The notes under the pieces were generated by a model. That model was not told where the DNA came from. It saw only the letters and a program-made list of their open reading frames with translations, and searched no databases. This document shows positions 1 through 64,000 of a stretch of 64,000 nucleotides of DNA, piece after piece. Made by a program: the position numbers and the translations under genes. Within the stretch, counting starts at the first letter, position 1. Each line of letters starts with the position of its first letter. This DNA comes from a virus (lineage: Duplodnaviria > Caudoviricetes): positions 913 to 64,912 of the IMG/VR virus record IMGVR_UViG_3300027804_000071; one strand, 5' to 3'.

Positions 1-2
1 TG

Positions 3-3000
3 GTAACTATTTACAAGAACCCATTTAGCGTTACTCAAGACGAGACTATGCGTCACGAAATCATGCACTCTCTTGAGCAGATGATGACTCCAGAGGCACA
101 GATTGCTCTCGTTAACGCCTGGGCGGATGCTTTATCTAAAGCCATGAAGAAGCACACAGATGAAAGATCTCAGCTGTTCTTCAACGCTGTTCTTGACTAT
201 ATTGAGAACCCAACAAAGGCTAACTACCGTAAGGCAACCAATAAGCTTCCTGACCTTTCTTTCTACCAGTACATGAACCCATCAGAGTTCTGGGCCGTGA
301 ATGGTGAGAAGTTGATGAAGTCTCAGCTAGGTAATTCATGGGCTAGATTCGTTAAGGGTGTTCAGAAGATTCTTGAAGCATTGAAGAATGTATTCGGTTT
401 TGATAACCGTTACGCTGTTCACCGTGAGTTTGACCGCTTGATGAAGGCTGAGTCAGGCCAGATGACAGATACGATGTTGGCTGATTACTTGAAACAAAAT
501 GATGTTGAGATAGAGTTCCTCAATCAGGTAGAAGATGTGGATGAGCTATTAGATCGCCATGAGAGACCTGACACTCCGTTACACCCATCTGATTCAGTAA
601 AAGACCGCTTACTTGACAAGGTTGAAGACTTAAAAGGCTACCGTGACCGTGTGAGAGCCAATCCAAAGGTTGAAGCAGTCAACATGGTTGGCTCAGTAGA
701 CCGTGCTATTACCTACGCTCGTAACAAGAACGTATGGTTTGGCACTGGTTTGGAGTTGGCTGACCTTAAGAAATACATGGGTCAGTTGCGTGATAGCAAC
801 GGTTTCGCTATTGCCTCTATTGCCTTGACTAATGCCTTGCATGCTGGTCACGTAGCGACTCAGGTGATAACACAGGGTGGCTTGAGATTTGACCCAATAA
901 TGCAACAGTTCACAGCATACGCCAGCAAGTATTCATTGGCTAACGTGGTTCGTGAAAAAGCAAAACTAGTCAAGCAGTTAGGTGAGCAGCGAGCCAGTAA
1001 CCTCATTAACAGCTTCTTTGAAGCCAAGCGTTCACGCAGTATCCAGAATGAGTTCTACAACCGCCAGGCTGAGTACGAGACTCTCAAGCAGAAGTTTGAG
1101 GCTGCCGTAGAGACTGAAGAGAAAGACCAGTTATACAAAGACATGGTTGCTTCTAGAGAAGCTTTGGAGCGTGTGTCTGTGGCCATGGATAAGGTCAACA
1201 TGACCGATGAGGCCATTGATGATTTCATCGCCATGGAGAAGAAGTTCCCTGAGCTACGTGAAATGATGAAAAACTGGACGGCTGTTAATCAGAACATGAT
1301 TGACAACATGGAGTTCTCTGGAATTATCAGCAAGAAACGTGCCGCACAGCTTCGTGAGATTGAGGACTATGTGCCTTGGTATCGTATCCAGGACGAGATG
1401 GCAGACCCACATGACCCAGTATCTTCTGGCGTTCGTGGCTTGACCAACGTAGGTAAAGAGAAGAAGTTTAAGAAGGGTGCTACAGATAAGGACATCGATG
1501 ACATCGTGGATAACATGATTCATAACGTCATGATGACTACCCGTAACTCTATTCGTAACTACGCTGCCAACCGTATCGCTATGGAGTATGCGACCCGTAA
1601 TGACAAGGATAAGATTAAGGTATTCCCGAAAGAAGGCGTGATGCCAGACGGTGCTGTTCGTGTCAATATCTTAGCTAACGGCCGTAGGATTGTGATTGAG
1701 ATCAAAGACCCACTAATTGCTGAAGCAGTTCTTGGTATGGAGTCTATTGAGATACCGATGTATAACGTCTTGGGCATGATGGCCAACGGTCTACGCAGAG
1801 GTATTACAACCTTCCCAATCTTCCAAGTTAAGCAGTTATTCATGGATGCTCCTACAGCTGCATGGGTATCTGGTGTGAAGAACCCGTTTGCAGTATGGGG
1901 TAAGACATTTGGCAGCTTTGTGGCAGCCCTCAACCCTAATGACCCAATCGTTAAGATGATGAAGTCATACGGTATTGGCGGTTACCAGTCATCAGCTAGA
2001 ACACCAGAGAAAGAGTTGAAACTCCAGATTGGTTTGATTGGCCGTTCACCATTCGCAAGAATGATGCGCATCCTAGACCATATTGGTGATGCCTCTGACT
2101 ACGCCCAGCGCCGCGCTATCTACAAGCAAGTCTTGAAAGAGACTGGTGATGAGATGCAAGCGTTAATCCAGGCGAACAACGTCATTGACTTCTTGAAGCA
2201 CGGTAGTGCAAAGCATGCCCAGTTCTTGACCAGAACCGTATCGTTTATGAACGCCTATGCTCAGTCAGTGGATGTTTTAGCACAGTCTATGGCTGGTGGC
2301 GGTCTAAAGGGTAAGGAACGCTCTAAGGTGTTTGCTCAGTTCGTTAAAACTGGCATGATCTTGGCTGGCTTGTCATTGCTTTACTCATTCGCTGTAGGTG
2401 ACGATGAGGAATACCAGAAGATGGATGACCAGACGAAGCTTAGAAACTTCATCATTCCTAAGTCATTGACCAAGCTAGTTGGCATGGAAAACTCTGTAAA
2501 GATTCCTATGCACACCACAGCCAGCTTCTTCTTCAAGTCTATGCCTGAGTTGCTATACAACAAGATCATGAACGAAGGAACTAAGAACCATGTGGATAAC
2601 CAGCGCTTGAGAACAGCGATGCGTGAGGCTGCGGTTGATGCGTTGCTTGGCCCTAACGTAACTCCTACTGGTGTTAAGCCGTTCTTAGAGATTGCTTTGA
2701 ACAGAAACTTCTTTACAGGCGGCGCATTGACACCAAAAGGTATGGAGAATCTAGAGGCTTTCCGTCAATACACAGCCAATACATCTGAGTTGGGTAAGGT
2801 CATCAGCAAGGGTACATTCGGTGTATTGAACCCAATTGAGGCTGACCACTTGATGAAGAGCTTGTTAGGTACTGTAGGTGCTTCAGCCATGTGGGGATCT
2901 AACTTGTTCTCTGGTGACCGAGTAGAGCCTAATGCCAGCGCTAATCCGCTATATGGTGCGTTCGTATCAGCTCCTGTGCCTCGTGGTCCAGAAGACATCT

Positions 3001-3305
3001 ATTACGACCTCAAAGAACGTTCTACCAAGGTTTACACCACTTACATTGACATGATGAAGAAAGGTAGAACCGAGGAAGGCAAGAAGTACCGCAGCGAGAA
3101 TGAGGCCCTATTCAAGGCATACGGCTACACCAACGGTGTGGAACAGGGCTTGAAACAGTTGAACGCTGAGATCCGTAGGATTGGTGACTTGCCAGGTGAT
3201 AAGTTGTCTGGCGCGGAGAAACGGGAAAGAATCACCTACTATCAGGGTAAGAAGAACGATATTCTGAAGGATGTGATTGAGTATCGTAAGAGAGCTGGAC
3301 TGTAA
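3..3305 (+). CDS. C-terminal part of a giant polyvalent/DNA-ejection protein (HExxH zincin-like motif; LPD38-like C-terminus); 5'-truncated
   Basis: Frame is open from position 3 (VTIYKNPF...TMRHEIMH), with HEIMH at 54-68. The C-terminal PTGVKPFLEIALNRNFFTG...QYTANTSELGK..NPIEADHL resembles LPD38 (from recall). Confidence 0.75.
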   Translation, partial: VTIYKNPFSVTQDETMRHEIMHSLEQMMTPEAQIALVNAWADALSKAMKKHTDERSQLFFNAVLDYIENPTKANYRKATNKLPDLSFYQYMNPSEFWAVNGEKLMKSQLGNSWARFVKGVQKILEALKNVFGFDNRYAVHREFDRLMKAESGQMTDTMLADYLKQNDVEIEFLNQVEDVDELLDRHERPDTPLHPSDSVKDRLLDKVEDLKGYRDRVRANPKVEAVNMVGSVDRAITYARNKNVWFGTGLELADLKKYMGQLRDSNGFAIASIALTNALHAGHVATQVITQGGLRFDPIMQQFTAYASKYSLANVVREKAKLVKQLGEQRASNLINSFFEAKRSRSIQNEFYNRQAEYETLKQKFEAAVETEEKDQLYKDMVASREALERVSVAMDKVNMTDEAIDDFIAMEKKFPELREMMKNWTAVNQNMIDNMEFSGIISKKRAAQLREIEDYVPWYRIQDEMADPHDPVSSGVRGLTNVGKEKKFKKGATDKDIDDIVDNMIHNVMMTTRNSIRNYAANRIAMEYATRNDKDKIKVFPKEGVMPDGAVRVNILANGRRIVIEIKDPLIAEAVLGMESIEIPMYNVLGMMANGLRRGITTFPIFQVKQLFMDAPTAAWVSGVKNPFAVWGKTFGSFVAALNPNDPIVKMMKSYGIGGYQSSARTPEKELKLQIGLIGRSPFARMMRILDHIGDASDYAQRRAIYKQVLKETGDEMQALIQANNVIDFLKHGSAKHAQFLTRTVSFMNAYAQSVDVLAQSMAGGGLKGKERSKVFAQFVKTGMILAGLSLLYSFAVGDDEEYQKMDDQTKLRNFIIPKSLTKLVGMENSVKIPMHTTASFFFKSMPELLYNKIMNEGTKNHVDNQRLRTAMREAAVDALLGPNVTPTGVKPFLEIALNRNFFTGGALTPKGMENLEAFRQYTANTSELGKVISKGTFGVLNPIEADHLMKSLLGTVGASAMWGSNLFSGDRVEPNASANPLYGAFVSAPVPRGPEDIYYDLKERSTKVYTTYIDMMKKGRTEEGKKYRSENEALFKAYGYTNGVEQGLKQLNAEIRRIGDLPGDKLSGAEKRERITYYQGKKNDILKDVIEYRKRAGL

Positions 3306-3330
3306 AAAAAGGGGGGTTTTGACACCCCCC
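3304..3330 (-). terminator. Intrinsic terminator between convergent genes
   Basis: GGGGGG-ttttgaca-CCCCCC hairpin with an A7 tract on + (U-tract on the minus strand), downstream of rusA. Confidence 0.65.
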
Positions 3331-3362
3331 TAAACCACTCTCACTTCAAGGAAACTACACGA

Positions 3363-3728
3363 TCAGTCTATAGGCAAAATGACTATCGTGCAACCGCCCC
3401 CAGGGATTATTTCCTGGCGAATTATGTGTAGCTCGTCTATCTGGTTATCGTTCTCATAGCAGCCCGCATGCTCACATGCATCGAGCAAACTCTTTAAAAC
3501 GTTGTCCACGTCCCTCTTACGTCTGTCGGGAGGGAAGAGTGCTATGTGTACCGCTAAACGGCCTTCTAGGGCCTGTATTCCAGCCTCATTGACCGCATCC
3601 ATTACCTTAGCCCTGAACTCTTTACCCTTCTTGCCAATGAACCTATGGTTTCCTGATTGACCCCAGTAGTGATTGACACTGGGAGGGTACGGTAGTTGGA
3701 GTTGAATGTGCATGCCGTACTGTAACAT
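3363..3728 (-). CDS. rusA: RusA-like Holliday junction resolvase
   Basis: LPYPPSVNHYW and PPDRRKRDVDNVLKSLLD...NDNQI motifs typical of RusA. Confidence 0.9.
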   Translation of the reverse strand: MLQYGMHIQLQLPYPPSVNHYWGQSGNHRFIGKKGKEFRAKVMDAVNEAGIQALEGRLAVHIALFPPDRRKRDVDNVLKSLLDACEHAGCYENDNQIDELHIIRQEIIPGGGCTIVILPID

Positions 3729-3774
3729 TGTTACTACATAAATACAACAGGTGAAACTATTTTGGTATAACCTA

Positions 3775-3819
3775 TTGACATGACTTGCAACTGGTCATAA
3801 TATGGAGGCTCAACTGCTA
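3775..3819 (+). promoter_or_regulatory. sigma70-type promoter with TCAACTGCTA at predicted +1
   Basis: TTGACA (3775-3780), 17 bp, TAATAT (3798-3803); motif at 3810-3819. Confidence 0.75.
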
Positions 3820-3834
3820 GAAAAGGGGAAATCA

Positions 3835-3939
3835 ATGCGAATTATTGTCGGTTTAGTTACCGCTATTTTGTTGCCAGTAGCGATTGTCGTTGTGGCAATG
3901 CGGTGTGCAAAAGCTTTTGTTGAAAGGGGGATTGAGTGA
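3835..3939 (+). CDS. 34-aa single-pass hydrophobic peptide
   Basis: RBS AAGGGG; MRIIVGLVTAILLPVAIVVVAMRCAKAFVERGIE; GTGA overlap with the next gene. Below the ORF-track cutoff. Confidence 0.7.
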   Translation: MRIIVGLVTAILLPVAIVVVAMRCAKAFVERGIE

Positions 3940-4835
3940 AATTAACCAATAAGTATGGCATCCCACAGACGTTTATGAATGTCTTGGAACGCCCTACGTA
4001 TAGCAAAGGTAAGGCTAATATCTCAGCTACTCAGCTGTTGAATAGCCCAAAGATCGTTGCTTTGACCAAGAAGTTTGATGAGGAGTTGGAACAGGACGTG
4101 GCTGACATGATTTGGTCACTGTTTGGTTCAGCAATGCACAACATTCTTGAGCATGGCAAAGATGGCAATCATGTGGTGGAACAGCGTATCCACGTAGAGC
4201 ATGACGGTTGGCACATCTCAGGTGCTATTGACCTACAGATTGTGAATCCTGATGGCACGATTGATATTCGTGACTACAAGACTACATCTGCATGGGCAAT
4301 GATGAACGAGAAGATTGAGTGGGAACAGCAACTCAACATCTACGCATGGCTTATTGAGCGTGCCAAGAAGCAAACCGTTAGTTCTGTGGGTATCGTTGGT
4401 TTGATCCGTGATTGGAATCGCCGTGAGGCGGCTACGAAAGAGGGCTATCCAGAAGCTCCAGTCAAAGAAATCCCAATCAAACTGTGGACGTTTGACGAGC
4501 GTGAACAGTTTATCTCTAAAAGGGTGGCATTGCATAGTGCTTGTGATTTCGCCATGGAAACAGATGGCGAGTTACCTGACTGCACTCCGACAGAGATGTG
4601 GGAAAAGCCAACGGTTTGGGCTGTCAAGAAGGAAGGCAATATCAAAGCCAAGGCATTGTATGAGACTGAAGCCTTAGCAGAAGAGGCTGTAAGAGTCTTT
4701 TCTGAGAAGGATCCGAAGTCAAATTTCATCATAGAAGTAAGGCCAGGGGAGCGCACTCGTTGTGCAAACTTCTGTTCAGTTGCCCCATATTGCCAACAAT
4801 ATCGGGACTATTTAAATCTCAAGGAGGAAGTATGA
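3936..4835 (+). CDS. PD-(D/E)XK exonuclease (Cas4-like phage recombination nuclease)
   Basis: ISATQL, FGSAMHNILE, ISGAIDL..IRDYKTT, QLNIYAWL motifs; terminal Cys cluster RCANFCSVAPYC. Confidence 0.85.
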   Translation: MKLTNKYGIPQTFMNVLERPTYSKGKANISATQLLNSPKIVALTKKFDEELEQDVADMIWSLFGSAMHNILEHGKDGNHVVEQRIHVEHDGWHISGAIDLQIVNPDGTIDIRDYKTTSAWAMMNEKIEWEQQLNIYAWLIERAKKQTVSSVGIVGLIRDWNRREAATKEGYPEAPVKEIPIKLWTFDEREQFISKRVALHSACDFAMETDGELPDCTPTEMWEKPTVWAVKKEGNIKAKALYETEALAEEAVRVFSEKDPKSNFIIEVRPGERTRCANFCSVAPYCQQYRDYLNLKEEV

Positions 4836-4972
4836 AAAAGGTTATTTTGTGTTTATTTGTTGCAATGATTTCAACAAGCTCATTTGCAGCTATTAAGTGT
4901 GTTCCTAGTGGTGGCGGTACTTGCTGTTGGGACACAGTTCGTGACGGTCCATTTAAGCCAATTGGTTGCTGA
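4832..4972 (+). CDS. 46-aa exported Cys-rich peptide
   Basis: RBS GGAGG, ATG at 4832; signal peptide MKKVILCLFVAMISTSSFA followed by a mature part with 4 Cys. Confidence 0.65.
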   Translation: MKKVILCLFVAMISTSSFAAIKCVPSGGGTCCWDTVRDGPFKPIGC

Positions 4973-4973
4973 T

Positions 4974-5192
4974 ATGAGTTGTAAATTTGTTATTTGGGAT
5001 ACTTCCACAGGCATTTATGACGGAGCATATGCTGACAAAGATGTGGCTTTGGAAAGATATTTTGCTATGTTGGAAAACGACCCAAAGCGTGGATGGGTAT
5101 TAGCAGAAATTATTTACCCACAGGAGTTTAGGTTATCAGATGATAAGTTCCACGCAAAAGTAAGAACAAATCAAATTAAGGATTTCAAATGA
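4974..5192 (+). CDS. Hypothetical protein
   Basis: ORF packed between neighbouring genes; start chosen at ATG 4974. Confidence 0.55.
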   Translation: MSCKFVIWDTSTGIYDGAYADKDVALERYFAMLENDPKRGWVLAEIIYPQEFRLSDDKFHAKVRTNQIKDFK

Positions 5193-5920
5193 GTGTATAT
5201 AAAAAACTACAGGATGCACGTATTCAGTTACAGAATACAAAGCTTTCTAAATCAGGGAAAAACAAGTTTGCTGGGTATGAATACTTTGAATTGGGGGACT
5301 TTTTGCCTTCTATTCAGAATATCTGCCAAAAGGTAGGCTTGTGCGGTGTCGTGTCATTCAATGCTGACATGGCTTATCTGACCATCTATGACACAGACGG
5401 TGGCGACAGTAACTTTGTTACCTTCACATCCCCTATGTCATCGGCCGCCCTCAAGGGTTGCCATGATGTGCAGAACCTAGGTGCAGTTCAGACTTACCTA
5501 CGCCGTTATCTATGGACTAATGCTTTTGAGATTGTTGAGCATGATGCCTTGGATGCCACCATGGGTAATGAGAAAACAACTGTAACAGCTGTTACACCCA
5601 AACCAGTAATTAAAACTGTTAATGGTGAGCCTGTTGATAGTAACTTAAAACCAATCAAGCCTATCACTGGTCAAAAAGGTGAGTTCCAGATTGTTGCACC
5701 AGGAATCCCTGATTCAGAGCTAGACATTCCTCAATGGCTAGAGAACATCAAGCAAGCCGCTAGGGTTCTATTGGCTGTTGCTGATAGCGAAGAAGACGTT
5801 ATGCACATCTTCAAGAAGAACAAAGTTTTATTTGATGCAGTAAAAACCACCGATGCCGTGTTCTTCAAGGAACTTATGGCGTTATTCACAGAAGCAAAAA
5901 CACAACTAACTAAGGAGTAA
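5189..5920 (+). CDS. erf: ERF-family single-strand annealing protein
   Basis: KSGKNKFAGYEYFELGDFLP and QNLGAVQTYLRRY motifs; adjacent to the exonuclease. Confidence 0.85.
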   Translation: MSVYKKLQDARIQLQNTKLSKSGKNKFAGYEYFELGDFLPSIQNICQKVGLCGVVSFNADMAYLTIYDTDGGDSNFVTFTSPMSSAALKGCHDVQNLGAVQTYLRRYLWTNAFEIVEHDALDATMGNEKTTVTAVTPKPVIKTVNGEPVDSNLKPIKPITGQKGEFQIVAPGIPDSELDIPQWLENIKQAARVLLAVADSEEDVMHIFKKNKVLFDAVKTTDAVFFKELMALFTEAKTQLTKE

Positions 5921-5922
5921 TT

Positions 5923-6099
5923 ATGTTTAATTGGGAAAAATTGGCTATGTATGAAATTACAAAAGCCGAAAGACATTTAGTGGATACAGATGACCAGATT
6001 CACTGTTCAGTATGTGGAGAACATATTGGTGATCATGGTGTTAAAGATGGTGTTTTATTGCACCCACTAGACATCGCAAACATTATTAATAAGGATTAA
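5923..6099 (+). CDS. Hypothetical 58-aa protein (CxxC)
   Basis: RBS AAGGAG; MFNWEKLAM...HCSVCGEH. Confidence 0.55.
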   Translation: MFNWEKLAMYEITKAERHLVDTDDQIHCSVCGEHIGDHGVKDGVLLHPLDIANIINKD

Positions 6100-6101
6100 T
6101 C

Positions 6102-6359
6102 ATGGCAACTTTCGAGCAAAAACCAAATAGCGGTGCAATGTTTGTAAACGAACAGAAGAAAACAGAAAACCACCCAGACTGGCGTGGTGATCTACACCTA
6201 GACAAGACTTTCATTATTCAGCAGATGGATAAGATGGATGGTCCTTTGGTCAAGATCTCTTTGTCAGCTTGGTCTAAACAGGCTAAGTCAGGCAAGGACT
6301 ACCTATCCCTATCGGCATCTGAGCCGTGGGTTAAAAAAGACAGCGACTTACCATACTAA
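6102..6359 (+). CDS. Conserved phage protein, possible ssDNA-binding protein
   Basis: NSGAMFVNEQK..NHPDWRG...AW...GKDYLSLS with DLPY C-terminal tail; lies in the ERF operon. Confidence 0.55.
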   Translation: MATFEQKPNSGAMFVNEQKKTENHPDWRGDLHLDKTFIIQQMDKMDGPLVKISLSAWSKQAKSGKDYLSLSASEPWVKKDSDLPY

Positions 6360-6363
6360 GGAG

Positions 6364-6606
6364 ATGAACATGGCTAGAACAGTAGGTGCAAAAGACAAGA
6401 CCCCACGTAAGAAGAACCCAGCGGTTTCTCTTGAGAAGCAACTAGAGCAGTGGGATGCCAAAGAACAAAAGGTGGACTGGCAGGATCTATGTCAGAAGCT
6501 ACAGAGCGCATTGGCCAAAGCCTATGTTGATTGTGACTTGCTAGAAGTTACAGTAGCAGAGCAGAAGGTCATCATTCGTTACTTAGAAGGTCGTACTGTT
6601 GTATGA
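6364..6606 (+). CDS. Hypothetical protein (basic N-terminus, coiled coil)
   Basis: RBS AAGGAG; MARTVGAKDKTPRKK. Confidence 0.6.
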   Translation: MNMARTVGAKDKTPRKKNPAVSLEKQLEQWDAKEQKVDWQDLCQKLQSALAKAYVDCDLLEVTVAEQKVIIRYLEGRTVV

Positions 6607-7022
6607 ACAAGGTAAGTTTTGAGGGCGTAAAGGTCGCTATCAAGCAAGATAAGACTGGCTATGTGCTAACGCTATCTATCCATCCTGATGACATTCCTGA
6701 GGTACTACTCAGGGATTTCGTTGGGGCGCGGTATGGTGTGGCCATGGTCAGGATTGACGGCAACGAGCAACCAATGAACCGAGAAGCTGAGTTTGAAGGC
6801 GATAAGCTAATCCGTATAGCTGGCATGTTTAGCAAGGATAAGCAGTTCTGGAAGTATCTATATGACGATGCCCAGATATTTGAAGAGAACGAGAAGGAAG
6901 CCACTGATTGGTTAAGAACCTACCTGTGTATTCAGTCCCGTGCCGAGCTTAAAACGAATGTTCAAGCACAGCAACTTATGAAACAACTAGTTAAGGAATT
7001 TAACGAATGGAAAAGAAACTAG
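6603..7022 (+). CDS. Hypothetical protein
   Basis: 139-aa ORF with ATGA coupling. Confidence 0.6.
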   Translation: MNKVSFEGVKVAIKQDKTGYVLTLSIHPDDIPEVLLRDFVGARYGVAMVRIDGNEQPMNREAEFEGDKLIRIAGMFSKDKQFWKYLYDDAQIFEENEKEATDWLRTYLCIQSRAELKTNVQAQQLMKQLVKEFNEWKRN

Positions 7023-7285
7023 TACCGTACTCGGTGTACCTACCCGAAGAGCATGTAAAGAAGTTACGTGATCTAGCCAAAGACCGTAAGGCCTCTGAGC
7101 TAATCCGTGATGCAGTTATCAACATGCTAAGTGGTGGCGATACATTTAAAAGTGGTTACAACAAAGGTCTCAAAGATGCTGCGAAGGTAGTCTATGACTC
7201 ACCAGAAGCTCAGATGATTGCTGTTAAAAAGCGTGACTTGGGTGACATTTTGTCTGAACAGATTGAAGCATTGGAGATGAAATGA
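7007..7285 (+). CDS. Ribbon-helix-helix (CopG/Arc-like) DNA-binding protein
   Basis: VPYSVYLPEEHVKKLRDLAKDRKASELIRDAVINML fits the strand-helix-helix pattern. Confidence 0.55.
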   Translation: MEKKLVPYSVYLPEEHVKKLRDLAKDRKASELIRDAVINMLSGGDTFKSGYNKGLKDAAKVVYDSPEAQMIAVKKRDLGDILSEQIEALEMK

Positions 7286-7503
7286 GTGATGATCCAACAA
7301 GAGATATAGCGATTGAGGTATTCCAGATGTTGGCTGCCAAGGCTGATACTGATACTGCTGTAATACTATCTGCTGTGAGTATTGTCCTGGCTACTATTGC
7401 TGTAGAGGCTGGTATGGAAGAGGAAAAGGCAGTCTACGCTTTCCGTAAATCCTACGGCAACGCACAGAGAAGACTGAAGCGATTGATGAAAGAGGTGCAT
7501 TAA
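7282..7503 (+). CDS. Hypothetical protein
   Basis: Coupled ORF in the operon. Confidence 0.55.
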   Translation: MSDDPTRDIAIEVFQMLAAKADTDTAVILSAVSIVLATIAVEAGMEEEKAVYAFRKSYGNAQRRLKRLMKEVH

Positions 7504-7736
7504 TGAACGATGATGACTTGAGAGATTGCTTTGCTATGTTTGCTATGAACGGCTATGTATCTAATATGGGTTTTAACCCCCAAGCGCATGGCGGGATATG
7601 TAAAGATGGCGAAACTAATGCGGAGGCTGTTGCAAGAAGTTGCTACGAAATGGCAGATGCCATGATTGAAGCACGTAAACCTAAAGAAGAAGCTGGGTTA
7701 CCAGCTATCAGACGGAGAGTAAAGAAGGGTGAGTGA
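7503..7736 (+). CDS. Hypothetical protein
   Basis: TAATG coupling; DLRDCFAMFAM...ARSCYEMADAMIEARK is a common phage pattern. Confidence 0.6.
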   Translation: MNDDDLRDCFAMFAMNGYVSNMGFNPQAHGGICKDGETNAEAVARSCYEMADAMIEARKPKEEAGLPAIRRRVKKGE

Positions 7737-7878
7737 TCAAAACAAGTGGTGTACGTCATGCCGAATGATGAAGAACCCCATGGGTGGAGAGTGGATTGTT
7801 TCAAACAAGGGGCTTGTTAAGCGTTGGTCTTGTGCTTCTTGCCTTCAAAGAGCAAAGGAGCGAAAGGGGAAACTATGA
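7729..7878 (+). CDS. 49-aa zinc-finger-like protein
   Basis: GTG start; CTSC...CASC; ATGA overlap with the next gene. Confidence 0.5.
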   Translation: MSDQNKWCTSCRMMKNPMGGEWIVSNKGLVKRWSCASCLQRAKERKGKL

Positions 7879-8222
7879 AAGCTAGATATGTAGTAGGTTC
7901 AATATTGGTTGCTTGGATGGCTACCTATGTTTATGCCGTAAAAGCTGAGACAGTTGCAACTCAGCCTAACCAGGCTGGCGGGAAGATTGTTCTAACTGAT
8001 CAAATTTGCAAGTACGATGGTCAGGTATTCGATAAATTAAACCGTGCCTATAACTATGGCAGTGCAGGCTATACAAGCGAAGGCTGCTGGGGTGTTGAGG
8101 ATGAAACAGTGATTGTTTACTGGATTGATACAGACCAGAAGATGCGTTATCCAGCTACTGCTTTCACTATGAGTCCTAAATATAGTAAGAAAAAGGGAAA
8201 TAGCGATGGATACAGATATTAA
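7875..8222 (+). CDS. Exported hypothetical protein
   Basis: RBS AAGGGG; signal peptide MKARYVVGSILVAWMATYVYA. Confidence 0.6.
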   Translation: MKARYVVGSILVAWMATYVYAVKAETVATQPNQAGGKIVLTDQICKYDGQVFDKLNRAYNYGSAGYTSEGCWGVEDETVIVYWIDTDQKMRYPATAFTMSPKYSKKKGNSDGYRY

Positions 8223-8397
8223 AGAAGACAAGGCTTGGGTAACCAAGTTCCGTAACTTTGCAATCGTTTTGCTTGTTGGCTTTGCTTTGGGAACCGTAGT
8301 CTCAAACATTACTTATACCTACCACTTACAACAGGATTGCGACACTATGAAGCAGTTCCGTATTGGTAAGTTGGCCTACACATGCATGGTGAAGTGA
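8206..8397 (+). CDS. Small membrane protein
   Basis: One hydrophobic segment, FAIVLLVGFALGTVV. Confidence 0.55.
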   Translation: MDTDIKEDKAWVTKFRNFAIVLLVGFALGTVVSNITYTYHLQQDCDTMKQFRIGKLAYTCMVK

Positions 8398-8705
8398 TGA
8401 AGCCACATAAACACGCAGAATTAATCAAAGCATGGGCTGATGGCGCTGAGATTGAGTCTAGGAATTTATGCACAGCAACATTGTCCTGGGAGGACTGGAA
8501 ACTAAATGAGACCCCAAATTGGTCAGTCAGTGATTTCGTTGAGTTCCGCATCAAGCCTACGCCAATAAAGCTTGATATTGTTGTATTAAGACATCTTAGA
8601 TTTTGGAGAGACAATTTATTAGCTGACCCAAATGAAGAGCCAAATATTAAATTTGTTTTTGATGGTGAAACTAGGAAAGTTAAATCAGCAGAGGTATTGA
8701 AATGA
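8397..8705 (+). CDS. Hypothetical protein
   Basis: MKPHKHAELIKAWADGAEIE...FRIKP, a common phage pattern. Confidence 0.6.
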   Translation: MKPHKHAELIKAWADGAEIESRNLCTATLSWEDWKLNETPNWSVSDFVEFRIKPTPIKLDIVVLRHLRFWRDNLLADPNEEPNIKFVFDGETRKVKSAEVLK

Positions 8706-8751
8706 GCTGGGCCATCTTAATCTGCCTCATCGTGATTGTGTATCGCCTTGA

Positions 8752-8976
8752 GTGCATATTGAAGGAGTTGCGGAAATGACATCAAAAGATAGGTTTCCAA
8801 ATCACGAAACAATATGCGGTCAATGTGGCACAACAATTTATAAACCATTTAAAGGGTTAAGTGATAAAGAAATAACTGAAGTGTTTGATGAGTGTTACCC
8901 AAATAACGGTGATGGTGATGTTGTTACATTGATTGATTTTGCTAGAGCAATACTAAAGAAAGCGAGTGAGAAATGA
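8752..8976 (+). CDS. Hypothetical protein (start uncertain)
   Basis: GLSDKEI...FARAILKKASEK pattern. Confidence 0.55.
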   Translation: MHIEGVAEMTSKDRFPNHETICGQCGTTIYKPFKGLSDKEITEVFDECYPNNGDGDVVTLIDFARAILKKASEK

Positions 8977-9254
8977 GAAAAGTGAGCATACGAACAGTTG
9001 AAGGTGATATTGGATTGGCACGTAGTGTTGCTAATGGAACAACCAAGTTTCCTTTTCTTAACTACTGTGCAGACCAGATGGAAAGGATGCTTGAAGAGAT
9101 TAAAGATGCAAGAAAGAAAAAAGAGTGGCAGTACCTGACAGACGATGAGATTAAAGAAATCGTTGGTAGCTACGGCGACGGTGTTGGCGGTTACACCCGT
9201 GAACTGTTTGAAAAAATACAGGCCAAGATAAAGGAAAAGAACTTTGATTCCTAA
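8973..9254 (+). CDS. Hypothetical protein
   Basis: LTDDEI...IQAKIKEKN pattern, similar to the preceding ORF. Confidence 0.55.
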   Translation: MRKVSIRTVEGDIGLARSVANGTTKFPFLNYCADQMERMLEEIKDARKKKEWQYLTDDEIKEIVGSYGDGVGGYTRELFEKIQAKIKEKNFDS

Positions 9255-9885
9255 AATAATTCACATTATCTGGATTGGCGATCAATCCAAAAAACCAACC
9301 AAGTGCATTGATACTTGGATTAAAAAGAACCCTGATTACGAGGTAAGAGTCTGGGGTAACAATCAAGTTCAGGCGACCAACTGGAAGAACTACCGACAAC
9401 TTAACGACATGATTATCAAACAGGATTGGGCTGGGGCTAGTGACGTGATGCGTTATGAAATCCTGTATGAGCATGGTGGCGTTTATGTGGATGCAGATAC
9501 TTATTGCGTTAAGCCATTAGAAGATTGGCTATTAAATTGCCAAGCGTTTGCCTCTTGGGAACAGGAGCTGGTGCGAAACAATCTGATTGCCAATACTGTG
9601 ATGGGTAGCGTGCCAGGCTCTGAGGCCATGAAGTTGTGCATAGATGAAGTGGCCACAAAGGACTGCACAGAACAGAAACTTGCGTGGATGATCACTGGTC
9701 CGATGCTTGTGACTGATGTATTTTTCAAGAAGCAAGCAAATCTGACGGTGTATCCTTCCCACTTCTTTATGCCAAAGCATCACTCTGGTTATGAAAGTAA
9801 GGTAACGGGTCATCACTTTGCCAGCCACCTATGGGGTTCTGACATTGGTTATGACAATATGGACAAAATTATGGAGAAGAATTAA
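9244..9885 (+). CDS. GT32-like glycosyltransferase (DXD sugar-binding)
   Basis: IPKIIHIIWIG, SDVMRYEILYEHGGVYVDAD and TGP motifs; TTG start. Confidence 0.85.
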   Translation: MIPKIIHIIWIGDQSKKPTKCIDTWIKKNPDYEVRVWGNNQVQATNWKNYRQLNDMIIKQDWAGASDVMRYEILYEHGGVYVDADTYCVKPLEDWLLNCQAFASWEQELVRNNLIANTVMGSVPGSEAMKLCIDEVATKDCTEQKLAWMITGPMLVTDVFFKKQANLTVYPSHFFMPKHHSGYESKVTGHHFASHLWGSDIGYDNMDKIMEKN

Positions 9886-10445
9886 TGAATGTAATTGAAA
9901 ACTTTGTTCCTAAGGTTTACCAAGACAATATTGAGGGTACTTTATTAGATAATAACTTCCCTTGGTATCTACATAAATCAACAGTATCTGAAGCGTATGC
10001 TGGTAACACAGATAAAAACGTGGTTGATAGACCACAATTTGCCCACATTTTTAATGTAAACAATGAAGCTACGTCACAGTATTGGCCTTTGTTACAGCCA
10101 TTTGGTTTCTTTTTGATGGGTAAATCTAACATAGACACGAGTCACGTTCTTAGAGTAAAGGCTAATCTTAATCTTCAAGATGCCTTATTCCCACAAGATA
10201 AATACTTTACACCTCACATTGATTGCCGTGATGCTGCTAAGTTTTTGACTGCTATTTATTATGTGAATGACTCTGACGGAGATACTTTGTTTTTTGATAA
10301 AAAGAAAAACATAGTTAATAGGATTACGCCAAAAAAAGGAACTTTAGTTTACTTTGACGGAAATGAACTTCATGCAGGTCAGTCACCTGTTAAAAGCCAA
10401 TACAGATGTTTAATTAACTTTAACTTTTTAGGAAAAACAAAATGA
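9885..10445 (+). CDS. 2OG-Fe(II) oxygenase
   Basis: PHID (HxD), distal LHAG and RCLINFN; YYVNDSDGDT. Confidence 0.8.
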   Translation: MNVIENFVPKVYQDNIEGTLLDNNFPWYLHKSTVSEAYAGNTDKNVVDRPQFAHIFNVNNEATSQYWPLLQPFGFFLMGKSNIDTSHVLRVKANLNLQDALFPQDKYFTPHIDCRDAAKFLTAIYYVNDSDGDTLFFDKKKNIVNRITPKKGTLVYFDGNELHAGQSPVKSQYRCLINFNFLGKTK

Positions 10446-11197
10446 CACAACAAAAATCACCAACATTATTTGTAGCTACTCCAATGTATGGCGGTATGTG
10501 TATTGGTAACTATACGGCTGCGCTTATGCAAATGCCGTTGGTAGTAAGTAAATCAGGTATCAAGATGTATTACACATATATGATGAATGAGTCCTTGATT
10601 ACCCGTGCCAGAAACAGTTTAGCCTATGATTTCTTGGCTTCAGATGCTACTCATTTGATGTTTATCGATGCCGACATTGGCTTTAACCCGAATGATATTG
10701 TTGAGATGGTCAAGCGTGACGTGGATATTTGTTGTGGTTTGTATCCAAAGAAAGAAATTCACTGGCAACGTGTGGCTGATGCTGTAAACAGAGGTGTTCC
10801 TGCCGACCAGTTAAAAGATCATACAGGCACATTCGTGGTGAACTTAGTCAAAGAAGAACGCCAGGAAGTAAAGATGAGTGAGCTATTAGAGATCCAAAAC
10901 GGTGGTACAGGATTTATGTTGATTAAGCGTGAAGTGTTTGAGGCTTTGGCTGATAAGGTTCCTGAGTACAACAGTGACATGTTTTTAGCTATAGACACTG
11001 TAAGAACACCTAAGATTATTAAAGAGTTCTTTGCTACAAGCATTGATCCTGAATCCAATAACCGCTTGTTATCTGAGGACTATCACTTCTGTAAGTTAGC
11101 CAGGAAGCATGGTTTCAAGGTGCATGCCGCGCCATGGGTACAGTTATCTCACACTGGAACATATATTTTTAGCGGAGCATTGCAAAGAGTTGGCTGA
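10442..11197 (+). CDS. GT-A fold (GT2-like) glycosyltransferase
   Basis: ESLITRARN, HLMFIDAD, GTGFMLIKREVF and SEDYHFC motifs. Confidence 0.8.
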   Translation: MTQQKSPTLFVATPMYGGMCIGNYTAALMQMPLVVSKSGIKMYYTYMMNESLITRARNSLAYDFLASDATHLMFIDADIGFNPNDIVEMVKRDVDICCGLYPKKEIHWQRVADAVNRGVPADQLKDHTGTFVVNLVKEERQEVKMSELLEIQNGGTGFMLIKREVFEALADKVPEYNSDMFLAIDTVRTPKIIKEFFATSIDPESNNRLLSEDYHFCKLARKHGFKVHAAPWVQLSHTGTYIFSGALQRVG

Positions 11198-11630
11198 AAA
11201 AGGATTAAATCGTTTCAAGCCAGAAGACAAGGCGGTTGATCTAAACAATCAATCGTCTGCTTGTTATTCTCTAATGAATTACTTTCAGGTAGATATTCAA
11301 ACAATGCCAGAGATGTCTATCTGGGATTGGGAGTTCTACAGAGATGGCCAGCTGGTAGGTATTGGTGAATACAGACGAAGATTCCACAACTTTGGCACGT
11401 TTTCAGACTTTCAGTTTGGCCAAAAGAAGTTTAAAACCATGGTTGCAGAAGGTAAAAAGCATGGTGTACCAGCTTGGATGTTCGTGGAGTTTGATGATTT
11501 ATTCCTGTATTTCACCATGGAAGGTGATCCGCCAGTCAAAACAATGAGACGTAACCATGAGACCAGGACAGAGGAATGTGTCTGTTTCACCATGGATAAG
11601 TTTCGCAAACTAGAGAACTTAAATGTATAG
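11109..11630 (+). CDS. Hypothetical protein, possible PD-(D/E)XK fold (true start probably near 11190)
   Basis: WDWEF...IGEYRRR resembles a D...ExK-type core; weak call. Confidence 0.4.
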   Translation: MVSRCMPRHGYSYLTLEHIFLAEHCKELAEKGLNRFKPEDKAVDLNNQSSACYSLMNYFQVDIQTMPEMSIWDWEFYRDGQLVGIGEYRRRFHNFGTFSDFQFGQKKFKTMVAEGKKHGVPAWMFVEFDDLFLYFTMEGDPPVKTMRRNHETRTEECVCFTMDKFRKLENLNV

Positions 11631-11910
11631 AAATCAAAAACTATTGGAGGCTCTTCGTGAGTCTCCATGCCAACATTGTGGGAGACAAGATGGAACAATT
11701 GTTGCAGCGCACAGTAACCAGCTCAGAGATGGCAAAGGCCGTGGCATCAAGGCACATGACTACAGGACGGCAGCTCTATGCTACGGGTGTCACATGGAGT
11801 TGGATCAGGGCAAGAACCTATCAAAAGCTGAGAGGGAAGAGCTATGGGAAAACGCCCATCGTAAGACGGTAGGCTGGCTCTTTGAAGCAGAAAAACTCGT
11901 AATTAAGTAA
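11623..11910 (+). CDS. DUF1364/DUF968-like zinc-binding (His-Me finger) protein
   Basis: PCQHCG...VAAHSNQ..GKGRGIKAHD...LCYGCH. Confidence 0.7.
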   Translation: MYRNQKLLEALRESPCQHCGRQDGTIVAAHSNQLRDGKGRGIKAHDYRTAALCYGCHMELDQGKNLSKAEREELWENAHRKTVGWLFEAEKLVIK

Positions 11911-12012
11911 AATACCCAAGAGGGCTGTGGAACTCGGCTCGGCGAGTATAAATATCCTGTAACCTAAATCCATTAATATACGACCTCAGCCCTCACTCCA
12001 AATTACTACAGA

Positions 12013-12042
12013 TTGACACAGATCGTAATATTCTGCTATATT
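12013..12042 (+). promoter_or_regulatory. sigma70 promoter of the sRNA
   Basis: TTGACA (12013-12018), 18 bp, extended -10 TGcTATATT (12034-12042). Confidence 0.7.
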
Positions 12043-12047
12043 TAGTG

Positions 12048-12178
12048 TGTCAGACCTCCAAGATACTGACAGCCGTCACTCGCTTTTGATGTAGCAGTTG
12101 ATTGTGAATAAATGACGGCAAGCCCCTCGGTGATCCCCTTCACCCTAAACCCCCAGCTAATCCCTGGGGGTTTTTCTT
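12048..12178 (+). ncRNA. Predicted trans-acting small RNA (three hairpins plus terminator)
   Basis: Stems TGTCAG/CTGACA, GCCGTCA/TGACGGC, GGTGA/TCACC and a terminator; no ORF; own promoter; loops complementary to other phage leaders. Confidence 0.7.
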
Positions 12179-12179
12179 T
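12149..12179 (+). terminator. Intrinsic terminator ending the sRNA
   Basis: ACCCCCAG-ctaatcc-CTGGGGGT followed by TTTTCTTT. Confidence 0.85.
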
Positions 12180-12254
12180 GCCCATTTTCTCCCGATAGCC
12201 AGGCTACAGGGAATTACCTCAAATCAGCTATTTCAGGTAACTCTAAAAAAGTTG

Positions 12255-12299
12255 TTGCAAATTATTTTTATTTCATTTAATCTACAGTTTCAACTGCTA
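12255..12299 (+). promoter_or_regulatory. sigma70 promoter with TCAACTGCTA at predicted +1
   Basis: TTGCAA (12255-12260), 17 bp, TAATCT (12278-12283); motif at 12290-12299. Confidence 0.7.
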
Positions 12300-12694
12300 A
12301 GGATCAAAAGCGAGAACTGAAACAATTTCTCGTAGACAATATGAATATGAACGTGCCACACGTTGGCATTGTCACCTTTGTCTCTTTTGATTCTTAGCAT
12401 ATGACGGACTCCACCCGTTAGCAATGAACCTACATGGGTTGCGTGGAAGAGAACATAGGCTGATTTCATCACCCGATTTAGCCTCGTAGCCTTAAATGGG
12501 GACTACACAAGACGGAGAGGCCAGAGGTGAGACCAACTCTCCATCGATTGAACATTAACTTAGGTAGGACTAGCAGTAACCGTGTTGTAGTGTATGGATT
12601 CGTGGAGTGTTAGTTGTGGGTCAGAGTGATTAAGTACAACAGATCGTTGGCTTATCACCCTTGGGGGAACTATGAGAAAAAGAAAGAGACATAA

Positions 12695-12877
12695 ATGCAG
12701 ATAAAAATACCAAAATTCCAAGCCGTGCGTTACATGGTGCATGACTGGGGTGGCCCAATTCGTGGCTTTGAGACAAGAGCTGAGGCTGAAGACTTTGTTA
12801 ATGGTGACAAATCTTATTGGGTTGAATTCATTCCAAAGAGAGTAGCGACCATTGACGTAGAAGAAGCACCGTTTTAA
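12695..12877 (+). CDS. Hypothetical protein
   Basis: 60-aa ORF containing FETRAEAEDF. Confidence 0.55.
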   Translation: MQIKIPKFQAVRYMVHDWGGPIRGFETRAEAEDFVNGDKSYWVEFIPKRVATIDVEEAPF

Positions 12878-12896
12878 ACTGATTGTTCAACTGCTA
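12852..12896 (+). promoter_or_regulatory. sigma70 promoter of the replication operon with TCAACTGCTA at predicted +1
   Basis: TTGACG (12852-12857), 17 bp, TAAACT (12875-12880); motif at 12887-12896. Confidence 0.7.
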
Positions 12897-12940
12897 GGGG
12901 AAACCGATGGAAAAACACTTATCCGTTTACGGAGGCATTT

Positions 12941-13249
12941 ATGTCTGGTAAACAAAATAAAGAAATCACTGATGCAATCCTTAATGAAATAGCTAACAAG
13001 GGTTGCGTAAGCACTCAAGAGATCGCAGAACTTCTAAAGACAACACCAGCCGTATCTGCTGGGCGTTTGACTTACTTGCGTAAACAGGGTCGTATCGTAG
13101 GCAAGAAGGGTAGATGGGCGTTTCGCATGGAACATCTAAACATCAAGCCAAAAGAACTTCTTGTCAATCAAACATTCAGAGATTTATCAGAAATCTTTGA
13201 CAACATTATTCGTATGGGGTTACCAAATGAAAAAACTCAACATTCTTAA
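12941..13249 (+). CDS. Winged-helix DNA-binding protein
   Basis: RBS GGAGG; VSTQEIAELLKTTPAVSAGRLTYLRKQGRI HTH pattern. Confidence 0.55.
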   Translation: MSGKQNKEITDAILNEIANKGCVSTQEIAELLKTTPAVSAGRLTYLRKQGRIVGKKGRWAFRMEHLNIKPKELLVNQTFRDLSEIFDNIIRMGLPNEKTQHS

Positions 13250-14075
13250 CATCCGCATTGACGGTGGCACACAAGCCCGTCTTAAGTTAAATCAGGATGT
13301 GGTCAAGGACTACGCAGAAGCTATGCGTGAAGGTGCAGTATTTCCTCCAATCATTGTCTACCATGACGGCTCAGACTACTGGTTGGCTGATGGTTTTCAC
13401 AGATACTTTGCGACCAAGGCTAATGCAACTGCCTCAATTGATGCAGAAGTCCGCACAGGAACGCTAAGAGATGCCATCCTATTCTCATTCAGCGCCAACG
13501 ATCCAAGTAAGCGTGGCTTATCACCAACCTCTGAAGACTTGCGTAACATCATCCGTAACATGCTGTTGGATGAAGAGTGGAGTAAGTGGACTAACTCTGA
13601 GATTGCTCGCCATGTAGGCGTATCTAAGATGACTGTTGGCCGTATCAAGGCATCAATGACTGAACAGCCTAAAGAAGTCAGCGAAACTAAGAAATATACA
13701 GACAAAAACGGTAATGAAAAGACAGTCAATACCAAGAATTTAGGTAAACAAACACCTACAACAAAACCAGACTTATCTACCTATGATGAGAGAGACGACA
13801 TCATCAAAGAGCTAACTGACACGGTGAATTCATTGTCAGACGAGAACTCTAAGCTCAAGGATGCGATTGCTTTGGGTCAGTGGGATGCATCAGACATTGA
13901 AAAAATTGATGCAGAGGATACAATCAAAGACCTTCGTGAACAGGTCAAGATCTTTGAGATTGACAACAGGGCTTTGCGTGAAAGCAGAGATATGTTCCAA
14001 AACCGTAACGCTGAACTGATGAAAACCGTCAGCTCATTACAAAGAAAACTAAAACAATTTAAAGAGGAAGTATGA
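13227..14075 (+). CDS. ParB/Srx-like N-terminal domain protein with HTH and coiled coil
   Basis: GGTQAR, FPPIIVYHDGSDYWLADGFHRY and WTNSEIARHVGVSKMTVGR. Confidence 0.75.
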   Translation: MKKLNILNIRIDGGTQARLKLNQDVVKDYAEAMREGAVFPPIIVYHDGSDYWLADGFHRYFATKANATASIDAEVRTGTLRDAILFSFSANDPSKRGLSPTSEDLRNIIRNMLLDEEWSKWTNSEIARHVGVSKMTVGRIKASMTEQPKEVSETKKYTDKNGNEKTVNTKNLGKQTPTTKPDLSTYDERDDIIKELTDTVNSLSDENSKLKDAIALGQWDASDIEKIDAEDTIKDLREQVKIFEIDNRALRESRDMFQNRNAELMKTVSSLQRKLKQFKEEV

Positions 14076-14236
14076 AAGATTACTCAGAAATATTGATCAA
14101 GATGCAGATTGGTGTGAAAGAATTGCATGAGGCAATAAATGCAAAAGATTGGCTTGAAACAGACATTCAGTCCGATAATCTTGTGTTCTTGGCAAAACAA
14201 ATAAGAGATTCAGTAGCTGATTTACATACGAAATAA
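14072..14236 (+). CDS. Hypothetical 54-aa protein
   Basis: RBS GAGG; ATGA coupling; translated manually. Confidence 0.55.
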   Translation: MKDYSEILIKMQIGVKELHEAINAKDWLETDIQSDNLVFLAKQIRDSVADLHTK

Positions 14237-14288
14237 GTCTTCGGACTAGCCCAAGCCTAGAGGGAATCTAGGCAGTATAGGAATACAA

Positions 14289-15764
14289 ATGGAATTGCAA
14301 TTGCGTGAGCATCAGCAACATGTTATTGATGCGTTAAGACAGGGCTTCATCAACGGTCACAGAACTCAGTTACTCTATGCACCGACAGGCTTTGGTAAGA
14401 CAGAGGTAGCCATAGCCCTGATGAAAGCTACGGCAGAGAACTTCAAGCGTGCCTCAATGGTCTTAGACCGTATCGTTTTGGTAGATCAAACAAGCCAACG
14501 ACTAGACAAATACCGTATCAGGCATGGTGTATTTCAGTCTGGCCATTGGCGGTATGACAAGCGAGAGAAGCTACAGGTCTGTTCAGCTCAGACCCTGGAA
14601 CGCAGAGATAGTTTCCCAGAGATGGACTTGATGATTGTGGATGAGTGTCACATTGCTCGTAAACAGACCTCAGAATTCATCAAGAACAACCCCAATATCA
14701 AAGTTATAGGACTGACTGCTACCCCTTTTACCAAGGGATTGGGTGAGTTGTATACCAATGTAGTCTGTGGATCAACCACAAGCGACTTGGTTCAAGGCAA
14801 ATGGTTAGCCCCTCTGAAGGTATTCATTGCCAAAGAGATTGACATGACAGGTGCAAAGAAGGTTGCTGGTGAGTGGTCAGGTGACGAAGTTACTGAGCGC
14901 GGTATGAAGCTAACAGGTGACATTGTTCAGGAATGGATTAAAAAGACTCATGAAGTGTTCGGTAGACCACGCAAGACCATTGTCTTCTGTGCGGGTGTAG
15001 CCCATGGTGCGGACTTGGTTAAGCAGTTTGCAGAGCATGGCTATAACTTTGTATCAATCAGCTACAAGGATGATGATGAGTTCAAAAAGGCTGCCATCGA
15101 AGACTTTGCCAAGCCAGACACAGAAATCCACGGTTTGATTGCTACCGACATCTTAACTCGTGGCTTTGATGTATCAGATGTAATGATCGGTGTATCGGCT
15201 AGACCATTCAGCAAGTCATTATCTTCCCATGTGCAACAGATGGGGCGAGTGATGCGGTCACACCCTAATAAAGAGTTCGGTTTATGGCTTGACCATAGCG
15301 GTAACTACCTCAGATTCCGTGATGATTGGGATGAATTGTATGAGGATGGGGTCAAAGAGCTAGATAGTTCTGGTGAAAAGGCACACCGTGAGCCAACAGA
15401 GAAGAAGAAAAAGGAATCCAAGTGTCCTAAATGCAGTCTGTTATGGCCAAAAGGCACAGATACTTGCCCTTCTTGTGGCTATGTGAGAGAGAAAAGGAAC
15501 GAAGTTTCTGCCGTTGCAGGTGAAATGGTTGAGTTCTTGGCATCCGAGACCGTGGTCAAAGAGACCAAGCAAGACTTCTATTCACAGTTACTGTTCATTG
15601 CCAATGAGAGAAGTTATAACCCACATTGGGCTAGTCATAAGTATCGAGAACGGTTCGGAGTCTGGCCTAAGGGACTTGTAGATAAACCAATACCACCATC
15701 AATTACGACCATGAAATGGATAAGAAGTAAGCAGATTGCATGGGCTAAGAGGAAAGTTAAATGA
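14289..15764 (+). CDS. SF2 DEAD/DEAH-box helicase with C-terminal Zn finger
   Basis: APTGFGKT, DECH, TAT, QQMGRVMR motifs; CPKC...CPSC. Confidence 0.92.
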   Translation: MELQLREHQQHVIDALRQGFINGHRTQLLYAPTGFGKTEVAIALMKATAENFKRASMVLDRIVLVDQTSQRLDKYRIRHGVFQSGHWRYDKREKLQVCSAQTLERRDSFPEMDLMIVDECHIARKQTSEFIKNNPNIKVIGLTATPFTKGLGELYTNVVCGSTTSDLVQGKWLAPLKVFIAKEIDMTGAKKVAGEWSGDEVTERGMKLTGDIVQEWIKKTHEVFGRPRKTIVFCAGVAHGADLVKQFAEHGYNFVSISYKDDDEFKKAAIEDFAKPDTEIHGLIATDILTRGFDVSDVMIGVSARPFSKSLSSHVQQMGRVMRSHPNKEFGLWLDHSGNYLRFRDDWDELYEDGVKELDSSGEKAHREPTEKKKKESKCPKCSLLWPKGTDTCPSCGYVREKRNEVSAVAGEMVEFLASETVVKETKQDFYSQLLFIANERSYNPHWASHKYRERFGVWPKGLVDKPIPPSITTMKWIRSKQIAWAKRKVK

Positions 15765-15934
15765 GTTCAAAAACAATTAAATTGAAAGTTGATGGGAAAG
15801 TTGTATATCAGTTTGACGTTACTGAAACCCAATTAAATCTGGCAAAAAAGCTTGGAGTAAAAGAAAAAGATTTCATAACAGAGCTTGCAAAAGAACATTT
15901 AAAAGAACATAAGGCAAAAAAAGATGAGATTTGA
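15761..15934 (+). CDS. 57-aa protein resembling the scaffold C-terminal helix motif
   Basis: MSSKTIKLKVDGKVVYQFDVTETQLNLAKKLGVKEKDFITELAK...; ATGA coupling to the helicase; below track cutoff. Confidence 0.6.
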   Translation: MSSKTIKLKVDGKVVYQFDVTETQLNLAKKLGVKEKDFITELAKEHLKEHKAKKDEI

Positions 15935-16751
15935 AGATTTTGCCAAGCTACATGGGCTGATTATCAGAGACATCACACCCTTTAAGTGGATGTCTACCCC
16001 TACAGAAGATAAGCCACGATCAACTAACGGCAGATACAAATACATGGGTGATGTTGGTTGGGTGCAGAATTGGGCGACCATGGATAAACCAGCCATTTGG
16101 AAACCCGATGAAAAGTTTACGCCTCCACCCGAATTCTTAAAGCAAAGGGATTCCGCCCTGAATGACCGTCAGAAGTTAGCTGACAAGGCATCAGCAAAAG
16201 CGGGATGGATCATGCACCAGACCGCCAACGCTACCCATGAATACCTGGCGAAAAAGGGATTCCCCGAAGAGGAGGGTAATGTCTGGCGGACGGATACTGA
16301 TGAATTGTTAGTGATACCCATGCGTATCTCTGGGAAACTTGTGGGGTGTCAGCTCATCAACACACAGGGGGAGAAGAAGTTCTTGTATGGTCAGCAGACC
16401 AAGGGGGCATCCTTCTGCATTGATGCAAAGGGAACACCTATTTTCTGTGAGGGCTACGCTACGGGGTTGTCTGTCCGTTCCATAATGAAAGCGAACAAAC
16501 TCCGCTACAGTATCCATATTTGCTTTAGTGCAAGCAACCTCAAGGAAGTAGCAAGGCACATCCCCAACGGGATCGTTGTCGCTGATAATGACCCCAACGG
16601 TATCGGTGAGACTGTTGCCAAGGAAACAGGCAAACCGTATTGGATTTCCGACACAGTTGGGGAGGATTTCAATGACTATCACCTCAGAGTAGGACTCTTC
16701 AAGGCGAGCCAGAGCCTTAAACAGATTTTTCTGCATAAGCCAAACTCATAA
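15924..16751 (+). CDS. Toprim-domain DNA primase (plasmid/phage type)
   Basis: YLAKKG, LVIPM...GCQLI..GEKKFLYG, FCEGYATG and VADND motifs. Confidence 0.85.
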   Translation: MRFEDFAKLHGLIIRDITPFKWMSTPTEDKPRSTNGRYKYMGDVGWVQNWATMDKPAIWKPDEKFTPPPEFLKQRDSALNDRQKLADKASAKAGWIMHQTANATHEYLAKKGFPEEEGNVWRTDTDELLVIPMRISGKLVGCQLINTQGEKKFLYGQQTKGASFCIDAKGTPIFCEGYATGLSVRSIMKANKLRYSIHICFSASNLKEVARHIPNGIVVADNDPNGIGETVAKETGKPYWISDTVGEDFNDYHLRVGLFKASQSLKQIFLHKPNS

Positions 16752-17001
16752 GACGAATGAATTTGGCCTCAATCTGCCTAGCTCTTTCACGACCCATGCC
16801 ATGCGGTTTACCACTATCTGCTAGTGTTGCACCTTTGGCACGGGTTTTTAACATTTTCCAATAAGCATCACGGCAATCCTTCGGACTGCGGTAAAACATT
16901 TGATCAAATTCTGATTTTGTTGGGAAATCTACCAAACGGTAGGGAGTGTCCCCTACCACCGTGTAAACAGGGACTCTTCCGTTGCATTTACTTAGATTCA
17001 T
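16717..17001 (-). CDS. Stand-alone sigma70 region-4-like HTH protein
   Basis: TLADSGKPHGMGRERARQIEAKFIRLM resembles sigma70 region 4.2 (TLEEVG...TRERIRQIEAKALRKL). Confidence 0.7.
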   Translation of the reverse strand: MNLSKCNGRVPVYTVVGDTPYRLVDFPTKSEFDQMFYRSPKDCRDAYWKMLKTRAKGATLADSGKPHGMGRERARQIEAKFIRLMSLAYAEKSV

Positions 17002-17002
17002 C

Positions 17003-17176
17003 TCAGTCCCTTGGGTCAATTTCACAAACATCAGTCGTTTCCCAATCGGTAGCCACCTGAATATCATCTTCATCAAGGTAGTCTATTGCCATATCGCAAG
17101 CCTCATCTGCATCACTTGCATCCACGGTCACCACGACCTTAGCCGTGGTGGTCATTGTTATTTCATATCGTCTCAT
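17003..17176 (-). CDS. Small acidic protein (DpnD/PcfM-like pattern)
   Basis: MRRYEITMTTTAKVVVTVDASDADEACDMA; translated manually. Confidence 0.55.
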   Translation of the reverse strand: MRRYEITMTTTAKVVVTVDASDADEACDMAIDYLDEDDIQVATDWETTDVCEIDPRD

Positions 17177-17436
17177 AGTAATCTTAATTCCTCTCTGGTC
17201 ATTGATTGCATCATGTTTTGTTCTTCTTCAAACATATCGTTCATGCCGTTGTCGCCTAGCGTGTGGATATTTATGTGAAAGACCGCATCAGGGTCATACG
17301 GCTCATCATCAAGACAAAATACATTGATGTCGTGATGTTCAAACCCATGCCACCAATCGCATTGGTCAAGGATTTCATCCTTATACTTTTTGATCGTGGC
17401 AAGGACTAATTTCTTATCAACTAAGTAGCTTTTCAT
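17173..17436 (-). CDS. Hypothetical early protein
   Basis: Start MKSYLV after a GAGGG RBS; coupled overlaps. Confidence 0.55.
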   Translation of the reverse strand: MKSYLVDKKLVLATIKKYKDEILDQCDWWHGFEHHDINVFCLDDEPYDPDAVFHINIHTLGDNGMNDMFEEEQNMMQSMTREELRLL

Positions 17437-17600
17437 GGGTTCACCCTCTGGAGTAGTTCCTTCAAGTAACCCAAGCTGATGCCGTGTTGGTCTGCATACC
17501 AAGATAAACATTCCTCTTGGTTCACAAAGCCACCATCTTTGAAATAGTTAGCCTTGACCACGGTCAGCATCTCTCTTACTTCTTGTAGGTCATTCATCAT
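17433..17600 (-). CDS. Hypothetical early protein
   Basis: RBS GAGGAGG; 55 aa; translated manually. Confidence 0.5.
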   Translation of the reverse strand: MMNDLQEVREMLTVVKANYFKDGGFVNQEECLSWYADQHGISLGYLKELLQRVNP

Positions 17601-17781
17601 TGACCTCCTCAATCAAACCCCTGTTAATCATCTCTTCCTGTAGGTCGTTGTCATACCAATTCTCATAGCCAATAAAGCCCTTACGCATAATAAATGCGAA
17701 GTAATCATCCTTATCGTCACGGTCATACCAACTGTTCAAATCATCATCAATCAATAGGTCAATCATCTCGTTGCGGTTCAT
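17590..17781 (-). CDS. Hypothetical acidic early protein
   Basis: Coupled ORF with RBS AAGGAG. Confidence 0.6.
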   Translation of the reverse strand: MNRNEMIDLLIDDDLNSWYDRDDKDDYFAFIMRKGFIGYENWYDNDLQEEMINRGLIEEVNDE

Positions 17782-18041
17782 GCCGTCTCCTTTTTAACCA
17801 TATCAATCCAAAGCTCAATCGTTTCCCAATTGATGCCAATACTAGAATCTGAATACTTTTTCATGTATTTGAGAACATTTAGAGCTTGCTCGTGAGTCAG
17901 TTCATCACCGTTACTCGCACCATAGATGTCTGATATATGCCACCAATCAGCATACCAATCAGGGCTTGTAAGCATCAAAATATCTTCAGCTTGCGGAATA
18001 GCCTGACCCTCTGGCACATCTATCTCAATCATCACCTTCAT
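17778..18041 (-). CDS. Hypothetical early protein
   Basis: WHISDI...LT.EQA..VL...D..IGINW.TI pattern, common in phages. Confidence 0.6.
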   Translation of the reverse strand: MKVMIEIDVPEGQAIPQAEDILMLTSPDWYADWWHISDIYGASNGDELTHEQALNVLKYMKKYSDSSIGINWETIELWIDMVKKETA

Positions 18042-18238
18042 ACATCCTCCTTCTGTCTATCCCATGCCATACCAGATACCTCATAAAGTTTATTTTGAAA
18101 ATCACGCAAGGCATCTATCTGGTCAGCCTCAAAAAACATATTGGTCATTTGGTGGGTCGTCTCCACCCAACGAGCAATAAACTGTTCCTTAGTTAATTTC
18201 ACAGGTTTAAAAAACCCATCAAAGGTCTTTGTTTCCAT
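18038..18238 (-). CDS. Hypothetical early protein
   Basis: RBS TTGGAGG; start METK. Confidence 0.6.
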   Translation of the reverse strand: METKTFDGFFKPVKLTKEQFIARWVETTHQMTNMFFEADQIDALRDFQNKLYEVSGMAWDRQKEDV

Positions 18239-18252
18239 AGTTCCTCCAAGAA

Positions 18253-18307
18253 CGGCCAACATTAGCCCACAAACCCACTCCGCAGAATGGGCTTGTAGAT
18301 AATGCTA
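18253..18307 (-). ncRNA. Structured intergenic RNA element, copy A
   Basis: UAGCAUU/AAUGUUG outer stem, internal loop, 9-bp inner stem; homologous to 20283-20336. Confidence 0.65.
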
Positions 18308-18457
18308 CTTACTGAAACTTCTCATCCAAGCCAAGAGAATGGTCTTCGCCTCCTTACGGTCAAGACCGAATTCAGCCTCTAGGTAAGGTGATGCAAGCAA
18401 CATATTGGTCTCGCCAGAGTCCCGTAGGTCATTGAGGTAGTCAAAGTATTGGCTCAT
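18305..18457 (-). CDS. Hypothetical 50-aa protein
   Basis: MSQYFDYLNDLRDSGETNMLLASPYL...WMRSFSK; RBS GGAGG. Confidence 0.65.
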   Translation of the reverse strand: MSQYFDYLNDLRDSGETNMLLASPYLEAEFGLDRKEAKTILLAWMRSFSK

Positions 18458-18458
18458 C

Positions 18459-19046
18459 TCAATCCTCCCACAACTCGTAAGCATTAAGAATATCCATCTC
18501 GTTCAAGATGTCTGATGGGATACCTTTGAGGCTTTCTCTGGTGACCCGACCCTCGTCATCAGTCTTAATGTCATAGGTGTCGTCCTGACCATCCATCCAT
18601 AACCCACAGAAGGCACATCCGCCCTCGTGGTAATAGGCACGGACTGTAAAGCCTAGCTCTTCCAATTTGGCATAGGCATCTGTCGGAGGTGACCAAGCAG
18701 AATCAAAGTAAACAAACATATCGTTATCGCCACCTTGAGCCTTGTTATCCCTGTCGTCACTATGACCAATGTCCCACTTAGTCCCCCAATTCTGTATTCG
18801 CCAATCCCACCATGCATCCTCACGGATGGTCGGTTCATTAGCCAATGCTTTAGCCTTTTCCTCTTCGGTCTTGGCAAAATCTGCCATGATGTTCGGGAAT
18901 GTCTGAGGCACAGGTGTAACTGTGTAATCAGGTTCAGGCACAAAGGTCGCCAAGAAATTACCAGAATCCCAAGCCTCTTTGGCTTTTTTGATCATCTCTG
19001 GGTCTTCGTGAGTTAAATATAGGTTGTTATCGCACCAATTAGGCAT
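18459..19046 (-). CDS. DUF1281/YubB (Api92-like) ferredoxin-like domain protein
   Basis: MPNWCDN...WWDWRIQNWGTKWD...FDSAWSPP...YHEGG. Confidence 0.75.
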   Translation of the reverse strand: MPNWCDNNLYLTHEDPEMIKKAKEAWDSGNFLATFVPEPDYTVTPVPQTFPNIMADFAKTEEEKAKALANEPTIREDAWWDWRIQNWGTKWDIGHSDDRDNKAQGGDNDMFVYFDSAWSPPTDAYAKLEELGFTVRAYYHEGGCAFCGLWMDGQDDTYDIKTDDEGRVTRESLKGIPSDILNEMDILNAYELWED

Positions 19047-19194
19047 TTTCATTCTCCTTGAGTTTATAAAAGTTAAATACAGATACATCTTGAAACTTCA
19101 CACAATCATTTAGGTATTGGATTAGTGCATCCACAGCCTCTTCCTCGTTCTCTACTTCTATTTCATCTTGAAAAGTAACCTCAAATTTAGGCAT
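19039..19194 (-). CDS. 51-aa acidic protein (array member)
   Basis: MPKFEVTFQDEIEVENEEEAVDAL; ATGCCTAA overlaps at both ends. Confidence 0.6.
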   Translation of the reverse strand: MPKFEVTFQDEIEVENEEEAVDALIQYLNDCVKFQDVSVFNFYKLKENENA

Positions 19195-19342
19195 TTTCAA
19201 TCTCCATAGTTTCAGCTACAAAAGGGTCGTTCAAATCATCATTACTAAACATTCCCCATGCGAGGTCTTCTGCATCTTTTTCATCAAAAGCCTCTACTTC
19301 ATAGACAACGCATCTCTCAATTACGACCTGATATTTAGGCAT
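19187..19342 (-). CDS. 51-aa acidic protein (DpnD/PcfM-like pattern)
   Basis: MPKYQVVIERCVVYEVEAFDEKDAEDLAWGMF. Confidence 0.6.
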   Translation of the reverse strand: MPKYQVVIERCVVYEVEAFDEKDAEDLAWGMFSNDDLNDPFVAETMEIENA

Positions 19343-19511
19343 CTTTTTCCTCCTCAATTAAGTCAGCCTCTTCGCAAAGAAATTCAGGATGTTCGGGTGT
19401 TATCTCGCCATCCTTATACATACCCCATGCGACCATTTCAGCATCTCTGGGGTCTTCCGCCTCTACTTCTACATAGATTGCAGTAGTCATTAGCACACTC
19501 CATTTAGGCAT
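19335..19511 (-). CDS. 58-aa acidic protein (paralog of 19187-19342)
   Basis: MPKWSVLMTTAIYVEVEAEDPRDAEMVAWGMY. Confidence 0.6.
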   Translation of the reverse strand: MPKWSVLMTTAIYVEVEAEDPRDAEMVAWGMYKDGEITPEHPEFLCEEADLIEEEKDA

Positions 19512-19704
19512 TTTCATTTATCCCTTCTGTGATTTGTTTAACCCCACACACCGCCAAAATGATTTCACGGCAACTTGAATCAACTCCAAAATCTTTACAA
19601 ATGTCTGCCCAATCATGAGGAATAACCTCAGGGTTCAGTCTTACCCATCCACCCTGTGGCAATACCTCATAACCGTTTTCTACCAATTCTTCTTCGGTAA
19701 TCAT
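19504..19704 (-). CDS. Hypothetical early protein
   Basis: RBS AAGGGGG; ends ENA* overlapping the next ATG. Confidence 0.6.
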   Translation of the reverse strand: MITEEELVENGYEVLPQGGWVRLNPEVIPHDWADICKDFGVDSSCREIILAVCGVKQITEGINENA

Positions 19705-19845
19705 AATTTCCCCCTTGCCTGTAGCTCTTCTTCAATGTCATAAACTAGCATGATGTCTTTAACACCCAAGCCCCCAAAATGTAGCTCTTTCAATAGTGTT
19801 CTTAACTGCCTGACGGTCATGTTTTTAACATTCATCAGTCACCTC

Positions 19846-20070
19846 CTACCAATCACAGAGGACGGTCTCGCCCTCTTCGTTGCGAACCTCAGACCCCATA
19901 GATTCAGACCAAGACCATGCCATATCAATAATTCGGTCATTGGGTTCGCTAGACTCCACTAGATCAATAGAACTGCCATCATTCATGGCAATCTCATTAG
20001 CCTCCTCTGGCGACTCTGCAAGCACTTCATACTCAACAATCGCATAAACATAAACCGTGTATCTATTCAT
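19846..20070 (-). CDS. Acidic protein (DpnD/PcfM-like pattern)
   Basis: MNRYTVYVYAIVEYEVLAESPEEANEIA. Confidence 0.55.
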   Translation of the reverse strand: MNRYTVYVYAIVEYEVLAESPEEANEIAMNDGSSIDLVESSEPNDRIIDMAWSWSESMGSEVRNEEGETVLCDW

Positions 20071-20266
20071 AATTCACCTCCGTAATCGTGAAATCATCCC
20101 CAATAACTGCCCCAACTTGCAACGGCTCACCATCCATGTAATGGAAAATGCTTTCGTCCTCAAGGTCTTCGACCTCATCCCATGACCCAAGGGCAATTTT
20201 TACATCAAAGATATTTTCGGGGTCTTCTGACCAATGACCCTCGCACCATACCGTTTTGTATTTCAT
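20063..20266 (-). CDS. Hypothetical early protein
   Basis: RBS TTGGAGGT. Confidence 0.6.
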   Translation of the reverse strand: MKYKTVWCEGHWSEDPENIFDVKIALGSWDEVEDLEDESIFHYMDGEPLQVGAVIGDDFTITEVNYE

Positions 20267-20282
20267 ATAACCTCCAAGTTAT

Positions 20283-20336
20283 CGGCTAACATTAGCCCAA
20301 TAGGTCACTCAGCGAATGACCTATTAGAAAATGCTA
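20283..20336 (-). ncRNA. Structured intergenic RNA element, copy B
   Basis: Same flanks and loop as copy A; 9-bp inner stem differs in sequence but remains paired. Confidence 0.65.
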
Positions 20337-20600
20337 CCCCCTTAATAATGGTAAAACTTGGTCTCTGTCGTGACTCGTGAACAATGAGCCTCCCTCGTTG
20401 CCTTCATCATCACATGATGGAAAAATCCAAATGCCACTATCTAAAAGCATGGTCACAGGGCGACCAGACCATCCCATATTTTCTGACTCTTCATCTGTTA
20501 AATAGCGAACCTTGACTATTTTGCGACCAAGTAACAGGTCAGAGGCGACCTTATCCCAATGCTTAGTTAATTCTTTGTCGTTCATTTCGTGCAGTTTCAT
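20334..20600 (-). CDS. Hypothetical early protein
   Basis: LLGRKIVKVRYLT.EE...W...IFPSCDDEGNEGG, a common phage family. Confidence 0.65.
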   Translation of the reverse strand: MKLHEMNDKELTKHWDKVASDLLLGRKIVKVRYLTDEESENMGWSGRPVTMLLDSGIWIFPSCDDEGNEGGSLFTSHDRDQVLPLLRG

Positions 20601-21101
20601 TTATGCCACCTTTTTAAAATCGTTAAAAAATACAGACCCATCAGCTAAATAATCGTATTCGTTGAGGGTTAGAGTCTCGTCAATGTTGTTATCGCTATAA
20701 AAATCCTCTACATCACGGCTAACATAGTTAAGGAATGACTCTATAGCTTGCTGATACGCATACATGGAATCTCCTGTAGCCTTAAAACTGTCGTGAAACT
20801 CTTCCCAAAGTGAGCAGTCAGCACAGTAGCCTGTTGGCATATGGTCACGGCTAAAATCTTTTAGCTTTAACCCACGGAAATTGTGCTTGCCTAGGTCGGT
20901 TTTAATAAAAGCATGGCGGGTATCGCCAACAGACCAATTAAGCATTGAACCGCCAAAATGACCAATAAAAGCCTTGGCTGATTCCATATTTTCATCAAAC
21001 CAAGGATATTCCCAAGTGGAACGAAAGACCTCCCTCGCCTTTTCCTTGGCTTCCTCTTCTAATTCATCAAAACTAAAAACCTGAATTTCTACCTTTTCCA
21101 T
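20601..21101 (-). CDS. Hypothetical early protein
   Basis: RBS TTGGAGGT; VFSFDELEEEAKEKARE...NEYDYLADG. Confidence 0.65.
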   Translation of the reverse strand: MEKVEIQVFSFDELEEEAKEKAREVFRSTWEYPWFDENMESAKAFIGHFGGSMLNWSVGDTRHAFIKTDLGKHNFRGLKLKDFSRDHMPTGYCADCSLWEEFHDSFKATGDSMYAYQQAIESFLNYVSRDVEDFYSDNNIDETLTLNEYDYLADGSVFFNDFKKVA

Positions 21102-21188
21102 ATAACCTCCAAAATTACGCACCCACCCTAAAGATTAACCACCACCCTGACCCGTTGCGTATAGGTCTGGGGGTCGGTTTTTTGATCG

Positions 21189-21290
21189 CTAGCTGTTAGA
21201 GATAAACGACCAAGCAAACAAAAAAGCAAGCCCACCCATCACGGCAAGACTAGCGACCCACTCGAGCAACATAACAACGAACCGCCTCAC
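21189..21290 (-). CDS. 33-aa hydrophobic peptide
   Basis: GTG start in a GTGA overlap; MRRFVVMLLEWVASLAVMGGLAFLFAWSFISNS. Confidence 0.5.
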   Translation of the reverse strand: MRRFVVMLLEWVASLAVMGGLAFLFAWSFISNS

Positions 21291-21475
21291 GATTGCACCT
21301 GAGAGACAGAGACACCATAGACGGCTAGAAACTTAATAGCCTCTTTGTCCATCTTCACGGCTTTAGACATCAGCCCCGACAATTCGGCAGATGTTCTGGA
21401 CGGGTTGCCCTGTTCCAGATGGTGACGAGCCACGGCACGAGGCACGGGGCGAGAATTAACATAAAATTGAATCAT
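21287..21475 (-). CDS. Hypothetical early protein
   Basis: Coupled ORF. Confidence 0.55.
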   Translation of the reverse strand: MIQFYVNSRPVPRAVARHHLEQGNPSRTSAELSGLMSKAVKMDKEAIKFLAVYGVSVSQVQS

Positions 21476-21648
21476 CTTTCAAACTCCACCAAAGTATTCA
21501 AAAGGTAGTCTCTGACTGAGTAGCCTGTGACCTCTGGGTGAGTCTCTGCGAGTGCTTTGTATTCCATAAAAAACTCAGCCGAGTCCTTATCGGAAAACTT
21601 AGCAATTGCCTCGCTTGTTTCGGTAGTGTGGCGATATACATAAAACAT
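21472..21648 (-). CDS. Hypothetical early protein
   Basis: RBS TGGAGGT just 3' of the hammerhead cleavage site. Confidence 0.6.
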   Translation of the reverse strand: MFYVYRHTTETSEAIAKFSDKDSAEFFMEYKALAETHPEVTGYSVRDYLLNTLVEFER

Positions 21649-21665
21649 AAAAACCTCCATTTAAT

Positions 21666-21718
21666 GACTAAGACCGTCCTGAGACGGTTTCGGCTAATAA
21701 AGCCCTCATCAGTTAGCC
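21666..21718 (-). ncRNA. Type I hammerhead ribozyme
   Basis: Minus strand: GGCUAA-CUGAUGA-G-GGCU(uuauu)AGCC-GAAA-CCGUC(ucag)GACGG-UC^-UUAGUC; full core, three stems, GUC triplet. Confidence 0.85.
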
Positions 21719-21904
21719 TTGAATCGCTTTTTGCATCTCCTTGGCGAGTTCTATCCACGAGTCAGCATTGATTAAACCCATTGAAGGATATTGCTCAGGG
21801 GTGGACTCTGCGACCTGAGCCGTGTAACGGTTTACCGCCTCCAAAATCATCAGAGGGGCTAAAGGGTGAGAGTCTAGAAGTGCTTGGACTGTTTTAGGGT
21901 TCAT
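21713..21904 (-). CDS. Hypothetical early protein
   Basis: Its stop codon lies in hammerhead stem I. Confidence 0.6.
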   Translation of the reverse strand: MNPKTVQALLDSHPLAPLMILEAVNRYTAQVAESTPEQYPSMGLINADSWIELAKEMQKAIQG

Positions 21905-22332
21905 ACTGTCGCCTCTTTGCTGATGTAGTAGGCGAGAGTCTGCCCCTTTTTGTTGTATTCACCCTGTAAAGAGAGACCCAAAGCCCTAGCGATTCTTTTC
22001 ATTGAATCAAGACCGCAAGCACCGTCAAGACAGACCGACCCATCTGGGCGAATGGTCAAGCCATAGAATGAAGGGTTTATATCCTCGGCAATCTGTAGCC
22101 ACGAAGTAGAGCCATAAGGCACTTTTGGCAAATCCTTAACGAGGGCTTTCAATTCGTCCTGATATTCACACTCTAAGAAATCCCCGAAGACCTTCCCAGT
22201 CATGTCATAGCCACCACCTGAGCAACGATACCGCTTGCCAGAGTTGCGAGAATCAAGACGGCAGATGTTGTAGCCGTAAGTGTCACGACCACGAGAGACA
22301 GACCAAGACAAAGCTAAACGATTGATAAACAT
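21901..22332 (-). CDS. Hypothetical early protein
   Basis: RBS TGGAGGT; YRCSGGGYDMTG...LDGACG, a common phage family. Confidence 0.65.
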   Translation of the reverse strand: MFINRLALSWSVSRGRDTYGYNICRLDSRNSGKRYRCSGGGYDMTGKVFGDFLECEYQDELKALVKDLPKVPYGSTSWLQIAEDINPSFYGLTIRPDGSVCLDGACGLDSMKRIARALGLSLQGEYNKKGQTLAYYISKEATV

Positions 22333-22348
22333 TTTTCAGACCTCCAGA

Positions 22349-22543
22349 TTAAAAAGTAAAACCAACAAAAACAGAACGAGAACCACGGACAAATTTTTCG
22401 TGATTGATGTCGTCAAACTTGTAAATAGAATAAGAGCGAGACTCACGGTCATAGTCACCACGAACCCAAACAGGCGAAGACTCAGAATCTTTCAGCTTGA
22501 TAAATTCCCCCTTCGGTATTGCTTTAATTGTCATTTGTTCCAT
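22349..22543 (-). CDS. First gene of the leftward early operon (hypothetical)
   Basis: RBS AGGAG abuts the TCAACTGCTA motif; GEFIKL...VWVRGDYDR..YS. Confidence 0.65.
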   Translation of the reverse strand: MEQMTIKAIPKGEFIKLKDSESSPVWVRGDYDRESRSYSIYKFDDINHEKFVRGSRSVFVGFTF

Positions 22544-22602
22544 TGTGAAAACTCCTAGCAGTTGATTGATGCGAATAGTCACCTATTGACTAATCTCGCC
22601 TG

Positions 22603-22650
22603 ATTTTCATTGCTTGGGGGGTTGCTTGTCAATACCCTAATAAAAATAAA
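22603..22650 (-). promoter_or_regulatory. Leftward sigma70 early promoter
   Basis: TTGACA on minus (22632-22627) with an AT-rich UP-like tract; -10 weak (GAAAAT, 18-bp spacer). Confidence 0.55.
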
Positions 22651-22808
22651 TTTACAGGCTTATAGATAAAGGCTTGCGAGAGAGTTTCCGAGGCCGTTCT
22701 AGTGATCAAAAACATAAAAGGCGGATAGATTAGCCGAAGGCGAACAGTCCATTATTGATAGAGTCACATAGAGACAGACACACACCAGAGAGACCAATCT
22801 TGCGAGAG

Positions 22809-22837
22809 TTGCAACACTCTTCAGACCGTCCTATTCT
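22809..22837 (+). promoter_or_regulatory. Rightward sigma70 promoter for packaging genes
   Basis: TTGCAA, 17 bp, TATTCT. Confidence 0.55.
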
Positions 22838-22868
22838 CTAGGGTATAAAAATACCCTGTTTATACCCT

Positions 22869-23816
22869 ATGACCAAAAAACCGAAACTAACTCGCAAGCA
22901 GATAACCGAAGGACTGCAACAGATGCCGATTGAGACCATTCTCTTAGGTGCGAACAATGCGAAGGAAAAGAGACTCACCGCCTCACAGATTAAGTTTGCC
23001 GAGGAAATCGCCAAGGGTAAGACCAAGGCAGAGGCATACAGACAGAGCAGACCGAACGGTAAGAAAAGCAATGCAAAACCCTCCACAGCATCACGAAAGG
23101 GTCAAGAGCTTTCAAAGGTGGACGCAATACAGACGCAAATAGAGGCTTTTAAAGTGGCTTTAGAAGCTCAGAAATATCAAACCCCCCTTCACTTGAGGGC
23201 TTTGACAATCCATAAACTCACAGAAAAGGTGCTAGACCCTAACTGCCCACCCGCCCAACAGATAAAAGCCATGGAGTTATTGGGTAAGATTACCGAGGTC
23301 GCACTCTTCACCGAGAGACGAGAGGTCATTCAGCACAACACGAGCGACCAGATGAAAGAGAAGCTCCTCTCTTCTCTTCGCCTGGCGATTTCTTCTCAGG
23401 GTGTAACAGATGTTACAGAGACAGACCCAGAGTCATTACTGGCAGAGCTGACCGCCAAGCCGTTAGATATGACCATAGACTCGGATTATGTCGCTGATGA
23501 TGATGTATCTCTGGCACAAGAGACCAATGAACCAGAGGCGGAGGGGTTGAACGATCTGGAATCTGCCGACCCTACCACTCCCCGACCCCCTTTTTTACAA
23601 AATTTGCAGGCGTCACCTATGCATAGTAATCCACACACTCAATCTCCTAAAAATACCATGCCCTTGCAACCCATTGATTCTTCAGAAGTTTCATGTGTAA
23701 CACCTGTTACATCTAGGGTAAACCCTAATGTTACAGAGGGGGAGGGGGGTATAAATATACCTGTCGGTGATTTGGAGTCAGAATTACGGACACCCCCCGT
23801 CAACGTTTCTAAATAA
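22869..23816 (+). CDS. terS: Terminase small subunit (with long acidic low-complexity tail)
   Basis: LTASQIKFAEEIAKGKTKAEAYRQS...ASRKGQELSK HTH; upstream of terL. Confidence 0.65.
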   Translation: MTKKPKLTRKQITEGLQQMPIETILLGANNAKEKRLTASQIKFAEEIAKGKTKAEAYRQSRPNGKKSNAKPSTASRKGQELSKVDAIQTQIEAFKVALEAQKYQTPLHLRALTIHKLTEKVLDPNCPPAQQIKAMELLGKITEVALFTERREVIQHNTSDQMKEKLLSSLRLAISSQGVTDVTETDPESLLAELTAKPLDMTIDSDYVADDDVSLAQETNEPEAEGLNDLESADPTTPRPPFLQNLQASPMHSNPHTQSPKNTMPLQPIDSSEVSCVTPVTSRVNPNVTEGEGGINIPVGDLESELRTPPVNVSK

Positions 23817-23833
23817 AAGCGTGGGGGGTATAT

Positions 23834-24406
23834 ATTTTAAATTTTAACGAACTTACTCCTAGGCTTATTGCTAAGGCTAATGGGGAGAAAAGATACCAAG
23901 GACAGCCATGTATCAATGGCCATATTGGTGTTAGATATGTTCGTAATCACGATTGTGTAGATTGTAGAAATATATCTGGCAGTTTAAAAGCGAGAAGAAA
24001 ACGCGAGTTTTTTGGTCGGAAGGTTGGGCGACCAAGAAAATACCCAGAACTTATTGGCCCGCCTAAACCAAAGAGAGTTGTATTTAACCCAGTGACAGTA
24101 GAAGAGAAGTGGATTGTTAGGTCAAGGGTTGCTACAAAGCCAAAGAAAAGCAAAAGAAAGAATTTGTCGGTTGAGTACTATAAAACATTGATAGTTACGC
24201 ACTGCCCGCTTTTAGGTATTGAATTGAGTTATGAAAAGTTTGAAGGCAATACGCCAAACAATTATGCAACTTTAGATCGTATTGACTCAACGCTTGGGTA
24301 TGAAGAAGGCAACGTACAGATTATTTCTTTTAGAGCAAATACGTTGAAAAGTAATGCGACTTTAGAAGAATTGAAGTTATTAGTAAAAAATTGGGAGGGT
24401 CTATGA
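23834..24406 (+). CDS. HNH endonuclease (N-terminal Zn motif upstream of the track start at 24092; start codon uncertain)
   Basis: CPLLG...TLDRIDSTLGYEEGNVQIISFRANTLK core; in-frame upstream RYQGQPCINGH..RY..NHDCVDC. Confidence 0.7.
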   Translation: MLNFNELTPRLIAKANGEKRYQGQPCINGHIGVRYVRNHDCVDCRNISGSLKARRKREFFGRKVGRPRKYPELIGPPKPKRVVFNPVTVEEKWIVRSRVATKPKKSKRKNLSVEYYKTLIVTHCPLLGIELSYEKFEGNTPNNYATLDRIDSTLGYEEGNVQIISFRANTLKSNATLEELKLLVKNWEGL

Positions 24407-24530
24407 AAATTTGGACTTACGAAGAGATGTTAAAAGCTATACAGTCGATGACGGAGGAGGAGAAGCACAAGTTGTTGACGATGTTATTGCGTGATGAGGC
24501 AGTGATGATTATGGCAAAGAGAGAGCCAGA

Positions 24531-24755
24531 ATGACTCCTGCACAAAAAGAGATCTTTATGATCATTGATGAATGGTGGAAGATGTATGGCTTTGGGCCGA
24601 CTGTGGACGATATTATGAGAATGACTGGTGAGAGAAGTCGGAGTAATACGGTTCGGAAGATGAAGGCGTTAGTTGCGATTGGGGTATGCAGAGCGACTCC
24701 GAAACGAGCGCGATCAATTCGGCCAGTGGGTATTCGTGTTCGGAGCGTTGAGTGA
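24531..24755 (+). CDS. LexA-like DNA-binding domain protein (no peptidase domain)
   Basis: MTPAQKEIFMIIDEWW..YGFGPTVDDI......S.....KMKAL...G...R.RSIR matches the LexA N-terminal wHTH. Confidence 0.7.
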   Translation: MTPAQKEIFMIIDEWWKMYGFGPTVDDIMRMTGERSRSNTVRKMKALVAIGVCRATPKRARSIRPVGIRVRSVE

Positions 24756-26248
24756 ACGATAAAGAAATTAACAAGATCATTGATAGTCTTCCAGAGGCGG
24801 ACAGAGCTGAGTTATTAACCATGGCTCAGGCTTATATGGAATCTGTGACCAGGGAGAAGGCAACAGTTAGTTTCATGGAGTTTGTTAAGGTCATGTGGCC
24901 TGGGTTCATTCATGGACGTCACCATGCTTTGATGGCAAAGAAGTTCGAGGATATAGCGAACGGCAAGATTAAAAGATTAATTATTAATATGCCGCCGCGA
25001 CATACGAAGTCAGAGTTTGCCAGTTATATGCTACCAGCTTGGTTTCTAGGCAGATACCCTAATAAGAAGATCATTCAGTGTTCGAATACAGCTGAGTTGG
25101 CTGTAGGCTTTGGTCGTAAAGTACGTAACTTAGTAGACGGAGAACAGTATGCAAAAGTCTTCCCCAATGTCCATCTTAGGTCTGACTCTAAGGCTGCTGG
25201 TCGCTGGAGTACTAATGGTAACGGGGAGTATTTTGCTATTGGTGTTGGCGGTACTGTTACGGGTAAAGGTGCGGATCTACTCATTATTGATGACCCACAT
25301 TCTGAACAAGAGGCAGCGTTAGCAGCTAGTAACCCTGAGGTGTACGACAAGGTTTATGAGTGGTATGGCTCTGGTCCGAGACAGCGTTTGCAGCCAGGCG
25401 GTGCGATTGTGATCGTTATGACCCGTTGGGGTAAACGCGATTTGACGGGTCGTATTTTGCAAAGCGCGGTTGAAAGGGATGGAGATGAATGGGACATTAT
25501 TGAATTACCAGCGATATTGCCGACTGAAAAGCCGTTATGGCCAGAGTTCTGGTCAATGGATGAGTTGGTCAAACTCAGAAATGAATTGCCCGTTTCTAAA
25601 TGGTCAGCCCAATACCAACAATCTCCTACATCTGAAGCGGGTGCAATTGTTAAACGAGAGTGGTGGCAAATGTGGGAACAGGAACAGCCGCCGCAATGCG
25701 AGTTCATCATCCAGTCATGGGATACAGCGTTTACTAAGAATGAACGGTCAGACTATTCTGCTTGTACGACATGGGGCGTCTTTTATAAAGACGAGAATCC
25801 TGATGATGCCAATGTGATTTTATTAGACGCTTTTAAGGAACGACTAGAGTTTCCAGAGCTAAAAGAGCGAGCTTTACAGTATTACAAGGAATGGGAACCT
25901 GATGCGTTCATTGTTGAGGCAAAAGCCTCTGGTGCGCCATTGATCTTTGAATTAAGAAGAATGGGTATTCCAGTACAAGAATTTACACCAACCCGTGGTA
26001 ATGATAAGATTTCGAGAGTAAACTCCGTATCAGACTTATTTGCATCTGGCAAGATATGGTGTCCACGTACTAGATGGGCGGAAGAGGTGATGGAAGAGAT
26101 GGCTGCTTTCCCTAATTCAGATCACGATGACTTGGTTGACTCATCAACACAAGCGCTGATTAGGTTTAGAAAAGGCGGTTTTTTAAGATTACAGACGGAT
26201 GAAGTAGACGATCCTGTTCACTTCAGACGCAAAGTTGCATATTACTAA
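24752..26248 (+). CDS. terL: Terminase large subunit
   Basis: INMPPRHTKS Walker A, LLIIDDP Walker B, SWDTA nuclease motif, HDDLVDS. Confidence 0.95.
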   Translation: MNDKEINKIIDSLPEADRAELLTMAQAYMESVTREKATVSFMEFVKVMWPGFIHGRHHALMAKKFEDIANGKIKRLIINMPPRHTKSEFASYMLPAWFLGRYPNKKIIQCSNTAELAVGFGRKVRNLVDGEQYAKVFPNVHLRSDSKAAGRWSTNGNGEYFAIGVGGTVTGKGADLLIIDDPHSEQEAALAASNPEVYDKVYEWYGSGPRQRLQPGGAIVIVMTRWGKRDLTGRILQSAVERDGDEWDIIELPAILPTEKPLWPEFWSMDELVKLRNELPVSKWSAQYQQSPTSEAGAIVKREWWQMWEQEQPPQCEFIIQSWDTAFTKNERSDYSACTTWGVFYKDENPDDANVILLDAFKERLEFPELKERALQYYKEWEPDAFIVEAKASGAPLIFELRRMGIPVQEFTPTRGNDKISRVNSVSDLFASGKIWCPRTRWAEEVMEEMAAFPNSDHDDLVDSSTQALIRFRKGGFLRLQTDEVDDPVHFRRKVAYY

Positions 26249-26256
26249 GGAAACAT

Positions 26257-28692
26257 ATGTCTATCGATAAAGGTTTATACGAGCTACCACAGGGTCTTGA
26301 GGCCATTAATGACCAAGAGCCAGCAATTGAGATTGAAATTGAAGATCCTGAGGCAGTAAATATTGCCATTGATGGTTTAGAGATTGAAATTCGTGATGAA
26401 GAAGCCGAGTTTGATAAGAACTTAGCGGAAGACATGAATGAACAAGCTCTACAATCATTAGCTAATGACTTAATTGGTGACGTAGAGTCAGACATTAGCG
26501 CTAGAAAAGACTGGATTCAGACATATGTTGACGGCTTAGAGCTGTTAGGTATGAAAATTGAAGAAAGAACCGACCCATGGGAAGGTGCTTGCGGTGTTTA
26601 CCACCCATTATTGAGCGAAGCCCTAGTTAAATTCCAAGCTGAGACTGTGATGGAGACTCTTCCAGCCAGCGGCCCAGTTAGAACTGTGATTATTGGCAAA
26701 GAAACCACAGAAAAATTAGATGCAGCCAAGCGAGTTCAGGCTGATATGAACTACCAGATCACAGATGTGATGCCAGAGTACCGCCCAGAACACGAAAGAA
26801 TGGTTTGGGGCTTGGGACTTTCAGGTAATGCGTTCAAAAAAGTGTATTACGACCCACACATGGAGCGTCAGGTCTCTATTTATGTGCCAGCTGAAGACAT
26901 TATTGTTCCTTATGGCGCATCAAACCTAGAAACAGCCGAGCGTGTTACCCATGTGATGCGTAAAACTGGCAATGAATTACGCCGTTTGCAAGTTGCTGGT
27001 TTTTACCGTGACGTAGAACTCGGCGATCCAGTCATGACGATGGATGAAGTAGAAAAAGAAATTGCTAAAAAGATGGGATTCCGTGCAACAACGGACGATC
27101 GCTTTAAATTATTAGAAATGCACGTTGACTTGGACTTGCCAGGCTATGAAGATGAAGAAGATGGCGAGCCAACAGGGATTGCTTTACCTTATGTAGTAAC
27201 AATTGAGAAGGGAACGCAAACTGTTCTCTCAATTCGCAGAAACTGGAACCCTGATGACTCCACCAAACAAAAGAGACAGCATTTTGTACATTATGGTTAC
27301 GTGCCTGGTTTTGGTTTTTATTGTTTCGGTCTTATTCATCTCATCGGCGCTTTTGCTAAGTCAGGCACCTCTATTATTCGCCAGCTTGTTGATGCTGGTA
27401 CTCTAAGTAACTTACCAGGCGGCTTTAAAACTCGTGGTATGCGAGTAAAAGGTGATGACACTCCGATTGCTCCAGGCGAATTCCGTGACGTAGACGTACC
27501 GTCAGGAACATTAAAAGACAACTTATTGCCGCTTCCATACAAAGAGCCATCACAAGTTCTATATAGCTTGATGAATACTATTGTGGATGAAGGCCGCCGT
27601 TTTGCCTCAGCTGCGGACTTGAAGATCAGCGATATGTCAGCCAACTCACCAGTTGGTACAACACTAGCTATTCTTGAGCGTACCTTAAAGGTAATGTCAG
27701 CTGTTCAAGCTCGTGTTCATTACTCAATGAAACAAGAGTTAAAGCTATTAAAAGGAATCATTCGTGACTACACACCAGAAGAATACAGCTATGAGCCAGA
27801 TGAAGGTTCAAGATTGGCAAAGCAATCTGATTACGACAATGTGGACGTTATCCCTGTGTCAGATCCTAATGCTGCAACAATGTCACAGAAGGTTGTCCAG
27901 TATCAAGCGGTTCTACAGTTAGCCCAGCAAGCCCCACAGCTATACGACATGGCTAAGTTGCACCGTCAAATGTTAGAAGTATTGGGTATAAAGAACGCTG
28001 AGAAGCTTGTTAAGTTAGAAGATGATAAGAAGCCAGAAGACCCAATTACTGAAAACATGAACGTTTTGAATATGAAGCCTATTAAAGCTTTTTACTATCA
28101 AGACCACGAAGCCCATATAAAAGTTCATATGAACGCCATGCAGGATCCAAAGCTTGCACAGATTGTCGGTCAAAACCCGAACGCACAGGCTATCCAAGCA
28201 GCTATGTTGGCCCATATTAACGAACACTTAGGCTTTGGATACAAGAAACAAATGGAACAGCTCATTGGTATGTCTTTACCGCAAGACGAAGACCAAGAAG
28301 GTATTCCAAAAGAAATGGAAGTCCAGATTTCTCAAATGGCAAGTCAGGCTTCCGACATGTTGTTGCAACGTAACCAAAATGAAATTGCAGCACAGCAAGC
28401 CCAGCAAGCAGCCCAAGACCCTGTTGTTCAAATGCAAATCAAAGAACAGCAATTGGAAGAGCAAGAACTTCAGCGCAAAGCCGCTAAAGATCAAGCCGAT
28501 GCTACTGTTAAGGCAGAACAACTCCAAGTGGAACGCGAGCGTATCGCCTCCCAGGAGCGTATTGCAGCCGAGCAATTGGCTGCTAAATTAGCCAAAGACC
28601 AAGAAGAGCTTAGTATCAAAAAACAAAGCGAAAACTTCAAAGTGGCTCAAGGGATTTTTAACGCAAGCAGACCTGTCAAAAAAGGTGAATGA
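26257..28692 (+). CDS. Portal protein (P22-like, long C-terminal barrel)
   Basis: 811 aa directly after terL; GNAFKKVYYD, YGYVPGFGFY, Q-rich coiled-coil C-terminus. Confidence 0.85.
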   Translation: MSIDKGLYELPQGLEAINDQEPAIEIEIEDPEAVNIAIDGLEIEIRDEEAEFDKNLAEDMNEQALQSLANDLIGDVESDISARKDWIQTYVDGLELLGMKIEERTDPWEGACGVYHPLLSEALVKFQAETVMETLPASGPVRTVIIGKETTEKLDAAKRVQADMNYQITDVMPEYRPEHERMVWGLGLSGNAFKKVYYDPHMERQVSIYVPAEDIIVPYGASNLETAERVTHVMRKTGNELRRLQVAGFYRDVELGDPVMTMDEVEKEIAKKMGFRATTDDRFKLLEMHVDLDLPGYEDEEDGEPTGIALPYVVTIEKGTQTVLSIRRNWNPDDSTKQKRQHFVHYGYVPGFGFYCFGLIHLIGAFAKSGTSIIRQLVDAGTLSNLPGGFKTRGMRVKGDDTPIAPGEFRDVDVPSGTLKDNLLPLPYKEPSQVLYSLMNTIVDEGRRFASAADLKISDMSANSPVGTTLAILERTLKVMSAVQARVHYSMKQELKLLKGIIRDYTPEEYSYEPDEGSRLAKQSDYDNVDVIPVSDPNAATMSQKVVQYQAVLQLAQQAPQLYDMAKLHRQMLEVLGIKNAEKLVKLEDDKKPEDPITENMNVLNMKPIKAFYYQDHEAHIKVHMNAMQDPKLAQIVGQNPNAQAIQAAMLAHINEHLGFGYKKQMEQLIGMSLPQDEDQEGIPKEMEVQISQMASQASDMLLQRNQNEIAAQQAQQAAQDPVVQMQIKEQQLEEQELQRKAAKDQADATVKAEQLQVERERIASQERIAAEQLAAKLAKDQEELSIKKQSENFKVAQGIFNASRPVKKGE

Positions 28693-28886
28693 TGATTGAT
28701 AAAAATCTTGACTACCTCTTAGATCAAAACAGAGACCGTATGGAGATGCTCAAACAAGCATTAACGTCTGGTAACTGTCAGACTTATGAGGAGTATAAGT
28801 ACACATGTGGCCAGCTACGAGGTCTCGAAGCTGCATGTTTAACCATAGTAGACCTCAAACATAGACTGGAGAACTCGGATGAGTGA
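28689..28886 (+). CDS. Conserved small head-module protein
   Basis: YEEYKYTCGQLRGLE pattern, between portal and GroES. Confidence 0.6.
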   Translation: MMIDKNLDYLLDQNRDRMEMLKQALTSGNCQTYEEYKYTCGQLRGLEAACLTIVDLKHRLENSDE

Positions 28887-29289
28887 AATCCTTATCGGCT
28901 CAAACCCCGATGATGTAAATGCAGTAACAACTCTGCCTCAAACAGCAGAAGAAAAAGCAAAGCAACTTCCTGAACCTGTTGGCTACCGCATCCTATGCGC
29001 TATTCCTGAGCAAGAAAAGGAATATGAAAGTGGCTTATTGAAGGCAGACTCAACAATGCACTATGAAGAAGTTCTTTCTACGGTGTTTTTTGTTGTAAAG
29101 CTGGGTCCTGACTGTTACACCGATAAAGCCCGTTTTCCTAATGGCCCATGGTGCAAAGTCGGTGATTTTATTCTGGCCAGACCAAACTCTGGTACACGTC
29201 TAAAGATTCACGGTCGTGAATTCCGTTTAATAAATGACGATTCTGTCGAGGGTATTGTAGAAGACCCACGCGGAATTACTCGTGTTTAG
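28879..29289 (+). CDS. GroES/Cpn10-like co-chaperonin
   Basis: PVGYRIL, VVKLGPDCY, CKVGDFIL and RLINDDSVEG motifs. Confidence 0.85.
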   Translation: MSEILIGSNPDDVNAVTTLPQTAEEKAKQLPEPVGYRILCAIPEQEKEYESGLLKADSTMHYEEVLSTVFFVVKLGPDCYTDKARFPNGPWCKVGDFILARPNSGTRLKIHGREFRLINDDSVEGIVEDPRGITRV

Positions 29290-29297
29290 GAGGACAT

Positions 29298-30269
29298 ATG
29301 CCACAATTTGAAGAAGAATTTAAGTTTCCAGACGAGATTGACAATAAGAAAGTAGAAGCATCTGCTGAAGATGAGATTGAAGTTGAGATTGTTGACGATA
29401 CCCCAGAGGAAGACCGTCAAAATGCAGCTCCAATGCCTAAGGATATTGTTGACGAGCTAGAGCAGGATGAGCTTGAAGAGTATTCTGAAAAAGCCAAGAT
29501 GCGCTTAAAACAGCTCAAAAAGGTCTGGAACGATGAGCGCCGTGCAAAAGAAGCAGCCTCAGCTGAACAAGCTGAAGCTATCCGTGTTGCACAGTTACTT
29601 ATAGAAGAGAACAAAAAGCTCAAAGGCCGCTTATCTGACGGTGAAAAGACCCTGGTCTCTAACCATAAAGAAAAGCTAGAACGTGAGTTGGCTGATGCCA
29701 AAAAAGAGTTTAAAGATGCTTATGACTCTGGCGATTCAGATCGCTTGGCTGATGCTCAAGAGAAGCTCACAGATGTTAAGTTCAAATCTGCTCAAGCAGA
29801 GGCTTATAAACCTGAGTACGAAAATACTTTACAAGAAGAAGAAATTGATGTACAAAGTCAGCAACCGCAACGTTTGGACCCAAAAACCCAAGCATGGCTG
29901 GACAAAAACAGCTGGTACGGTGTTGATCAAGATATGAGCTACCTAGCAATGGGTGTTCATAGAAGATTGCAAGTAGAAGGAGTGCCAGTAGGCTCTGACA
30001 ACTACTTCAATTCAATTGACGCAGAGATGCGTAGACGGTTCCCAGAGAAATTTGAGGACCAATCAGAGTCCAAAACCTCTGAAAACACAGTGTCCAAAAA
30101 CACTGCTAAGGTTAGTAAACCAAGCACTGTTGTTGCTCCAGCGACCAGAAGTACATCCCCAAAAAAGATTACTTTGACTCAAAGACAACTTAATTTGGCT
30201 AAGAAATTCAAACTTACCCCAGAGCAGTATGCTCGTGAACTAACTAAATTGGAGTCCCAAAATGGCTGA
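29298..30269 (+). CDS. Capsid scaffolding protein
   Basis: Acidic coiled coil with C-terminal LTQRQLNLAKKFKLTPEQYAREL helix motif; upstream of the capsid genes. Confidence 0.7.
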   Translation: MPQFEEEFKFPDEIDNKKVEASAEDEIEVEIVDDTPEEDRQNAAPMPKDIVDELEQDELEEYSEKAKMRLKQLKKVWNDERRAKEAASAEQAEAIRVAQLLIEENKKLKGRLSDGEKTLVSNHKEKLERELADAKKEFKDAYDSGDSDRLADAQEKLTDVKFKSAQAEAYKPEYENTLQEEEIDVQSQQPQRLDPKTQAWLDKNSWYGVDQDMSYLAMGVHRRLQVEGVPVGSDNYFNSIDAEMRRRFPEKFEDQSESKTSENTVSKNTAKVSKPSTVVAPATRSTSPKKITLTQRQLNLAKKFKLTPEQYARELTKLESQNG

Positions 30270-30717
30270 AAATTCAAGAACACCAAGAGAAGTGGCAACA
30301 AGAACTCAAGCAGAACGTCCTAAACAGTGGCAAGCGCCTGAGTTGTTACCTGAACCAGACAAACAGCCTGGCTTTTCTTATAGATGGATTCGTGTAGCTA
30401 CCAACGGTCAAGCTGACCCACGCAACTTATCTGCCAAAATCAGAGAAGGCTGGGAGCCAGTAAGAGTTGAAGAGCAACCGAAGTTTGGACTGTTAGTCGA
30501 TCCAGGTAGTCGTTTTAAAGACAATATCGAAATCGGCGGGTTGTTGTTATGCAAAACTCCAACAGAATTTACTCAACAGCGTAATGCACATTACCAGCAG
30601 TTGACTGATTCTCAGACGAGAGCTGTAGACAATAGCTTTATGCGCCAGAATGACCCAAGGATGCCACTCTTTAATGAGCGTAAATCTACGGTAAGTTTTG
30701 GAAAAGGTAATAGTTAA
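30262..30717 (+). CDS. Conserved head-module protein
   Basis: PGFSYRWIR...REGWEPV..GGLLLCK pattern. Confidence 0.6.
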   Translation: MAENSRTPREVATRTQAERPKQWQAPELLPEPDKQPGFSYRWIRVATNGQADPRNLSAKIREGWEPVRVEEQPKFGLLVDPGSRFKDNIEIGGLLLCKTPTEFTQQRNAHYQQLTDSQTRAVDNSFMRQNDPRMPLFNERKSTVSFGKGNS

Positions 30718-30742
30718 CTTTTTATTAATTAGGAGTATTTAA

Positions 30743-31369
30743 ATGGCTTATCCAACAGTAAGCGCTCCATACGGTTTTAGACCTGTTAATCGTCAAGATG
30801 GCATGCCATACGCTGGTGCGACTACCCAATACGGTATCAAATCAGTATCTACAGCTATCTATAACGGTGATCTAGTTTATGTTGCCGATGGTGTCGTTAA
30901 ATCAACAGTAACAACAACTTCAGTTTTAACAGTTGCTAACCAAGCAAACGTTACAGCTGGTGTATTTGTAGGCTGTCAGTATGTAAACACTCAAGGTCAG
31001 ACAGTTCAGTCACAGTATTACCCAGGTAACGCTGCTGCTTCTTCTGCTATCGCTTATGTGGTAGTTGACGAAAACGCTGCTTACAAAGTAGCTGTAACTA
31101 ACGGTTCAGGCGTGATGTCTTCAACAACATCAAAAGCTATTGGTGTTAACTTGGTTGTAGATCAGGAAACTGGCTCTGCAACTACTGGTAACTCTGGTAA
31201 CGGTGTTGTAGCTCCATCAGCTAACTTAGGTAACGCTTCTACATTGCCTGTTAAGGTAATTTCAGTTGTTCCTGAAACAGCTATTAACGCAACAAACTTC
31301 TGCGAAGTTATTGTTGTTTTGACTAACCCTCAGTTGACATCCGCTGCTGGCGGCGTTGACTTCGCATAA
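30743..31369 (+). CDS. Capsid-associated (decoration/cement) protein
   Basis: APYGFRPV...IYNGDLV..GVFVGCQY; immediately before the major capsid gene. Confidence 0.6.
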   Translation: MAYPTVSAPYGFRPVNRQDGMPYAGATTQYGIKSVSTAIYNGDLVYVADGVVKSTVTTTSVLTVANQANVTAGVFVGCQYVNTQGQTVQSQYYPGNAAASSAIAYVVVDENAAYKVAVTNGSGVMSSTTSKAIGVNLVVDQETGSATTGNSGNGVVAPSANLGNASTLPVKVISVVPETAINATNFCEVIVVLTNPQLTSAAGGVDFA

Positions 31370-31381
31370 GGAGCTACGTAA

Positions 31382-32293
31382 ATGGCTATTTCACGCGCCC
31401 AACTCTTAAAAGAGTTATTGCCTGGTTTGAACGCATTGTTTGGACTTGAGTATGCAACATACGGTGAAGAACACAAAGAGATCTTCGAAACTGAAGCATC
31501 TGAGCGTTCTTTTGAAGAAGAAACAAAGCTATCAGGTTTCTCAGCTGCACCTGTTAAAAACGAAGGTTCATCCATCGCTTATGACAACGGCCAAGAAGCT
31601 TGGACAGCACGCTATACACACGAAACTATTGCATTAGGTTTCAGCTTGACAGAAGAGGCAGTAGAAGACAACTTGTACGACTCTCTATCAGCTCGTTACA
31701 CTAAGGCTCTAGCTCGTGCTATGGCTTACACTAAGCAAGTAAAAGCTGCTAACGTGTTAAATAACGGCTTTACCGCTGGTTACACTGGTGGTGACGGAAA
31801 GACATTGTTTGCTACAGATCACCCGCTAGTTTCAGGTGGTGTTAACAGCAACACGCCAGCTACTCAAGCTGACTTGAACGAAACATCATTGGAAAATGCT
31901 GTTATTCAAATCGCTGCTTGGACAGACGAGCGTGGTCTTTTGATCGCTGCTAAACCTCGTAAATTGATTGTTCCACCATCATTACAGTTCGTTGCAACTC
32001 GTTTGCTTGAGACTGAATTGCGTGTTGGTACAGCCGATAACGACATCAACGCAATCAAAAACAACGGTTCTATCCCAGAAGGTTACGCAATTAACCACTT
32101 CTTGACAGATACGAACGGTTGGTATTTGACTACTGATGTACCTAACGGTATGAAGCACTTCGTACGTACAGCTATGTCTACTGGCATGGATGGCGATTTC
32201 GATACTGGTAACGTACGTTACAAGGCTCGTGAGCGTTATTCTTTCGGCTGGTCAGATCCATTGGGTATGTTCGGTTCACAAGGCGCTGCTTAA
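31382..32293 (+). CDS. Major capsid protein (Mu gpT-like, HK97 fold)
   Basis: ISRAQLLKELLPGLNALFGLEY...KARERYSFG; strongly biased codon use; followed by a terminator. Confidence 0.9.
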   Translation: MAISRAQLLKELLPGLNALFGLEYATYGEEHKEIFETEASERSFEEETKLSGFSAAPVKNEGSSIAYDNGQEAWTARYTHETIALGFSLTEEAVEDNLYDSLSARYTKALARAMAYTKQVKAANVLNNGFTAGYTGGDGKTLFATDHPLVSGGVNSNTPATQADLNETSLENAVIQIAAWTDERGLLIAAKPRKLIVPPSLQFVATRLLETELRVGTADNDINAIKNNGSIPEGYAINHFLTDTNGWYLTTDVPNGMKHFVRTAMSTGMDGDFDTGNVRYKARERYSFGWSDPLGMFGSQGAA

Positions 32294-32311
32294 TAGCTCG
32301 CACTTTGTGGT

Positions 32312-32340
32312 AAAAAGAGGGGTCTTCGGACCCCTTTTTT
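32312..32340 (+). terminator. Intrinsic terminator after the major capsid gene
   Basis: AGGGGTC-TTCG-GACCCCT plus T tract (cUUCGg loop). Confidence 0.9.
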
Positions 32341-32353
32341 AATGGAGAAAATA

Positions 32354-33037
32354 ATGAAAACTTATGCAAATGCATCACTTATCTCATCATTCTTAGCAGA
32401 AAAAGAACCATTTTTTAGCTATTACAAGGAAAACTTAGAAACTCTTAACAAGATTATTAATGACATAGGTGAGCCTTTAGAAGGCAATATCTTCTATGAA
32501 CACTTAGATCCACACAGATCTGCTCTGATTGAAAAATTCTTCCCTAAACGTGCAGCTTTGGCTATGTTTGCTATGGCACATGACAATATCGTTGAGATTG
32601 GGTTTAACTCAGGTTTTAGCGCATTATTAATGCTGACTGCTAACCCAGAGCTAAAGCTTACATGCGTGGATATTTGTGAACACAAGTACACAGAACCATG
32701 CTTTGAATATTTATCTTCAATGTTCCCAGGGCAAATTACCTTGGTAAAAGGAGATTCAACAAAGGTATTAGCAGATGTATTAAAGTCAGATAAAGACTTA
32801 ACTGGTTACATTATTGACGGCGGTCATGGCCTAGAAACAGCAGAGCAAGACCTAAGAAATGTGCTTTTACATGCTAATCCTAACGCTGTTTTATGCTTTG
32901 ATGACAGCGATTTTGTAGACCTTCGCATGATGTTGAATATGTACATGATGTCTGGTGACTTGTTGCCAATTTGTGATCCATATGGTCCAACACAAAATCA
33001 AACACAAATGTTCTTTAAATTAGTTGCACAATCTTAA
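32354..33037 (+). CDS. Class I SAM-dependent methyltransferase (Methyltransf_24-like)
   Basis: IVEIGFNSGFS, CVDICEH, KGDS, IIDGGH and FDD motifs. Confidence 0.8.
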   Translation: MKTYANASLISSFLAEKEPFFSYYKENLETLNKIINDIGEPLEGNIFYEHLDPHRSALIEKFFPKRAALAMFAMAHDNIVEIGFNSGFSALLMLTANPELKLTCVDICEHKYTEPCFEYLSSMFPGQITLVKGDSTKVLADVLKSDKDLTGYIIDGGHGLETAEQDLRNVLLHANPNAVLCFDDSDFVDLRMMLNMYMMSGDLLPICDPYGPTQNQTQMFFKLVAQS

Positions 33038-33113
33038 AATTAGAGTAAGATTACTGAAACTGGGAAAACCGCTTATTAGACTGCCCCAGCAGACGATATA
33101 CCGACTAATAAGC
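33024..33113 (+). promoter_or_regulatory. sigma70 promoter plus pseudoknotted 5' UTR
   Basis: TTGCAC, 16 bp, TAAGAT; GCTTATTAG/CTAATAAGC stem; CTGGG pairs with loop CCCAG. Confidence 0.55.
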
Positions 33114-33136
33114 TAACTTGTATATAAGGATCCAAA

Positions 33137-33595
33137 ATGGGAACAACCACATTCAGCGGCCCAGTCAAGGCTGGCAATATTTATAACACTACTGGTACAA
33201 CCGTTGGTACAAACGTTAAAAACGTTGGCTATGTACTAATGGCTCAATCAGCTATTATCGACATCATTGGCGCTTCAGCTAATACAACAGTTGCTGTTAT
33301 TCCAGCAAACTCACAGATCGTTGACGTTATTCTTAGCGTTGTTGAAGCAAATAACGATTCAAATGCAGCAGCTGTTACTGTTGGTATTACAGGCAACACA
33401 AACGCTTTCTTTCCATCTACAAGCGTTAAAACCGCAGCTTTAACAAACGCTTCTGTTTTGGAATCTAATGCAACTGACGTAGGCACTACAGACGTTCAAG
33501 TTAATGCATACTTTACAGCTACTGATGGTAACGGTACTACTGGTAATGCTACCGTGACTGTTATTTACTTACAAGCTAACAACTTAGTTGCTTAA
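33137..33595 (+). CDS. Virion structural protein (putative head decoration)
   Basis: MGTTTFSGPVKAG...IPANSQIVDV; T/A/V-rich. Confidence 0.6.
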   Translation: MGTTTFSGPVKAGNIYNTTGTTVGTNVKNVGYVLMAQSAIIDIIGASANTTVAVIPANSQIVDVILSVVEANNDSNAAAVTVGITGNTNAFFPSTSVKTAALTNASVLESNATDVGTTDVQVNAYFTATDGNGTTGNATVTVIYLQANNLVA

Positions 33596-33641
33596 TTAAT
33601 CTGGGGGTTCGCCCCCTGTTTAACCTTATTGGAGATTAATT

Positions 33642-33932
33642 ATGGGTATGCAATATGACGTAAAAGCAGCGCACGCAGATGCAAGCGCTAAAATTATTAC
33701 TGGACCAGTTAGAATTAAAGGGTACCAATTGGCACCTGGTGGAACTGCTGGCGAGATTCAATTTTGGGATACCTCTGCTAATTCCGCTACTGGTACAGAA
33801 CGTATAACATTAAATATCACTACAAATACCGCTGCTATTTCTACATTATTACCAGGCGAAGGTATTAGGTTTGATCTTGGTGTTTATGTAGTATTGCCAG
33901 CTAACGCATCGATTACAACGTTTTATGGCTAA
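33642..33932 (+). CDS. Conserved virion protein
   Basis: MQYDVKAAH...LPGEGIRF..GVYV pattern. Confidence 0.55.
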   Translation: MGMQYDVKAAHADASAKIITGPVRIKGYQLAPGGTAGEIQFWDTSANSATGTERITLNITTNTAAISTLLPGEGIRFDLGVYVVLPANASITTFYG

Positions 33933-34179
33933 GAAAACGCCTTCTCTTGCAGTAGGGCGTGGAGAAAAGCTCCCAGTGTCGAAAGGCGCTGGGCTTACCG
34001 CTAAAGGCCGTGCTAAGTACAACAAAGCTACTGGATCAAACTTGAAGGCTCCACAGCCAGAGGGTGGTCCACGTAAGAAGTCGTTCTGCGCACGTATGTC
34101 AGGCATGCCTGGTCCAATGAAAGACGAGAACGGTAAACCGACTCGTAAAGCAGCGAGTCTAAAACGATGGAAATGCTAG
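33925..34179 (+). CDS. Small basic conserved phage protein
   Basis: GLTAKGRAKYN..TGSNLKAP...RKKSFCARM. Confidence 0.65.
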   Translation: MAKKTPSLAVGRGEKLPVSKGAGLTAKGRAKYNKATGSNLKAPQPEGGPRKKSFCARMSGMPGPMKDENGKPTRKAASLKRWKC

Positions 34180-34415
34180 TCTGGAACTTAGTCCTGTCAA
34201 CCTTAATTGGTATGCTTGCTTTCTTTTTAAAAGAAAAGTCAATTGAGTTGAACCGTATTCAAATTTTATTAAATAGAACTCGTGAAGAAATTGCTAAGGA
34301 ATATGTGACCAAGGCTGATGTTCATAACGACATTAATCGAGTTTTAGATAGAATAGATCGTATGGAAGCTAAGTTAGACGACTTTATAAAAGGACAACGA
34401 AGTGCCATCAACTAG
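34167..34415 (+). CDS. Small membrane-anchored coiled-coil protein
   Basis: Hydrophobic N-terminus; REEIAKEYVTKAD...RMEAKLD. Confidence 0.6.
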   Translation: MEMLVWNLVLSTLIGMLAFFLKEKSIELNRIQILLNRTREEIAKEYVTKADVHNDINRVLDRIDRMEAKLDDFIKGQRSAIN

Positions 34416-34845
34416 TAAAAAACAACACAACTTCATGGCAGCAGTTGCCAAGAATCCTAAGTTTGCCAAAAAAGCTGGCGTTCCACAGTCCGTGGGCGAA
34501 GAGTTTTTAGAAGCAGATAAAGGTAAGAAGTTCCGCAAAGGCGGTACTACAAACCCTATGCGTGCAGGTATTAACAAACAGAAAACTCGTGCTGGCATGT
34601 TACAAATGCCCAATGCGAGCCTTACAAAATTTAGAGGTTTTAACGAAGGTGGAGCAACTATGAAACATTCAGACATTTCAAAAGACAAGCCAATGATGAA
34701 AGCAGAAGCTGAAAAGGCTGTTAAAAGCCATGAGAAGCGTATGCACAAAATGGCTAAAGGCGGCGTAACTCGTGCTGATGGCTGTGTATCTAAAGGTCAC
34801 ACCAAAGGTACTATGATTAAAATGGCTAAAGGCGGAGCTTGCTAA
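34402..34845 (+). CDS. Basic internal-virion-like protein
   Basis: MPSTSKKQHNFMAAVA; four [FM]xxGG motifs. Confidence 0.6.
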   Translation: MPSTSKKQHNFMAAVAKNPKFAKKAGVPQSVGEEFLEADKGKKFRKGGTTNPMRAGINKQKTRAGMLQMPNASLTKFRGFNEGGATMKHSDISKDKPMMKAEAEKAVKSHEKRMHKMAKGGVTRADGCVSKGHTKGTMIKMAKGGAC

Positions 34846-35138
34846 TGGCTAATATCCGCAAACCAACAGTTAAAGAGGTTGAGAAACTAGACAAGTCTCG
34901 TGAGCTAATGGTTCGCGGTATTGAAGGTGAAAAAGACTTCTTATCTAAAGTTTCAACAACCATGGCTAAATCTGCTCGTGATGATCAAAAGTCTGCCAAG
35001 AAAATGCGTGAGTCTGTACCAGAAAGCGCCCGTGATTACGAGGCATATCAAGAAGCTGGTTACAAAACAGGCGGCAAAGTGTCATCAGCATCAAAACGTG
35101 CTGATGGTTGTGCAATCCGTGGAAAGACAAGGATTTAA
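34845..35138 (+). CDS. Basic small protein
   Basis: C-terminal YKTGGKVSSASKRADGCAIRGKT. Confidence 0.6.
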   Translation: MANIRKPTVKEVEKLDKSRELMVRGIEGEKDFLSKVSTTMAKSARDDQKSAKKMRESVPESARDYEAYQEAGYKTGGKVSSASKRADGCAIRGKTRI

Positions 35139-35140
35139 TT

Positions 35141-35482
35141 ATGGGATTAAAAGACATACTTAAAAGTGGTGCTTTAGGGGCTGGTGCATCAGTAGTTGCT
35201 GACAATCCTAAATTACTTAAAGGCATGGGTCTTCTAGGAAATGTGGCTTACAACAAGATTGAAAATCGCGAAGATGATAAGCGCATAGCTGCAGAACAAG
35301 CCAAAGAAGCAGAAGCCATGAAGAAACAACAAATGGCTGCAAAGGCCAGAAGATCTAGCCCACAACAAGCTGGCACTGAAGGTGGATACAAAGGTTACGC
35401 TAAAGGCGGTAAAGTATCATCTGCCTCGAAACGTGCTGACGGCTGTGCTATCAAAGGCAAAACAAAAGGACGCATGGTATGA
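35141..35482 (+). CDS. Basic small protein
   Basis: C-terminal YAKGGKVSSASKRADGCAIKGKTKG. Confidence 0.6.
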   Translation: MGLKDILKSGALGAGASVVADNPKLLKGMGLLGNVAYNKIENREDDKRIAAEQAKEAEAMKKQQMAAKARRSSPQQAGTEGGYKGYAKGGKVSSASKRADGCAIKGKTKGRMV

Positions 35483-35727
35483 GAGCCTCTCGTGGTATGG
35501 GAGATATAAACCCAAGCAAAATGCCTAGCGCTAAGAAAAAAGCCAGGCGTGATGATACCGACTTTACGCAGTATGCGGAAGGTGGTAAGGTTGGTTTGTA
35601 TGCCAATATCGCCGCAAAGAAAAAACGTATAGCCGCGGGATCTGGTGAGAAAATGAGAAAGCCAGGATCCAAAGGCGCTCCAACTAAAGCAGACTTTATT
35701 AAGTCAGCAAGGACAGCTAAGAAATGA
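35479..35727 (+). CDS. Basic small protein
   Basis: MRASRGMG...YAEGGKVGLYANI...KMRKPGSKGAPT. Confidence 0.6.
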   Translation: MRASRGMGDINPSKMPSAKKKARRDDTDFTQYAEGGKVGLYANIAAKKKRIAAGSGEKMRKPGSKGAPTKADFIKSARTAKK

Positions 35728-36647
35728 CAACATCAAGCGCATCAACGTTTAACCTAGACCTTAACGATCTAATTGAAGAAGCGTTTGAACGTTGTGGCCT
35801 TGAGTTGCGTACTGGTTATGACTTTAAAACAGCCAGACGGTCTATGAACTTGCTTACTGTAGAGTGGGCAAATCGTGGTATTAACCTTTGGACCGTAGAA
35901 CAAGGCCAGATTACGATGAATACAGGACAGGCTACATATGCTCTTCCTGTTAACACCATTGACCTTTTAGACCAAGTAATTAGGCAAAACAATGCAGGAC
36001 CTAATCAGATTGATATTAATATCAGCCGTATTAGTGAGTCTACTTACTCTACTATTCCAAATAAACTAACCACTGGCCGTCCTATTCAAGTGTGGATTAA
36101 TCGCCAATCTGGTCAAACAAATAACTTAGCATCGTCAACTTTAAACGGTGCTATTGATGCAGATGACACAACAATTACTTTGGTATCAACGGTTGGATTA
36201 GCGGTTTCTGGGTTTATCAAGATTGATAACGAAACTATTGCCTACTCTAACGTTAGTGGTAATCAGCTTTTAAACTGCGCACGCGGTCAAGCCAATACTG
36301 TGGCAGCAGCTCATTTGACAGGTGCTTCTGTATTCGCTCAAAACCTGCCTTCAATCAACGTTTGGCCTACTCCTAATGCTGGCGGTGGGTACACATTTGT
36401 TTACTGGCGTATGCGCCGTATACAGGATGCTGGAACAGGTGTTACTGACCAAGATATTCCATTCAGATTCTTACCTTGCATGGTAGCTGGCTTGGCTTAT
36501 TACATTGCCATGAAGAAACCTGAGGTATCACCAGACCGCATTATGATGTTAAAGAGTGATTATGAGCAGCAATTCCAGTTAGCAGCAGACGAAGATAGGG
36601 ATAAAGCACCTCTTCGCTTTGTGCCAAGGAATATGTTCTATGCCTAA
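35724..36647 (+). CDS. Head-tail connector/neck-like protein
   Basis: DLIEEAFERCG...ARRSMNLL...LPCMVAGLAYYIAMK; inserted beta-rich domain. Confidence 0.6.
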   Translation: MTTSSASTFNLDLNDLIEEAFERCGLELRTGYDFKTARRSMNLLTVEWANRGINLWTVEQGQITMNTGQATYALPVNTIDLLDQVIRQNNAGPNQIDINISRISESTYSTIPNKLTTGRPIQVWINRQSGQTNNLASSTLNGAIDADDTTITLVSTVGLAVSGFIKIDNETIAYSNVSGNQLLNCARGQANTVAAAHLTGASVFAQNLPSINVWPTPNAGGGYTFVYWRMRRIQDAGTGVTDQDIPFRFLPCMVAGLAYYIAMKKPEVSPDRIMMLKSDYEQQFQLAADEDRDKAPLRFVPRNMFYA

Positions 36648-37068
36648 TCGTTTTGCTTCTGGTAAGTGGGCAATTGCGGAATGTGATCGTTGCTCACAAA
36701 GGTATAAATTGAAGGAGTTAAAAGCTCTAACAATTAAGACTAAAAAGACTAACATTTTGGTATGTCCAGAATGTTGGGAGCCAGACCAGCCTCAATTGTC
36801 ATTGGGTATGTATCCAGTTGATGATCCACAGGCTCTTAGAAATCCTAGACCAGATACTAGTTATCAGGTTTCTGGTACAAGTGGGTTGCAAGAGTTGCTA
36901 GCGAATAGCGTGACACAACAAGGTGTTGGCTATCCAGAAGCAGGTAGTAGGATTTTTCAGTGGGGTTGGAACCCTGTAGGTGGAGCAAGATTTTTTGATA
37001 CAGAATTAACACCAAATAACTTGATTGCAAGAGTACAAGTTGGTACAGTTACAGTTATAACTTCTTAG
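36640..37068 (+). CDS. Zn-binding conserved protein
   Basis: AECDRC...VCPECWEPDQPQL. Confidence 0.6.
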   Translation: MPNRFASGKWAIAECDRCSQRYKLKELKALTIKTKKTNILVCPECWEPDQPQLSLGMYPVDDPQALRNPRPDTSYQVSGTSGLQELLANSVTQQGVGYPEAGSRIFQWGWNPVGGARFFDTELTPNNLIARVQVGTVTVITS

Positions 37069-37077
37069 GAGTAAATT

Positions 37078-37269
37078 ATGTTTAGAAAAGCCGCAGATGG
37101 TATTACAAAACAAGGCAAAACCAAAGGTAAAAACTTAGGTGATTCAGGCCCAAGAATGGGTATTGAAAAAGGTCCAAAATCAACTGGCAGCAAGGGTGGT
37201 AAAACCAATGCTGACATGAAGAAAATGGGTCGTGGTCTAGCTAAGATTGCAGCCCAGAAAAAAGGCTAA
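37078..37269 (+). CDS. Small basic protein
   Basis: K/G-rich; RBS AGGAG. Confidence 0.55.
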   Translation: MFRKAADGITKQGKTKGKNLGDSGPRMGIEKGPKSTGSKGGKTNADMKKMGRGLAKIAAQKKG

Positions 37270-37271
37270 TC

Positions 37272-37538
37272 ATGGCTAAATATAGCAAAAAATTAATGGG
37301 TAAAGAGATTGGCGATGCTGAAGTTTATGCGGCTCCTCATACCATGAAAGGTAAGACAATGGATGAAAAAATGACTAAAGCAGCTGTGACCAAGCCAGGT
37401 AACGGTATGGACAAGATGAATATCTCTGTAGGCAATGTGGGCAAGCGTAACTATGCTCCTGAGAAAACAGATGGTATTAAGATTCGTGGTACTGGTGCAG
37501 CCACTAAAGGTCTTAAAGCTCGCGGACCAATGGCCTAA
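37272..37538 (+). CDS. Small basic protein
   Basis: GIKIRGTGAATKG..ARGPMA C-terminus. Confidence 0.55.
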   Translation: MAKYSKKLMGKEIGDAEVYAAPHTMKGKTMDEKMTKAAVTKPGNGMDKMNISVGNVGKRNYAPEKTDGIKIRGTGAATKGLKARGPMA

Positions 37539-38218
37539 TGAACTACACAGAGTTATCCGCTAGGATTCAAGCGTATTGCGAAAACGACTTCCCAGTTTCG
37601 GCTGGTAATTTGACATCTGCCGAACAGATAGCTACGTTTGTTGAGCAAGCTGAAGAACGTATTTATAACAGTGTCCAGATTCCTGCGTTACGTAAGAACG
37701 TAACTGGCGTTTGCACCATTGGTAATACATACTTAGCTTGTCCTACCGACTTTCTCGCAGTGTATTCAATGGCTGTGATAGCCGCTAATGGCGATTATGA
37801 GTACCTCCTTAATAAGGATGTGAACTTTATTCGCCAGGCTTATCCAAACCCAACAGATACAGGTACGCCAAAATACTACGCTTTGTTTGGCCCCCGTTCT
37901 GCAAACCCAACAGAATTAGCCTTTATTCTAGGCCCAACGCCAAGCGCTAATTTAAATGTTGAGCTTCATTACTTCTTCTACCCACAATCTATTGTTACCG
38001 CTGGAACTAGCTGGCTTGGTGATAATTATGATCCAGTATTACTTTACGGCGCGCTAAGAGAAGCGTATATTTACATGCGTGGCGAAGCTGATATGATTGC
38101 TAACATTGAAGCAAAGTATAATGAAGCATTAGGGCAGTTAAAGCGTCTTGGCGATGGCTTAGAAAGAAACGATGCTTATCGCGCTGGACAAACAAGTTTG
38201 CAGTACAACAAGTTATAA
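37538..38218 (+). CDS. Head-tail adaptor (tail tubular protein A-like)
   Basis: MNYTEL..IQAY...AEERI...GTPKYYA...LLYGALREA pattern. Confidence 0.65.
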   Translation: MNYTELSARIQAYCENDFPVSAGNLTSAEQIATFVEQAEERIYNSVQIPALRKNVTGVCTIGNTYLACPTDFLAVYSMAVIAANGDYEYLLNKDVNFIRQAYPNPTDTGTPKYYALFGPRSANPTELAFILGPTPSANLNVELHYFFYPQSIVTAGTSWLGDNYDPVLLYGALREAYIYMRGEADMIANIEAKYNEALGQLKRLGDGLERNDAYRAGQTSLQYNKL

Positions 38219-38231
38219 ACAGGAGTAAAAA

Positions 38232-38666
38232 ATGGCCTTTACAGGTAACTACATGCCAACATCTTTCAAGATTCAACTCTTGAATGGCTTGCAAAACTTT
38301 TCAGCTAACACGTTTAAGATTGCTCTGTATACAAACTCAGCAACTTTAGATGCCAATACAACTGCGTACACAACCTCTGGTGAAGTAGCCGCTACTGGTA
38401 ACTACAGCACAGGTGGTAACACTTTGTCTGTTACTACAACGCCAACCAACGGTGGATCAGGTACAACAGCTTACATTGACTTTGCAGACACAACTTGGTC
38501 TTCAGCAACAATCACAGCTCGTGGCGCTTTGATTTACAACAACAGCCAAAGTAATTCTGCGGTTGCTGTGTTGGACTTTGGTAGCGACAAGACATCTACT
38601 GACGGTGATTTTACTGTTCAGTTCCCAGCTGCTACGAACACAACAGCTATCATTCGCATCGCTTAA
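38232..38666 (+). CDS. Virion structural protein (tail-associated)
   Basis: FKIALYT..ATL...TTAY...ARGALIYN...LDFGSDKTST. Confidence 0.65.
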   Translation: MAFTGNYMPTSFKIQLLNGLQNFSANTFKIALYTNSATLDANTTAYTTSGEVAATGNYSTGGNTLSVTTTPTNGGSGTTAYIDFADTTWSSATITARGALIYNNSQSNSAVAVLDFGSDKTSTDGDFTVQFPAATNTTAIIRIA

Positions 38667-38678
38667 TAGGAGCCTGAC

Positions 38679-41321
38679 ATGGCTCTTGTACTAAAAGACC
38701 GCGTTAAAGAGGTTACAAGTGTAACTAGCACAGGTACAGCCACGCTATTAGGTGCGGTTGTTGGATTTCAATCATTTAACACTGCCATTCCTACGGGATC
38801 AACGGTGTATTACTGTATTGCTGGCCAAGGTACATCCCAATGGGAAGTTGGTATAGGTACGTTTACAGCGCCTGACCAACTAAGTCGAGATACTGTTTAC
38901 TCATCTTCTTCTGCTGGCGCGCTAGTTAACTTTAGTGCTGGTTCAAAAGATGTGTTTGTTACTTACCCATCTGAACGTGCTGTCTTTGAAGAAGCTGATG
39001 GCACCACCGTTTTACGTCAAGGCCCAATTACAGTTGTTGGCGCTAATGCAAGCTCTTATACAAGCTTTGGCGCTTCTTTAGGTGAGTTTTACGCTAATGA
39101 ACCTAGTTTTGCTCAGTTATATGTACAAAACTTAAATGATGCCTCTAACGCTTCTACAGATATTGTTGCTTATAACGATCTTGGTGACGGTACAAATAAC
39201 TTTATTGACATGGGTATTTGTAGCTCAAACTATACAGAAGCAGCGTTTCCAATTTTTTCTCCAAATTCAGGTTATCTATATAACGATGGCGGCGTATTAC
39301 TTCTTGGTTCAGCCACAAATAACGTAACAGTTTTCGCTGGTGGTGTAGATACAAACAACGCTGTAGTAACATTTAACACAGATTTAAGTACTTCTTTTAA
39401 AGGTAACGTTGCAATACCTGGCACGTTTACATCTAATGGCGCTGCTACTTTTGGTTCAACCGTTCTTTTAAATGCAGATCCTACAGCTGGATTACAAGCA
39501 GCTACAAAACAATACGTTGATAGTGCTGTTTCTACTGGCTTTATTGTTCACGACTCAGCTGTTTATGCTACGGCCGCTGCCCTACCTAATTCTCCAACAT
39601 ACAACAACGGTACAAGTGGAGTTGGGGCAACACTTACAGCAAACGCTAACGCAGCATTGGTTATAGACGGTGTAACTCTTGTATCGCCAACAGATAACGG
39701 CATACGTGTTCTTATAAAAAATCAAGTTAGCTCACAATACAACGGTATATATGTTGTAACTGAAGCTGGTAGCGGTAGTGCGCCATGGGTTTTAACACGC
39801 GCAACAGATTTTAATACTTATGCCCCTGGTAATATATCTACAAACGCCTACGTTTACGTAACCGCGGGTAGCACAAATATTGGTTCTTCTTGGATTTTTT
39901 CACAAGTAGGAACTGTAACGGTAGGTACAACCCCGCTTCATTTTGAAATCTTTTCTCAGCCAGCCGCTTATACAGGCACAAGCCCAATCAACGTTACGGG
40001 TCAGGTTATATCCTTAACTACAGTACCAGCAACATTAGGTGGTACAGGCGCTAATACAGTTGCTACTGGTGATTTGCTATACGGTTCAGCCACTAATACA
40101 TGGTCTAAGTTACCAATCGGTACTGGGTATAAATCATTAAGGGTTAATGCCGCTGGTACTCAAGTTGAGTGGAACGCTGTTTCTCTTGACCAATCCGCAG
40201 CTATTTCAGGTACATTAGGTCCTACAAATGGTGGTACAGGTATTTCTAGTTACACCCAAGGTGAAATGCTTTATGCAAACACTTCTACACAACTAGATAA
40301 AGTAACTCCAAATACCACAACAACTAAGAAGTTTTTAGGTCAAACTGGTACAGGCACAGCTGGATTAGCACCGACTTGGGAACAGCCAGCAGCTTCTGAC
40401 ATTACAGGTTTAGCTCCTTCAGCAACAACAGATACAGCTAATGCTTCAAACATTACATCTGGTACGCTTCCAACAGGTCGTTTAACTGGTTCTTATACAG
40501 GCATTACGGGTGTAGGTACGATTGCTACGGGTGAATGGGCAGCTAATGCAATTGCTGTAGCTTATGGCGGTACTGGAGCAACTAACACAACCAATGCACG
40601 TACTAACTTAGGTTTAACAATTGGTACAGACGTTCAAGCATATAGTCTTCAGTTGACTTCTGTGGCGGGTTTATCTACAAATGGTTTGCTAAACCGCAGT
40701 GCGGCTAATACAGTAACCATTGCTTCAGCAGCTGATATCGTTAGTCAAATTGGATCAACAGCCGTTACTAATGCAACAAATGCTACTAACGCTACTACAG
40801 CTACTACAGCTACTACGGCTACAACAGCTAATGCTTTAAATACAGCAAATAGCTATACAGTTAATGGTTTTACAGTAAGTAGTACTGCACCTCGTTTGTT
40901 TTTTGCAGATACTGATGGATATACTTTTTCGCTTTATAACAACAGTAATACTTTTTATCTTTTAAACAGCGGAGGAAGTAGCTTAATTTATTGCGATACA
41001 TCAGGAAACTTTACAGCTGTAGGTAACGTCACAGCTTATTCCGATGAGCGCGTAAAAACAAACTGGCGTGACTTACAACCAGACTTCATTGAGCAACTTG
41101 CTAAAGTAAAACATGGTATTTATGACCGCACAGACCAAGAATCCACGCAAATTGGTGTTGGAGCGCAGTCTTTACGCCCTGTAATGGAACATGCAGTTAT
41201 GGAAGATGCTGAAGGTAAGCTATCCGTTGCATACGGTAACGCCGCGCTAGTAGCTGCTATTGAACTGGCAAAACAAGTTGTTGAGCTTAAGAAAGAAATT
41301 GAACTGTTAAAGGCTAGATAA
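38679..41321 (+). CDS. Tail fibre with C-terminal S74-type intramolecular chaperone
   Basis: LVLKDRVKE N-terminus, GGTG repeats, TAYSDERVKTNW..., terminal coiled coil. Confidence 0.85.
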   Translation: MALVLKDRVKEVTSVTSTGTATLLGAVVGFQSFNTAIPTGSTVYYCIAGQGTSQWEVGIGTFTAPDQLSRDTVYSSSSAGALVNFSAGSKDVFVTYPSERAVFEEADGTTVLRQGPITVVGANASSYTSFGASLGEFYANEPSFAQLYVQNLNDASNASTDIVAYNDLGDGTNNFIDMGICSSNYTEAAFPIFSPNSGYLYNDGGVLLLGSATNNVTVFAGGVDTNNAVVTFNTDLSTSFKGNVAIPGTFTSNGAATFGSTVLLNADPTAGLQAATKQYVDSAVSTGFIVHDSAVYATAAALPNSPTYNNGTSGVGATLTANANAALVIDGVTLVSPTDNGIRVLIKNQVSSQYNGIYVVTEAGSGSAPWVLTRATDFNTYAPGNISTNAYVYVTAGSTNIGSSWIFSQVGTVTVGTTPLHFEIFSQPAAYTGTSPINVTGQVISLTTVPATLGGTGANTVATGDLLYGSATNTWSKLPIGTGYKSLRVNAAGTQVEWNAVSLDQSAAISGTLGPTNGGTGISSYTQGEMLYANTSTQLDKVTPNTTTTKKFLGQTGTGTAGLAPTWEQPAASDITGLAPSATTDTANASNITSGTLPTGRLTGSYTGITGVGTIATGEWAANAIAVAYGGTGATNTTNARTNLGLTIGTDVQAYSLQLTSVAGLSTNGLLNRSAANTVTIASAADIVSQIGSTAVTNATNATNATTATTATTATTANALNTANSYTVNGFTVSSTAPRLFFADTDGYTFSLYNNSNTFYLLNSGGSSLIYCDTSGNFTAVGNVTAYSDERVKTNWRDLQPDFIEQLAKVKHGIYDRTDQESTQIGVGAQSLRPVMEHAVMEDAEGKLSVAYGNAALVAAIELAKQVVELKKEIELLKAR

Positions 41322-42217
41322 TGGCATTACCAGCATCAGGTCCTCTTTCAATGTCAGACATTAATACTGAGTTTGGTAGAGGTAACAACTTAAATTCATA
41401 CCGAGGGACTACTTACTACACATCAAGTGGTGGTCCTTTTACGTTCTCTTCAGGCACAATTAACTTTAGCGACTTTTACGGCACCCAGGTTAATTCGCCA
41501 TTATTTACATTTACTATTTCATCTAATCAAGATAGAGCAAACTTACGCTCATTAGCAGTTGCCGCTGGTTGGAATGGATCATCTGCTGTGACCGCTACAT
41601 TAGCAGGTGGCGTTTGGATTTACTCAGCTACTACAGCAACTCCCGCGTTAACTATTGATGGTTCATGGCCAGGCGGTGTTACGTTTGTTAACAACGGTAA
41701 TGTTATTGGCATGGGCGGTAACGGGGGCAATGCTGGCTCCCCTGCTGCTGCGGGTGGCGGTGGTGGCACTGGCTTGGCTGTTAGCACTTCTGTAACCATT
41801 CAAAATAATTCAAATATTGGTGGTGGTGGCGGCGGTGGTGGTGGCGGTGGCTCTGGCACTGGAAATGCGTATGCAGCCCTTGGTGCTGGTGGCGGTGGCG
41901 GTGGCCAAACGGGTCTAGCAAATTCAGCAGGTGGCTCTCCTACCTTAAGTGCAGGGGCGGGCGGCTCTGGAACATCTGGTGGCGGTGGCGGTGGCGGGGC
42001 GGGTACTGTTCAAGATGCAACTCACTACGGTGGTAATGGTGGCAGCGGGGCTTCTTGGGGCGCTACAGGTAACGCTGGTGGCACAGGTACTCTTTACTAT
42101 GGCGCACCAATTGTTCCATCAAACGGTGGAGTTGGCGGTGCGGGTGGTTTAGCTGTAAGCGGAAACGGTTTTATTACATGGTCAGCAACAGGTAACAGGT
42201 ATGGAGGACTAGGATGA
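41321..42217 (+). CDS. Glycine-rich tail fibre/receptor-binding protein
   Basis: MALPASGPLSMSDINTEFG N-terminus; poly-Gly runs. Confidence 0.7.
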   Translation: MALPASGPLSMSDINTEFGRGNNLNSYRGTTYYTSSGGPFTFSSGTINFSDFYGTQVNSPLFTFTISSNQDRANLRSLAVAAGWNGSSAVTATLAGGVWIYSATTATPALTIDGSWPGGVTFVNNGNVIGMGGNGGNAGSPAAAGGGGGTGLAVSTSVTIQNNSNIGGGGGGGGGGGSGTGNAYAALGAGGGGGGQTGLANSAGGSPTLSAGAGGSGTSGGGGGGGAGTVQDATHYGGNGGSGASWGATGNAGGTGTLYYGAPIVPSNGGVGGAGGLAVSGNGFITWSATGNRYGGLG

Positions 42218-42474
42218 TAGAAGAAAAACACATTGTTTTTAATTGTTTAATAGGGCAATATGAGTATTTAGCTTCAAAAGATGATGTCGCAAGCCGTATA
42301 TTGAAAAACGCGCTTGAACTTTATTATTCTCAAACTCGCGGGGTTCATTACCGTTGTGTTTATATTGATGAGCATGGGTACGAATATGAAAGTAAGGATG
42401 GAGGGGATAACGGCACAGAAATTCCCCCTGAACTACTAGCGGAAGCGTTAAATAAAATAAATGAAAACCTATAA
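42214..42474 (+). CDS. Hypothetical protein
   Basis: Coupled ORF. Confidence 0.5.
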   Translation: MIEEKHIVFNCLIGQYEYLASKDDVASRILKNALELYYSQTRGVHYRCVYIDEHGYEYESKDGGDNGTEIPPELLAEALNKINENL

Positions 42475-43018
42475 ACTACCTAAGTTACATATACCAACAA
42501 CGTGGGAAGATGTAAGTGCTTTTTGTGATTGGTATATAGAAAATAATATGCCTCTTAGATTTCCAAAGATACCAGAGGTTTTTTTATCAGATGATGCTAC
42601 AGCTGTTTGTTTGTTTAGGCACGGGCAGTTTCAAGTAGAATTATATTTAATTCATCCAAAACCACTTGTTCAGTTTCATGAACACCCTGGAGTAGATGTT
42701 ATTAAAGTTAGATTGGCAGAGGAAAGTGATAATAGTTATGTTGCATACGTCTCCCCTGTATTAAGAAAAGGCCAGTCTCACGGGGCGGGGGTCCGATTTG
42801 AAAACGAAGAAACGGGCTTCCCGTTACTTGCAATACAGCACTGGAAATCTGGAATACCAACGACTGTTGCAGCAGCTTGGAAAGGTAAAACAGTGGGTCC
42901 TCTGCAAGAAAAACTAATTAAACGCATCTACCCAGAAGCTCTTGTCATAGATGGATATGCTGACGTTACTAAAACAATGGGTTACTTAGAGGAGCTAAAA
43001 AATGTGGCAAACGGTTGA
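42461..43018 (+). CDS. Cupin-like protein
   Basis: LFRHGQFQVELY..HEHPGVD...HGAG; paralog of the next gene. Confidence 0.55.
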   Translation: MKTYKLPKLHIPTTWEDVSAFCDWYIENNMPLRFPKIPEVFLSDDATAVCLFRHGQFQVELYLIHPKPLVQFHEHPGVDVIKVRLAEESDNSYVAYVSPVLRKGQSHGAGVRFENEETGFPLLAIQHWKSGIPTTVAAAWKGKTVGPLQEKLIKRIYPEALVIDGYADVTKTMGYLEELKNVANG

Positions 43019-43463
43019 GGAATTTGCGGCGTGGTACAAAGCCAGTGGTATGCCAATGCGCCCTCCAAAAGAAGACCCAATTTATGTAACTGAAATTAGT
43101 TATAGCTACGTGCTTTACCGAGAAGGCCAGTATCAGGCCGAGCTTTATTTGGTAAGACCACACACAGGATCCCCAGACCATAGCCATCCTGGAGTTAACA
43201 ACATCATAATGCTATTAGGTGGCGATATTGGGACAAAACAAAATAACGTAATAACTTTAGTACCCCCCAGTGTTGATATATTTGGACTGCTTGGACCAAC
43301 CATTAATAGTGGTGACACACATGGACTTCATGTTGGTGAAAAAGGTGGGGCTTTTTTAAGTCTTGAAAAGTGGGACGATGGCATTAAACCAACCAGCGTG
43401 ACTATTCGCTGGGAAGGCGAAACATGTGGTGATTTACATACGGCATTGGTAGATGTTTCATGA
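43002..43463 (+). CDS. Cupin-like protein
   Basis: LYREGQYQAELY..HSHPGVN...THG..GGAFLSLEKW. Confidence 0.55.
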   Translation: MWQTVEEFAAWYKASGMPMRPPKEDPIYVTEISYSYVLYREGQYQAELYLVRPHTGSPDHSHPGVNNIIMLLGGDIGTKQNNVITLVPPSVDIFGLLGPTINSGDTHGLHVGEKGGAFLSLEKWDDGIKPTSVTIRWEGETCGDLHTALVDVS

Positions 43464-44086
43464 TTAAAGAAATATTCCCAATCAAGATCTACACAGCGCA
43501 GTTTCCAGATTTTGAATTAATTCAAGCTGACCTTGAAGCAGAAATTCGTGCGTATTTTGACGTTGATAGAGAGGCTTTTAGCAAACACCGTTTATTTAAT
43601 GGGTCTTATAGCTTAGAGGGAACTTTGCCACATGAGGTAAGAGACCTACACAAACGCTTAAAAAATCAAAAAATTGTCGAGTTTATTGAACACCATATTA
43701 ACGAATATTGGAAAGAGCTTGGGTTTTATAGTAGGTCACGACCAACCATAGAACACATGTGGGCTAATTTAACTCCAAAAGGTGGGAACATTATTCACCA
43801 CAATCACAATCCTTTTGAAATTGCAGGTTCTTTTTACGTAAACGCAACGCCTGAAATGGGGTGTATTGCTATGGTTGACCCTCTTGAGGTTATTAGAGGA
43901 AGGCTTCCCATATATAACTCACCTGAATCGAAACAAGGCCGTTACTTTTTTGACCACGTAGAGCCTCCATCCCCTGGTAAACTTGTGTTATTTCCTGGCT
44001 GGCTGTACCATAAAACTCAGCCAAACCCTAGCGATAAAGAACGCATTGTTATGGGTATGAACATACATAATTCTTTAAGAGGGTAG
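43460..44086 (+). CDS. Putative 2OG-Fe(II) oxygenase (TIGR02466-like)
   Basis: MWAN...HHNH..IAGSFYV...LVLFPGWLYHKTQPN...RIVMGMN. Confidence 0.8.
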   Translation: MIKEIFPIKIYTAQFPDFELIQADLEAEIRAYFDVDREAFSKHRLFNGSYSLEGTLPHEVRDLHKRLKNQKIVEFIEHHINEYWKELGFYSRSRPTIEHMWANLTPKGGNIIHHNHNPFEIAGSFYVNATPEMGCIAMVDPLEVIRGRLPIYNSPESKQGRYFFDHVEPPSPGKLVLFPGWLYHKTQPNPSDKERIVMGMNIHNSLRG

Positions 44087-44088
44087 TC

Positions 44089-44745
44089 ATGCCACGCATA
44101 GTTGAAACCGAAGTTATGACTGACCAAGCATCCGTTGATGCGTACACTTTCATGACAAAACAGCCCCCAAATTTAGTAAATGTTTTTTTAATACCTACAT
44201 TACTGAATAATCAATCTGTTTTAAAAATAGCTGATATAGGGTGTGGCCCATGTGGGTATCACCAGGAGCTTTATAGTGTTTACCCTAATGCTACTATTGA
44301 TGCTTATGAGGCATCAGCGCCTATGCTGGTTGAGGCTGCGAATCTTATTAATCCACAAAAAACAACCCTTGTTGAGGCGTTTATTCCAGACTACCCATTG
44401 CCACAGGCGCAATATGATATTGTGTTAGCCGCTATATTTTTGCACCAACTCCCAGACGCAGCGGTTGCATGGGATGCTATTAAACAGTTAGGAAAACCAG
44501 GCGCGTCATTTATTGTATTTGACCTAATACGCTTGGAAGATGAAAAAACCTGTTGGGATATCGTAAACGGATTTACCGCAAATGCTCCTCAAGCATTTAA
44601 ACAAGATTTTGTTAATTCATTAAGGGCTTCTTTTATTGTTTCAGAAATAGAACAGCAATTAACAGCAGCTGGCTTAACAGCTACAATTACAACACAAGAA
44701 GTTTTTTCAAATTGCAGTGTTATGACTATACGAGGAACACTATAG
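44089..44745 (+). CDS. Class I SAM-dependent methyltransferase
   Basis: IADIGCGPC; YDIVLAAIFLHQLPD...PG. Confidence 0.85.
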   Translation: MPRIVETEVMTDQASVDAYTFMTKQPPNLVNVFLIPTLLNNQSVLKIADIGCGPCGYHQELYSVYPNATIDAYEASAPMLVEAANLINPQKTTLVEAFIPDYPLPQAQYDIVLAAIFLHQLPDAAVAWDAIKQLGKPGASFIVFDLIRLEDEKTCWDIVNGFTANAPQAFKQDFVNSLRASFIVSEIEQQLTAAGLTATITTQEVFSNCSVMTIRGTL

Positions 44746-44746
44746 T

Positions 44747-45412
44747 ATGTTCGCAGCCTCGTCATTCGCAGAAGCCCCATTTGCCAGCGGTTCGGTAAGT
44801 GAAGGCACGGTTGCGTATCCTGAAGGCGTATCTGCTACTGGCCAAATAGGCACCCCATTTGTAATTGGTACAGGTTCTACGGCTACTACTGGCGTTGAAG
44901 GCATTGTTTATGTAGGTACGGTTTCTGTAGTTGGTGAAGCCAATATTGATGTTACAGGTTTACAGGCCACAGGACAGATCGGCAACGTCAGCATTATTAG
45001 TGCGGCGGTTATATCCGTTACAGGCGTTCAAGGTACCACTGCTTTAGGTACGGCTACAGCTAATGCGGCGGCTGTTGTTACGCTTACTGGATTACAGGCT
45101 ATTGGCTCTATAGGTAATGTTACCGTAGCTGGTAAATCAGTTATTAATGTAACGGGTGTCGTAGGCACAACATTCTTAGGAACCGCGGTAGTTGATGCAG
45201 CGGCAACAGCAAACGTTACTGGTGTTTCTGCAACAGGTTTTGTAGGCAATGTAACGATTACTGGTAAAGCGATTGTCACTGTAACAGGTGTTACAGCCAC
45301 TGGATACGTTGCTCAAGTGCTTGTTTGGGGTCTAATTGATAACTCACAAACGCCAAATTGGGTTAATATTACAACATCTGAAGACCCTACTTGGATTCAA
45401 ATACCTTCATAA
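44747..45412 (+). CDS. Virion structural repeat protein
   Basis: Repeated VTGVxATGxVG units. Confidence 0.6.
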   Translation: MFAASSFAEAPFASGSVSEGTVAYPEGVSATGQIGTPFVIGTGSTATTGVEGIVYVGTVSVVGEANIDVTGLQATGQIGNVSIISAAVISVTGVQGTTALGTATANAAAVVTLTGLQAIGSIGNVTVAGKSVINVTGVVGTTFLGTAVVDAAATANVTGVSATGFVGNVTITGKAIVTVTGVTATGYVAQVLVWGLIDNSQTPNWVNITTSEDPTWIQIPS

Positions 45413-45421
45413 GGAATTAAC

Positions 45422-46141
45422 ATGTCAACTTATTCAACAACATTACGTATAGAACTCATCGGCGCTGGTGAGCAAGACGGTGTTTGGGGTGATACAACCA
45501 ATTCAAACCTAGGCACAATCATTGAATCTGCCATCACTAACGTGGTAGATATTACTTTTGCTAACGCAACTTATACCTTATCAGCCAATAACGGCTTACC
45601 AGATGAGGCCCGCAATGCTGTGTTAAACCTTATTGGCTCTAACTCAACAGCTCAAAACCTAATTGCCCCAGCGGTTGAAAAGACTTATATCATCAAAAAC
45701 GCCACAGGTGCAACGGTCACAATTAAAACTTCAAGTGGATCAGGTGTAGCAATCTCTAACGGTACAACAAGAATCGTTTGGTGCGATGGTACAACCTTTT
45801 ATACAGCAGCCTCTCAAACGGTAGTTGCTGCTGGTACTGGCATAAACGTAGCCACGGTAGGTGATACTACAACAGTTACTTTAGCCAATACTGCGGTTAC
45901 GGCTGGAAACTATGCAGCTGCTACATTAACTATTGATGCACAGGGCAGGATTACAGCGGCAGCTAACGCCTCTATTGTGAATACAGCTATTGGTACAGCC
46001 AATGCTATTAACGTGTCAGCAGCTACAGGAAACGTCACATTCTCAATTGCTGGTGCGTCAAACGGATTTGGAGTACGAACAGTTTCTACTTCTGGTCCAG
46101 CAGGCGGTTCTGACGGCGACATTTGGTATCAGGTAGCTTAA
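45422..46141 (+). CDS. Tail structural protein
   Basis: LRIELIGAGEQDGVWGDTTN...WCDGT...GDIWYQ. Confidence 0.65.
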   Translation: MSTYSTTLRIELIGAGEQDGVWGDTTNSNLGTIIESAITNVVDITFANATYTLSANNGLPDEARNAVLNLIGSNSTAQNLIAPAVEKTYIIKNATGATVTIKTSSGSGVAISNGTTRIVWCDGTTFYTAASQTVVAAGTGINVATVGDTTTVTLANTAVTAGNYAAATLTIDAQGRITAAANASIVNTAIGTANAINVSAATGNVTFSIAGASNGFGVRTVSTSGPAGGSDGDIWYQVA

Positions 46142-47532
46142 TGCCTAAATTATATGTAAAACAGTCTGGAACTTGGAAGCAAGTTTTAGCCATGTACGTA
46201 AAACAAAGCGGGGTATGGAAAAGCCCAACAGCCGCGCTAGTTACCCAAAGTGGTGTTGGTAAACAGTTTTATCCAGATTCAACGGGCCCTGTAACGTATA
46301 CAACGGCGGGTACTTATTCTTATGTAGTCCCAGCAGGTGTTACATCTATTACTACAACCGTTGTAGGTGCTGGCGGTGGTGGTGGCGGGGATAATAGTAA
46401 CGGAGATACATTCCGAGGCGGTTCAGGCGGTTCAGGTGGGTATTATTCTAACCAGTCTATCGTTGTTACTCCAGGTGAAACTTTGACTATTACAGTTGGA
46501 GCGCAAGGTTTAAGTGGTTGGTATAACTTTGGTGGAGGCATGCAATGTGCTGGTACATCTGGCTCGCAAAACGGTACAGCTGGTGGGCTTTCTAGAATAT
46601 CTAGGGGAGGTACAGCTTTACTTACAGCAACGGGCGGCGGTGGCGGTACAGGCGCTCAAAATAACTTTAATAGTGCTGGAGGTACAGCTGGCTCTCCTAG
46701 CGGAGTTGCTGGCACTTCTGGTGGTACAGTTTTTAACGGATTCCCAGCATTAGCTGGTGGAAGTAATGGCACTGGCTTTGGTACTGGTGGCTCTAGTAAC
46801 GGCTTTAACCCAGGATATACGTGCCCAACTAAAGGTGGTACAGGTTTTGTATCTATTACTCCAGTAAACGCTAACGCTATTACATATTCATCAGGTTCAT
46901 TTTCATTTACTGTTCCAGCGGGCGTTACTTCAGTAAGAATTTATGCTGCTGGTGGCGGTGGTGGTGGCGGCTCAGGTTCTTTTTCAAATGCTGACACTGG
47001 TGTTTATGGCCCTGGTGGCGGTGGCGGTGGTGGTGCGTACATGAATAACATCACGCTATCTACCACACCTGGTACAAATATTACTGGAACAATTGGTGCT
47101 GGCGGTGCAGGTGGTGGTTTTGGTGGTGTATATCAAAGTGGTATTACTGGTAACTCTGGTAGTGCAACTACTATTACACGGTCTGGCGCTGGTACGATTA
47201 CATTAAATGGCGGGGCTGGTGGCTCTGGCGGTAACGTAAACGGCTTTGGTGTTGCTACTGGCGGTGCTGGTGGTACTGCTTCAGGATCTGGTTCAAACGG
47301 TAGTGCTGGTTTAGGTGGCGACACTGGTGGCTCAGATGTTCCTGGATATAACGGCGGTAATTCATACGGTGCTGGCGGTGCTGGCGGCTCTAAAGTAGGC
47401 GGTGACAACCCAGGCTCACCTGGAACAAACGGTGGCGGTGGCGGTGGCGGTTCATCACATACTTATTTTGGTGATAATTTGGGTCTGCTTGGTGGCGCTG
47501 GCGGCAATGGTTTTGTAACAATTATTTATTAA
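46141..47532 (+). CDS. Tail fibre with two glycine-rich domains
   Basis: Two copies of Y/FxVPAGVTS...GAGGGGG...GxGFVxI. Confidence 0.7.
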   Translation: MPKLYVKQSGTWKQVLAMYVKQSGVWKSPTAALVTQSGVGKQFYPDSTGPVTYTTAGTYSYVVPAGVTSITTTVVGAGGGGGGDNSNGDTFRGGSGGSGGYYSNQSIVVTPGETLTITVGAQGLSGWYNFGGGMQCAGTSGSQNGTAGGLSRISRGGTALLTATGGGGGTGAQNNFNSAGGTAGSPSGVAGTSGGTVFNGFPALAGGSNGTGFGTGGSSNGFNPGYTCPTKGGTGFVSITPVNANAITYSSGSFSFTVPAGVTSVRIYAAGGGGGGGSGSFSNADTGVYGPGGGGGGGAYMNNITLSTTPGTNITGTIGAGGAGGGFGGVYQSGITGNSGSATTITRSGAGTITLNGGAGGSGGNVNGFGVATGGAGGTASGSGSNGSAGLGGDTGGSDVPGYNGGNSYGAGGAGGSKVGGDNPGSPGTNGGGGGGGSSHTYFGDNLGLLGGAGGNGFVTIIY

Positions 47533-47538
47533 GTACAT

Positions 47539-47850
47539 ATGACATATTTTGCTAAAGTAGAAAACGGTGTTGTAACGGGAACAATTGAAGCAAACCCAGA
47601 AATGGTAGCAAATGGGGTTTGTGGCGAGCCATCTTTGTTTATTGAATACTCCGAAAATAGTAAACGCCCAGCTGTTCTTGGCGGTACTTATAGGGCAGAC
47701 ATCAATGAGTTTATTAATCCAAGCCCATATCCGTCTTGGGGGTTAGATTCAAACAACGACTGGCAGCCATTAACACCAAAGCCAACGCAAGGCAATTACT
47801 ATTGGTCTGAGCAAGATTTAGCTTGGATTGAAATTATTTCACCTGTATAA
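47539..47850 (+). CDS. Tail-fibre-associated protein
   Basis: MTYFAKVENGVVT...PSPYPSW...W.PLTPKP...W.E pattern. Confidence 0.55.
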   Translation: MTYFAKVENGVVTGTIEANPEMVANGVCGEPSLFIEYSENSKRPAVLGGTYRADINEFINPSPYPSWGLDSNNDWQPLTPKPTQGNYYWSEQDLAWIEIISPV

Positions 47851-47858
47851 GGATTTAT

Positions 47859-48056
47859 ATGATTATTGAAAAACAAGCAGAAGCTGGTGACGTAGCACAT
47901 AAGGTAGAAATCTACTGCCCTAGCTGTAATCGTGATGTTGATGAAACAGAATTAGCTGCACAAAAGTGCAATGATTGCGGTGAAGATCTATCTACGCCAA
48001 AACAGTCAGTGACTATTGCAGCAACCTCTGTTTCCACTATTGGTATCCTATGGTAA
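47859..48056 (+). CDS. Zinc-ribbon protein
   Basis: CPSC...CNDC. Confidence 0.6.
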   Translation: MIIEKQAEAGDVAHKVEIYCPSCNRDVDETELAAQKCNDCGEDLSTPKQSVTIAATSVSTIGILW

Positions 48057-48544
48057 GAGCTGCTCAGTTACTTTGCTGGTTTCTTGGAGGTATCCTCCTT
48101 GGAGGAATAATTGCCTCTTCTATGGCTCAAGACACCACGATTAACTATAAAGGCCAGCCACCAGCAGGTGCTATGGCGCCGTCTATCAGTTCATTCAGCC
48201 AGGATAACTGCTTAGTTGCTGTATCTGGGGCTATTAGCTCTACGGTAATTGGCTTCTCTGGCGGTTCTTACATGATGGATGAGGATTGCTCACGCCGTAA
48301 GTGGGCATCGTTCTTATCCAATAACGGTCTAAAAGTTGCTGCTGTTGCTATTGCTTGTTCAGCTCGTGAAGAAAACTGGGATGCCATGATGATGTCAGGC
48401 ACACCTTGTCCGATTGATGGTCTTGTTGGCGATGCAGCGCGCAACGAGTGGATTAAACGTCATCCTGAAAAGTTTAAGAAATTATATGGTTCGGTTCCTC
48501 CTCTTGTTGACTTGGCTGCTGTTAAGCCTGACGAAAGCAAATAA
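48050..48544 (+). CDS. Exported hypothetical protein
   Basis: Signal peptide; APSI...NC...DEDCSRRK...MMMSGTPCP. Confidence 0.65.
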   Translation: MVRAAQLLCWFLGGILLGGIIASSMAQDTTINYKGQPPAGAMAPSISSFSQDNCLVAVSGAISSTVIGFSGGSYMMDEDCSRRKWASFLSNNGLKVAAVAIACSAREENWDAMMMSGTPCPIDGLVGDAARNEWIKRHPEKFKKLYGSVPPLVDLAAVKPDESK

Positions 48545-49676
48545 TGTTCAAGCGGCTTGTTATGCTGGTACGTGGACTAATGGGTTGCCAGTCTACAGCT
48601 CCCTCTTTGTTGACGGTGGAACAACCCTCGCTCAGTGTCAAGCCGTTGCGTGCCAAGCGTACCCAGGAATCTCAACCAGTTGCCCAGCCGTCTGCCAAAC
48701 CGAAAGTCAAACGCAAACCAAAAGCTGTCCAACCAACTTCACAGGCCAATTCACGGAAAGCCGCACCAAAACCTGCCCAGACAACACCTGGCAACCGTGG
48801 ACAGTCATCCAAGACACTTGCACCCCAAACCCAGTCACTTGCATCTACCAAGCGCAAGTCGAAACAAGAATCTGCCCAGTCAACCACAGTGGCAGCCAAA
48901 CCTGGAAAAAAGAGACCAACTGTCCGTCAGGTAGCTATGGTCAGCCAGTCCAAACCGACTGGTTCAAAATCCAAGACACCTGCGTCAAAAACCCGCCAAC
49001 ATGTCAAGTAAGCAGCGAACAACAAACACTCAGTTGTCAGACAGGCTTTACGGGGAGCATTATCCAGACTCGTTCCTCGACATGCCCAGACCCTTACGCA
49101 CAACCCGTTATAGGCCAGTGGACGACAACGACAAATACGTGCGTGAAGAATGTAACCAACCCAACGAATCCAACTTCGCCAGTAAGTCCGATCAATCGAA
49201 ATTCGACCACATCTGCCCCAACAACCCCATCCTTACCTGTAACTGCACCGACCCCAAATATTGCGCCGAACTCGGAAGCGATCCCGATGGCACCGCCGCC
49301 CAAACCGAAGGAACGGGAACAGAAGAGGGAAGAGACGGAAACAAGCGATGCCCCGAAAGTGGAAGGACCTGCAACAAAAGAGTCTGCCCCCAAGAGTGTC
49401 TCGGAGACAAAGACGGATTCTCCGACAACCTCGAATACACAGGCATCCCCATCCCCACCCCCAAAAGGGAAAACGCAGTCGGTGGTTGGCCTTGTGTTGT
49501 CGTTGGAGCTGTTTGTGAAACCTGGGCTACAGCAACCGAACATATTCTTCGAACCACAGCTAGTGGGTGGAATACCGAACAGCATACTGACGCAAGATTT
49601 AATAATGATGGACCTGTTGCAACAAAAGGGCTTTAACCAGCCAGACTACAACCAAGATTTAGGATTTGAGCAATGA
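48486..49676 (+). CDS. Exported Cys-repeat protein with Pro/Ser/Thr-rich stalk
   Basis: Signal MVRFLLLLTWLLLSL; three CxxxxQ..C..G..G...C...W....TC repeats; ATGA coupling to the next gene. Confidence 0.6.
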   Translation: MVRFLLLLTWLLLSLTKANNVQAACYAGTWTNGLPVYSSLFVDGGTTLAQCQAVACQAYPGISTSCPAVCQTESQTQTKSCPTNFTGQFTESRTKTCPDNTWQPWTVIQDTCTPNPVTCIYQAQVETRICPVNHSGSQTWKKETNCPSGSYGQPVQTDWFKIQDTCVKNPPTCQVSSEQQTLSCQTGFTGSIIQTRSSTCPDPYAQPVIGQWTTTTNTCVKNVTNPTNPTSPVSPINRNSTTSAPTTPSLPVTAPTPNIAPNSEAIPMAPPPKPKEREQKREETETSDAPKVEGPATKESAPKSVSETKTDSPTTSNTQASPSPPPKGKTQSVVGLVLSLELFVKPGLQQPNIFFEPQLVGGIPNSILTQDLIMMDLLQQKGFNQPDYNQDLGFEQ

Positions 49677-50125
49677 GTGATTTACAAAAATTAGACCAAG
49701 TACAAGGCTTTGTAGATAAGTGGGTTACTTGGGCCAAGCAGAACACGATGGTAGCTGGCTTCATTATTGCTGGCGTACCTGCTATTTTAGGTGCTGGCTA
49801 TACAGGTATTACCAAGTTCAACGAAGTTAAAGAGATGTATGAGGGTTACAGCGACACTGCCTCATCCGCAGCATCCGCAGAGCGCAAGGTCAAGCTACTA
49901 GAAGAGAAGGTAGCGGATCAACGTGAAGTAATAGCTAAGATGCAGGAGCGTTTAGCCGAGGCGTTGATGGCAGCGCGCGAAGCCAAGATTGTTGCAGAAA
50001 GCACACAGAAAGAACTACGTTCTGGGCTGGCTGCACAAAAGGTTGAGCTAGATGTAACAAGTTCTACACTACGCTCTGAGATGAATACATTAAAACGTGC
50101 AACAACTAACCGTTTAGGACAATAA
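49673..50125 (+). CDS. Membrane-anchored coiled-coil protein (i-spanin-like topology)
   Basis: N-terminal TM segment then coiled coil, adjacent to holin and endolysin. Confidence 0.5.
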   Translation: MSDLQKLDQVQGFVDKWVTWAKQNTMVAGFIIAGVPAILGAGYTGITKFNEVKEMYEGYSDTASSAASAERKVKLLEEKVADQREVIAKMQERLAEALMAAREAKIVAESTQKELRSGLAAQKVELDVTSSTLRSEMNTLKRATTNRLGQ

Positions 50126-50126
50126 A

Positions 50127-50630
50127 ATGTTATCGCTAATTTCAACACTAGGTGGCTTGTTAATTTCAGGATTGCCAAGCGTATTGGGTTTCTTCCAAGA
50201 TAAGTCTGACAAGGCGCATGAGCTAGATCTAGCTAGGATGCAGACTGAGCGTGAAATCCAGATGATGGAGAAAGGCTACGCAGCACAAGCCAAGGTAGAA
50301 GAGATTCGCACTGACCAAGTAATGATGCAGACAGATGCAGACATGACTAAGGCGGCTTATGAGCATGATGCCAAAGTACTACAAAAGGCGGCTCCGTGGG
50401 CTTCTACCTTTGTGGCTACAGTTCGTCCGATGGTGACTTACTTGTTTGTGGCTGAGTTGTTTGTGATTAACGTAGGTATCGGTATCTACGTGTTTATGCA
50501 CCCAGGCGTTATTGGAAACATTGATGACTTGTTAAAGATTTCTGATGAGATTTTTAGTGATGATGAAATGGCTATGCTAGGCGGCATTATTGGCTACTGG
50601 TTCGGATCACGTGGGTGGTCTAAAAAGTGA
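50127..50630 (+). CDS. Holin (3-TM family-like)
   Basis: Hydrophobic N-terminus, VRPMVTY, GIIGYWFGSR; directly before the lysozyme. Confidence 0.65.
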   Translation: MLSLISTLGGLLISGLPSVLGFFQDKSDKAHELDLARMQTEREIQMMEKGYAAQAKVEEIRTDQVMMQTDADMTKAAYEHDAKVLQKAAPWASTFVATVRPMVTYLFVAELFVINVGIGIYVFMHPGVIGNIDDLLKISDEIFSDDEMAMLGGIIGYWFGSRGWSKK

Positions 50631-51103
50631 ACGTAAGCGAAAAGCTTATTGAGATGATTAAACATGACGAGGGGGTGAAGACCTCCCCGTACCAGTGTCC
50701 TGCTTTACTTTGGACTTGTGGTGTTGGGCATGTTATTGATCCTACCCATGCTAGAGTTAAGTTAGAAGACCGAAAAGCACTTCCTATTCCTGCTGGGTGG
50801 AATCGGGTTCTAAGCATGGATGAAGTAAACGACATCCTAAAGAAAGACCTAAACAGGTTTGAAGCAGGCGTTCATCGCTTATGCCCAGGTGAAATGACTC
50901 AAGGTCAGTTTGATGCTTTGGTTAGCTTTTCATTCAATGTAGGTCTTGGTAACTTGCAAAACAGTACCCTAAGAATGAAGCACAACCGAAAAGAATTTGA
51001 GGCTGCCGCAGAAGAGTTCTTGAAGTGGAACAAAGCTGGTGGTAAAGTGCTAAAAGGGTTAGATAAACGCCGCAAGGGTGAAAAAGCCCTGTACGAATCT
51101 TAG
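50627..51103 (+). CDS. Endolysin, GH24 lysozyme
   Basis: IKHDEG...PYQCPA..WTCGVGH; QGQFDALVSFSFNVG; WNKAGGKVLKGL..RR..E. Confidence 0.92.
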   Translation: MNVSEKLIEMIKHDEGVKTSPYQCPALLWTCGVGHVIDPTHARVKLEDRKALPIPAGWNRVLSMDEVNDILKKDLNRFEAGVHRLCPGEMTQGQFDALVSFSFNVGLGNLQNSTLRMKHNRKEFEAAAEEFLKWNKAGGKVLKGLDKRRKGEKALYES

Positions 51104-51111
51104 GGTAAATT

Positions 51112-53016
51112 ATGCCGTTACAGAAACTTGTATTCCGACCAGGTGTTAATAAAGAAAATACTAACTACGCTAATGAGGGTGGCTGGTACGATTGCGACAA
51201 AATCCGTTTTCGTTCTGGTTTTCCTGAAAAGCTAGGGGGTTGGACACGTTTTTCTAACAACCAGTTTTTAGGCATATGCCGTTCTTTAAATAACTGGACC
51301 TTACTAGATGGGGTTAGCATCATTGGAGTTGGTACAAACTCTAAGATGTACCTAAATAAAGGCGGTGCTTACTACGACATCACGCCTATTTATGACGTTA
51401 CAGTCAACGCTTCTACGGCTACATCAGGCCCATTCTTCGCCTCAAACGGTAGTAACGTTGTTACAGTGGTGGATGCTACTTACAACCCAGAGGCGGGTGA
51501 CTATGTTATCTTTTCAGGTGCTGCTAATCTATATAACACTAGCGGTAACGTATCTGCTACTATTTTAAATACCGAATATGAGGTGGCATCGGTTGTTAAC
51601 GCTACAGCGTACACCGTTATCATTCCTACAACAGCTACAGCCAATGACACTCGTCATGGTGGTAACTCAACCACAATCACTTACCTATTGCCGTCTGGTA
51701 ATGACGTATACACCATAGGTACAGGCTGGGGTGCTGGTCCTTGGTCACGCGGGACTTGGAGTTCTGGTTATACATCAGGTATTGGTTCCCAGTTGCGTTT
51801 ATGGACTCAGGATAACTTTGGCGAAGACTTCATCTTTGCACCTCGTGGCGGTGATCTTTATTACTGGGATGCCACTACAGGTGTTAGCGTCCGTGCTATT
51901 ACATTAGAATCAGCAGCCAATGCCGCATCTTATTCAGGACAGTTTGTTCCAAAAACAACCAACCAGGTTATTTCATCTGCGGTACAGCGTTTTGTTATTT
52001 GTTTTGGGGCTAACCCATATGACCCAGCTGACTCAAATACAGCATTTGACCCCTTGTTAGTCCGCTGGTCTGACCAAGAAAACCCATTTGACTGGGTACC
52101 TTCAGCGACTAACCAGTCTGGCGAACAGCGCCTAACTATTGGCTCATCAATTATTCAAGCGGTTAATACCCGTCAAGAGATTGTCGTATTTACAGATGCT
52201 GCGGTTTATTCTATGCAGTATCTAGGACCACCGTATGTATTTGGCTTCCAGCTCTTACAGGACAACATTTCCATTATGAGTCCTAGAGCAGCCATTACGA
52301 TTAACAACGTTACCTACTGGATGGGTTCAGACAAGTTCTTCTCATACTCTGGTCGTGTGGAAACATTACCATCCAGCTTGCGTACATTTGTGTTCCAAAA
52401 CTTAAACAGAGACCAATCGTGGCAAATTTTTGCCGCCTCTAACGAGCAGTATTCAGAGGTGTGGTGGTTCTATTGTTCTACAGGTTCTTTGATAGTAGAT
52501 AGCTATGTGGTGTACAACTACCTAGACCGTGTGTGGTATTACGGCACAATGGGACGTACAGCATGGTTTGACTCTGGTACACAACAGCACCCAATCGCTG
52601 CTGACTATAATCGCCGCCTTCTTAACCATGAAGATGGTGTAGATGACGTTTCAGGCCCTAGTGCTGTGGCTATTAATGCTTACATTCAGTCATCTGACTT
52701 TGATATTGGCGATGGTCATAACTTTGGCTTTGTATGGCGTATATTGCCTGACGTTACCTTTGCTGGATCTAATGCAGCTAATCCTAGCTGCACAATGGTT
52801 GTTAAGCCAAGAACTAACGCAGGTACAGCTTATGGAACACCAAACGACAAAACAGTTGTAAGAACTCAGCAGTATCCCGTAGAGCTGTTCACAGGTCAGG
52901 TATATACCCGTATCCGTGGTCGTCAGATGGCTTTCCGCATTGAAAGTGCTACCGTAGGTACAACTTGGCAGCTTGGCGCCCCTCGTATTGATATTCGCCC
53001 AGACGGAAGAAGATAA
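51112..53016 (+). CDS. Tail nozzle / DNA-stabilisation protein (P22 gp10 / tubular B-like)
   Basis: 634 aa; RWSDQENP..W, FYCS, WYYG beta-propeller-like patterns. Confidence 0.7.
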   Translation: MPLQKLVFRPGVNKENTNYANEGGWYDCDKIRFRSGFPEKLGGWTRFSNNQFLGICRSLNNWTLLDGVSIIGVGTNSKMYLNKGGAYYDITPIYDVTVNASTATSGPFFASNGSNVVTVVDATYNPEAGDYVIFSGAANLYNTSGNVSATILNTEYEVASVVNATAYTVIIPTTATANDTRHGGNSTTITYLLPSGNDVYTIGTGWGAGPWSRGTWSSGYTSGIGSQLRLWTQDNFGEDFIFAPRGGDLYYWDATTGVSVRAITLESAANAASYSGQFVPKTTNQVISSAVQRFVICFGANPYDPADSNTAFDPLLVRWSDQENPFDWVPSATNQSGEQRLTIGSSIIQAVNTRQEIVVFTDAAVYSMQYLGPPYVFGFQLLQDNISIMSPRAAITINNVTYWMGSDKFFSYSGRVETLPSSLRTFVFQNLNRDQSWQIFAASNEQYSEVWWFYCSTGSLIVDSYVVYNYLDRVWYYGTMGRTAWFDSGTQQHPIAADYNRRLLNHEDGVDDVSGPSAVAINAYIQSSDFDIGDGHNFGFVWRILPDVTFAGSNAANPSCTMVVKPRTNAGTAYGTPNDKTVVRTQQYPVELFTGQVYTRIRGRQMAFRIESATVGTTWQLGAPRIDIRPDGRR

Positions 53017-53291
53017 TGGCATTAATCCCACCAAAGGCCCCCAACCTCTTACTTGCCCCACCAGCTGAGTATGAACCTCAATATCAAGAACAGTTAAACA
53101 ATGCCTTACGCCTTTATTTTGCGCAGGTAGATAACTTTGCTCAGGGCATAAATGTGCCTCCCTCTGGGACTACAGCAAATAGGCCAGTCACTTTTTTAGT
53201 TATTGGACAGCAGTACTACGACACCACACTTGGGTACCCAATTTGGTATAACGGAACAGTGTGGAAAAACGCTAGCGGAACAACCGTCTAA
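53016..53291 (+). CDS. Small virion protein
   Basis: LRLYF...SGTTANRP...YYDTTLGYPIWY. Confidence 0.55.
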   Translation: MALIPPKAPNLLLAPPAEYEPQYQEQLNNALRLYFAQVDNFAQGINVPPSGTTANRPVTFLVIGQQYYDTTLGYPIWYNGTVWKNASGTTV

Positions 53292-53330
53292 CATGATAAC
53301 ATTCAACATAATCAACTCAGCGAGGCAAGA

Positions 53331-53831
53331 ATGAGCCTACAAGACATTAATCAAATGCAACAGTCCACTGGATCGTTGGCTTCTGCCATTGCTCCAGCTG
53401 TTCAGACTAGCATAGTTCCTCAACAGTTTGCTGAAGGTGGTATTGCTGCTGCTGATAAGTCCATGAAAACAAACAAGATTGCTAAAATCTTAGGCAATTA
53501 CTTTAGCAACCGTGGTATTCCCATGGATGTTGGTATGCAAAGTGTTAAGAAAGAAGTGTCTGAAGGTCTAAAACTAGTACCTTTTGAGGACTCAGTAATG
53601 GGTTACAAGATGCTAAAGCCTGGTGTAGCTCAGGTTCACTTCTTTACAATTGCTACAGTTCAAGATCTATCTAACGATATTCAGTATTTTGTCAAAGAAT
53701 TAAAGAAGGTTGGAGTTCGTACCATTTATGACTCTGAGCCAGCCCCTGTAACAACAACTACTTTGAAAGAAACTGGCGCCCGTATTGAGGAGTCAGACAT
53801 TCCAAAGTACAAATTCAAAGCTACCATATGA
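53331..53831 (+). CDS. Hypothetical internal-virion-associated protein
   Basis: Contains the FAEGG motif; at the start of the ejection module. Confidence 0.5.
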   Translation: MSLQDINQMQQSTGSLASAIAPAVQTSIVPQQFAEGGIAAADKSMKTNKIAKILGNYFSNRGIPMDVGMQSVKKEVSEGLKLVPFEDSVMGYKMLKPGVAQVHFFTIATVQDLSNDIQYFVKELKKVGVRTIYDSEPAPVTTTTLKETGARIEESDIPKYKFKATI

Positions 53832-54244
53832 CAGTCACTCTAACACCTGTTAGAGATGTATCCGTTGAACAGAAGTTTGACTCATTGATTGACGCCGTTA
53901 AAAGCGCACCACAGGTAGAGTGTCCAGAAAAGCATCATTTTGGACCGAACATTTACATAAAAGAGGTAACTTTGCCAGCTGGTTCAGTGATTGTTGGCAA
54001 GTACCACAGACATGAGCATCTCTGCAACATGGTATCAGGCAAGATGATCGTAGTAGATTCAGAAGGCAATCGTACAGAATTAGTAGCACCAGTTACCTTT
54101 ATGGCCAAATCTGGGCGTAAAATTGCGTATATTATTGAAACAGTAGTATTCCAAAACATTTACTCAACCAGCGAAACTGATATACAAAAGCTTGAGGATA
54201 TGATTGTGGATAACTCTAAAGATATGTTGTTAGAAGGGAATTGA
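53828..54244 (+). CDS. Cupin-fold protein
   Basis: HHFGPNIYIKEVTLPAG..IVGKYHRHEH. Confidence 0.65.
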   Translation: MTVTLTPVRDVSVEQKFDSLIDAVKSAPQVECPEKHHFGPNIYIKEVTLPAGSVIVGKYHRHEHLCNMVSGKMIVVDSEGNRTELVAPVTFMAKSGRKIAYIIETVVFQNIYSTSETDIQKLEDMIVDNSKDMLLEGN

Positions 54245-54245
54245 T

Positions 54246-55793
54246 ATGTCATTCGTAGCCGCAGCAACCTCAGTTGGAGCAGCAGTTTTAGGTACTGGCG
54301 CAGCAGCTGGTATTGGATCCACTATAGTTGGTGGAGCGCTTATTGGTGCTGGTGTGGGCGGTGCTTACAGTGCTATTACAGGTGACGGCAAGATTCTTGA
54401 CAGTATGTTAACGGGAGCAGGTATTGGCGGTCTAGCTGGCGGTATAGGTGGCGCAATGTTCCCAGGAGCTGCTGGTTATGCAGCACCAGCAAGTGGAACA
54501 TTAGGAACCGCAGCAGAGTCAGCAATTGCATCAAATACTCCAGCAGTTGCAGCAACATCAAACATTAACCCAGCCACAGGATTAAGCTGGGAATCCACAG
54601 GAAGCGGTCTAAGTGGTGGCGCTGGATCTACTGCTACTGACCCAAGCTGGTGGAGTTCTTTATCTGGCGGAGAAAAGCTAGGTTACGGATTGGGTGCAAC
54701 AACTTTATTAGGTTTGCTAGGTGGACAGCCAGAAGGTGTCAATGCTCCTAGCGATAAAGGCATGATTCGTCCTTACGAATATGCTTCATCTAAGCGTGAG
54801 CCAGAATCTGGTAAGTCTTATTATTTTGAGCCTATTGAATATGACCAATATGGTAAGACTACAAAACCGATTGATACATCTGAGCGTAACTACTTTAATC
54901 AAAAGTTCACTCCATTGCCAACTTATAAGGCGGCTTTGGGCGGTCAGGTTCCACAGTTAAACAATATGCCAGCGGGTGGTTTATCTGCAATTCAGGGCAT
55001 GCGTGAAGGTTACTCTCCAATGACAACAAGGGATGGCAACATTCCTCAGTTTGCTAATGGCGGTCAAATGCCTAGCAATAAGATACTTGATCAGATGCAG
55101 CAAATGAAGTTTGAAAGAGATATGCCAGACAATTTAAGAGATTTTACTCGTGCCAAACGCATGGGAATTTTAGAGGGAACAATGGCTGGTGACGAACAAG
55201 CTAAAGCAATGGGGTATAAACCTCAAGACTTTATGTTTTCCCCACAAGTAAGCCCAGATGGTAAAAACATGAGTGCATTGGCCACAGTTAATAAAGAATT
55301 GACCGATGACACAGAGATGAAGTTGATGGCTTTGGGATATAAGAACCCAGAGAAATCAGGGATTGCAAGATATGGCGCTGGCGTAACTCACAAATTAGAC
55401 AAGGATTCAGACATTTCTGGTTACTTTGAGCAGTCTCCAGGTGGACGAGATAAGTCTTATGGCGCTAAGTATTCAAAGAGATTTAACACGGGCGGTATGA
55501 CTGAAGGTGACTTAGGCGGTTATTCTGATGGTGGCCGTTTGTTGCGTGGTCCTGGTGATGGCGTATCTGATGACATCCCAGCAACCATTAACGATAAACA
55601 GCCAGCTCGTTTAGCGGATGGTGAATTTGTTATCCCAGCCAGAATTGTTTCAGAAATTGGTAATGGTTCTACAGATGCAGGTGCAAAGCGTTTGTACGCT
55701 ATGATGGATAAGATTCAAGCTGGTCGCAAGAAGACTGTAGGCAAAGGTAAGGTTGCGGTTGATACTAAGGCTAAGAAGCATTTGCTTGCATGA
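54246..55793 (+). CDS. DNA ejection/pilot protein
   Basis: Gly/Ala-rich hydrophobic N-terminus; GPGDGVSDDIPA...LADGEFVIPA C-terminus. Confidence 0.65.
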   Translation: MSFVAAATSVGAAVLGTGAAAGIGSTIVGGALIGAGVGGAYSAITGDGKILDSMLTGAGIGGLAGGIGGAMFPGAAGYAAPASGTLGTAAESAIASNTPAVAATSNINPATGLSWESTGSGLSGGAGSTATDPSWWSSLSGGEKLGYGLGATTLLGLLGGQPEGVNAPSDKGMIRPYEYASSKREPESGKSYYFEPIEYDQYGKTTKPIDTSERNYFNQKFTPLPTYKAALGGQVPQLNNMPAGGLSAIQGMREGYSPMTTRDGNIPQFANGGQMPSNKILDQMQQMKFERDMPDNLRDFTRAKRMGILEGTMAGDEQAKAMGYKPQDFMFSPQVSPDGKNMSALATVNKELTDDTEMKLMALGYKNPEKSGIARYGAGVTHKLDKDSDISGYFEQSPGGRDKSYGAKYSKRFNTGGMTEGDLGGYSDGGRLLRGPGDGVSDDIPATINDKQPARLADGEFVIPARIVSEIGNGSTDAGAKRLYAMMDKIQAGRKKTVGKGKVAVDTKAKKHLLA

Positions 55794-56194
55794 AATTTGA
55801 GTTAGTACCCAACGAATGGACAGCCCGTTTGTGGCCAGAAGTAGAGCAGTATGTCTCGATGGCACAAGAGTTTGCATCCGATGAGTACTCGGTTGATCAA
55901 GTAAAAACGTTGGTACTAACAGGTGTTTGGAATTTGTTAGTGGCAACAGAAGAGAATAAGTTAGTTGGTGCAGTTATATTAGCTGTAACCAATAGACCTA
56001 ACGATAGAGTTGCTTTTATTGTTACGATGGGCGGTAAAAACATATTGAACGCTGATGGCATTAATCAAATTAAAGAGATTGCCGTTAGATTGGGTGCAAC
56101 AGTTTTAGAAGGCGCTGTTAGAGAAAGTGTTGCAAGATTGGCTATAAAGGCTGGTTTTACAGAAAAGTGCAAATTGATAGAGGTTAAGTTATGA
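55790..56194 (+). CDS. Hypothetical protein (possible GNAT fold)
   Basis: Between ejection genes; predicted alternating beta/alpha pattern; weak call. Confidence 0.4.
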   Translation: MKFELVPNEWTARLWPEVEQYVSMAQEFASDEYSVDQVKTLVLTGVWNLLVATEENKLVGAVILAVTNRPNDRVAFIVTMGGKNILNADGINQIKEIAVRLGATVLEGAVRESVARLAIKAGFTEKCKLIEVKL

Positions 56195-58206
56195 GCAAAA
56201 TTATTGGCGGTCTTTTTGGTGGTGGCGGTGGTGGTGGCGGCAGTAGCGCGCCTACCAATCAGACCATTACTCAAACATCTATTCCAGAATACGCACGCCC
56301 ATATGTAGAAAGCATGTTGGGTAAGTCAGCTGCTCTGACAGATATTAACGCTAACCCATATCAATCCTATGGTGGTCAAAGAATCCAAGGCTTTACACCA
56401 ATGCAGGAGAGAGCGTTCCAAAACTATGCAACACAACAAATTGCTCCAGAACTTGGTGCTGGTTCAAATATGGCTGCCTTGTCTGGTTTAGGTTCATTGA
56501 CTGCTGGCAGCGATTATATGCGTATGGCATCTGATCCAAGATCCATGCAGTCATTTATGTCCCCATACATGCAGAATGTGGTTGACTTGCAAAAGCAAGA
56601 AGCTACCCGTGATTATGAAAAAGGTCTAGGTGCGTTAAATGCTAAAGCTGTAGGATCAGGTGCTTTTGGTGGTACTCGTGCATCATTGGAGCGTGCTGAG
56701 GCTGGCCGTAACTTAGGCACAACTTTAGCTAACATTCAGGCTACTGGTTCACAGAACGCATTTGACAAGGCACAGCAAGCACAACAGTTTGGCTCTACCC
56801 TAGGATTACAAGGTTACGGTCAAGGAATACAGGCCGCATCTACATTAGGACAGCTTGGTCAAACAAGGTACGGCCAAGAAATGGGTATTAGTGATGCTAT
56901 TGCTCGAGCTGGTGCAGTGCAACAAGCTCAAGGTCAACAAGGTTTGGACTTGGCTTATCAAGACTTTACACAGCAAAAGAACTATCCATACCAACAGTTG
57001 GCGTTCCAGTCAGACATGCTACGTGGATTGCCGCTATCTCAGTCTTCACAGCAAATGTACTCTGCTGCACCAAGTACGATGTCTCAGTTAGGCGGCTTGG
57101 GAACTACTGCTTTGGGTATTTACGGTATGTCTGGTGGCTTCAAGAAAGATGGTGGAGTAATCAAAGGCTACAAAAACGGTGGTCAGATTGGCTACTTAGA
57201 TGGTGGCGAAGTAGAGATGATGACTACTGAACAATTAGAGAAATTGTTAGCAAGCCCTAACCTGAACCCTCTAGAAGTAGCAATGATTCAAAAAGCTTTG
57301 ATGGAACGTAAGCGTATGGCTAGTAATCCACAGGCTCAAGAAATGATGGCTCGTTCTGGTATTGGAGCTATATCAACAGGTGATATGGTTCCTGAAGAAA
57401 TGACCATGGCTGCTAATGGTGGAATCATTGCTTTTGCGAATGGTAACGAAGTAAAAAAGCCTGAAGGGTATGCTGACTACCGTGAAATCATTAAAAAGAG
57501 ATTAGAGGCTCTAGATTCAGGTACTGACCCTTTTGCTAAATCTTCAGCATTGCAAGAAGAGTATGCCAAAGGTATTGAAGACCGTAGAGCTATTGCCCCA
57601 TGGCAAGCTGTTACACAAGCTGGTCTTGCAATGATGGCTGGAACATCCCCTAATGCGTTAACTAACATTGGTGCTGGTGGCGCTGAAGGCTTTAAGTCAT
57701 ACGCAAGAAGCTCTGCTGAAGAAGCAGCTGACCGTAAGCTCATGTTGCAACAACAGGTTGAGGCTGAAAAGTCTAAGTATGCCCGTGATATGGGTAACTT
57801 AAGCACACTTATTACTGCTCAAGGCCAGTTAGATGCCAAAGAAATTGCTGCCTTAAACCGTAAGTCTACTGATGCCAATACAGCCGCGGTTAAAGAGGCA
57901 GCCATTGCAGAGCGTGCAGATAAGAACTTCCGTGATGCAGTTACAAAGTTCCAAAATCTTCTTATTCAAGACGAAGTTAAGAAGTTTGACTATGAACGCA
58001 ATCCTTACAAGTTGCAGAAGGATGCTTACAAAAACGCTTATAAATCTACGTCACCAGCAACTCGTAAATTACTTGAATTAAAAGATCCAGATGAGCTTTA
58101 CCCAGAGCAAAATTCAGGTGATAATAAGGGAAGTAAACCAGCTTCTACTGCATCGGGGGGGAGGTCAAGTCCTCCACCACCGCCTGGATTCAAAGTCCAA
58201 CCGTAG
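56191..58206 (+). CDS. DNA ejection protein
   Basis: IPEYARPY, FMSPYMQNVV, AFGGTR, Q/G/A-rich; repeated [FYA]xxGG motifs. Confidence 0.7.
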   Translation: MSKIIGGLFGGGGGGGGSSAPTNQTITQTSIPEYARPYVESMLGKSAALTDINANPYQSYGGQRIQGFTPMQERAFQNYATQQIAPELGAGSNMAALSGLGSLTAGSDYMRMASDPRSMQSFMSPYMQNVVDLQKQEATRDYEKGLGALNAKAVGSGAFGGTRASLERAEAGRNLGTTLANIQATGSQNAFDKAQQAQQFGSTLGLQGYGQGIQAASTLGQLGQTRYGQEMGISDAIARAGAVQQAQGQQGLDLAYQDFTQQKNYPYQQLAFQSDMLRGLPLSQSSQQMYSAAPSTMSQLGGLGTTALGIYGMSGGFKKDGGVIKGYKNGGQIGYLDGGEVEMMTTEQLEKLLASPNLNPLEVAMIQKALMERKRMASNPQAQEMMARSGIGAISTGDMVPEEMTMAANGGIIAFANGNEVKKPEGYADYREIIKKRLEALDSGTDPFAKSSALQEEYAKGIEDRRAIAPWQAVTQAGLAMMAGTSPNALTNIGAGGAEGFKSYARSSAEEAADRKLMLQQQVEAEKSKYARDMGNLSTLITAQGQLDAKEIAALNRKSTDANTAAVKEAAIAERADKNFRDAVTKFQNLLIQDEVKKFDYERNPYKLQKDAYKNAYKSTSPATRKLLELKDPDELYPEQNSGDNKGSKPASTASGGRSSPPPPPGFKVQP

Positions 58207-58235
58207 TTTAAGGGAGCTAACAATTCGGAGATAAC

Positions 58236-61200
58236 ATGAAGCAAGCGGTAAACCCACAAACAGGTGAAGTAGTATTCCTAGTTAACAATGAGTGGGTAAG
58301 CCCCTTGCAGACTGCGACCAACGAAGCTGGCGAAAAGGCTTTCCTAGTCAATAACCAGTGGTATGTTCCACCTGTCCCTACTGCTCCCACCTTATCTCCT
58401 GAAGAGCAGGTCATGTCATCGATTGGTGCTGACACGACTGGGGGTATTCAAGCATCTGATTACGGTAAGTTATTTGGCGCTGGTGCTGTCAAAGGCACTC
58501 TTGGCGCACCTGAAGCTGTTATTGCTGGTACATCTGGTATCTCTAGAGATACAACTACCAAACCTACAGAAATCCTTAATTACTTAGCAGACCCACGTAA
58601 GCTGGCCAATGACCTTGCCCAGGCTGTTCGTTTGCCTAAGATATTTGAAGATGATGCCAAAGTAGGTATTGTTCCTGAAAAGACTGTGGCAAAGCAGAAG
58701 GCTGCGGTTGATGAGGCATTGACCAAAGGTAAGCTACAGTCCCTTCGTGACCTTACAGAATACGGTAGCAAGATTTCTTCTCAGATTGAAGACAGCGTAA
58801 CGCCTGAAATGAAACAGGCTTTGGCTGACTCACAGCCTACAGGTAACATCATTGAGGCTTTCCAGACTGGAGACTTCAGCAAGATTAGTCTAGGTTCAGC
58901 ACCAAGCGTTGCTGGTATTGCTGGTCAAGCATCTAAGGTATTCGGTAGTACAGCCCCATCATTATTGATTGCCGTAGCATCTAAGAGTCCTACAGTTGGT
59001 GGTATTGCTGGCTTTGGACAGGCTGGTTCAGAGGGTGTTGAGACTGCCCGTGAACACATCAAAGCCATGTCTAACGAAGATTTGGCTAAGAATTCAGAGT
59101 ATTTCCGCAACCTATTGGTTATGGGATATACGCCAGAGATGGCCAGAAGAATGACCGAAGACAAGGCTGCCGACACAGCTGCCTACTACCAAGGTGTGGT
59201 TGGTGCGTTAGGTACTACCTTTACAGCTAATCTACTTAAGGGTAAGTTTGACGATGCATTGATCAAGAGTGCCTCCACACGTTTAGGCAGGATAGCCAAG
59301 GGTACTGCGGTTGGTATGACCGAAGAAGGATTGCAAGAGCTTGCTGAAGGCGTGGCAACAGACCTAGGTATTGACAGAACAGTTGTTCGTGAATTGGGTG
59401 TTGACTCATTTGCCAACGTTGTTTTAGGTGCTATTGGTGGTGGCGTTCCAGGCGGTGTGCGTGGTGCTATTGCCAGAGACAAGACAGAAGTACCTCCTGC
59501 TCCACCAGAAGTTGCTCCTACTGTAACACCTGTTACACCTGAAGCTACTCCGTCAGCTGCACCAGTTGCGGCTGTTCCTCCTGTGCCACCAGCACCAGTT
59601 AGTGGTGCTATCAGTGAGACAGAGTTAGAGACTGCTGAAGAACCTACTGCCCCTGTAGCAGCCAAGCCTAGCGAGGCAATGGTCGCAATCGTTGATGAAG
59701 ATGGCAATGTCACCGATGAGGTAGACAAGGTTAATCTCAATGACCTTTATGAAGAAGACGGCAAGATATATGTTCGTGGTGAGTTCTATGACCATGACCT
59801 AATGTCAGTATTGGCAGACCTTAAAGACGAAGGCCAAAAGATGGAATTGGTCAAGCGTGCAGAGAACTTAATGCCGACTCAGGCAGCTGAAGAAGAGGTA
59901 GTCAAAACTACAGCTGAACCATCAGAGGCTCAAAAGAACCTTGATGAGTTTTTATCTCAAGACAAAGATGAAACTATCAAGAAAATTGCAGAAGGTAATA
60001 ACGTTGATTTAAAACTTGCTGAACAAGCATATGAAGCAGAAAAAGAATTTAGAGAGGCCAAGGCTAAGTATTACACGCCACAGTTGATCAACAGCCCTGA
60101 ATTAAAAGCTGCCCAAAAGAAACATACCGTATTCTTTAATAAACTCCGTCAAACAGGTAAAAAGGCAAAGGCTGTACCAGTAGTTGCTGAACCTGAGGAA
60201 GAAAGAGTACTTACACGCGATGAAATAGATGCAAAATATGCTGGTGCATCTAAGCAAGTAGACCGAATTAAAGAACTTTCTAATATTGGCGATGAAGACA
60301 GGACAGATGAGGAAGATGATTTCCTTGATGCTGCTCACCGTGAGCTAAATAGAACTGCTGAAAGAATATCAGGACCTCCAAGAAAAAAAGGTTATGTATC
60401 TTCTGGCAATATTGATGTTAATCAGTTTGGCAATAAGTGGGTTGCTGGATCAACTTACATGGGAACTACTGGTGGCTATGGTCTAGGTGTTAGCTATGAC
60501 AGCGACCAATTTGATTCTCGTGAAGAGGCTATCAACGCAGAGATTGACAAGATGCGTCCATATGCTCAATCGCAAAAGGATGCTATCACTCTGAAATGGC
60601 TTGACTCTATTGACTCACGCATTGAAGCAGAAGCTCCTAAGAAAGCTCAGACCAAAGAAGAAAAGGCTGAGGCTAACCGTAAGCGCCAGGAAGAAAAGAA
60701 AGCCAAGGCAGCTGAAGAAAAGGCCGCTACCAAAAAGCAAGAAAAAGAAGACTTTGATCGTGAGATGGATGAGCGCCGACAAAGAGAAGAGAATCAGAGA
60801 AAGAAAACAGCAGAAGAATCTAAACGCAGAAAAGAAATTGAGTCTTTAAAATTAACTAAATTTGAAGACGATACTGGTATCCCTCCGCGTGATCTAAAAG
60901 AAGCAAATGCCTTAGTAGATGAGACCGAAGAAGAGTACGGCGATGCAGCAAGAAACTACATTAAGACTGGCGAAGGTAAAGATTTAGTTGAAAAAGCCCG
61001 TGCTAAACACGATGCGGCTATTAAAGAATTCAACAAAACTGTTCGTGAAATCCGTGGCGAAGAGCAAGTTGAAGACGAAGAAGAGGCTGATGAAAAAGGC
61101 AACTACACCATAGACAAGGACTCTAAGTCAGAAATTATTGAGGGTGTTGATGGTCGTGTAAAAATTTATGTACGTGAGATTACCGACAAAGATCCAAAGA

Positions 61201-64000
61201 ATATTGATGGCGAGTCTTTAGCTGGTAAGTGGTTGCAAACCAAAATATACAAAACTCCAGATGGTTCAAGCTATGGCCCTGGAATGACGCCAAAGTCAAC
61301 ACCTACTACTTACGACTCTAGAGAAGAGGCCATTGCATCAGCCATCAACCTCATTAAGTATTTGGACGAGAAAGAATCAAAGCGTACCAATAGATCTAGT
61401 GATACAGAGGTACTTGAGTTCTTAGATACTCTTCAACCTAAGGCTGAAGAAAGAATTAAAGAAGCCCACATTGAAGGCAACAAGTCTGAACCAGTAACGA
61501 CCAAGACTATTGAAGAAGCTATTGATAAGGCTGAGACAAAGGTTGATTACAAGAAAATCAAGCAGGCTGTTAAGAATCAATTTGATCAAGCTATCAAACG
61601 TGCCACCATTAAAACTGAGAAAGATTGGAACGCATCTACTGTTGATGAAAACAGCTATGTAACTATTTCAATTCCAGGTGATGGCAAGTTTAAGGTTAAG
61701 AACAACGTAGAACGCCTTACAGAGTTGCAAACAAAGATAATTAATGCTGTAGAACCAAAAGGACCCAAGAAAACGACTGGCGTTACATCTGGTACTTTGG
61801 AAGCATTTAAAGCCATGGTTGATGAAAGTGACATGGAAAATGCTATTGAGTATGCAAAACTCAAAGGCCTTGACATTAAAGAGGCAAAGTTAAGTCCAAA
61901 ACAACGATCTACTGTTGATAGTTATCTTAAAAATCCAGCAGAGTTTGAGCGTCAGAAAGAAGAAGCGGAGTCTTTAGAATCAGCAAGAGCTGAGGCTTTA
62001 CGCAGAGATCAAGAGAAACGTATTGCTGAAAGACTTGCGGAAGATGAAAAGCGTGAGGAAAAAGCTAGGTTTGATGCCGTCCTTGATACAACAATAAGAT
62101 CTACAGAATCTCAACTTAAACGAGATATTGCTGCAAAGAAAATATCTTTAGCTGACGCTAGAGCAATGCTGGAGGTATTCCCTAGGTATCCAGAAGGTAC
62201 AGTAAAGCCATACACAATTCGCCTTATTGAAAAACGTGCTGGTGCTGAACCGTCATTTAAGAAACTACGCAAAACTGAAACAGAAGATGGATATAAGATA
62301 CAAAATCCATTAATGGTTGGTCTAGTAGATGATGGCTATGAGATGCTTGACCTCAGAAATCCTCGTACTTATGTAGATAAAAACGGTACACCACATAGAA
62401 CATTTGAAAAGAATGGTGTACGTATTGCATTGACTGCTGGTGAGAAACTATTCCAAACAGCTGGAAAAGAAAATCAGGCTCCTCAAACTGGAATTGGTAA
62501 TGACAATGATGTTCACTTTAACGCGTTGTTAGTTGATCCAGAGATTCGCAAACAAGGTAAAGCAAAGAAAGCAATTAATGATGTTACTTTCCTAGCAGAT
62601 AAGAACAAACTTACTGTTTATCTTGAGCCAGTTCAACTTGAAGATGGCGGAATGTCTAAAGATCAGCTATCTAAGTTATATGCTGAATTCCAATTCAAGC
62701 CTACCAATGAATCTGGTAAGGTCATGAAACGTGAGCCAGAGTCTTATGAAGAGACAATGGCAAGAGTCAATGCAAAGATGGAAGCAGAGGGTCGTGAGTC
62801 TGAATACTCAAGACTAGCAAGAGAACTTGCAGAATTAAAAGCTAAGGCTCAACCAGAAGCCATTCTGACTCCGCCTCAACAAAAGATACTTGAAAAAGAA
62901 GTAGATAAGCTATCTGATAGTGAGATTGCTACTCTTGAACAGCACTATGGCGTAGACAACTATTCTCTAACATTCTTAAAGAAAGTTCGTGAAGATGCCG
63001 TCAAGTACATCAATGATGGTGCTAATGCTGTTGATAAAGCCGTCCGTAGCATTATCTCTAAGATTGCAGCTGCAATCCTTTCAGTAGCTATCGTATTCAA
63101 CCCTAACTACATGAGCGATGCATCAGCTGTTGTATTGCCACAGGTAGTAACTCAGGTTGTCCAGGCGGAAGTTCCGACCGAAGCCAAGGGAATGTCTGAG
63201 TCTGGCAAGAAGGCATACGCTACTTTGTATCCAGCAATCAAGCAAGAGTTGCAAAAAAACAACAAGTATTTCACTGTTGTTGATAAGCCTACGTCTAAGG
63301 TCTATGTATTCAACCCAGACGGTTCTTTGATGACTCAAAGCACTGTGTTATTGGGTAAGGCTTTTGGTGACACCTATGTTGGCAAGACTGACTTCAAGGG
63401 TAACCGTATTACCCCAGCTGGTTTGTTCAAGCCTAAGGCGGAAAAAGGCAGTGCAACCTATGACGGCAAGACTGTATACACCCTAGAGAATGTGAAAGAG
63501 GGCTGGAACGCTGTGTTCATGCACACCGTTTACCTCAAGGAATCAGATGCCAAGGATCGTTTGAAGGCACTAGAGACTGGTGAAGGTACTCGTTTATCTT
63601 ATGGCTGTATAAATGGCCCGACTGCATTGATGGAGAAGATTGATAACGAGAGCATGAATGAGTCACACATATTCATTGTTCCTGACAATCAAGCTGCAAC
63701 TGATGACTACATTGCTAACCGTGTATCTAACGAAGATTTGACACGTGAGACAGTAACACCTGTTACTAAGAAGGTTCCTGCCCCACGTGCTAAGACCATG
63801 ACTGAGCAAGAAGTGTTTGGTCGTGAGGAAGAGTTAGCTTTAGCACCACGTAAGACTCAGGCTGAGATCAACCGTGACCGTCAGCAAGCTAGAAAAGCCG
63901 CATCAACAAGCGAAGACAAGGGTATTTTCTTTGGTAACTTCACTGGCGAAATGTCTGAAGCAGACAAGAAAGCCATGCGTGAAGAGATTAGAGAAGAAAA
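58236..64000 (+). CDS. Giant polyvalent/ejection protein, N-terminal part (>1920 aa, runs off the window); GNAT and YkuD-like L,D-transpeptidase domains
   Basis: RBS GGAG, ATG 58236. Absent from the track because no stop lies in the window; spot translations at the start, middle and end are all in one frame. RKQGKA at 62547; MH (63519-63524) and SYGCIN (63597-63614). Confidence 0.75.
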   Translation, partial: MKQAVNPQTGEVVFLVNNEWVSPLQTATNEAGEKAFLVNNQWYVPPVPTAPTLSPEEQVMSSIGADTTGGIQASDYGKLFGAGAVKGTLGAPEAVIAGTSGISRDTTTKPTEILNYLADPRKLANDLAQAVRLPKIFEDDAKVGIVPEKTVAKQKAAVDEALTKGKLQSLRDLTEYGSKISSQIEDSVTPEMKQALADSQPTGNIIEAFQTGDFSKISLGSAPSVAGIAGQASKVFGSTAPSLLIAVASKSPTVGGIAGFGQAGSEGVETAREHIKAMSNEDLAKNSEYFRNLLVMGYTPEMARRMTEDKAADTAAYYQGVVGALGTTFTANLLKGKFDDALIKSASTRLGRIAKGTAVGMTEEGLQELAEGVATDLGIDRTVVRELGVDSFANVVLGAIGGGVPGGVRGAIARDKTEVPPAPPEVAPTVTPVTPEATPSAAPVAAVPPVPPAPVSGAISETELETAEEPTAPVAAKPSEAMVAIVDEDGNVTDEVDKVNLNDLYEEDGKIYVRGEFYDHDLMSVLADLKDEGQKMELVKRAENLMPTQAAEEEVVKTTAEPSEAQKNLDEFLSQDKDETIKKIAEGNNVDLKLAEQAYEAEKEFREAKAKYYTPQLINSPELKAAQKKHTVFFNKLRQTGKKAKAVPVVAEPEEERVLTRDEIDAKYAGASKQVDRIKELSNIGDEDRTDEEDDFLDAAHRELNRTAERISGPPRKKGYVSSGNIDVNQFGNKWVAGSTYMGTTGGYGLGVSYDSDQFDSREEAINAEIDKMRPYAQSQKDAITLKWLDSIDSRIEAEAPKKAQTKEEKAEANRKRQEEKKAKAAEEKAATKKQEKEDFDREMDERRQREENQRKKTAEESKRRKEIESLKLTKFEDDTGIPPRDLKEANALVDETEEEYGDAARNYIKTGEGKDLVEKARAKHDAAIKEFNKTVREIRGEEQVEDEEEADEKGNYTIDKDSKSEIIEGVDGRVKIYVREITDKDPKNIDGESLAGKWLQTKIYKTPDGSSYGPGMTPKSTPTTYDSREEAIASAINLIKYLDEKESKRTNRSSDTEVLEFLDTLQPKAEERIKEAHIEGNKSEPVTTKTIEEAIDKAETKVDYKKIKQAVKNQFDQAIKRATIKTEKDWNASTVDENSYVTISIPGDGKFKVKNNVERLTELQTKIINAVEPKGPKKTTGVTSGTLEAFKAMVDESDMENAIEYAKLKGLDIKEAKLSPKQRSTVDSYLKNPAEFERQKEEAESLESARAEALRRDQEKRIAERLAEDEKREEKARFDAVLDTTIRSTESQLKRDIAAKKISLADARAMLEVFPRYPEGTVKPYTIRLIEKRAGAEPSFKKLRKTETEDGYKIQNPLMVGLVDDGYEMLDLRNPRTYVDKNGTPHRTFEKNGVRIALTAGEKLFQTAGKENQAPQTGIGNDNDVHFNALLVDPEIRKQGKAKKAINDVTFLADKNKLTVYLEPVQLEDGGMSKDQLSKLYAEFQFKPTNESGKVMKREPESYEETMARVNAKMEAEGRESEYSRLARELAELKAKAQPEAILTPPQQKILEKEVDKLSDSEIATLEQHYGVDNYSLTFLKKVREDAVKYINDGANAVDKAVRSIISKIAAAILSVAIVFNPNYMSDASAVVLPQVVTQVVQAEVPTEAKGMSESGKKAYATLYPAIKQELQKNNKYFTVVDKPTSKVYVFNPDGSLMTQSTVLLGKAFGDTYVGKTDFKGNRITPAGLFKPKAEKGSATYDGKTVYTLENVKEGWNAVFMHTVYLKESDAKDRLKALETGEGTRLSYGCINGPTALMEKIDNESMNESHIFIVPDNQAATDDYIANRVSNEDLTRETVTPVTKKVPAPRAKTMTEQEVFGREEELALAPRKTQAEINRDRQQARKAASTSEDKGIFFGNFTGEMSEADKKAMREEIREE

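Follow-up and report, generated by a model that had tools for sequence, protein, structure and literature searches.

Small RNAs with C-rich loops that occlude the Shine-Dalgarno (SD) sequence are known as chromosomal regulators of Firmicutes (RsaE/RoxS and the S. aureus RNAIII type), and short RNAs directed against a longer partner are familiar from ColE1 RNA I/RNA II and from the trans-encoded type I antitoxin sRNAs of the IstR-1/tisB and OrzO/zorO pairs. Among mobile elements, the CI RNA of phage P4 is described as a small untranslated phage RNA that pairs with the seqA and seqC leader boxes and shuts down its own replication/early transcripts, and IsrK of the Gifsy-1 prophage is presented as structurally related to it (PMC4825925). 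SviR, from the V. cholerae satellite PLE, is described as a trans-acting sRNA with several targets that reduces translation of mRNAs from both phage and satellite, is conserved in all family members and regulates both PLE and phage ICP1 transcripts (bioRxiv 10.1101/2022.04.08.487710). The uncultured phage analysed here carries a repeated leader tag and a predicted sRNA that together appear to be a variant of the phage antisense/sRNA control represented by P4 CI, IsrK and SviR.

Within the 64,000-nt stretch of phage DNA that we analysed (the window), the 10-mer TCAACTGCTA occurs exactly five times, against 0.24 copies expected from shuffles, and none of 100 shuffled windows reached five. The initial annotation had listed copies at 3810, 12290 and 12887 and a fourth on the minus strand (22565-22556), with no further exact copy except an inverted one in an sRNA, and had proposed counting the motif against expectation; exact counting bears it out on each point. 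Because there is no other copy anywhere in the window, its statement that the late structural-gene promoters lack the motif also holds. Non-coding DNA, which makes up roughly 6-8% of the window, contains 5/5 copies. One-mismatch variants add three sites, each within a gene, and are not enriched (8 vs 5.6 expected). The motif has neither dyad symmetry nor a -10-like element. Every mRNA copy is in sense orientation, and the sole antisense copy per genome, in this phage as in its relatives, is that of the sRNA. Table 1 lists the features.

Table 1. Coordinates of the tag copies, the units that carry them and the associated RNA elements.
Feature	Position	Strand	Basis or remark
Exact copies of TCAACTGCTA	3810, 12290, 12887	+	
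Exact copies of TCAACTGCTA	22556-22565, 12092-12101	-	
Tagged units	3810; 12290; 12887; 22556		recombination operon; structured RNA; wHTH/ParB-like/helicase/primase operon; leftward early operon
Promoter P1, recombination operon: TTGACA(3775)-17-TAATAT(3803)-6 nt-motif	3775..3803	+	promoter scan 10/12; geometry from sequence reading and promoter scan
Tag copy 1	3810..3819	+	predicted +1
sRNA promoter: TTGACA-18-TATATT, TG upstream	12013..12042	+	promoter scan 11/12
sRNA, ORF-free, ~130 nt	12049..12178	+	predicted promoter-plus-terminator unit
sRNA seed UAGCAGUUGA	12092..12101	+	exact complement of the tag (minus-strand motif copy 5)
sRNA intrinsic terminator, Us after	12147-12173	+	terminator scan
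Promoter P2, structured RNA nc2: TTGCAA(12255)-17-TAATCT(12283)-6 nt-motif	12255..12283	+	sequence reading
Tag copy 2 and second 12-nt complementary stretch	12290..12314	+	predicted +1
nc2, ORF-free, highly conserved structured RNA	12290..12690	+	
nc2 internal strand resembling the sRNA seed	12378..12404	+	possible cis pairing to the tagged 5' end
Promoter P3, wHTH/ParB-like/helicase/primase operon: TTGACG(12852)-17-TAAACT(12880)-6 nt-motif	12852..12880	+	promoter scan 9/12; geometry from sequence reading and promoter scan
Tag copy 3	12887..12896	+	predicted +1
Hammerhead-like type-I core, leftward operon	21667..21717	-	CUGAUGA...GAAAC...GUC/UUAGUC by eye (slash, predicted cut)
Tag copy 4, GGAG and ATG	22541..22568	-	sequence reading
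Leftward early operon promoter: TTGACA-18-GAAAAT	22603..22632	-	promoter scan 10/12

Transcript starts are predicted from promoter geometry, and for the three rightward mRNA and nc2 copies this geometry is as first described, with -35 and -10 boxes 17 bp apart and the motif 7 nt past the -10. The recombination operon runs from an exonuclease (3936) and Erf (5189) onward to 11910 (functions from PHROGs). Its tag occupies -25 to -16 relative to ATG 3835, which opens a 34-codon hydrophobic ORF, and is followed by an SD-like AAGGGG at 3824-3829; in the related genomes L006 (at 1658) and L007 (L100) the 10-mer is unchanged and both P1 boxes are kept, with a different 6-nt discriminator. P2 scores under the promoter-scan threshold, and its entire -35 to -10 block is kept in the same two genomes, the discriminator again varying. 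P3 is kept in L007. Directly behind copy 3 come GGGG and ATG 12907 of a 14-codon mini-ORF, which overlaps the start (12941) of a 102-aa wHTH gene, and transcripts from P3-homologous promoters in L007, L011, L013, L016 and L056 begin (T/C)C(A/C)ACTGCTAGG. The leftward copy directly precedes GGAG (22555-22552), separated by 8 nt from the ATG (22543-22541) of the first leftward gene. It therefore abuts the first early ribosome-binding site as the initial annotation proposed, but the window does not place it at a +1: no -10 box lies at the offset seen for the other three, and counted from the leftward promoter the tag is at about +31 of the leader.

The sRNA promoter is the top sigma70 match within the 20-kb early region, and its TTGACA is invariant in six homologues. 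In the predicted fold, SL1 has a C-rich loop (ACCUCCAAG), SL2 presents the seed in a large loop and SL3 ends in the loop UCCCCU. Complementarity to the tag region extends through 12078-12104, and the mean unpaired probability of the seed is 0.51 in this sRNA and 0.33-0.99 in homologues. At least 20 related loci have a homologue at the equivalent position; ten homologues share a four-element fold, the promoter and terminator are conserved (with compensatory changes in 5/10 terminator pairs), and C-rich loops occur in all clades. The Rfam models of IsrK, C4 and related RNAs were not matched. The element has the appearance of a discrete RNA with a structure of its own. The neighbouring nc2 has a 5' hairpin (12310-12333) whose loop, ACUGAAACAAU, is conserved, and a core of ~300 nt that nhmmer matches in 25 related loci, with compensatory changes in 23 of its 54 predicted pairs and no match in an Rfam search; in relatives the cargo is Betaproteobacteria-1 RNA. 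The reverse complement of the nc2 5' end also matches the nc2 interior, with a local alignment score of 34 in the window and of 16-28 in 11 other genomes, figures that have no shuffled control.

The reading that we favour, and think reasonably probable, is that the tag is an SD-adjacent 5' leader address paired by the phage sRNA, probably blocking translation. The 10-mer would act at the RNA level, at or near the 5' ends of early and middle transcripts just upstream of the SD. The sRNA, made from the region's strongest host-type promoter, would display the exact complement in the SL2 loop, flanked by the C-rich, anti-SD-like loops of hairpins 1 and 3. Its pairing at -25 to -11 of the start codons would fall within the 30S footprint and so would keep ribosomes from loading at the first cistron in every unit, after which polarity or decay would lower the whole unit while the sRNA accumulates. 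The strongest partner would be the 5' end of nc2, where pairing would compete with the cis stem and the 5' hairpin, so that the sRNA would refold this neighbouring RNA. Most likely one phage sRNA controls all four early/middle units together. We infer that pairing occurs in vivo, that its effect is repression rather than activation, and its timing. Host-type promoters precede the sRNA as well as each of its targets, so the timing logic is not evident, which counts against this reading.

Comparison with related phages gives this reading its main support. L007 retains all five tag positions, four of them exact and the site-C copy as CCAACTGCTA. L006 retains four, three exact and an sRNA copy in which a single change leaves a G.U pair in place; the site-C copy was not found in this genome. 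Discriminators and downstream leaders diverge throughout between these two genomes and our phage, a pattern that points to purifying selection on the 10-mer itself. Across 16 non-identical genomes the neighbouring transcript begins with 12-25 nt complementary to the central region of the sRNA, in a sequence that is clade-specific: the leaders begin TCAACTGCTA.., GCTAGGATTTA, ACTGCTAAGTGG.., TGAGAGA.., AGGTTAGATATG, CTGAGGAATAGA or CCGCTATGAATTAAAC. The cognate sRNA/leader pair ranked first in 14/16 genomes (permutation p<5e-5), with a mean complementarity score of 28.1 for cognate vs 15.5 for non-cognate pairs. In several clades further promoters begin with the clade's own tag, such as TGAGAGA or GCTAGGAT: L038 and L048 each have two promoters ending in TATAAA followed directly by TGAGAGA, L011 has GCTAGGAT in three leaders and L056 has CTGCTAGGAG in five. 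In L047, L042 and L019 the tag was found on the neighbouring leader only, so not every member of the family has a regulon of several operons. This co-variation of seed and leader tags makes an sRNA target the best fit of the three options in the initial annotation.

Another observation that counts against the sRNA reading concerns the 12290 region. In this window and, less clearly, in L011, L013 and L044, its resemblance to the reverse complement of the sRNA continues past the predicted +1 for 6-17 bp on the upstream side. L006 and L007, the closest relatives, lack this extension, which trans pairing leaves unexplained.

The placement of tags in relatives extends beyond promoters. In L006, L007 and L056 a tag lies behind the predicted cut of hammerhead-like cores, GUC/UUAG-UCAACUGCUAGGAG, with 4 nt between cut and tag; the L007 tag sits mid-operon between two cistrons, and no promoter is nearby in L007 or L056. 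These mid-operon tags after predicted ribozyme cuts argue against a promoter element and for a tag that marks the 5' ends of RNAs. The window has a core of this type in its leftward operon, scoring below threshold against Rfam RAGATH-1-hammerhead (18 bits, E 0.56). An element like it adjoins the tag directly upstream in relatives.

A tag that is always at RNA 5' ends, ribozyme-made ones included, suggests a 5'-end-dependent reader, and this reader might be not the sRNA but, for example, the ribosome, a nuclease or an RNA-binding protein from phage or host; the sRNA would then be dedicated to nc2, matching the other leaders only because nc2 too starts with the tag. We consider this unlikely, while noting that the energetics fit it and count against our preferred reading. 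The duplex of the sRNA with the 12290 leader (10 + 12 nt) reaches -32.7 kcal/mol, z = -5.9 vs shuffles, and is the sRNA's top non-self match in the whole-window scan; the three operon leaders have marginal duplex energies (z = -1.3 to -1.9), leaving 12290 as the only energetically outstanding site, and many chance sites in the window are equally stable, with those at 3810 and 12887 outside the best 18. The clades with a tag solely on the neighbouring leader point the same way. However, the sRNA flanks specifically lengthen the duplexes with mRNA leaders, past the length required for the neighbouring leader: contiguous pairing in L007 is 13, 12 and 14 nt with three mRNA leaders vs 11 nt with the neighbouring leader, and similar extensions are found at site C in L013 and L011 and in the window's leftward leader, where CAA (22568-22566) adds three complementary bases to give 13 contiguous nt. 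In L056, contiguous pairing of 11-13 nt includes the entire GGAG and covers the SD of five leaders. The sRNA flanks thus appear tuned to the mRNA leaders as well as to nc2, and no candidate reader protein was identified.

It is improbable that the 10-mer is a DNA operator, at which the RHH (7007), wHTH (12941) or LexA-type (24531) protein binds +1 and represses the early/middle promoters, the copy in the sRNA gene being an extra operator. Three copies do overlap predicted starts at a fixed offset, and small DNA-binding proteins are encoded nearby (their Pfam matches are weak except LexA_DNA_bind, E 2e-8). Concerted changes of all sites between clades would also fit operator-protein co-evolution. 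In the seed/leader alignments the mismatches (18 G.U-compatible vs 9 A.C-type transitions; 49 transversions) do not tell RNA pairing apart from a DNA inverted repeat, which weighs against our preferred reading. An operator is nevertheless difficult to reconcile with the lack of dyad symmetry, with mid-operon tags behind ribozyme-like elements, with an orientation strictly sense in mRNAs and antisense solely in the sRNA loop, with complementary stretches that range from 7 to 25 nt and contain bulges, or with a spacing from the -10 to the conserved GCTAGG core of 6 to 12 nt across the family. Highly improbable in our view is an initial-transcribed-sequence element acting on RNA polymerase through a sigma-dependent pause, qut-like antiterminator loading or promoter escape. 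The tag does occupy the predicted +1 to +10 of three promoters with identical spacing, but a -10-like pause element would need the critical A at position 2, which TCAACT does not have, the genes scanned included no recognisable Q-like gene, copy 4 is at about +31, the L007 and L056 tags are not near a promoter, and the co-varying antisense copy in the sRNA is left unexplained. The regulon first proposed stands insofar as all early/middle units are headed by one common initial transcribed sequence; the pause/qut signal and the +1 operator offered with it are unsupported as general explanations. Least probable is that the copies are a chance repeat or functionless remnants of duplicated promoter-leader cassettes: several other 10-mers, mostly coding repeats, do occur at least 5 times in the window, but given the low expectation, the confinement to non-coding DNA, the 10-mer kept across three genomes with diverged flanks and the co-variation with the sRNA, the comparative data make this reading very unlikely.

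Our preferred reading, an sRNA-addressed leader tag, has partial counterparts in several known systems. As with lambda qut and sigma-dependent pauses, a conserved element lies in the first transcribed bases; unlike them, it comes with neither a -10-like pause element nor a recognised Q gene, and relatives' tags also lie away from promoters. As with ColE1 and the type I antitoxins, a short RNA would face the 5' end of a long folded neighbour in competition with a 5'-to-internal stem; here, however, the pair is not cis-antisense, nc2/Betaproteobacteria-1 RNA is no known primer or toxin mRNA, and extra operon leaders carry the tag. RsaE/RoxS share the several loops with CCCC/UCCC complementary to G-rich ribosome-binding sites and the targets at or beside the SD, but specificity here would come from an additional, private pairing of tag and seed that differs from one phage clade to another. 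The P4 CI RNA, as far as it is described in the account cited above, resembles our sRNA in its complementarity to short leader boxes of the phage's own early transcripts, and nc2, like the P4 target, holds an internal copy of the regulator sequence that can form a cis stem with the tagged 5' end. CI is processed from the transcript under its control, acts by premature termination and maintains lysogeny, whereas our sRNA has its own promoter and terminator and would target four separate units at their very 5' ends, beside the SD; the proteins scanned, a set with a minority of the late ORFs, included no recognisable integrase or immunity repressor. SviR, to the extent of the description given for it, is likewise a mobile-element sRNA with several targets; unlike SviR, the phage sRNA here appears to regulate the phage's own operons through one identical 5'-terminal tag.

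Three of the four sense copies of the shared 10-mer TCAACTGCTA, at 3810(+), 12290(+) and 12887(+), start 7 nt past the last base of a predicted -10 box with a -35 box 17 bp upstream of it, just as the initial annotation had placed them. The fourth, at 22565-22556(-), abuts a ribosome-binding site, again as described there: GGAG follows directly, and the ATG of the first leftward gene comes 8 nt later. This copy has no -10 box at the offset of the other three, and its best predicted promoter, 22632-22603(-), would place it at about +31. The inverted copy proposed to lie within an sRNA is also there, a fifth copy in antisense orientation (12092-12101) inside a unit with its own predicted promoter and terminator. 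An exact count gives these 5 copies of TCAACTGCTA against 0.24 expected, and all five lie in non-coding DNA, which makes up ~6–8% of the window; one-mismatch variants show no such excess and fall within genes. The 8-mer TTAGTCAA, similar to the ribozyme product end and situated where the leftward leader is predicted to begin, shows no enrichment either (5 found, 2.9 expected). Each of the four sense copies, to which we refer as tags, heads one of four early/middle transcription units, and the tags lie at -25 to -11 relative to start codons.

The window covers nearly the whole of a 64.9-kb IMG/VR viral contig, which starts 912 bases before it; the gene layout in the table was assigned from PHROGs and Pfam. 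Megablast found no close relative among GenBank phages, and the helicase is less than 60% identical to that of any deposited phage, while IMG/VR holds 80 relatives of it. Among the proteins scanned with PHROGs and Pfam there was no integrase and no partition ATPase, the ParB-N-like protein being the sole partition-type match. A 62%-identical helicase sits deep within a 296-kb Burkholderiales MAG contig (L086, MERT01000028.1), and distant relatives may therefore be prophages. A very large ORF (58236-64000) exits the contig end and a second large ORF (3-3305) enters at the window start; in a circularly permuted genome, the two may together encode a single giant virion protein. Tiny first ORFs stand behind two of the tags: a 34-codon hydrophobic peptide (3835-3939), present in the related genome L007 and absent from L006, and a 14-codon mini-ORF (12907-12951) overlapping the wHTH gene at its start.

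Features of the window and of related genomes and loci (L handles), with the basis of each assignment
Feature	Genome or locus	Position	Strand	Basis
Rightward recombination operon	Window	exonuclease 3936, Erf 5189, on to 11910	+	PHROGs/Pfam
ORF-free stretch	Window	11911-12694
Rightward replication operon	Window	wHTH 12941, ParB-N-like 13161, helicase 14289, primase 15924	+	PHROGs/Pfam
Leftward operon, small genes	Window	22543 down to about 16750	-	PHROGs/Pfam
Late genes (TerS, HNH, LexA-DBD protein, TerL, structural genes, giant protein off contig end)	Window	from 22869; TerL 24752
Hammerhead-like core	Window	21667-21717 (21712)	-	Core read by eye
Hammerhead-like cores	L006	17232, 17942	-	Read by eye
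Hammerhead-like cores	L007	17608, 18351	-	Read by eye
Hammerhead-like cores	L056	9100, 8355	-	Read by eye
Hammerhead-like cores	L012	14490, 13900, 13065	-	Read by eye
Hammerhead-like core	L019	15412	-	Read by eye
Betaproteobacteria-1 RNA	L007	7802-7926 (97 bits)		Rfam
Betaproteobacteria-1 RNA	L056	986-1100 (89 bits)		Rfam

The tag is kept in the two closest genomes, L006 and L007 (82% helicase identity). All five positions are retained in L007, with four exact copies and CCAACTGCTA at the position that we call site C; four are retained in L006, of which three are exact and the sRNA copy has one change that preserves G.U pairing, and the site-C copy was not found in that genome. The 6-nt discriminators, like the leaders after the tag, diverge throughout among these two genomes and the window, so that the 10-mer itself is under selection. 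In the wider family, a core (C)TGCTAGGAG, comprising leader plus Shine–Dalgarno (SD) sequence, recurs shortly after -10 boxes, and its complement CUCCUAGCAG recurs among the sRNA homologues; lists of recurring k-mers across the loci were too noisy for use.

In L006, L007 and the related locus L056, the tag also occurs after a hammerhead-like type-I core, with the order stem I-CUGAUGA-stem II-GAAAC-stem III-GUC|UUAG-UCAACUGCUAGGAG. In L007 this tag separates two cistrons midway along the leftward operon, and in L056 the tag is likewise mid-operon. Read by eye, the cores have the CUGAUGA, GAAA and cleavage-triplet elements and the three stems of type I; the Rfam RAGATH-1-hammerhead model scores the window core at 18 bits, below its gathering score of 56.3, and an Rfam scan of L007 returned no hammerhead match. 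Cleavage at the predicted site would leave 4 nt between the new 5′ end and the tag, whose first two bases are within stem I; the tag would thus sit at an RNA 5′ end, or close to one, made either by initiation or by self-cleavage. Judged from these sequences, the tag is an RNA 5′-end tag and not a promoter element. Hammerhead-like cores also recur more generally between cistrons of the leftward early operon, with the predicted cut 10-20 nt before the ribosome-binding site and the upstream stop codon in stem I.

The antisense copy lies in a predicted sRNA (12049-12178, plus strand). Its predicted promoter, TTGACA-18-TATATT, scores 11/12 and is the strongest match in the region in our promoter scan, and a strong predicted terminator (12147-12173) closes the unit, which would yield an ORF-free RNA of about 130 nt. 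Homologues occur in at least 20 loci at the same place, just 5′ of the predicted promoter of nc2, a structured RNA that is conserved and free of ORFs. They keep the promoter and terminator, with compensatory changes in the predicted terminator stem, and share a predicted fold consisting of a 5′ hairpin with a C-rich loop, a long-range stem with the tag complement (the seed) in a large loop, a third hairpin bearing UCCCCU, and the terminator. The seed is in the large loop in 10 out of 10 folds, with mean unpaired probabilities of 0.33-0.99 (0.51 in the window). C-rich hairpin loops are found in every clade, those of the window being ACCUCCAAG (12049-12070) and UCCCCU (12128-12143); the former is complementary to two ribosome-binding sites of the leftward operon, CTTGGAGGT at 20270(-) and again at 18243(-), and the latter to GGGG ribosome-binding sites adjoining tag copies 1 and 3.

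Among the initial annotation's suggestions for the tag, that of an sRNA target fares best. In 16 non-identical genomes, the central region of the sRNA complements the opening 12-25 nt of the neighbouring transcript, even though clades differ considerably in this sequence. The sRNA and the neighbouring leader of one genome form the cognate pair, which ranks top in 14 of the 16, with a mean alignment score of 28.1 vs 15.5 for non-cognate pairs (permutation p<5e-5). Tags particular to a clade also recur at additional promoters: in L038 and L048, TGAGAGA is present twice, each time after the same TATAAA discriminator, and L011 carries GCTAGGAT three times. Contiguous pairing in the window spans 10, 10 and 13 nt (the 13 with the leftward leader), plus 10+12 nt; in L007 it spans 13, 12 and 14 nt with three mRNA leaders but only 11 nt with the neighbouring one, and in L056 it spans 11-13 nt on five leaders, covering GGAG. 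Every site in these three genomes lies within -25 to -11 of a start codon or over GGAG. Thus complementarity near ribosome-binding sites and co-variation of seed and target both argue for the sRNA-target suggestion; duplex energy is less favorable, since only the 12290 leader stands out (z = -5.9) and the three operon leaders are marginal. On their predicted pairing, we regard the other leaders as real partners of the sRNA, not only bystanders. In some clades the tag is on the neighbouring leader only, a weakness of the multi-operon reading, and in the window the reverse complement of the sRNA resembles the 12290 region up to 17 bp before the predicted start, another weakness that is absent from L006 and L007. 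The window-wide duplex-energy scan was noisy and uninformative for 10-nt seeds; its second-best duplex, probably a chance one, joins sRNA 12076-12094 to an 18-nt stretch at 25609-25640, complementary with G.U pairs, inside the large terminase gene.

The tag had also been suggested to be a protein operator for the RHH (7007), wHTH (12941) or LexA-like (24531) protein. The mismatches between seeds and leaders (18 G.U vs 9 A.C) do not separate RNA pairing from a DNA inverted repeat. The tag has no dyad, the complementary stretch varies from 7 to 25 nt with bulges, and the mRNA copies are always sense, all of which speak against an operator. A promoter-proximal pause or qut-like signal is disfavored by the C at position 2 of TCAACT, which leaves no -10-like hexamer, and by the mid-operon tags of L007 and L056. 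We also dropped an invertible promoter between the inverted repeats 12078-12101 and 12290-12314 (22 out of 22 loci have the same orientation, no invertase was found, and the repeats are bulged), and a type I toxin-antitoxin pair built on the 34-aa hydrophobic ORF after copy 1, since in L006 the tag runs straight into the exonuclease gene. A T7 'epsilon'-like enhancer with extended 16S rRNA pairing fails because the tag is 5′ of the SD sequence, where only 2-3 rRNA bases are left to pair. Lastly, a promoter for a single-subunit phage RNA polymerase (T7-like ...CACTATAGGGAG shape) was rejected, as no polymerase gene was found and genuine -35/-10 pairs precede the motif; the 1085-aa ORF at 48-3305 matches only PHROGs of unknown function and may belong to a giant virion protein.

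The neighbouring transcript, nc2 (12290-12690), is an ORF-free, strongly structured RNA of ~400 nt with compensatory changes in 23 of 54 predicted pairs and no Rfam match. It was found at 25 related loci, just upstream of the replication genes, and has long invariant single-stranded blocks. In the window's clade, the extended pairing with the sRNA follows the 5′ arm of a hairpin that varies in its stem but not in its loop, ACUGAAACAAU, and a strand inside nc2 is predicted to be able to form a cis pairing with the tagged 5′ end. Binding of the sRNA would therefore be in competition with cis structures. Behind the same tagged, sRNA-complementary leader, L007 and L056 have the Rfam motif Betaproteobacteria-1 RNA (RF02932) in place of nc2, which connects this orphan motif with these phages and gives a hint that the host is a betaproteobacterium.

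Pairing of an sRNA within the 30S footprint zone (-25 to -11) blocks translation initiation. Pairing at the tag would accordingly be expected to block initiation on the first cistron, a direction of regulation that, like its timing, we infer from sequence. We propose, tentatively and as a possible but rather doubtful reading, that a freshwater phage family with hosts probably among the Betaproteobacteria uses a private 5′-terminal RNA 'address code', in which the same tag on early/middle RNA 5′ ends is read by one C-rich-loop sRNA. The tagged ends would arise at the +1 of host-type promoters or by cleavage at an embedded hammerhead ribozyme just upstream, and tag and seed would drift in step from one clade to the next, in the manner of an orthogonal RNA lock and key. 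Since one sRNA would read the tag, a single RNA would control not only the operons for recombination, replication and host takeover but also a large structured RNA, and its binding may also compete with ribozyme stem I.

If true, this reading would amount to a simple RNA-only timer or shut-off in phages that rely on host polymerase throughout, would link embedded self-cleaving ribozymes to sRNA control through the creation of tagged 5′ ends, would supply nc2 and the Betaproteobacteria-1 motif, both orphan structured RNAs, with a partner, and would offer orthogonal tag/seed pairs for synthetic regulation. Many uncultured relatives, through their natural co-variation, already supply compensatory 'mutants'.

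Most of the known regulatory RNAs of phages are cis-antisense or act on a single transcript; in this phage, all early/middle units appear to be under the control of one trans-acting sRNA via an identical 5′ tag. C-rich-loop anti-SD sRNAs are among the closest known systems. So are the P4 CI RNA with seqA/seqC and IsrK (PMC4825925), as well as SviR of the PLE satellite (10.1101/2022.04.08.487710). The P4 CI, IsrK and P1 c4 families gave no Rfam match in the window at the gathering threshold, or in 11900-12950 and L006, L007 and L056 at an E-value threshold. In those families, whose RNAs maintain a temperate or plasmid lifestyle, the regulator is processed from the transcript that it controls, with target boxes on both sides, whereas here the sRNA is predicted to have a separate promoter and terminator, located upstream of the target; the internal seed-like strand of nc2 is the sole resemblance to the P4 seqA/B/C layout. 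Unlike P4 CI/IsrK, the C-rich-loop sRNAs and SviR, the system described here has a predicted independent sRNA gene, one identical tag at the predicted extreme 5′ ends of four units, tagged ends that in relatives are predicted to be made by hammerhead-like ribozymes, and a tag/seed code that is clade-specific.

Follow-up and report, generated by a model that had tools for sequence, protein, structure and literature searches.

What is the role of the stretch of about 1 kb that, in the genome of an uncultured freshwater phage, separates an HNH-endonuclease gene (ending at 11910) from a small gene cluster without containing any convincing ORF? The DNA analysed here (64,000 nt, hereafter the window) belongs to a virus record of 64.9 kb (rated 100% complete) that comes from a freshwater metagenome; in this record, the cluster found 3' of the gap leads into ParB-like, helicase and primase genes (names according to PHROGs). 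A preliminary description of this DNA had proposed that the gap encodes a small RNA whose loops are antisense to several leaders of the phage and which would work as a master switch of its early and middle genes. Our analysis of the window and of related phages indicates that the region very probably produces an antisense RNA by which the phage regulates its own replication and early genes (Table 1).

The putative transcription unit starts with a promoter that fits 11 of the 12 consensus positions of the sigma-70 type and carries a TG extension. Two alignments of 14 and 28 relatives show hardly any change, if at all, in its -35 and -10 blocks. Behind this promoter, the segment 12045-12180 is predicted to fold at -45.5 kcal/mol, versus -29.7 +/- 3.5 kcal/mol for shuffled versions of the same segment (z = -4.58), and none of 200 shuffles equals it. 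The initial proposal that a promoter, three hairpins and a strong terminator enclose an ORF-free unit of ~130 nt is borne out by these values and by the lack of a conserved ORF in the unit. An ORF of 47 aa that was called mechanically on the minus strand (12042-12185) was rejected as a gene and is regarded as non-coding, because the indels in the family alignment are not multiples of three. More generally, the unit displays, as sequence predictions, the features by which trans-encoded small RNAs are usually recognized: a promoter of its own, a U-tailed terminator, an accessible and conserved seed, and targets located at 5' ends or ribosome sites. Rfam reported no family at gathering score in the whole window and nothing relevant at E <= 10 in 11850-13000. 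A membership in the C4/CI family, which had been envisaged, is not supported since no C4-type match was obtained at this last threshold in the same interval. Between the HNH gene and the small RNA promoter, a weak match to the Pistol ribozyme (11932-11983, plus strand; 22 bits for a cut-off of 34.5, E = 0.18) was noticed and discarded; no pseudoknot partner could be recognized by eye and the match is probably due to chance.

Table 1. Position of the predicted elements in the window and, where a contig is named, in related phages
Feature	Position	Strand	Description
Small RNA promoter	12013-12042	+	-35 at 12013-12018, 18-nt spacer, extended -10 at 12034-12042
Predicted small RNA (~130 nt)	12048-12178	+	Both ends predicted; fold z-score and covariance model R1
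Hairpin 1	12048-12071	+	C-rich loop at 12054-12065; 5/5 modelled pairs covary
Stem-loop 2 (seed carrier)	12072-12119	+	Predicted fold
Seed region	12079-12101	+	Block B (12079-12090) and block A (12092-12101), with exact complements at 12303-12314 and 12290-12299, respectively
Hairpin 3	12129-12144	+	Predicted fold; relatives have a hairpin there with other stems and loops
Intrinsic terminator	12147-12178	+	Stem-loop 12147-12173 (10-bp stem, 7-nt loop), then T-run; 9/10 pairs covary
Target promoter	12255-12283	+	-35 at 12255-12260, 17-nt spacer, -10 at 12278-12283; predicted +1 at ~12290
Main target site	12290-12314	+	First 25 nt of the transcript; 10 + 12 nt pairing with a small bulge
Leader cis hairpin	12290-12404	+	5' arm is the target site; inverted repeat I1, direct repeats D2 and D6
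Conserved structured RNA (~300 nt)	12405-12690	+	No ORF >= 30 aa on the + strand; no Rfam match
RF02932 matches in relatives	L035 5559-5681; L013 607-729; L071 17632-17751 (-)		~100 nt downstream of the small RNA
Second promoter with tag	Promoter 12852-12880; tag 12887-12896	+	Tag at predicted +1; ahead of wHTH-like, ParB-like, helicase and primase genes
Promoter with tag	Promoter 3775-3803; tag 3810-3819	+	Tag at predicted +1; ahead of small membrane protein, exonuclease and Erf genes
13-nt antisense match	22556-22568	-	Directly before the ribosome site of gene 1 of the leftward early operon; promoter 22632-22603
Hammerhead-like cores	L071 ~8870-8925, 9385-9438, 10110-10165; L073 ~18295-18347, 18955-19008, 20205-20260; window 21666-21718 (-)		Recognized by eye

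Related phages were retrieved with the ParB-like protein, yielding 61 virus contigs, and nhmmer detected the unit upstream of the ParB-like gene in many of them. The conserved hairpin pattern led to 43 further loci with ~28 true members, and a covariance model (R1) built from 28 members matches the small RNA in 51 of 75 related sources. The small RNA has a constant orientation and is located directly upstream of the next promoter at every locus checked, and all the family members that were found sit in virus contigs. In the stem alignment, which is fitted to the model, 97% of the cells are paired and 18 of the 20 pairs display changes on both sides; for the pairing in this model-fitted alignment, none of 500 shuffles is as good and no slid register comes close. 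The predicted fold of the small RNA is thus conserved among relatives, with some variation around this common architecture. The loop sequence of hairpin 1 varies in the family alignment, the outer 7-bp stem of stem-loop 2 is restricted to the clade formed by the window and its nearest relative (L060), and the seed of most relatives lies within a linker 5' of a short conserved hairpin.

The seed core is predicted to be largely exposed, with an unpaired probability of 0.75 in the window and of 0.65 as family mean, versus 0.44 for the whole RNA. Its exact 10-mer is present five times in the window, at 3810, 12290 and 12887 on the plus strand, at 22556 on the minus strand, and as an inverted copy at 12092 inside the RNA itself. 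These four antisense copies, versus ~0.12 expected for a random 10-mer, confirm that the segment 12092-12101 is the exact complement of a motif found in four leaders. Three of them (3810, 12290 and 12887) begin at the predicted +1 of sigma-70-type promoters, and the fourth one immediately adjoins the ribosome site of the gene that opens the leftward early operon. The longer pairings put forward beforehand (12 + 10 nt with 12290-12314 and 13 nt with 22556-22568) proved exact as well, the second of them ending against this same ribosome site. As a control, all the 9-mers of the RNA body were counted (0.49 matches expected); five antisense matches were obtained for the two seed 9-mers only, the others giving between 0 and 4. 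These exact-complement counts replaced a scan of the whole window by RNAduplex with the full RNA body, where long looped artefacts dominate. Two additional seeds had been suggested in loops 1 and 3, and both were rejected since they perform no better than background. The 9-mers matched by loop 1 at 18243 and 20270 hold an ordinary GGAGG ribosome site, and its longer matches of 10 nt are found at non-leader places (48082, plus strand; 60374, minus strand). As to loop 3, 7-mers are expected several times by chance and the loop is not conserved in relatives.

The strongest argument for a functional interaction comes from the comparison of seed and leader across phages. In every phage checked, a second promoter is located ~20-100 nt 3' of the small RNA terminator, and the transcript opens at the predicted +1 with the complement of the seed region. 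A short seed core is common to most phages, and the adjoining 10-15 nt vary from phage to phage with complementarity being kept; several phages reach 14-18 continuous pairs and the mismatches are mostly of the G-U type. The window and L060 illustrate this behavior, as their second block differs at most positions and both keep 12 exact pairs. In distant clades (L045, L048 and the group L046/L054/L057-L059), even the core of the seed has given way to unrelated sequence, with compensating changes in the leader. For 29 non-redundant pairs, the duplex energy, computed without accessibility term, is -31.4 kcal/mol for cognate versus -22.3 kcal/mol for non-cognate partners (permutation p <= 1e-5), and -13.2 versus -6.4 kcal/mol when the conserved core is masked (p <= 1e-5). 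When the phage's own leader is reversed or shuffled, the duplex weakens from -31.4 to -19.3 or -17.2 kcal/mol, respectively (Wilcoxon p = 4e-9 in both cases). The shared ancestry of the relatives is addressed by this cognate versus non-cognate design together with the reversed-leader control. The cognate small RNA is the best partner of 20 of the 29 leaders, and the cognate duplex of the window (-34.3 kcal/mol) ranks first among 13 small RNAs. Seed-target covariation in related phages, which had been named beforehand as the check to be made, is therefore clearly positive. These comparisons show that the predicted complementarity to the adjacent leader is conserved and co-evolves with its target, and pairing with this leader is well supported on that basis. 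We hold with high confidence that the ~130-nt RNA is a genuine antisense RNA acting on the adjacent leader. One exceptional pair was also encountered. The loci of L091 (2278-2398, minus strand) and L089 (4286-4405, minus strand) share an identical leader and differ in the variable flank of the small RNA seed; the natural pair of L091 is poorly matched (duplex of -23 versus -38.5 kcal/mol), and this phage is perhaps a recent recombinant.

The same data bear on a possible role at the DNA level, in which the 10-mer would be an operator or a promoter +1 element and its copy in the hairpin unit accidental. The exact +1 position of three copies would suit such a site, but the inverted copy is always found in the exposed region of the RNA, the complementarity extends into co-evolving variable flanks, and the tag of the relatives stands at a fixed distance from start codons, even inside operons where it follows ribozyme-like cores instead of promoters. 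A DNA site is hardly credible in our opinion. The preference initially given to an RNA role is borne out by a seed that is antisense to phage leaders with co-varying flanks, and the search for a minus-strand promoter fitting the inverted seed copy was negative, as first reported.

Besides the adjacent leader, three other operons of the window carry the tag, namely the recombination module, the operon behind the inner promoter ahead of the ParB-like, helicase and primase genes, and the leftward early operon. The match of the leftward early operon is located ~30 nt behind its own promoter. Antisense seed copies are also numerous in some relatives (six in G003, five in G004 and five in G007), all of them directly before start codons and over the AGGAG ribosome site, and G001 has three copies at orthologous places. 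In G006 and G008, no multi-gene tag set was found at the 9-mer level and the adjacent leader is the sole target. Therefore, the idea of one RNA addressing several operons is supported as far as a shared tag goes in the window, G003, G004 and G007, but not in G006 and G008, and the designation as a "master switch" applies at best to part of the family. The adjacent leader appears as the universal target and the multi-gene tag as an addition in some clades, which is real but limited. At the second promoter, an upstream ORF of 14 codons (12907-12951, plus strand) starts 10 nt past the tag and reaches into the gene starting at 12941. This overlap suggests translational coupling, and a block of the upstream ORF could therefore silence the genes that follow it. 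Between consecutive early genes, cores resembling hammerheads were observed (stem I, CUGAUGAG, stem II, GAAAC, stem III, GUC). In relatives, their predicted cut falls 8-10 nt before the small RNA target tag. They were reported by Rfam neither at gathering score nor at E <= 1 (window 16500-23000).

How could the small RNA act on its main target? The target promoter has a similar arrangement in all relatives checked, and its transcript starts ~110 nt downstream of the small RNA on the same strand. The target site is embedded in a long cis hairpin, with a predicted energy of -39.8 kcal/mol in the window and of -21 to -37 kcal/mol in most relatives, and an equivalent hairpin is found in nearly all of them. 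Its 3' arm (12368-12404) resembles the seed region of the small RNA (repeats D2 and D6); cis and trans pairing are therefore mutually exclusive. That the target site is hidden by a cis hairpin in nearly all members fits a competition switch. No convincing terminator that would form only upon binding of the small RNA was recognized by inspection. At the apex of the hairpin, a near-palindrome of ~16 nt around AACGAUUAAAUUCGUU is conserved in most relatives (L035 ~5515-5540) and absent from the leaders of the window and L060; it could be a protein-binding or loop-contact site.

The explanation that we favor as a whole, with moderate confidence, is a trans-acting antisense small RNA performing an early-to-middle shut-off. 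Transcription of this RNA would begin at a strong promoter of the host type and stop at a terminator, both belonging to the unit itself. The exposed seed would pair with the first 14-25 nt of the downstream transcript, and 10-13 nt of the same seed would pair with the tags found at the 5' end or ribosome site of the three other operons. On the adjacent leader, it may either catch the nascent 5' arm before the closure of the cis hairpin or invade the hairpin from its 5' end. Pairing would then lower expression through an RNase III-type cleavage of the 14-25-bp duplex or through leader refolding, while it would block ribosome access at the tagged sites. On balance, repression is the effect that we somewhat prefer from these sequence features. 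Several observations speak against this explanation. The target is locked in a stable cis hairpin that leaves little free 5' toehold, and the small RNA promoter looks stronger than that of the target, which is puzzling under pure repression. The poor match of the natural L091 pair and the absence of the multi-gene tag, at the 9-mer level, from G006 and G008 count against it as well. Because of the cis hairpin and the promoter strength, and since the pairing in the window leader ends just before the ribosome site and not over it, activation, a sponge function and replication control stay alive as alternatives.

In the case of activation, the small RNA would open the leader hairpin and thereby activate the RNA or genes located downstream, or the two RNAs would form a working two-piece complex. 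Since pairing would engage the 5' arm of a stable cis hairpin, the 3' arm would be freed; the stronger promoter of the small RNA would fit a required cofactor; and leader pairing is universal whereas the ribosome-site tag is clade-limited. However, the freed 3' arm is pyrimidine-rich and devoid of a ribosome site, and the seed of relatives covers the AGGAG of as many as six genes, the arrangement classically associated with repression. We regard activation as an unlikely minority reading. As a sponge, the 5' end of the leader would titrate the small RNA and thereby relieve the tagged early genes from repression as soon as the second promoter becomes active. The match of the leader is indeed the longest one in the window (22 nt versus 10-13 nt elsewhere), and no conserved ORF start is found behind its ribosome-site-like 5' end. 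Yet a site hidden in a cis hairpin would be a poor design for a sponge, and G006 and G008 keep the pair without other detectable targets, which makes this function quite improbable.

Behind the leader hairpin, the target transcript continues into a structured RNA. This RNA was detected by nhmmer with E values down to 4e-25 in phages with distantly related ParB-like genes, and its alignment shows invariant blocks together with compensatory changes in hairpins. In RNA libraries, considered as assembled contigs only, no contig was found over 11888-12357 and contigs of relatives from three studies lie over 12402-12635. Small ORFs and then the replication genes follow, and no terminator was found between the structured RNA and these ORFs. 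Relatives without the ~300-nt RNA carry in the equivalent slot the Rfam motif RF02932 (Betaproteobacteria-1, 90-98 bits). In these relatives, RF02932 is located within the target transcript, behind the leader hairpin, and the position of the small RNA itself gives no RF02932 match. The window contains no match to RF02932. Since RF02932 fills the slot behind the targeted leader, this orphan motif occurs in phages within a transcript that is predicted to be under antisense control.

This organization recalls the replication control of ColE1-type plasmids. In such a scheme, the RNA starting at 12290 would serve as primer or origin RNA; by refolding its 5' end, the small RNA would determine when or how often it can prime. 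In line with this idea, an RNA with three stem-loops would pair with the very 5' end of a structured RNA that is conserved and immediately precedes the ParB-like, helicase and primase genes, and a cotranscriptional competition with the cis hairpin resembles the kinetics of RNA I/RNA II. Nevertheless, we judge it improbable: the small RNA is encoded upstream on the same strand and is not a countertranscript, no terminator was found between the structured RNA and the following ORFs, a quite different RNA (RF02932) occupies the equivalent slot in relatives, the GC skew examined in search of an origin tracks the direction of transcription only, and the additional ribosome-site targets would be left unexplained. 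In a broader speculation of low probability, the small RNA and the leader would constitute a portable cotranscriptional folding switch that gates a catalytic or replication-priming structured RNA, be it the 300-nt RNA or Betaproteobacteria-1. If true, a virulent phage would control the replication of its genome by RNA in the manner of plasmids or, alternatively, the two RNAs would make up a functional two-piece RNA joined by a co-evolving intermolecular helix.

An immunity or dormancy RNA of the P1 c4 or P4 CI type, which would silence the resident phage or exclude superinfecting relatives, had also been considered at the outset. A bipartite antisense match just downstream of the RNA's own gene is in favor of this function, and variable seed flanks would give a phage-specific (hetero-immune) recognition. 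The genomic context, however, argues otherwise. Neither a tyrosine or serine recombinase, a resolvase nor ParA was found in this record rated as complete, in agreement with the earlier remark that no integrase is recognizable, and no close prophage copy is present among 185,579 reference genomes. A search for prophages or hosts with the ParB-like protein in reference bacterial genomes returned two remote matches only, and the GenBank phage collection gave no useful match in near and distant modes. The phage is probably virulent. Dormancy or superinfection immunity is unlikely because no integrase or ParA was found; adding the lack of a C4-family match in Rfam and the exclusive occurrence of the family in virus contigs, we consider it very improbable.

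The putative shut-off RNA would nonetheless be most like c4 and P4 CI from a functional viewpoint, i.e., trans antisense RNAs located beside their leader targets. The c4 RNA (immI) uses short exposed stretches to bind a bipartite site located at the ribosome site or close to it, and the specificity differs between related phages. This trans-acting RNA of P1/P7 is encoded just upstream of its target (PMC12197685). Similarly, exposed segments of the RNA described here are complementary to a two-part target just downstream (10 + 12 nt in the window; similar or continuous in relatives). Unlike c4, which is cut from the transcript of an antirepressor immunity operon in a temperate phage, the phage RNA has its own conserved promoter and terminator; it also seems to lack an immunity context, as judged from the searches for integrase, resolvase and ParA in a phage that is probably virulent, and it would mainly target the very start of a transcript, inside a cis hairpin. 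For P4 CI (seqB versus seqA/seqC), complementarity to the neighboring leader competes with pairing inside this leader, and the same type of competition between trans and cis pairing is predicted here. However, CI is generated by processing of that same leader and acts by premature termination in a satellite prophage, whereas the phage RNA is a separate transcription unit for which no small-RNA-dependent terminator was found.

Other antisense systems share one aspect or another with this locus. Plasmids of the ColE1 (RNA I/RNA II) and pT181 types rely on small RNAs with several hairpins, which target a structured RNA at its 5' end during its synthesis, beside replication genes. The phage RNA would likewise target the 5' end of a structured RNA near replication genes, probably within a short window of action, but it is encoded on the same strand as its target and ~110 nt apart without minus-strand promoter, in contrast to ColE1 RNA I, CopA and pT181 RNA I, which are transcribed from the strand opposite their target and fully complementary to it. 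Moreover, its pairing involves 14-25 nt versus about 100 for countertranscripts of the ColE1 and pT181 types. DsrA and RprA pair with the 5' arm of the rpoS leader hairpin and free the other arm. The pairing predicted here likewise involves the 5' arm of a long hairpin in the leader, although the arm freed in rpoS holds the ribosome site and leads to activation, while it is pyrimidine-rich in the phage leader. Finally, P22 sar and lambda OOP are small phage RNAs that lower phage gene expression by pairing, with the involvement of RNase III in the case of OOP (PMC12197685). Both overlap their targets on the opposite strand, unlike the RNA reported here, which is encoded apart from all its targets.

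To our knowledge, control of a phage's own genes has been described for few phage small RNAs, the classic examples (c4, CI, sar and OOP) stemming from temperate phages that infect enteric bacteria. Here, a group of uncultured and probably virulent freshwater phages is predicted to keep a separately transcribed small RNA, which suggests that gene timing by RNA pairing is commoner in phages than cultured models show. This family offers dozens of natural and mutually orthogonal RNA-target pairs that are directly testable. In addition, it places the orphan Rfam motif Betaproteobacteria-1 and an uncatalogued RNA of 300 nt inside a phage transcript that would be controlled by RNA. The RF02932 matches, together with the origin of the source samples, point to a freshwater betaproteobacterium as host, which is only a lead at this stage. 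As a last observation on the genome, giant ORFs are present at both ends of the record, one running off (58236-63998, plus strand) and the other running in (3-3305, plus strand). This suggests that both are parts of one protein of >3000 aa in a circularly permuted record, and, when compared with PHROGs, this split ORF weakly matches virion RNA polymerases in their N-terminal part.

Follow-up and report, generated by a model that had tools for sequence, protein, structure and literature searches.

An intergenic two-turn hairpin that exchanges with hammerhead ribozymes in freshwater phage operons, a candidate RNase III-type processing site

The early polycistronic mRNA of phage T7 carries a series of RNase III signals (R0.3, R0.5, R1, R1.1 and R1.3), and such sites are also present in the early mRNA of SP82 and in lambda. 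Stem-loops at the 5' terminus of an mRNA, for example the 5' hairpin of ompA, were reportedly recognised as stabilisers by Emory, Bouvet and Belasco in 1992, and Arbiol, Comeau and Krisch are said to have described in 2010 the PeSLs of T4-type phages, which are mobile regulatory cassettes. A PeSL combines an early promoter with a terminator-like stem-loop. Arrays of hammerhead ribozymes have reportedly been known from phage operons since 2011. Clustered hammerheads flank genes in the operons of phages and prophages, and their proposed role is to divide long phage transcripts into mRNAs of gene length (Perreault et al. 2011, PMC3088659). An idealised substrate of E. coli RNase III is a helix of 22 bp that is cut at its centre, with about 11 bp on each side, and bulges or mismatches at the target lead to cuts in a single strand, which leave stabilising 3' hairpins (PMC3867540).

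The early operon of an uncultured freshwater phage contains two copies of an RNA motif of about 57 nt each, both intergenic and on the minus strand (Table 1). They are the only ones in the window, i.e. the whole stretch of 64 kb that was analysed, and they lie where the initial annotation had placed them, from the UAG stop of one gene to just before the RBS of the next. The same-strand genes of the block are tightly packed behind a sigma70-like promoter, which suggests a polycistronic transcript. Neighbouring genes of the operon are mostly coupled by simple overlaps, and both copies are found mid-operon, far from a promoter-proximal position. The same operon harbors a type I hammerhead with the upstream UAA stop inside its stem I and the RBS after its end. 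For the gene downstream of copy B the ORF finder called a start at 18262, which is an in-frame AUG within the motif; the true start is likely the ATG at 18238-18236. Around the RBS, a mini-stem of 5-6 bp covaries between copies A and B.

Table 1. Features of the early operon, in coordinates of the window
Feature	Position	Strand	Details
Copy A, whole motif	20336-20284	minus	UAG 20336-20334 (5' base; stop codon of ORF 20334-20600) to GCC 20286-20284
Copy B, whole motif	18307-18254	minus	UAG 18307-18305 (5' base; stop codon of ORF 18305-18484) to GCC 18256-18254
Copy A, long hairpin	20287..20336	minus	22 of 23 pairs, 3-nt loop; 78.2 bits
Copy B, long hairpin	18257..18307	minus	23 of 23 pairs, bulged C 18265, 4-nt loop; 77.9 bits
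Copy A, latent hairpin GGCUA-AUGU-UAGCC	20284..20297	minus	helix midpoint and predicted new 5' end 20298
Copy B, latent hairpin GGCUA-AUGU-UGGCC	18254..18267	minus	helix midpoint and predicted new 5' end 18268
Copy A, downstream GGAGG 20275-20271 and ATG 20266-20264	20264..20275	minus	gene 20063-20266
Copy B, downstream GGAGG 18247-18243 and ATG 18238-18236	18236..18247	minus	gene ending at 18038
Sigma70-like promoter TTGACA-18-GAAAAT	22603..22632	minus	heads block of small genes, ~22560 to 16300
Leader AACTGCTAGGAG	22563-22552	minus	3' of the sigma70-like promoter
Type I hammerhead, same operon	21667..21717	minus	RAGATH-1-hammerhead core, 18 bits, below cut-off; read by eye

The motif represents a previously undescribed family of RNAs, found in freshwater phages that are abundant and related to the HTVC023P-type pelagiphages. 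No Rfam family matched: the whole window gave no match at gathering scores, and for the motif, searches at E values up to 10 over positions 14000-26000 and over the 121-nt stretch 20240-20360 returned only microRNA- or snoRNA-like noise. Among cultured phages there was no DNA match to the 5-kb region, and the 86-nt motif found short, chance-level matches only. A pattern search of bacterial genomes for the inner stem gave five matches, all unrelated. The 15-mer GGGCTAATGTTRGCC alone is not diagnostic; its 57 viral matches are mostly unrelated, and some are ordinary terminators. Near-complete relatives have between zero and two copies on the same strand, 0.6-2.3 kb apart.

The architecture differs from that proposed initially, in which a conserved internal loop (WUCU/GGGCU) and a conserved apical loop (UUC..GAG) flanked the inner stem. 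Both segments are mostly paired, UCU with GGG via U.G, C-G and U.G, and UUC with GAG, and the motif is one helix of about 23 bp that is nearly continuous, interrupted by a single bulged nucleotide and closed, in the window copies, by a loop of 3-4 nt. Compared with shuffled sequences the two copies fold with z scores of -4.9 and -5.1, and for each copy none of 200 shuffles was as good. Between the copies, four of the nine pairs of the inner segments differ with pairing kept, as the initial annotation had noted, and one further pair changes from G-C to G.U. A covariance model built from 11 copies found exactly two sites in the window (78.2 and 77.9 bits, E ~1e-14); the next-best matches were the reverse strands of copies A and B, with 21 and 17 bits. 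The suspected covariation became evident when 28 copies from related viral contigs were aligned over the 23 pairs of the model. In this alignment, 95.3% of 637 cells are paired, compared with 35-45% in slid registers used as a control, and 17 of the 23 pairs have compensatory changes on both sides. The helix emerged again from a model-independent alignment and fold, in which 11 of 18 pairs were compensated. The copies have 18-23 standard pairs (mean 21.7). In about five further copies (L155, L159, L162, L164 and L171 types) the outer stem is weak, with 4 bp, and the helix is about 14-18 bp long, but the small hairpin described below is kept. Every copy has a wobble-pair cluster, a mismatch or a bulge at the helix centre, where an invariant C-G pair, an invariant U.G pair, a U.G or C.A position and the bulge come together.

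G.U or U.G is conserved at five positions of the helix, one of them invariant and the others in 18-21 of 28 copies. Because these wobble pairs are conserved and the reverse strand scores 21 bits against 78, the motif functions as an RNA of the sense strand. A role in DNA is therefore hard to reconcile with these pairs: on the template strand they would become A.C mismatches. Compensatory changes speak for selection on pairing. N4-type hairpin promoters have a 5-7 bp stem and a 3-nt loop on the template DNA strand, and the giant ORF 58236-63998 does match the N4 virion RNA polymerase family weakly (phrog_2206, E 5e-15), but only with its N-terminal part; the polymerase domain itself is unmatched. 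Such a promoter was rejected on the grounds of the sense-strand specificity and of this weak match. Neither a sigma70-like promoter nor a U-tract terminator was scored in the motif, and an intrinsic terminator was rejected as no U tract follows either hairpin and the terminator scan listed neither. The cassettes look modular, as do the PeSL cassettes of T4-type phages, which would also suit a recombination cassette that has no role as RNA. Taken together, we consider it very improbable that the motif is a DNA-level element of any of these kinds.

The initial annotation had offered three readings, of which a new self-cleaving class did not find support. A protein-independent ribozyme in place of the hammerhead would use an alternative fold composed of the inner hairpin, a small hairpin and the freed 5' strand. 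Such a ribozyme would explain why the motif adjoins a hammerhead, has the identical placement and is exchangeable with one, why no Rfam family matches it and why two alternative folds are conserved. To our knowledge, all known small ribozymes need a conserved unpaired core, a pseudoknot or a multi-helix junction. The family alignment revealed no conserved unpaired core, multi-helix junction or pseudoknot partner: the two-turn helix is near perfect, unpaired nucleotides are restricted to one bulge and a loop of 2-7 nt with variable sequence, and the junction from inner to small hairpin measures 1-2 nt. Since a conserved unpaired core is missing, a new ribozyme deserves hardly any credence. As for the known classes, hammerheads have CUGANGA and GAAA core strands at a three-helix junction with a UH cleavage site, and a hammerhead was rejected because neither the two copies nor the family alignment contain this core and no hammerhead model matched; twister, twister-sister, pistol, hatchet, HDV-like and hairpin ribozymes were rejected for want of an Rfam match even at E up to 10, and the loops are variable.

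The hammerhead-like placement that had been pointed out extends to the relatives. In 30 of 30 unique copies, an upstream ORF ends 6-15 nt ahead of the inner stem, and a strong SD with a start codon follows; in nearly all copies the stop codon (UAG, UGA or UAA) is within the covarying outer stem, 5-8 nt from the inner stem. Stop-codon read-through was dismissed: at copy B the upstream and downstream ORFs share one frame, uninterrupted by any further stop, but at copy A a UAA lies in frame (GGC UAA), and the arrangement is thus not conserved. The relatives also contain many type I hammerheads, 27 of them unique, at intercistronic sites with the same downstream leader. One orthologous gene, MGLDMYL...YQSSW, is preceded by the long hairpin in L113, L155, L156, L162, L170 and L171 and by a hammerhead in L101 and L104. 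The same type of junction accommodates either element, and long hairpin and hammerhead exchange there among relatives.

A competing hairpin, GGCUA-AUGU-URGCC, had been noted initially and is present in both window copies. It uses the 3' arm of the outer stem as its own 5' arm, so that small hairpin and long helix are mutually exclusive. Across the family it occurs in nine sequence versions and always starts at the nucleotide that follows the helix midpoint. A product that begins at the geometric centre (alignment column 44) has the hairpin with 0-1 unpaired 5' nucleotides in 28 of 28 copies. When the downstream half was shuffled as a test of the latent hairpin, the combined p was 1.5e-7. By comparison, none of the 27 hammerhead 3' products has such a 5' hairpin (mean MFE -0.6 kcal/mol). 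An RNase P-like minihelix with a 3' GCC(A/G) was also considered and rejected, as conservation of the GCC does not extend to the wider family.

A ribosome on the stop codon would explain the small hairpin equally well. The motif would then be punctuation that stays uncut, a decay barrier or insulator, and a ribosome terminating in the outer stem would melt this stem, so that the 3' arm flips into the small hairpin and alters access to the next RBS or assists re-initiation across the hairpin base, i.e. translational coupling. The stop codon indeed lies inside the outer stem at a distance that a terminating ribosome would unwind, and masking of the 5' arm brings the small hairpin into the minimum-energy fold of nearly all copies. 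In the sub-family of L149, L151, L153 and L167, the freed segment UCCUG is paired to the SD as long as the long helix is in place. On masking, the mean cost of opening the SD decreases from 3.5 to 2.2 kcal/mol, with a drop of more than 1 kcal/mol in 14 of 30 copies; however, this effect is small, is confounded by the removal of upstream sequence and is absent in many copies, e.g. L019, L156, L166 and window copy B (3.4 to 2.8). A switch that acts by SD occlusion was rejected on the basis of this small and inconsistent effect. Moreover, most neighbouring genes are coupled by simple overlaps and do well without a 57-nt device, a pure barrier needs neither two-turn length nor a hairpin that starts at the helix midpoint, and the swap with a hammerhead at an orthologous junction points to cutting. 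We regard uncut punctuation as rather unlikely, while giving it some weight.

The two copies of a genome share one small-hairpin sequence, which differs between phages. This is reminiscent of boxB and the cognate N proteins, which are likewise matched within and different between phages, and would fit a binding site for a phage or host protein, either a processive antitermination signal of the HK022 put/lambda nut kind, with host RNA polymerase as its target over the 6-kb operon, or the operator of a translational repressor or phage nuclease. The conserved wobble pairs and bulge, and the presence of one or two copies per genome in one orientation within the early operon, are in line with this. 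No candidate gene for a partner was identified, though, a self-cleaving ribozyme would not be expected to stand in for an antiterminator at one and the same junction, and the copies lie mid-operon, away from the promoter. A protein-binding site of this kind therefore appears quite improbable.

Of the three initial readings, the RNase III-type site fits best because the helix has about 22 bp, is distorted at its centre and contains a latent hairpin that starts at this centre. We therefore tentatively favour, with a probability of roughly 0.45, a site processed by a host RNase III-type enzyme, after which the latent hairpin would cap the 5' end thus created. The mean of 21.7 pairs corresponds to the two A-form turns (~22 bp) expected of RNase III substrates, and the copies lie, as expected for such sites, between cistrons of a phage transcript that is probably polycistronic. 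The phage was searched for an RNase III or dsRNA-binding domain of its own and none was found; since the phage encodes no RNase III, the nuclease would be that of the host. According to the E. coli rules, position 2 of the proximal box should be A-U or U-A, and neither position 2 nor position 4 should be G-C or C-G. A C-G pair adjoining the cleavage site can block cutting by the E. coli enzyme, but not binding (PMC3867540). The motif has near-invariant A-U pairs 3-4 bp apical of the centre, and its invariant C-G pair adjoins the predicted centre; by the E. coli rules, which may not be those of the host, the latter can count against processing by RNase III. Further points against it are the weak outer stems in about five copies and the helix base, whose sequence is conserved beyond what RNase III needs, although part of this conservation results from the collection of copies by sequence patterns.

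Processing by RNase III might proceed as follows. The cassette would be transcribed by the host as part of an early polycistronic mRNA, in the order stop codon, two-turn hairpin (~22-23 bp), latent hairpin, leader and RBS. The two-turn helix would be the binding site of a double-strand-specific endoribonuclease, presumably host RNase III, whose cut would fall in or close to the distorted centre, perhaps on the 3' strand only. The upstream message would keep its stop codon and, if a single strand is cut, an inner hairpin of 12-15 bp as a 3' cap. The cut would free the 3' arm of the outer stem, which could snap into the small hairpin, and the downstream message would begin with a 5'-terminal stem-loop that may shield its 5'-monophosphate end from RNase E-type decay. 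In effect, the cassette would do the job of the hammerheads of the relatives, namely to divide an early transcript of 6 kb into shorter mRNAs.

If the latent 5' hairpin indeed caps the product of RNase III, it would be a compact, built-in answer to the vulnerability of 5'-monophosphate ends. This would also explain why ribozyme cassettes, which leave 5'-OH ends, are devoid of such a hairpin, and the cassette could then serve as a small insulator part in synthetic operons. A ribozyme and a hairpin that probably depends on a protein appear to be interchangeable parts, and their use at the same junction with the same leader amounts to a natural experiment.

How does the motif compare with the known systems? 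PeSLs are likewise short, modular intergenic stem-loop cassettes that are shuffled between relatives among small early genes, but neither a promoter nor a U-tract was found in the phage motif. HK022 put and lambda nut are stem-loops close to the promoter that are bound by RNA polymerase or N protein and suppress terminators; the mid-operon position of the motif and its exchange with hammerheads speak against a signal of this kind. Like the ompA 5' hairpin, the small hairpin would be preceded by at most one unpaired nucleotide at the predicted new 5' end, but it is latent and would form only after cleavage or passage of a ribosome, and it may then have a stabilising role. With the sites of T7, SP82 and lambda the motif shares the intercistronic position of hairpins of about two turns in a phage early operon transcribed by the host, several related copies per genome and a distortion near the target site; cutting yields hairpin-capped mRNAs in these phages and is predicted to do so here. 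The motif belongs to another sequence family, the upstream stop codon forms part of its almost perfect helix, and, unlike those sites, it encodes a second hairpin that starts at the midpoint and forms only after the outer stem has opened. Clustered hammerheads have the stop codon in the closing helix as well, also end just before leader and RBS and are found in the same operons, and there is one orthologous gene that either element can precede. The phage motif has no CUGANGA/GAAA core or three-way junction and would need a protein nuclease; and whereas hammerhead products lack a 5' hairpin, its predicted 3' product would begin with one.

The initial annotation had reported a covarying RNA motif in two copies, here A and B, on the minus strand between genes of the window. 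Both lie exactly where it placed them, opening with the UAG stop of the upstream gene and followed by an RBS and ATG. The observation is confirmed, but the structure has to be re-described as a single helix of two turns together with a latent hairpin. RNAfold predicts a single long hairpin for each copy, with a 23-bp helix, one bulge and a loop of 3-4 nt; z is about -5 relative to shuffled sequences, and 0/200 shuffles were equally stable. The internal loop and the large apical loop drawn originally are base-paired in this fold (UCU/GGG and UUC/GAG). Comparison with Rfam left the motif without a family, neither at gathering scores nor at E up to 10. The ORFs flanking copy B (window 18236-18484, minus strand) share one frame, with UAG as the sole stop across the hairpin. 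This is probably a coincidence, because an in-frame UAA is present between the ORFs flanking copy A.

Coordinates of the features on the window
Feature	Position	Strand	Basis or remark
Sigma70-like promoter TTGACA-18-GAAAAT heading the minus-strand block	22632-22603	minus	
Type I hammerhead, same block as copies A and B	21717-21667	minus	sequence reading and Rfam core
Copy A upstream ORF	20334-20600	minus	its stop is the UAG of copy A
Copy A	UAG 20336-20334 to GCC 20286-20284	minus	sequence reading
GGAGG and ATG after copy A	20275-20271 and 20266-20264	minus	
Copy B upstream ORF	18305-18484	minus	its stop is the UAG of copy B
Copy B	UAG 18307-18305 to GCC 18256-18254	minus	sequence reading
GGAGG and ATG after copy B	18247-18243 and 18238-18236	minus	

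The window covers nearly the whole of the 64.9-kb IMG/VR virus record. Its terminase shares 53-59% identity with the terminases of phage 023Pt_psg01 and the Pelagibacter phages HTVC027P and HTVC023P; no match to cultured phages was found at the DNA level. About 25 tiny genes make up the minus-strand block to which copies A and B belong (about 22560 to 16300). Between the promoter of this block and the first early gene (window 22552-22632, minus strand) stands the leader AACTGCTAGGAG, which in relatives also occurs downstream of hammerheads and of hairpin cassettes. Since it is present at both, mRNAs from the promoter and from processing may share one 5' end. Four successive tiny genes of the block (19040-19520, minus strand) have the identical overlapping junction ATGCCTAA, in which a gene starts and the previous gene stops 5 nt further on, preceded by near-identical GAAAATG or AAAGATG. 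A giant ORF (58236-63998, plus strand) extends past the end of the record, with a possible continuation in ORF 3-3305 (plus strand) at the record start. Only its N-terminal part matches the N4 virion RNA polymerase family, and weakly (phrog_2206, E 5e-15), with no polymerase domain matched in the ORF; our interpretation assumes no phage polymerase.

Searching viral contigs for a conserved 15-mer gave 57 matches, mostly unrelated, of which about a dozen hold the whole motif with differing inner stems. In four unrelated contigs (L006, L039, L046, L054) the 15-mer GGGCTAATGTTAGCC forms a short hairpin with a T run and then AGGAG 3' of it; these are not the motif and look like ordinary intrinsic terminators. 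Model R1, built from eleven copies, found copies A and B in the window and no other site. A second scan, with the inner-stem sequence of copy B as query, added copies that differ considerably from the earlier ones in the outer stem and the 3' part. In the 28-copy alignment (A4) 95.3% of the cells are paired, as against 35-45% in slid registers, and two-sided changes at 17/23 pairs bear out the covariation claimed at the outset. The outer stem carrying the stop codon covaries (UA/CG, AU/GC, AU/UA), and the model-independent MAFFT and RNAalifold helix is identical. G.U pairs are conserved at five helix positions and the reverse strand of the copies scores 21 bits versus 78 bits for the sense strand; the structure is therefore under selection on the sense strand, as RNA. 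A role at the DNA level is contradicted by this strand specificity. That the hairpin is a new self-cleaving class is very unlikely, because a conserved unpaired core, a junction or a pseudoknot is lacking.

In 30/30 unique copies the upstream ORF stops 6-15 nt 5' of the inner stem, and a strong SD and start codon lie 47-73 nt further on. Near-complete relatives carry 0-2 copies, all on the same strand and 0.6-2.3 kb apart. The motif occurs in 5/80 loci selected by terminase similarity alone; it is a minority cassette within this phage group. Instead of closing the outer stem, its 3' arm can pair with the sequence immediately downstream, which excludes the long helix. RNA beginning at alignment column 44 (window 20298 and 18268) forms this small hairpin with 0-1 unpaired 5' nt in 28/28 copies, via nine distinct sequences (combined p = 1.5e-7 with the downstream half alone shuffled). 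Allowing for a 2-nt stagger, the long helix has its geometric centre at column 44. A terminating ribosome that opens the outer stem would cause the same refolding, but the effect on SD accessibility is small and inconsistent (3.5 to 2.2 kcal/mol on average).

The hammerhead of the block ends before the RBS, with its GUC site about 11 nt 5' of it; stem I (GGCUAA/UUAGUC) includes the upstream UAA, and the core reads CUGAUGA, an extra G opening stem II, then GAAA. Rfam aligned the core alone (RAGATH-1-hammerhead, 18 bits versus a cut-off of 56). A strict pattern search of the fetched relatives showed type I hammerheads to be common between early genes: 27 distinct ones stand at intercistronic sites, up to three of them in the 5.5-kb locus L167 (L167:2990-5552). 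Rfam gathering scores gave no hammerhead match in 14 scanned loci, including L167 and the carriers L038 and L107, so minimal phage hammerheads would escape routine annotation. One of these relatives has a strong match to the Betaproteobacteria-1 RNA (RF02932, 88.9 bits; L038:986-1100, plus strand), which may hint at a betaproteobacterial host. The leader AACUGCUAGGAG usually lies 3' of hammerheads and also follows many hairpin copies. The element before the orthologous gene MGLDMYL...YQSSW is the hairpin in six loci (L113, L155, L156, L162, L170 and L171) and a hammerhead in two (L101 and L104). The conserved early protein that this gene encodes has about 145 aa (MGLDMYL...WRKAN...YQSSW; seen in L101, L104, L113, L155, L156 and L170), and its gene always lies immediately 3' of a putative processing cassette. 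A protein-binding or antitermination role for the hairpin fits poorly with this substitution by a ribozyme.

Among the readings offered initially, helix length, centre and latent hairpin favour the RNase III-type site, and we give a probability of roughly 45% that the hairpin is a processing site of a host RNase III-type enzyme; no RNase III or dsRBD was found encoded by the phage. On the cut product the small hairpin would serve as a cap. RNase E activity depends on the RNA 5' end, and hammerhead products, with their 5'-OH ends, would thus not need a cap; a 5'-terminal hairpin is present in 0/27 of their 3' products. Against an RNase III site speak about five copies with weak outer stems and the invariant C-G beside the centre, which under E. 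coli rules, though these may not hold in the host, can prevent cutting. The idealised E. coli RNase III substrate has 22 bp and is cut in the middle of the helix; where the target contains bulges or mismatches, cutting of a single strand is favoured, with stabilising 3' hairpins left behind (PMC3867540). The motif is similar in having 18-23 pairs (mean 21.7) and a conserved distortion at its centre, where the C-G and U.G pairs are invariant, one position is U.G or C.A and a bulge is present, and its latent hairpin, which we count as a further match, starts exactly at this centre.
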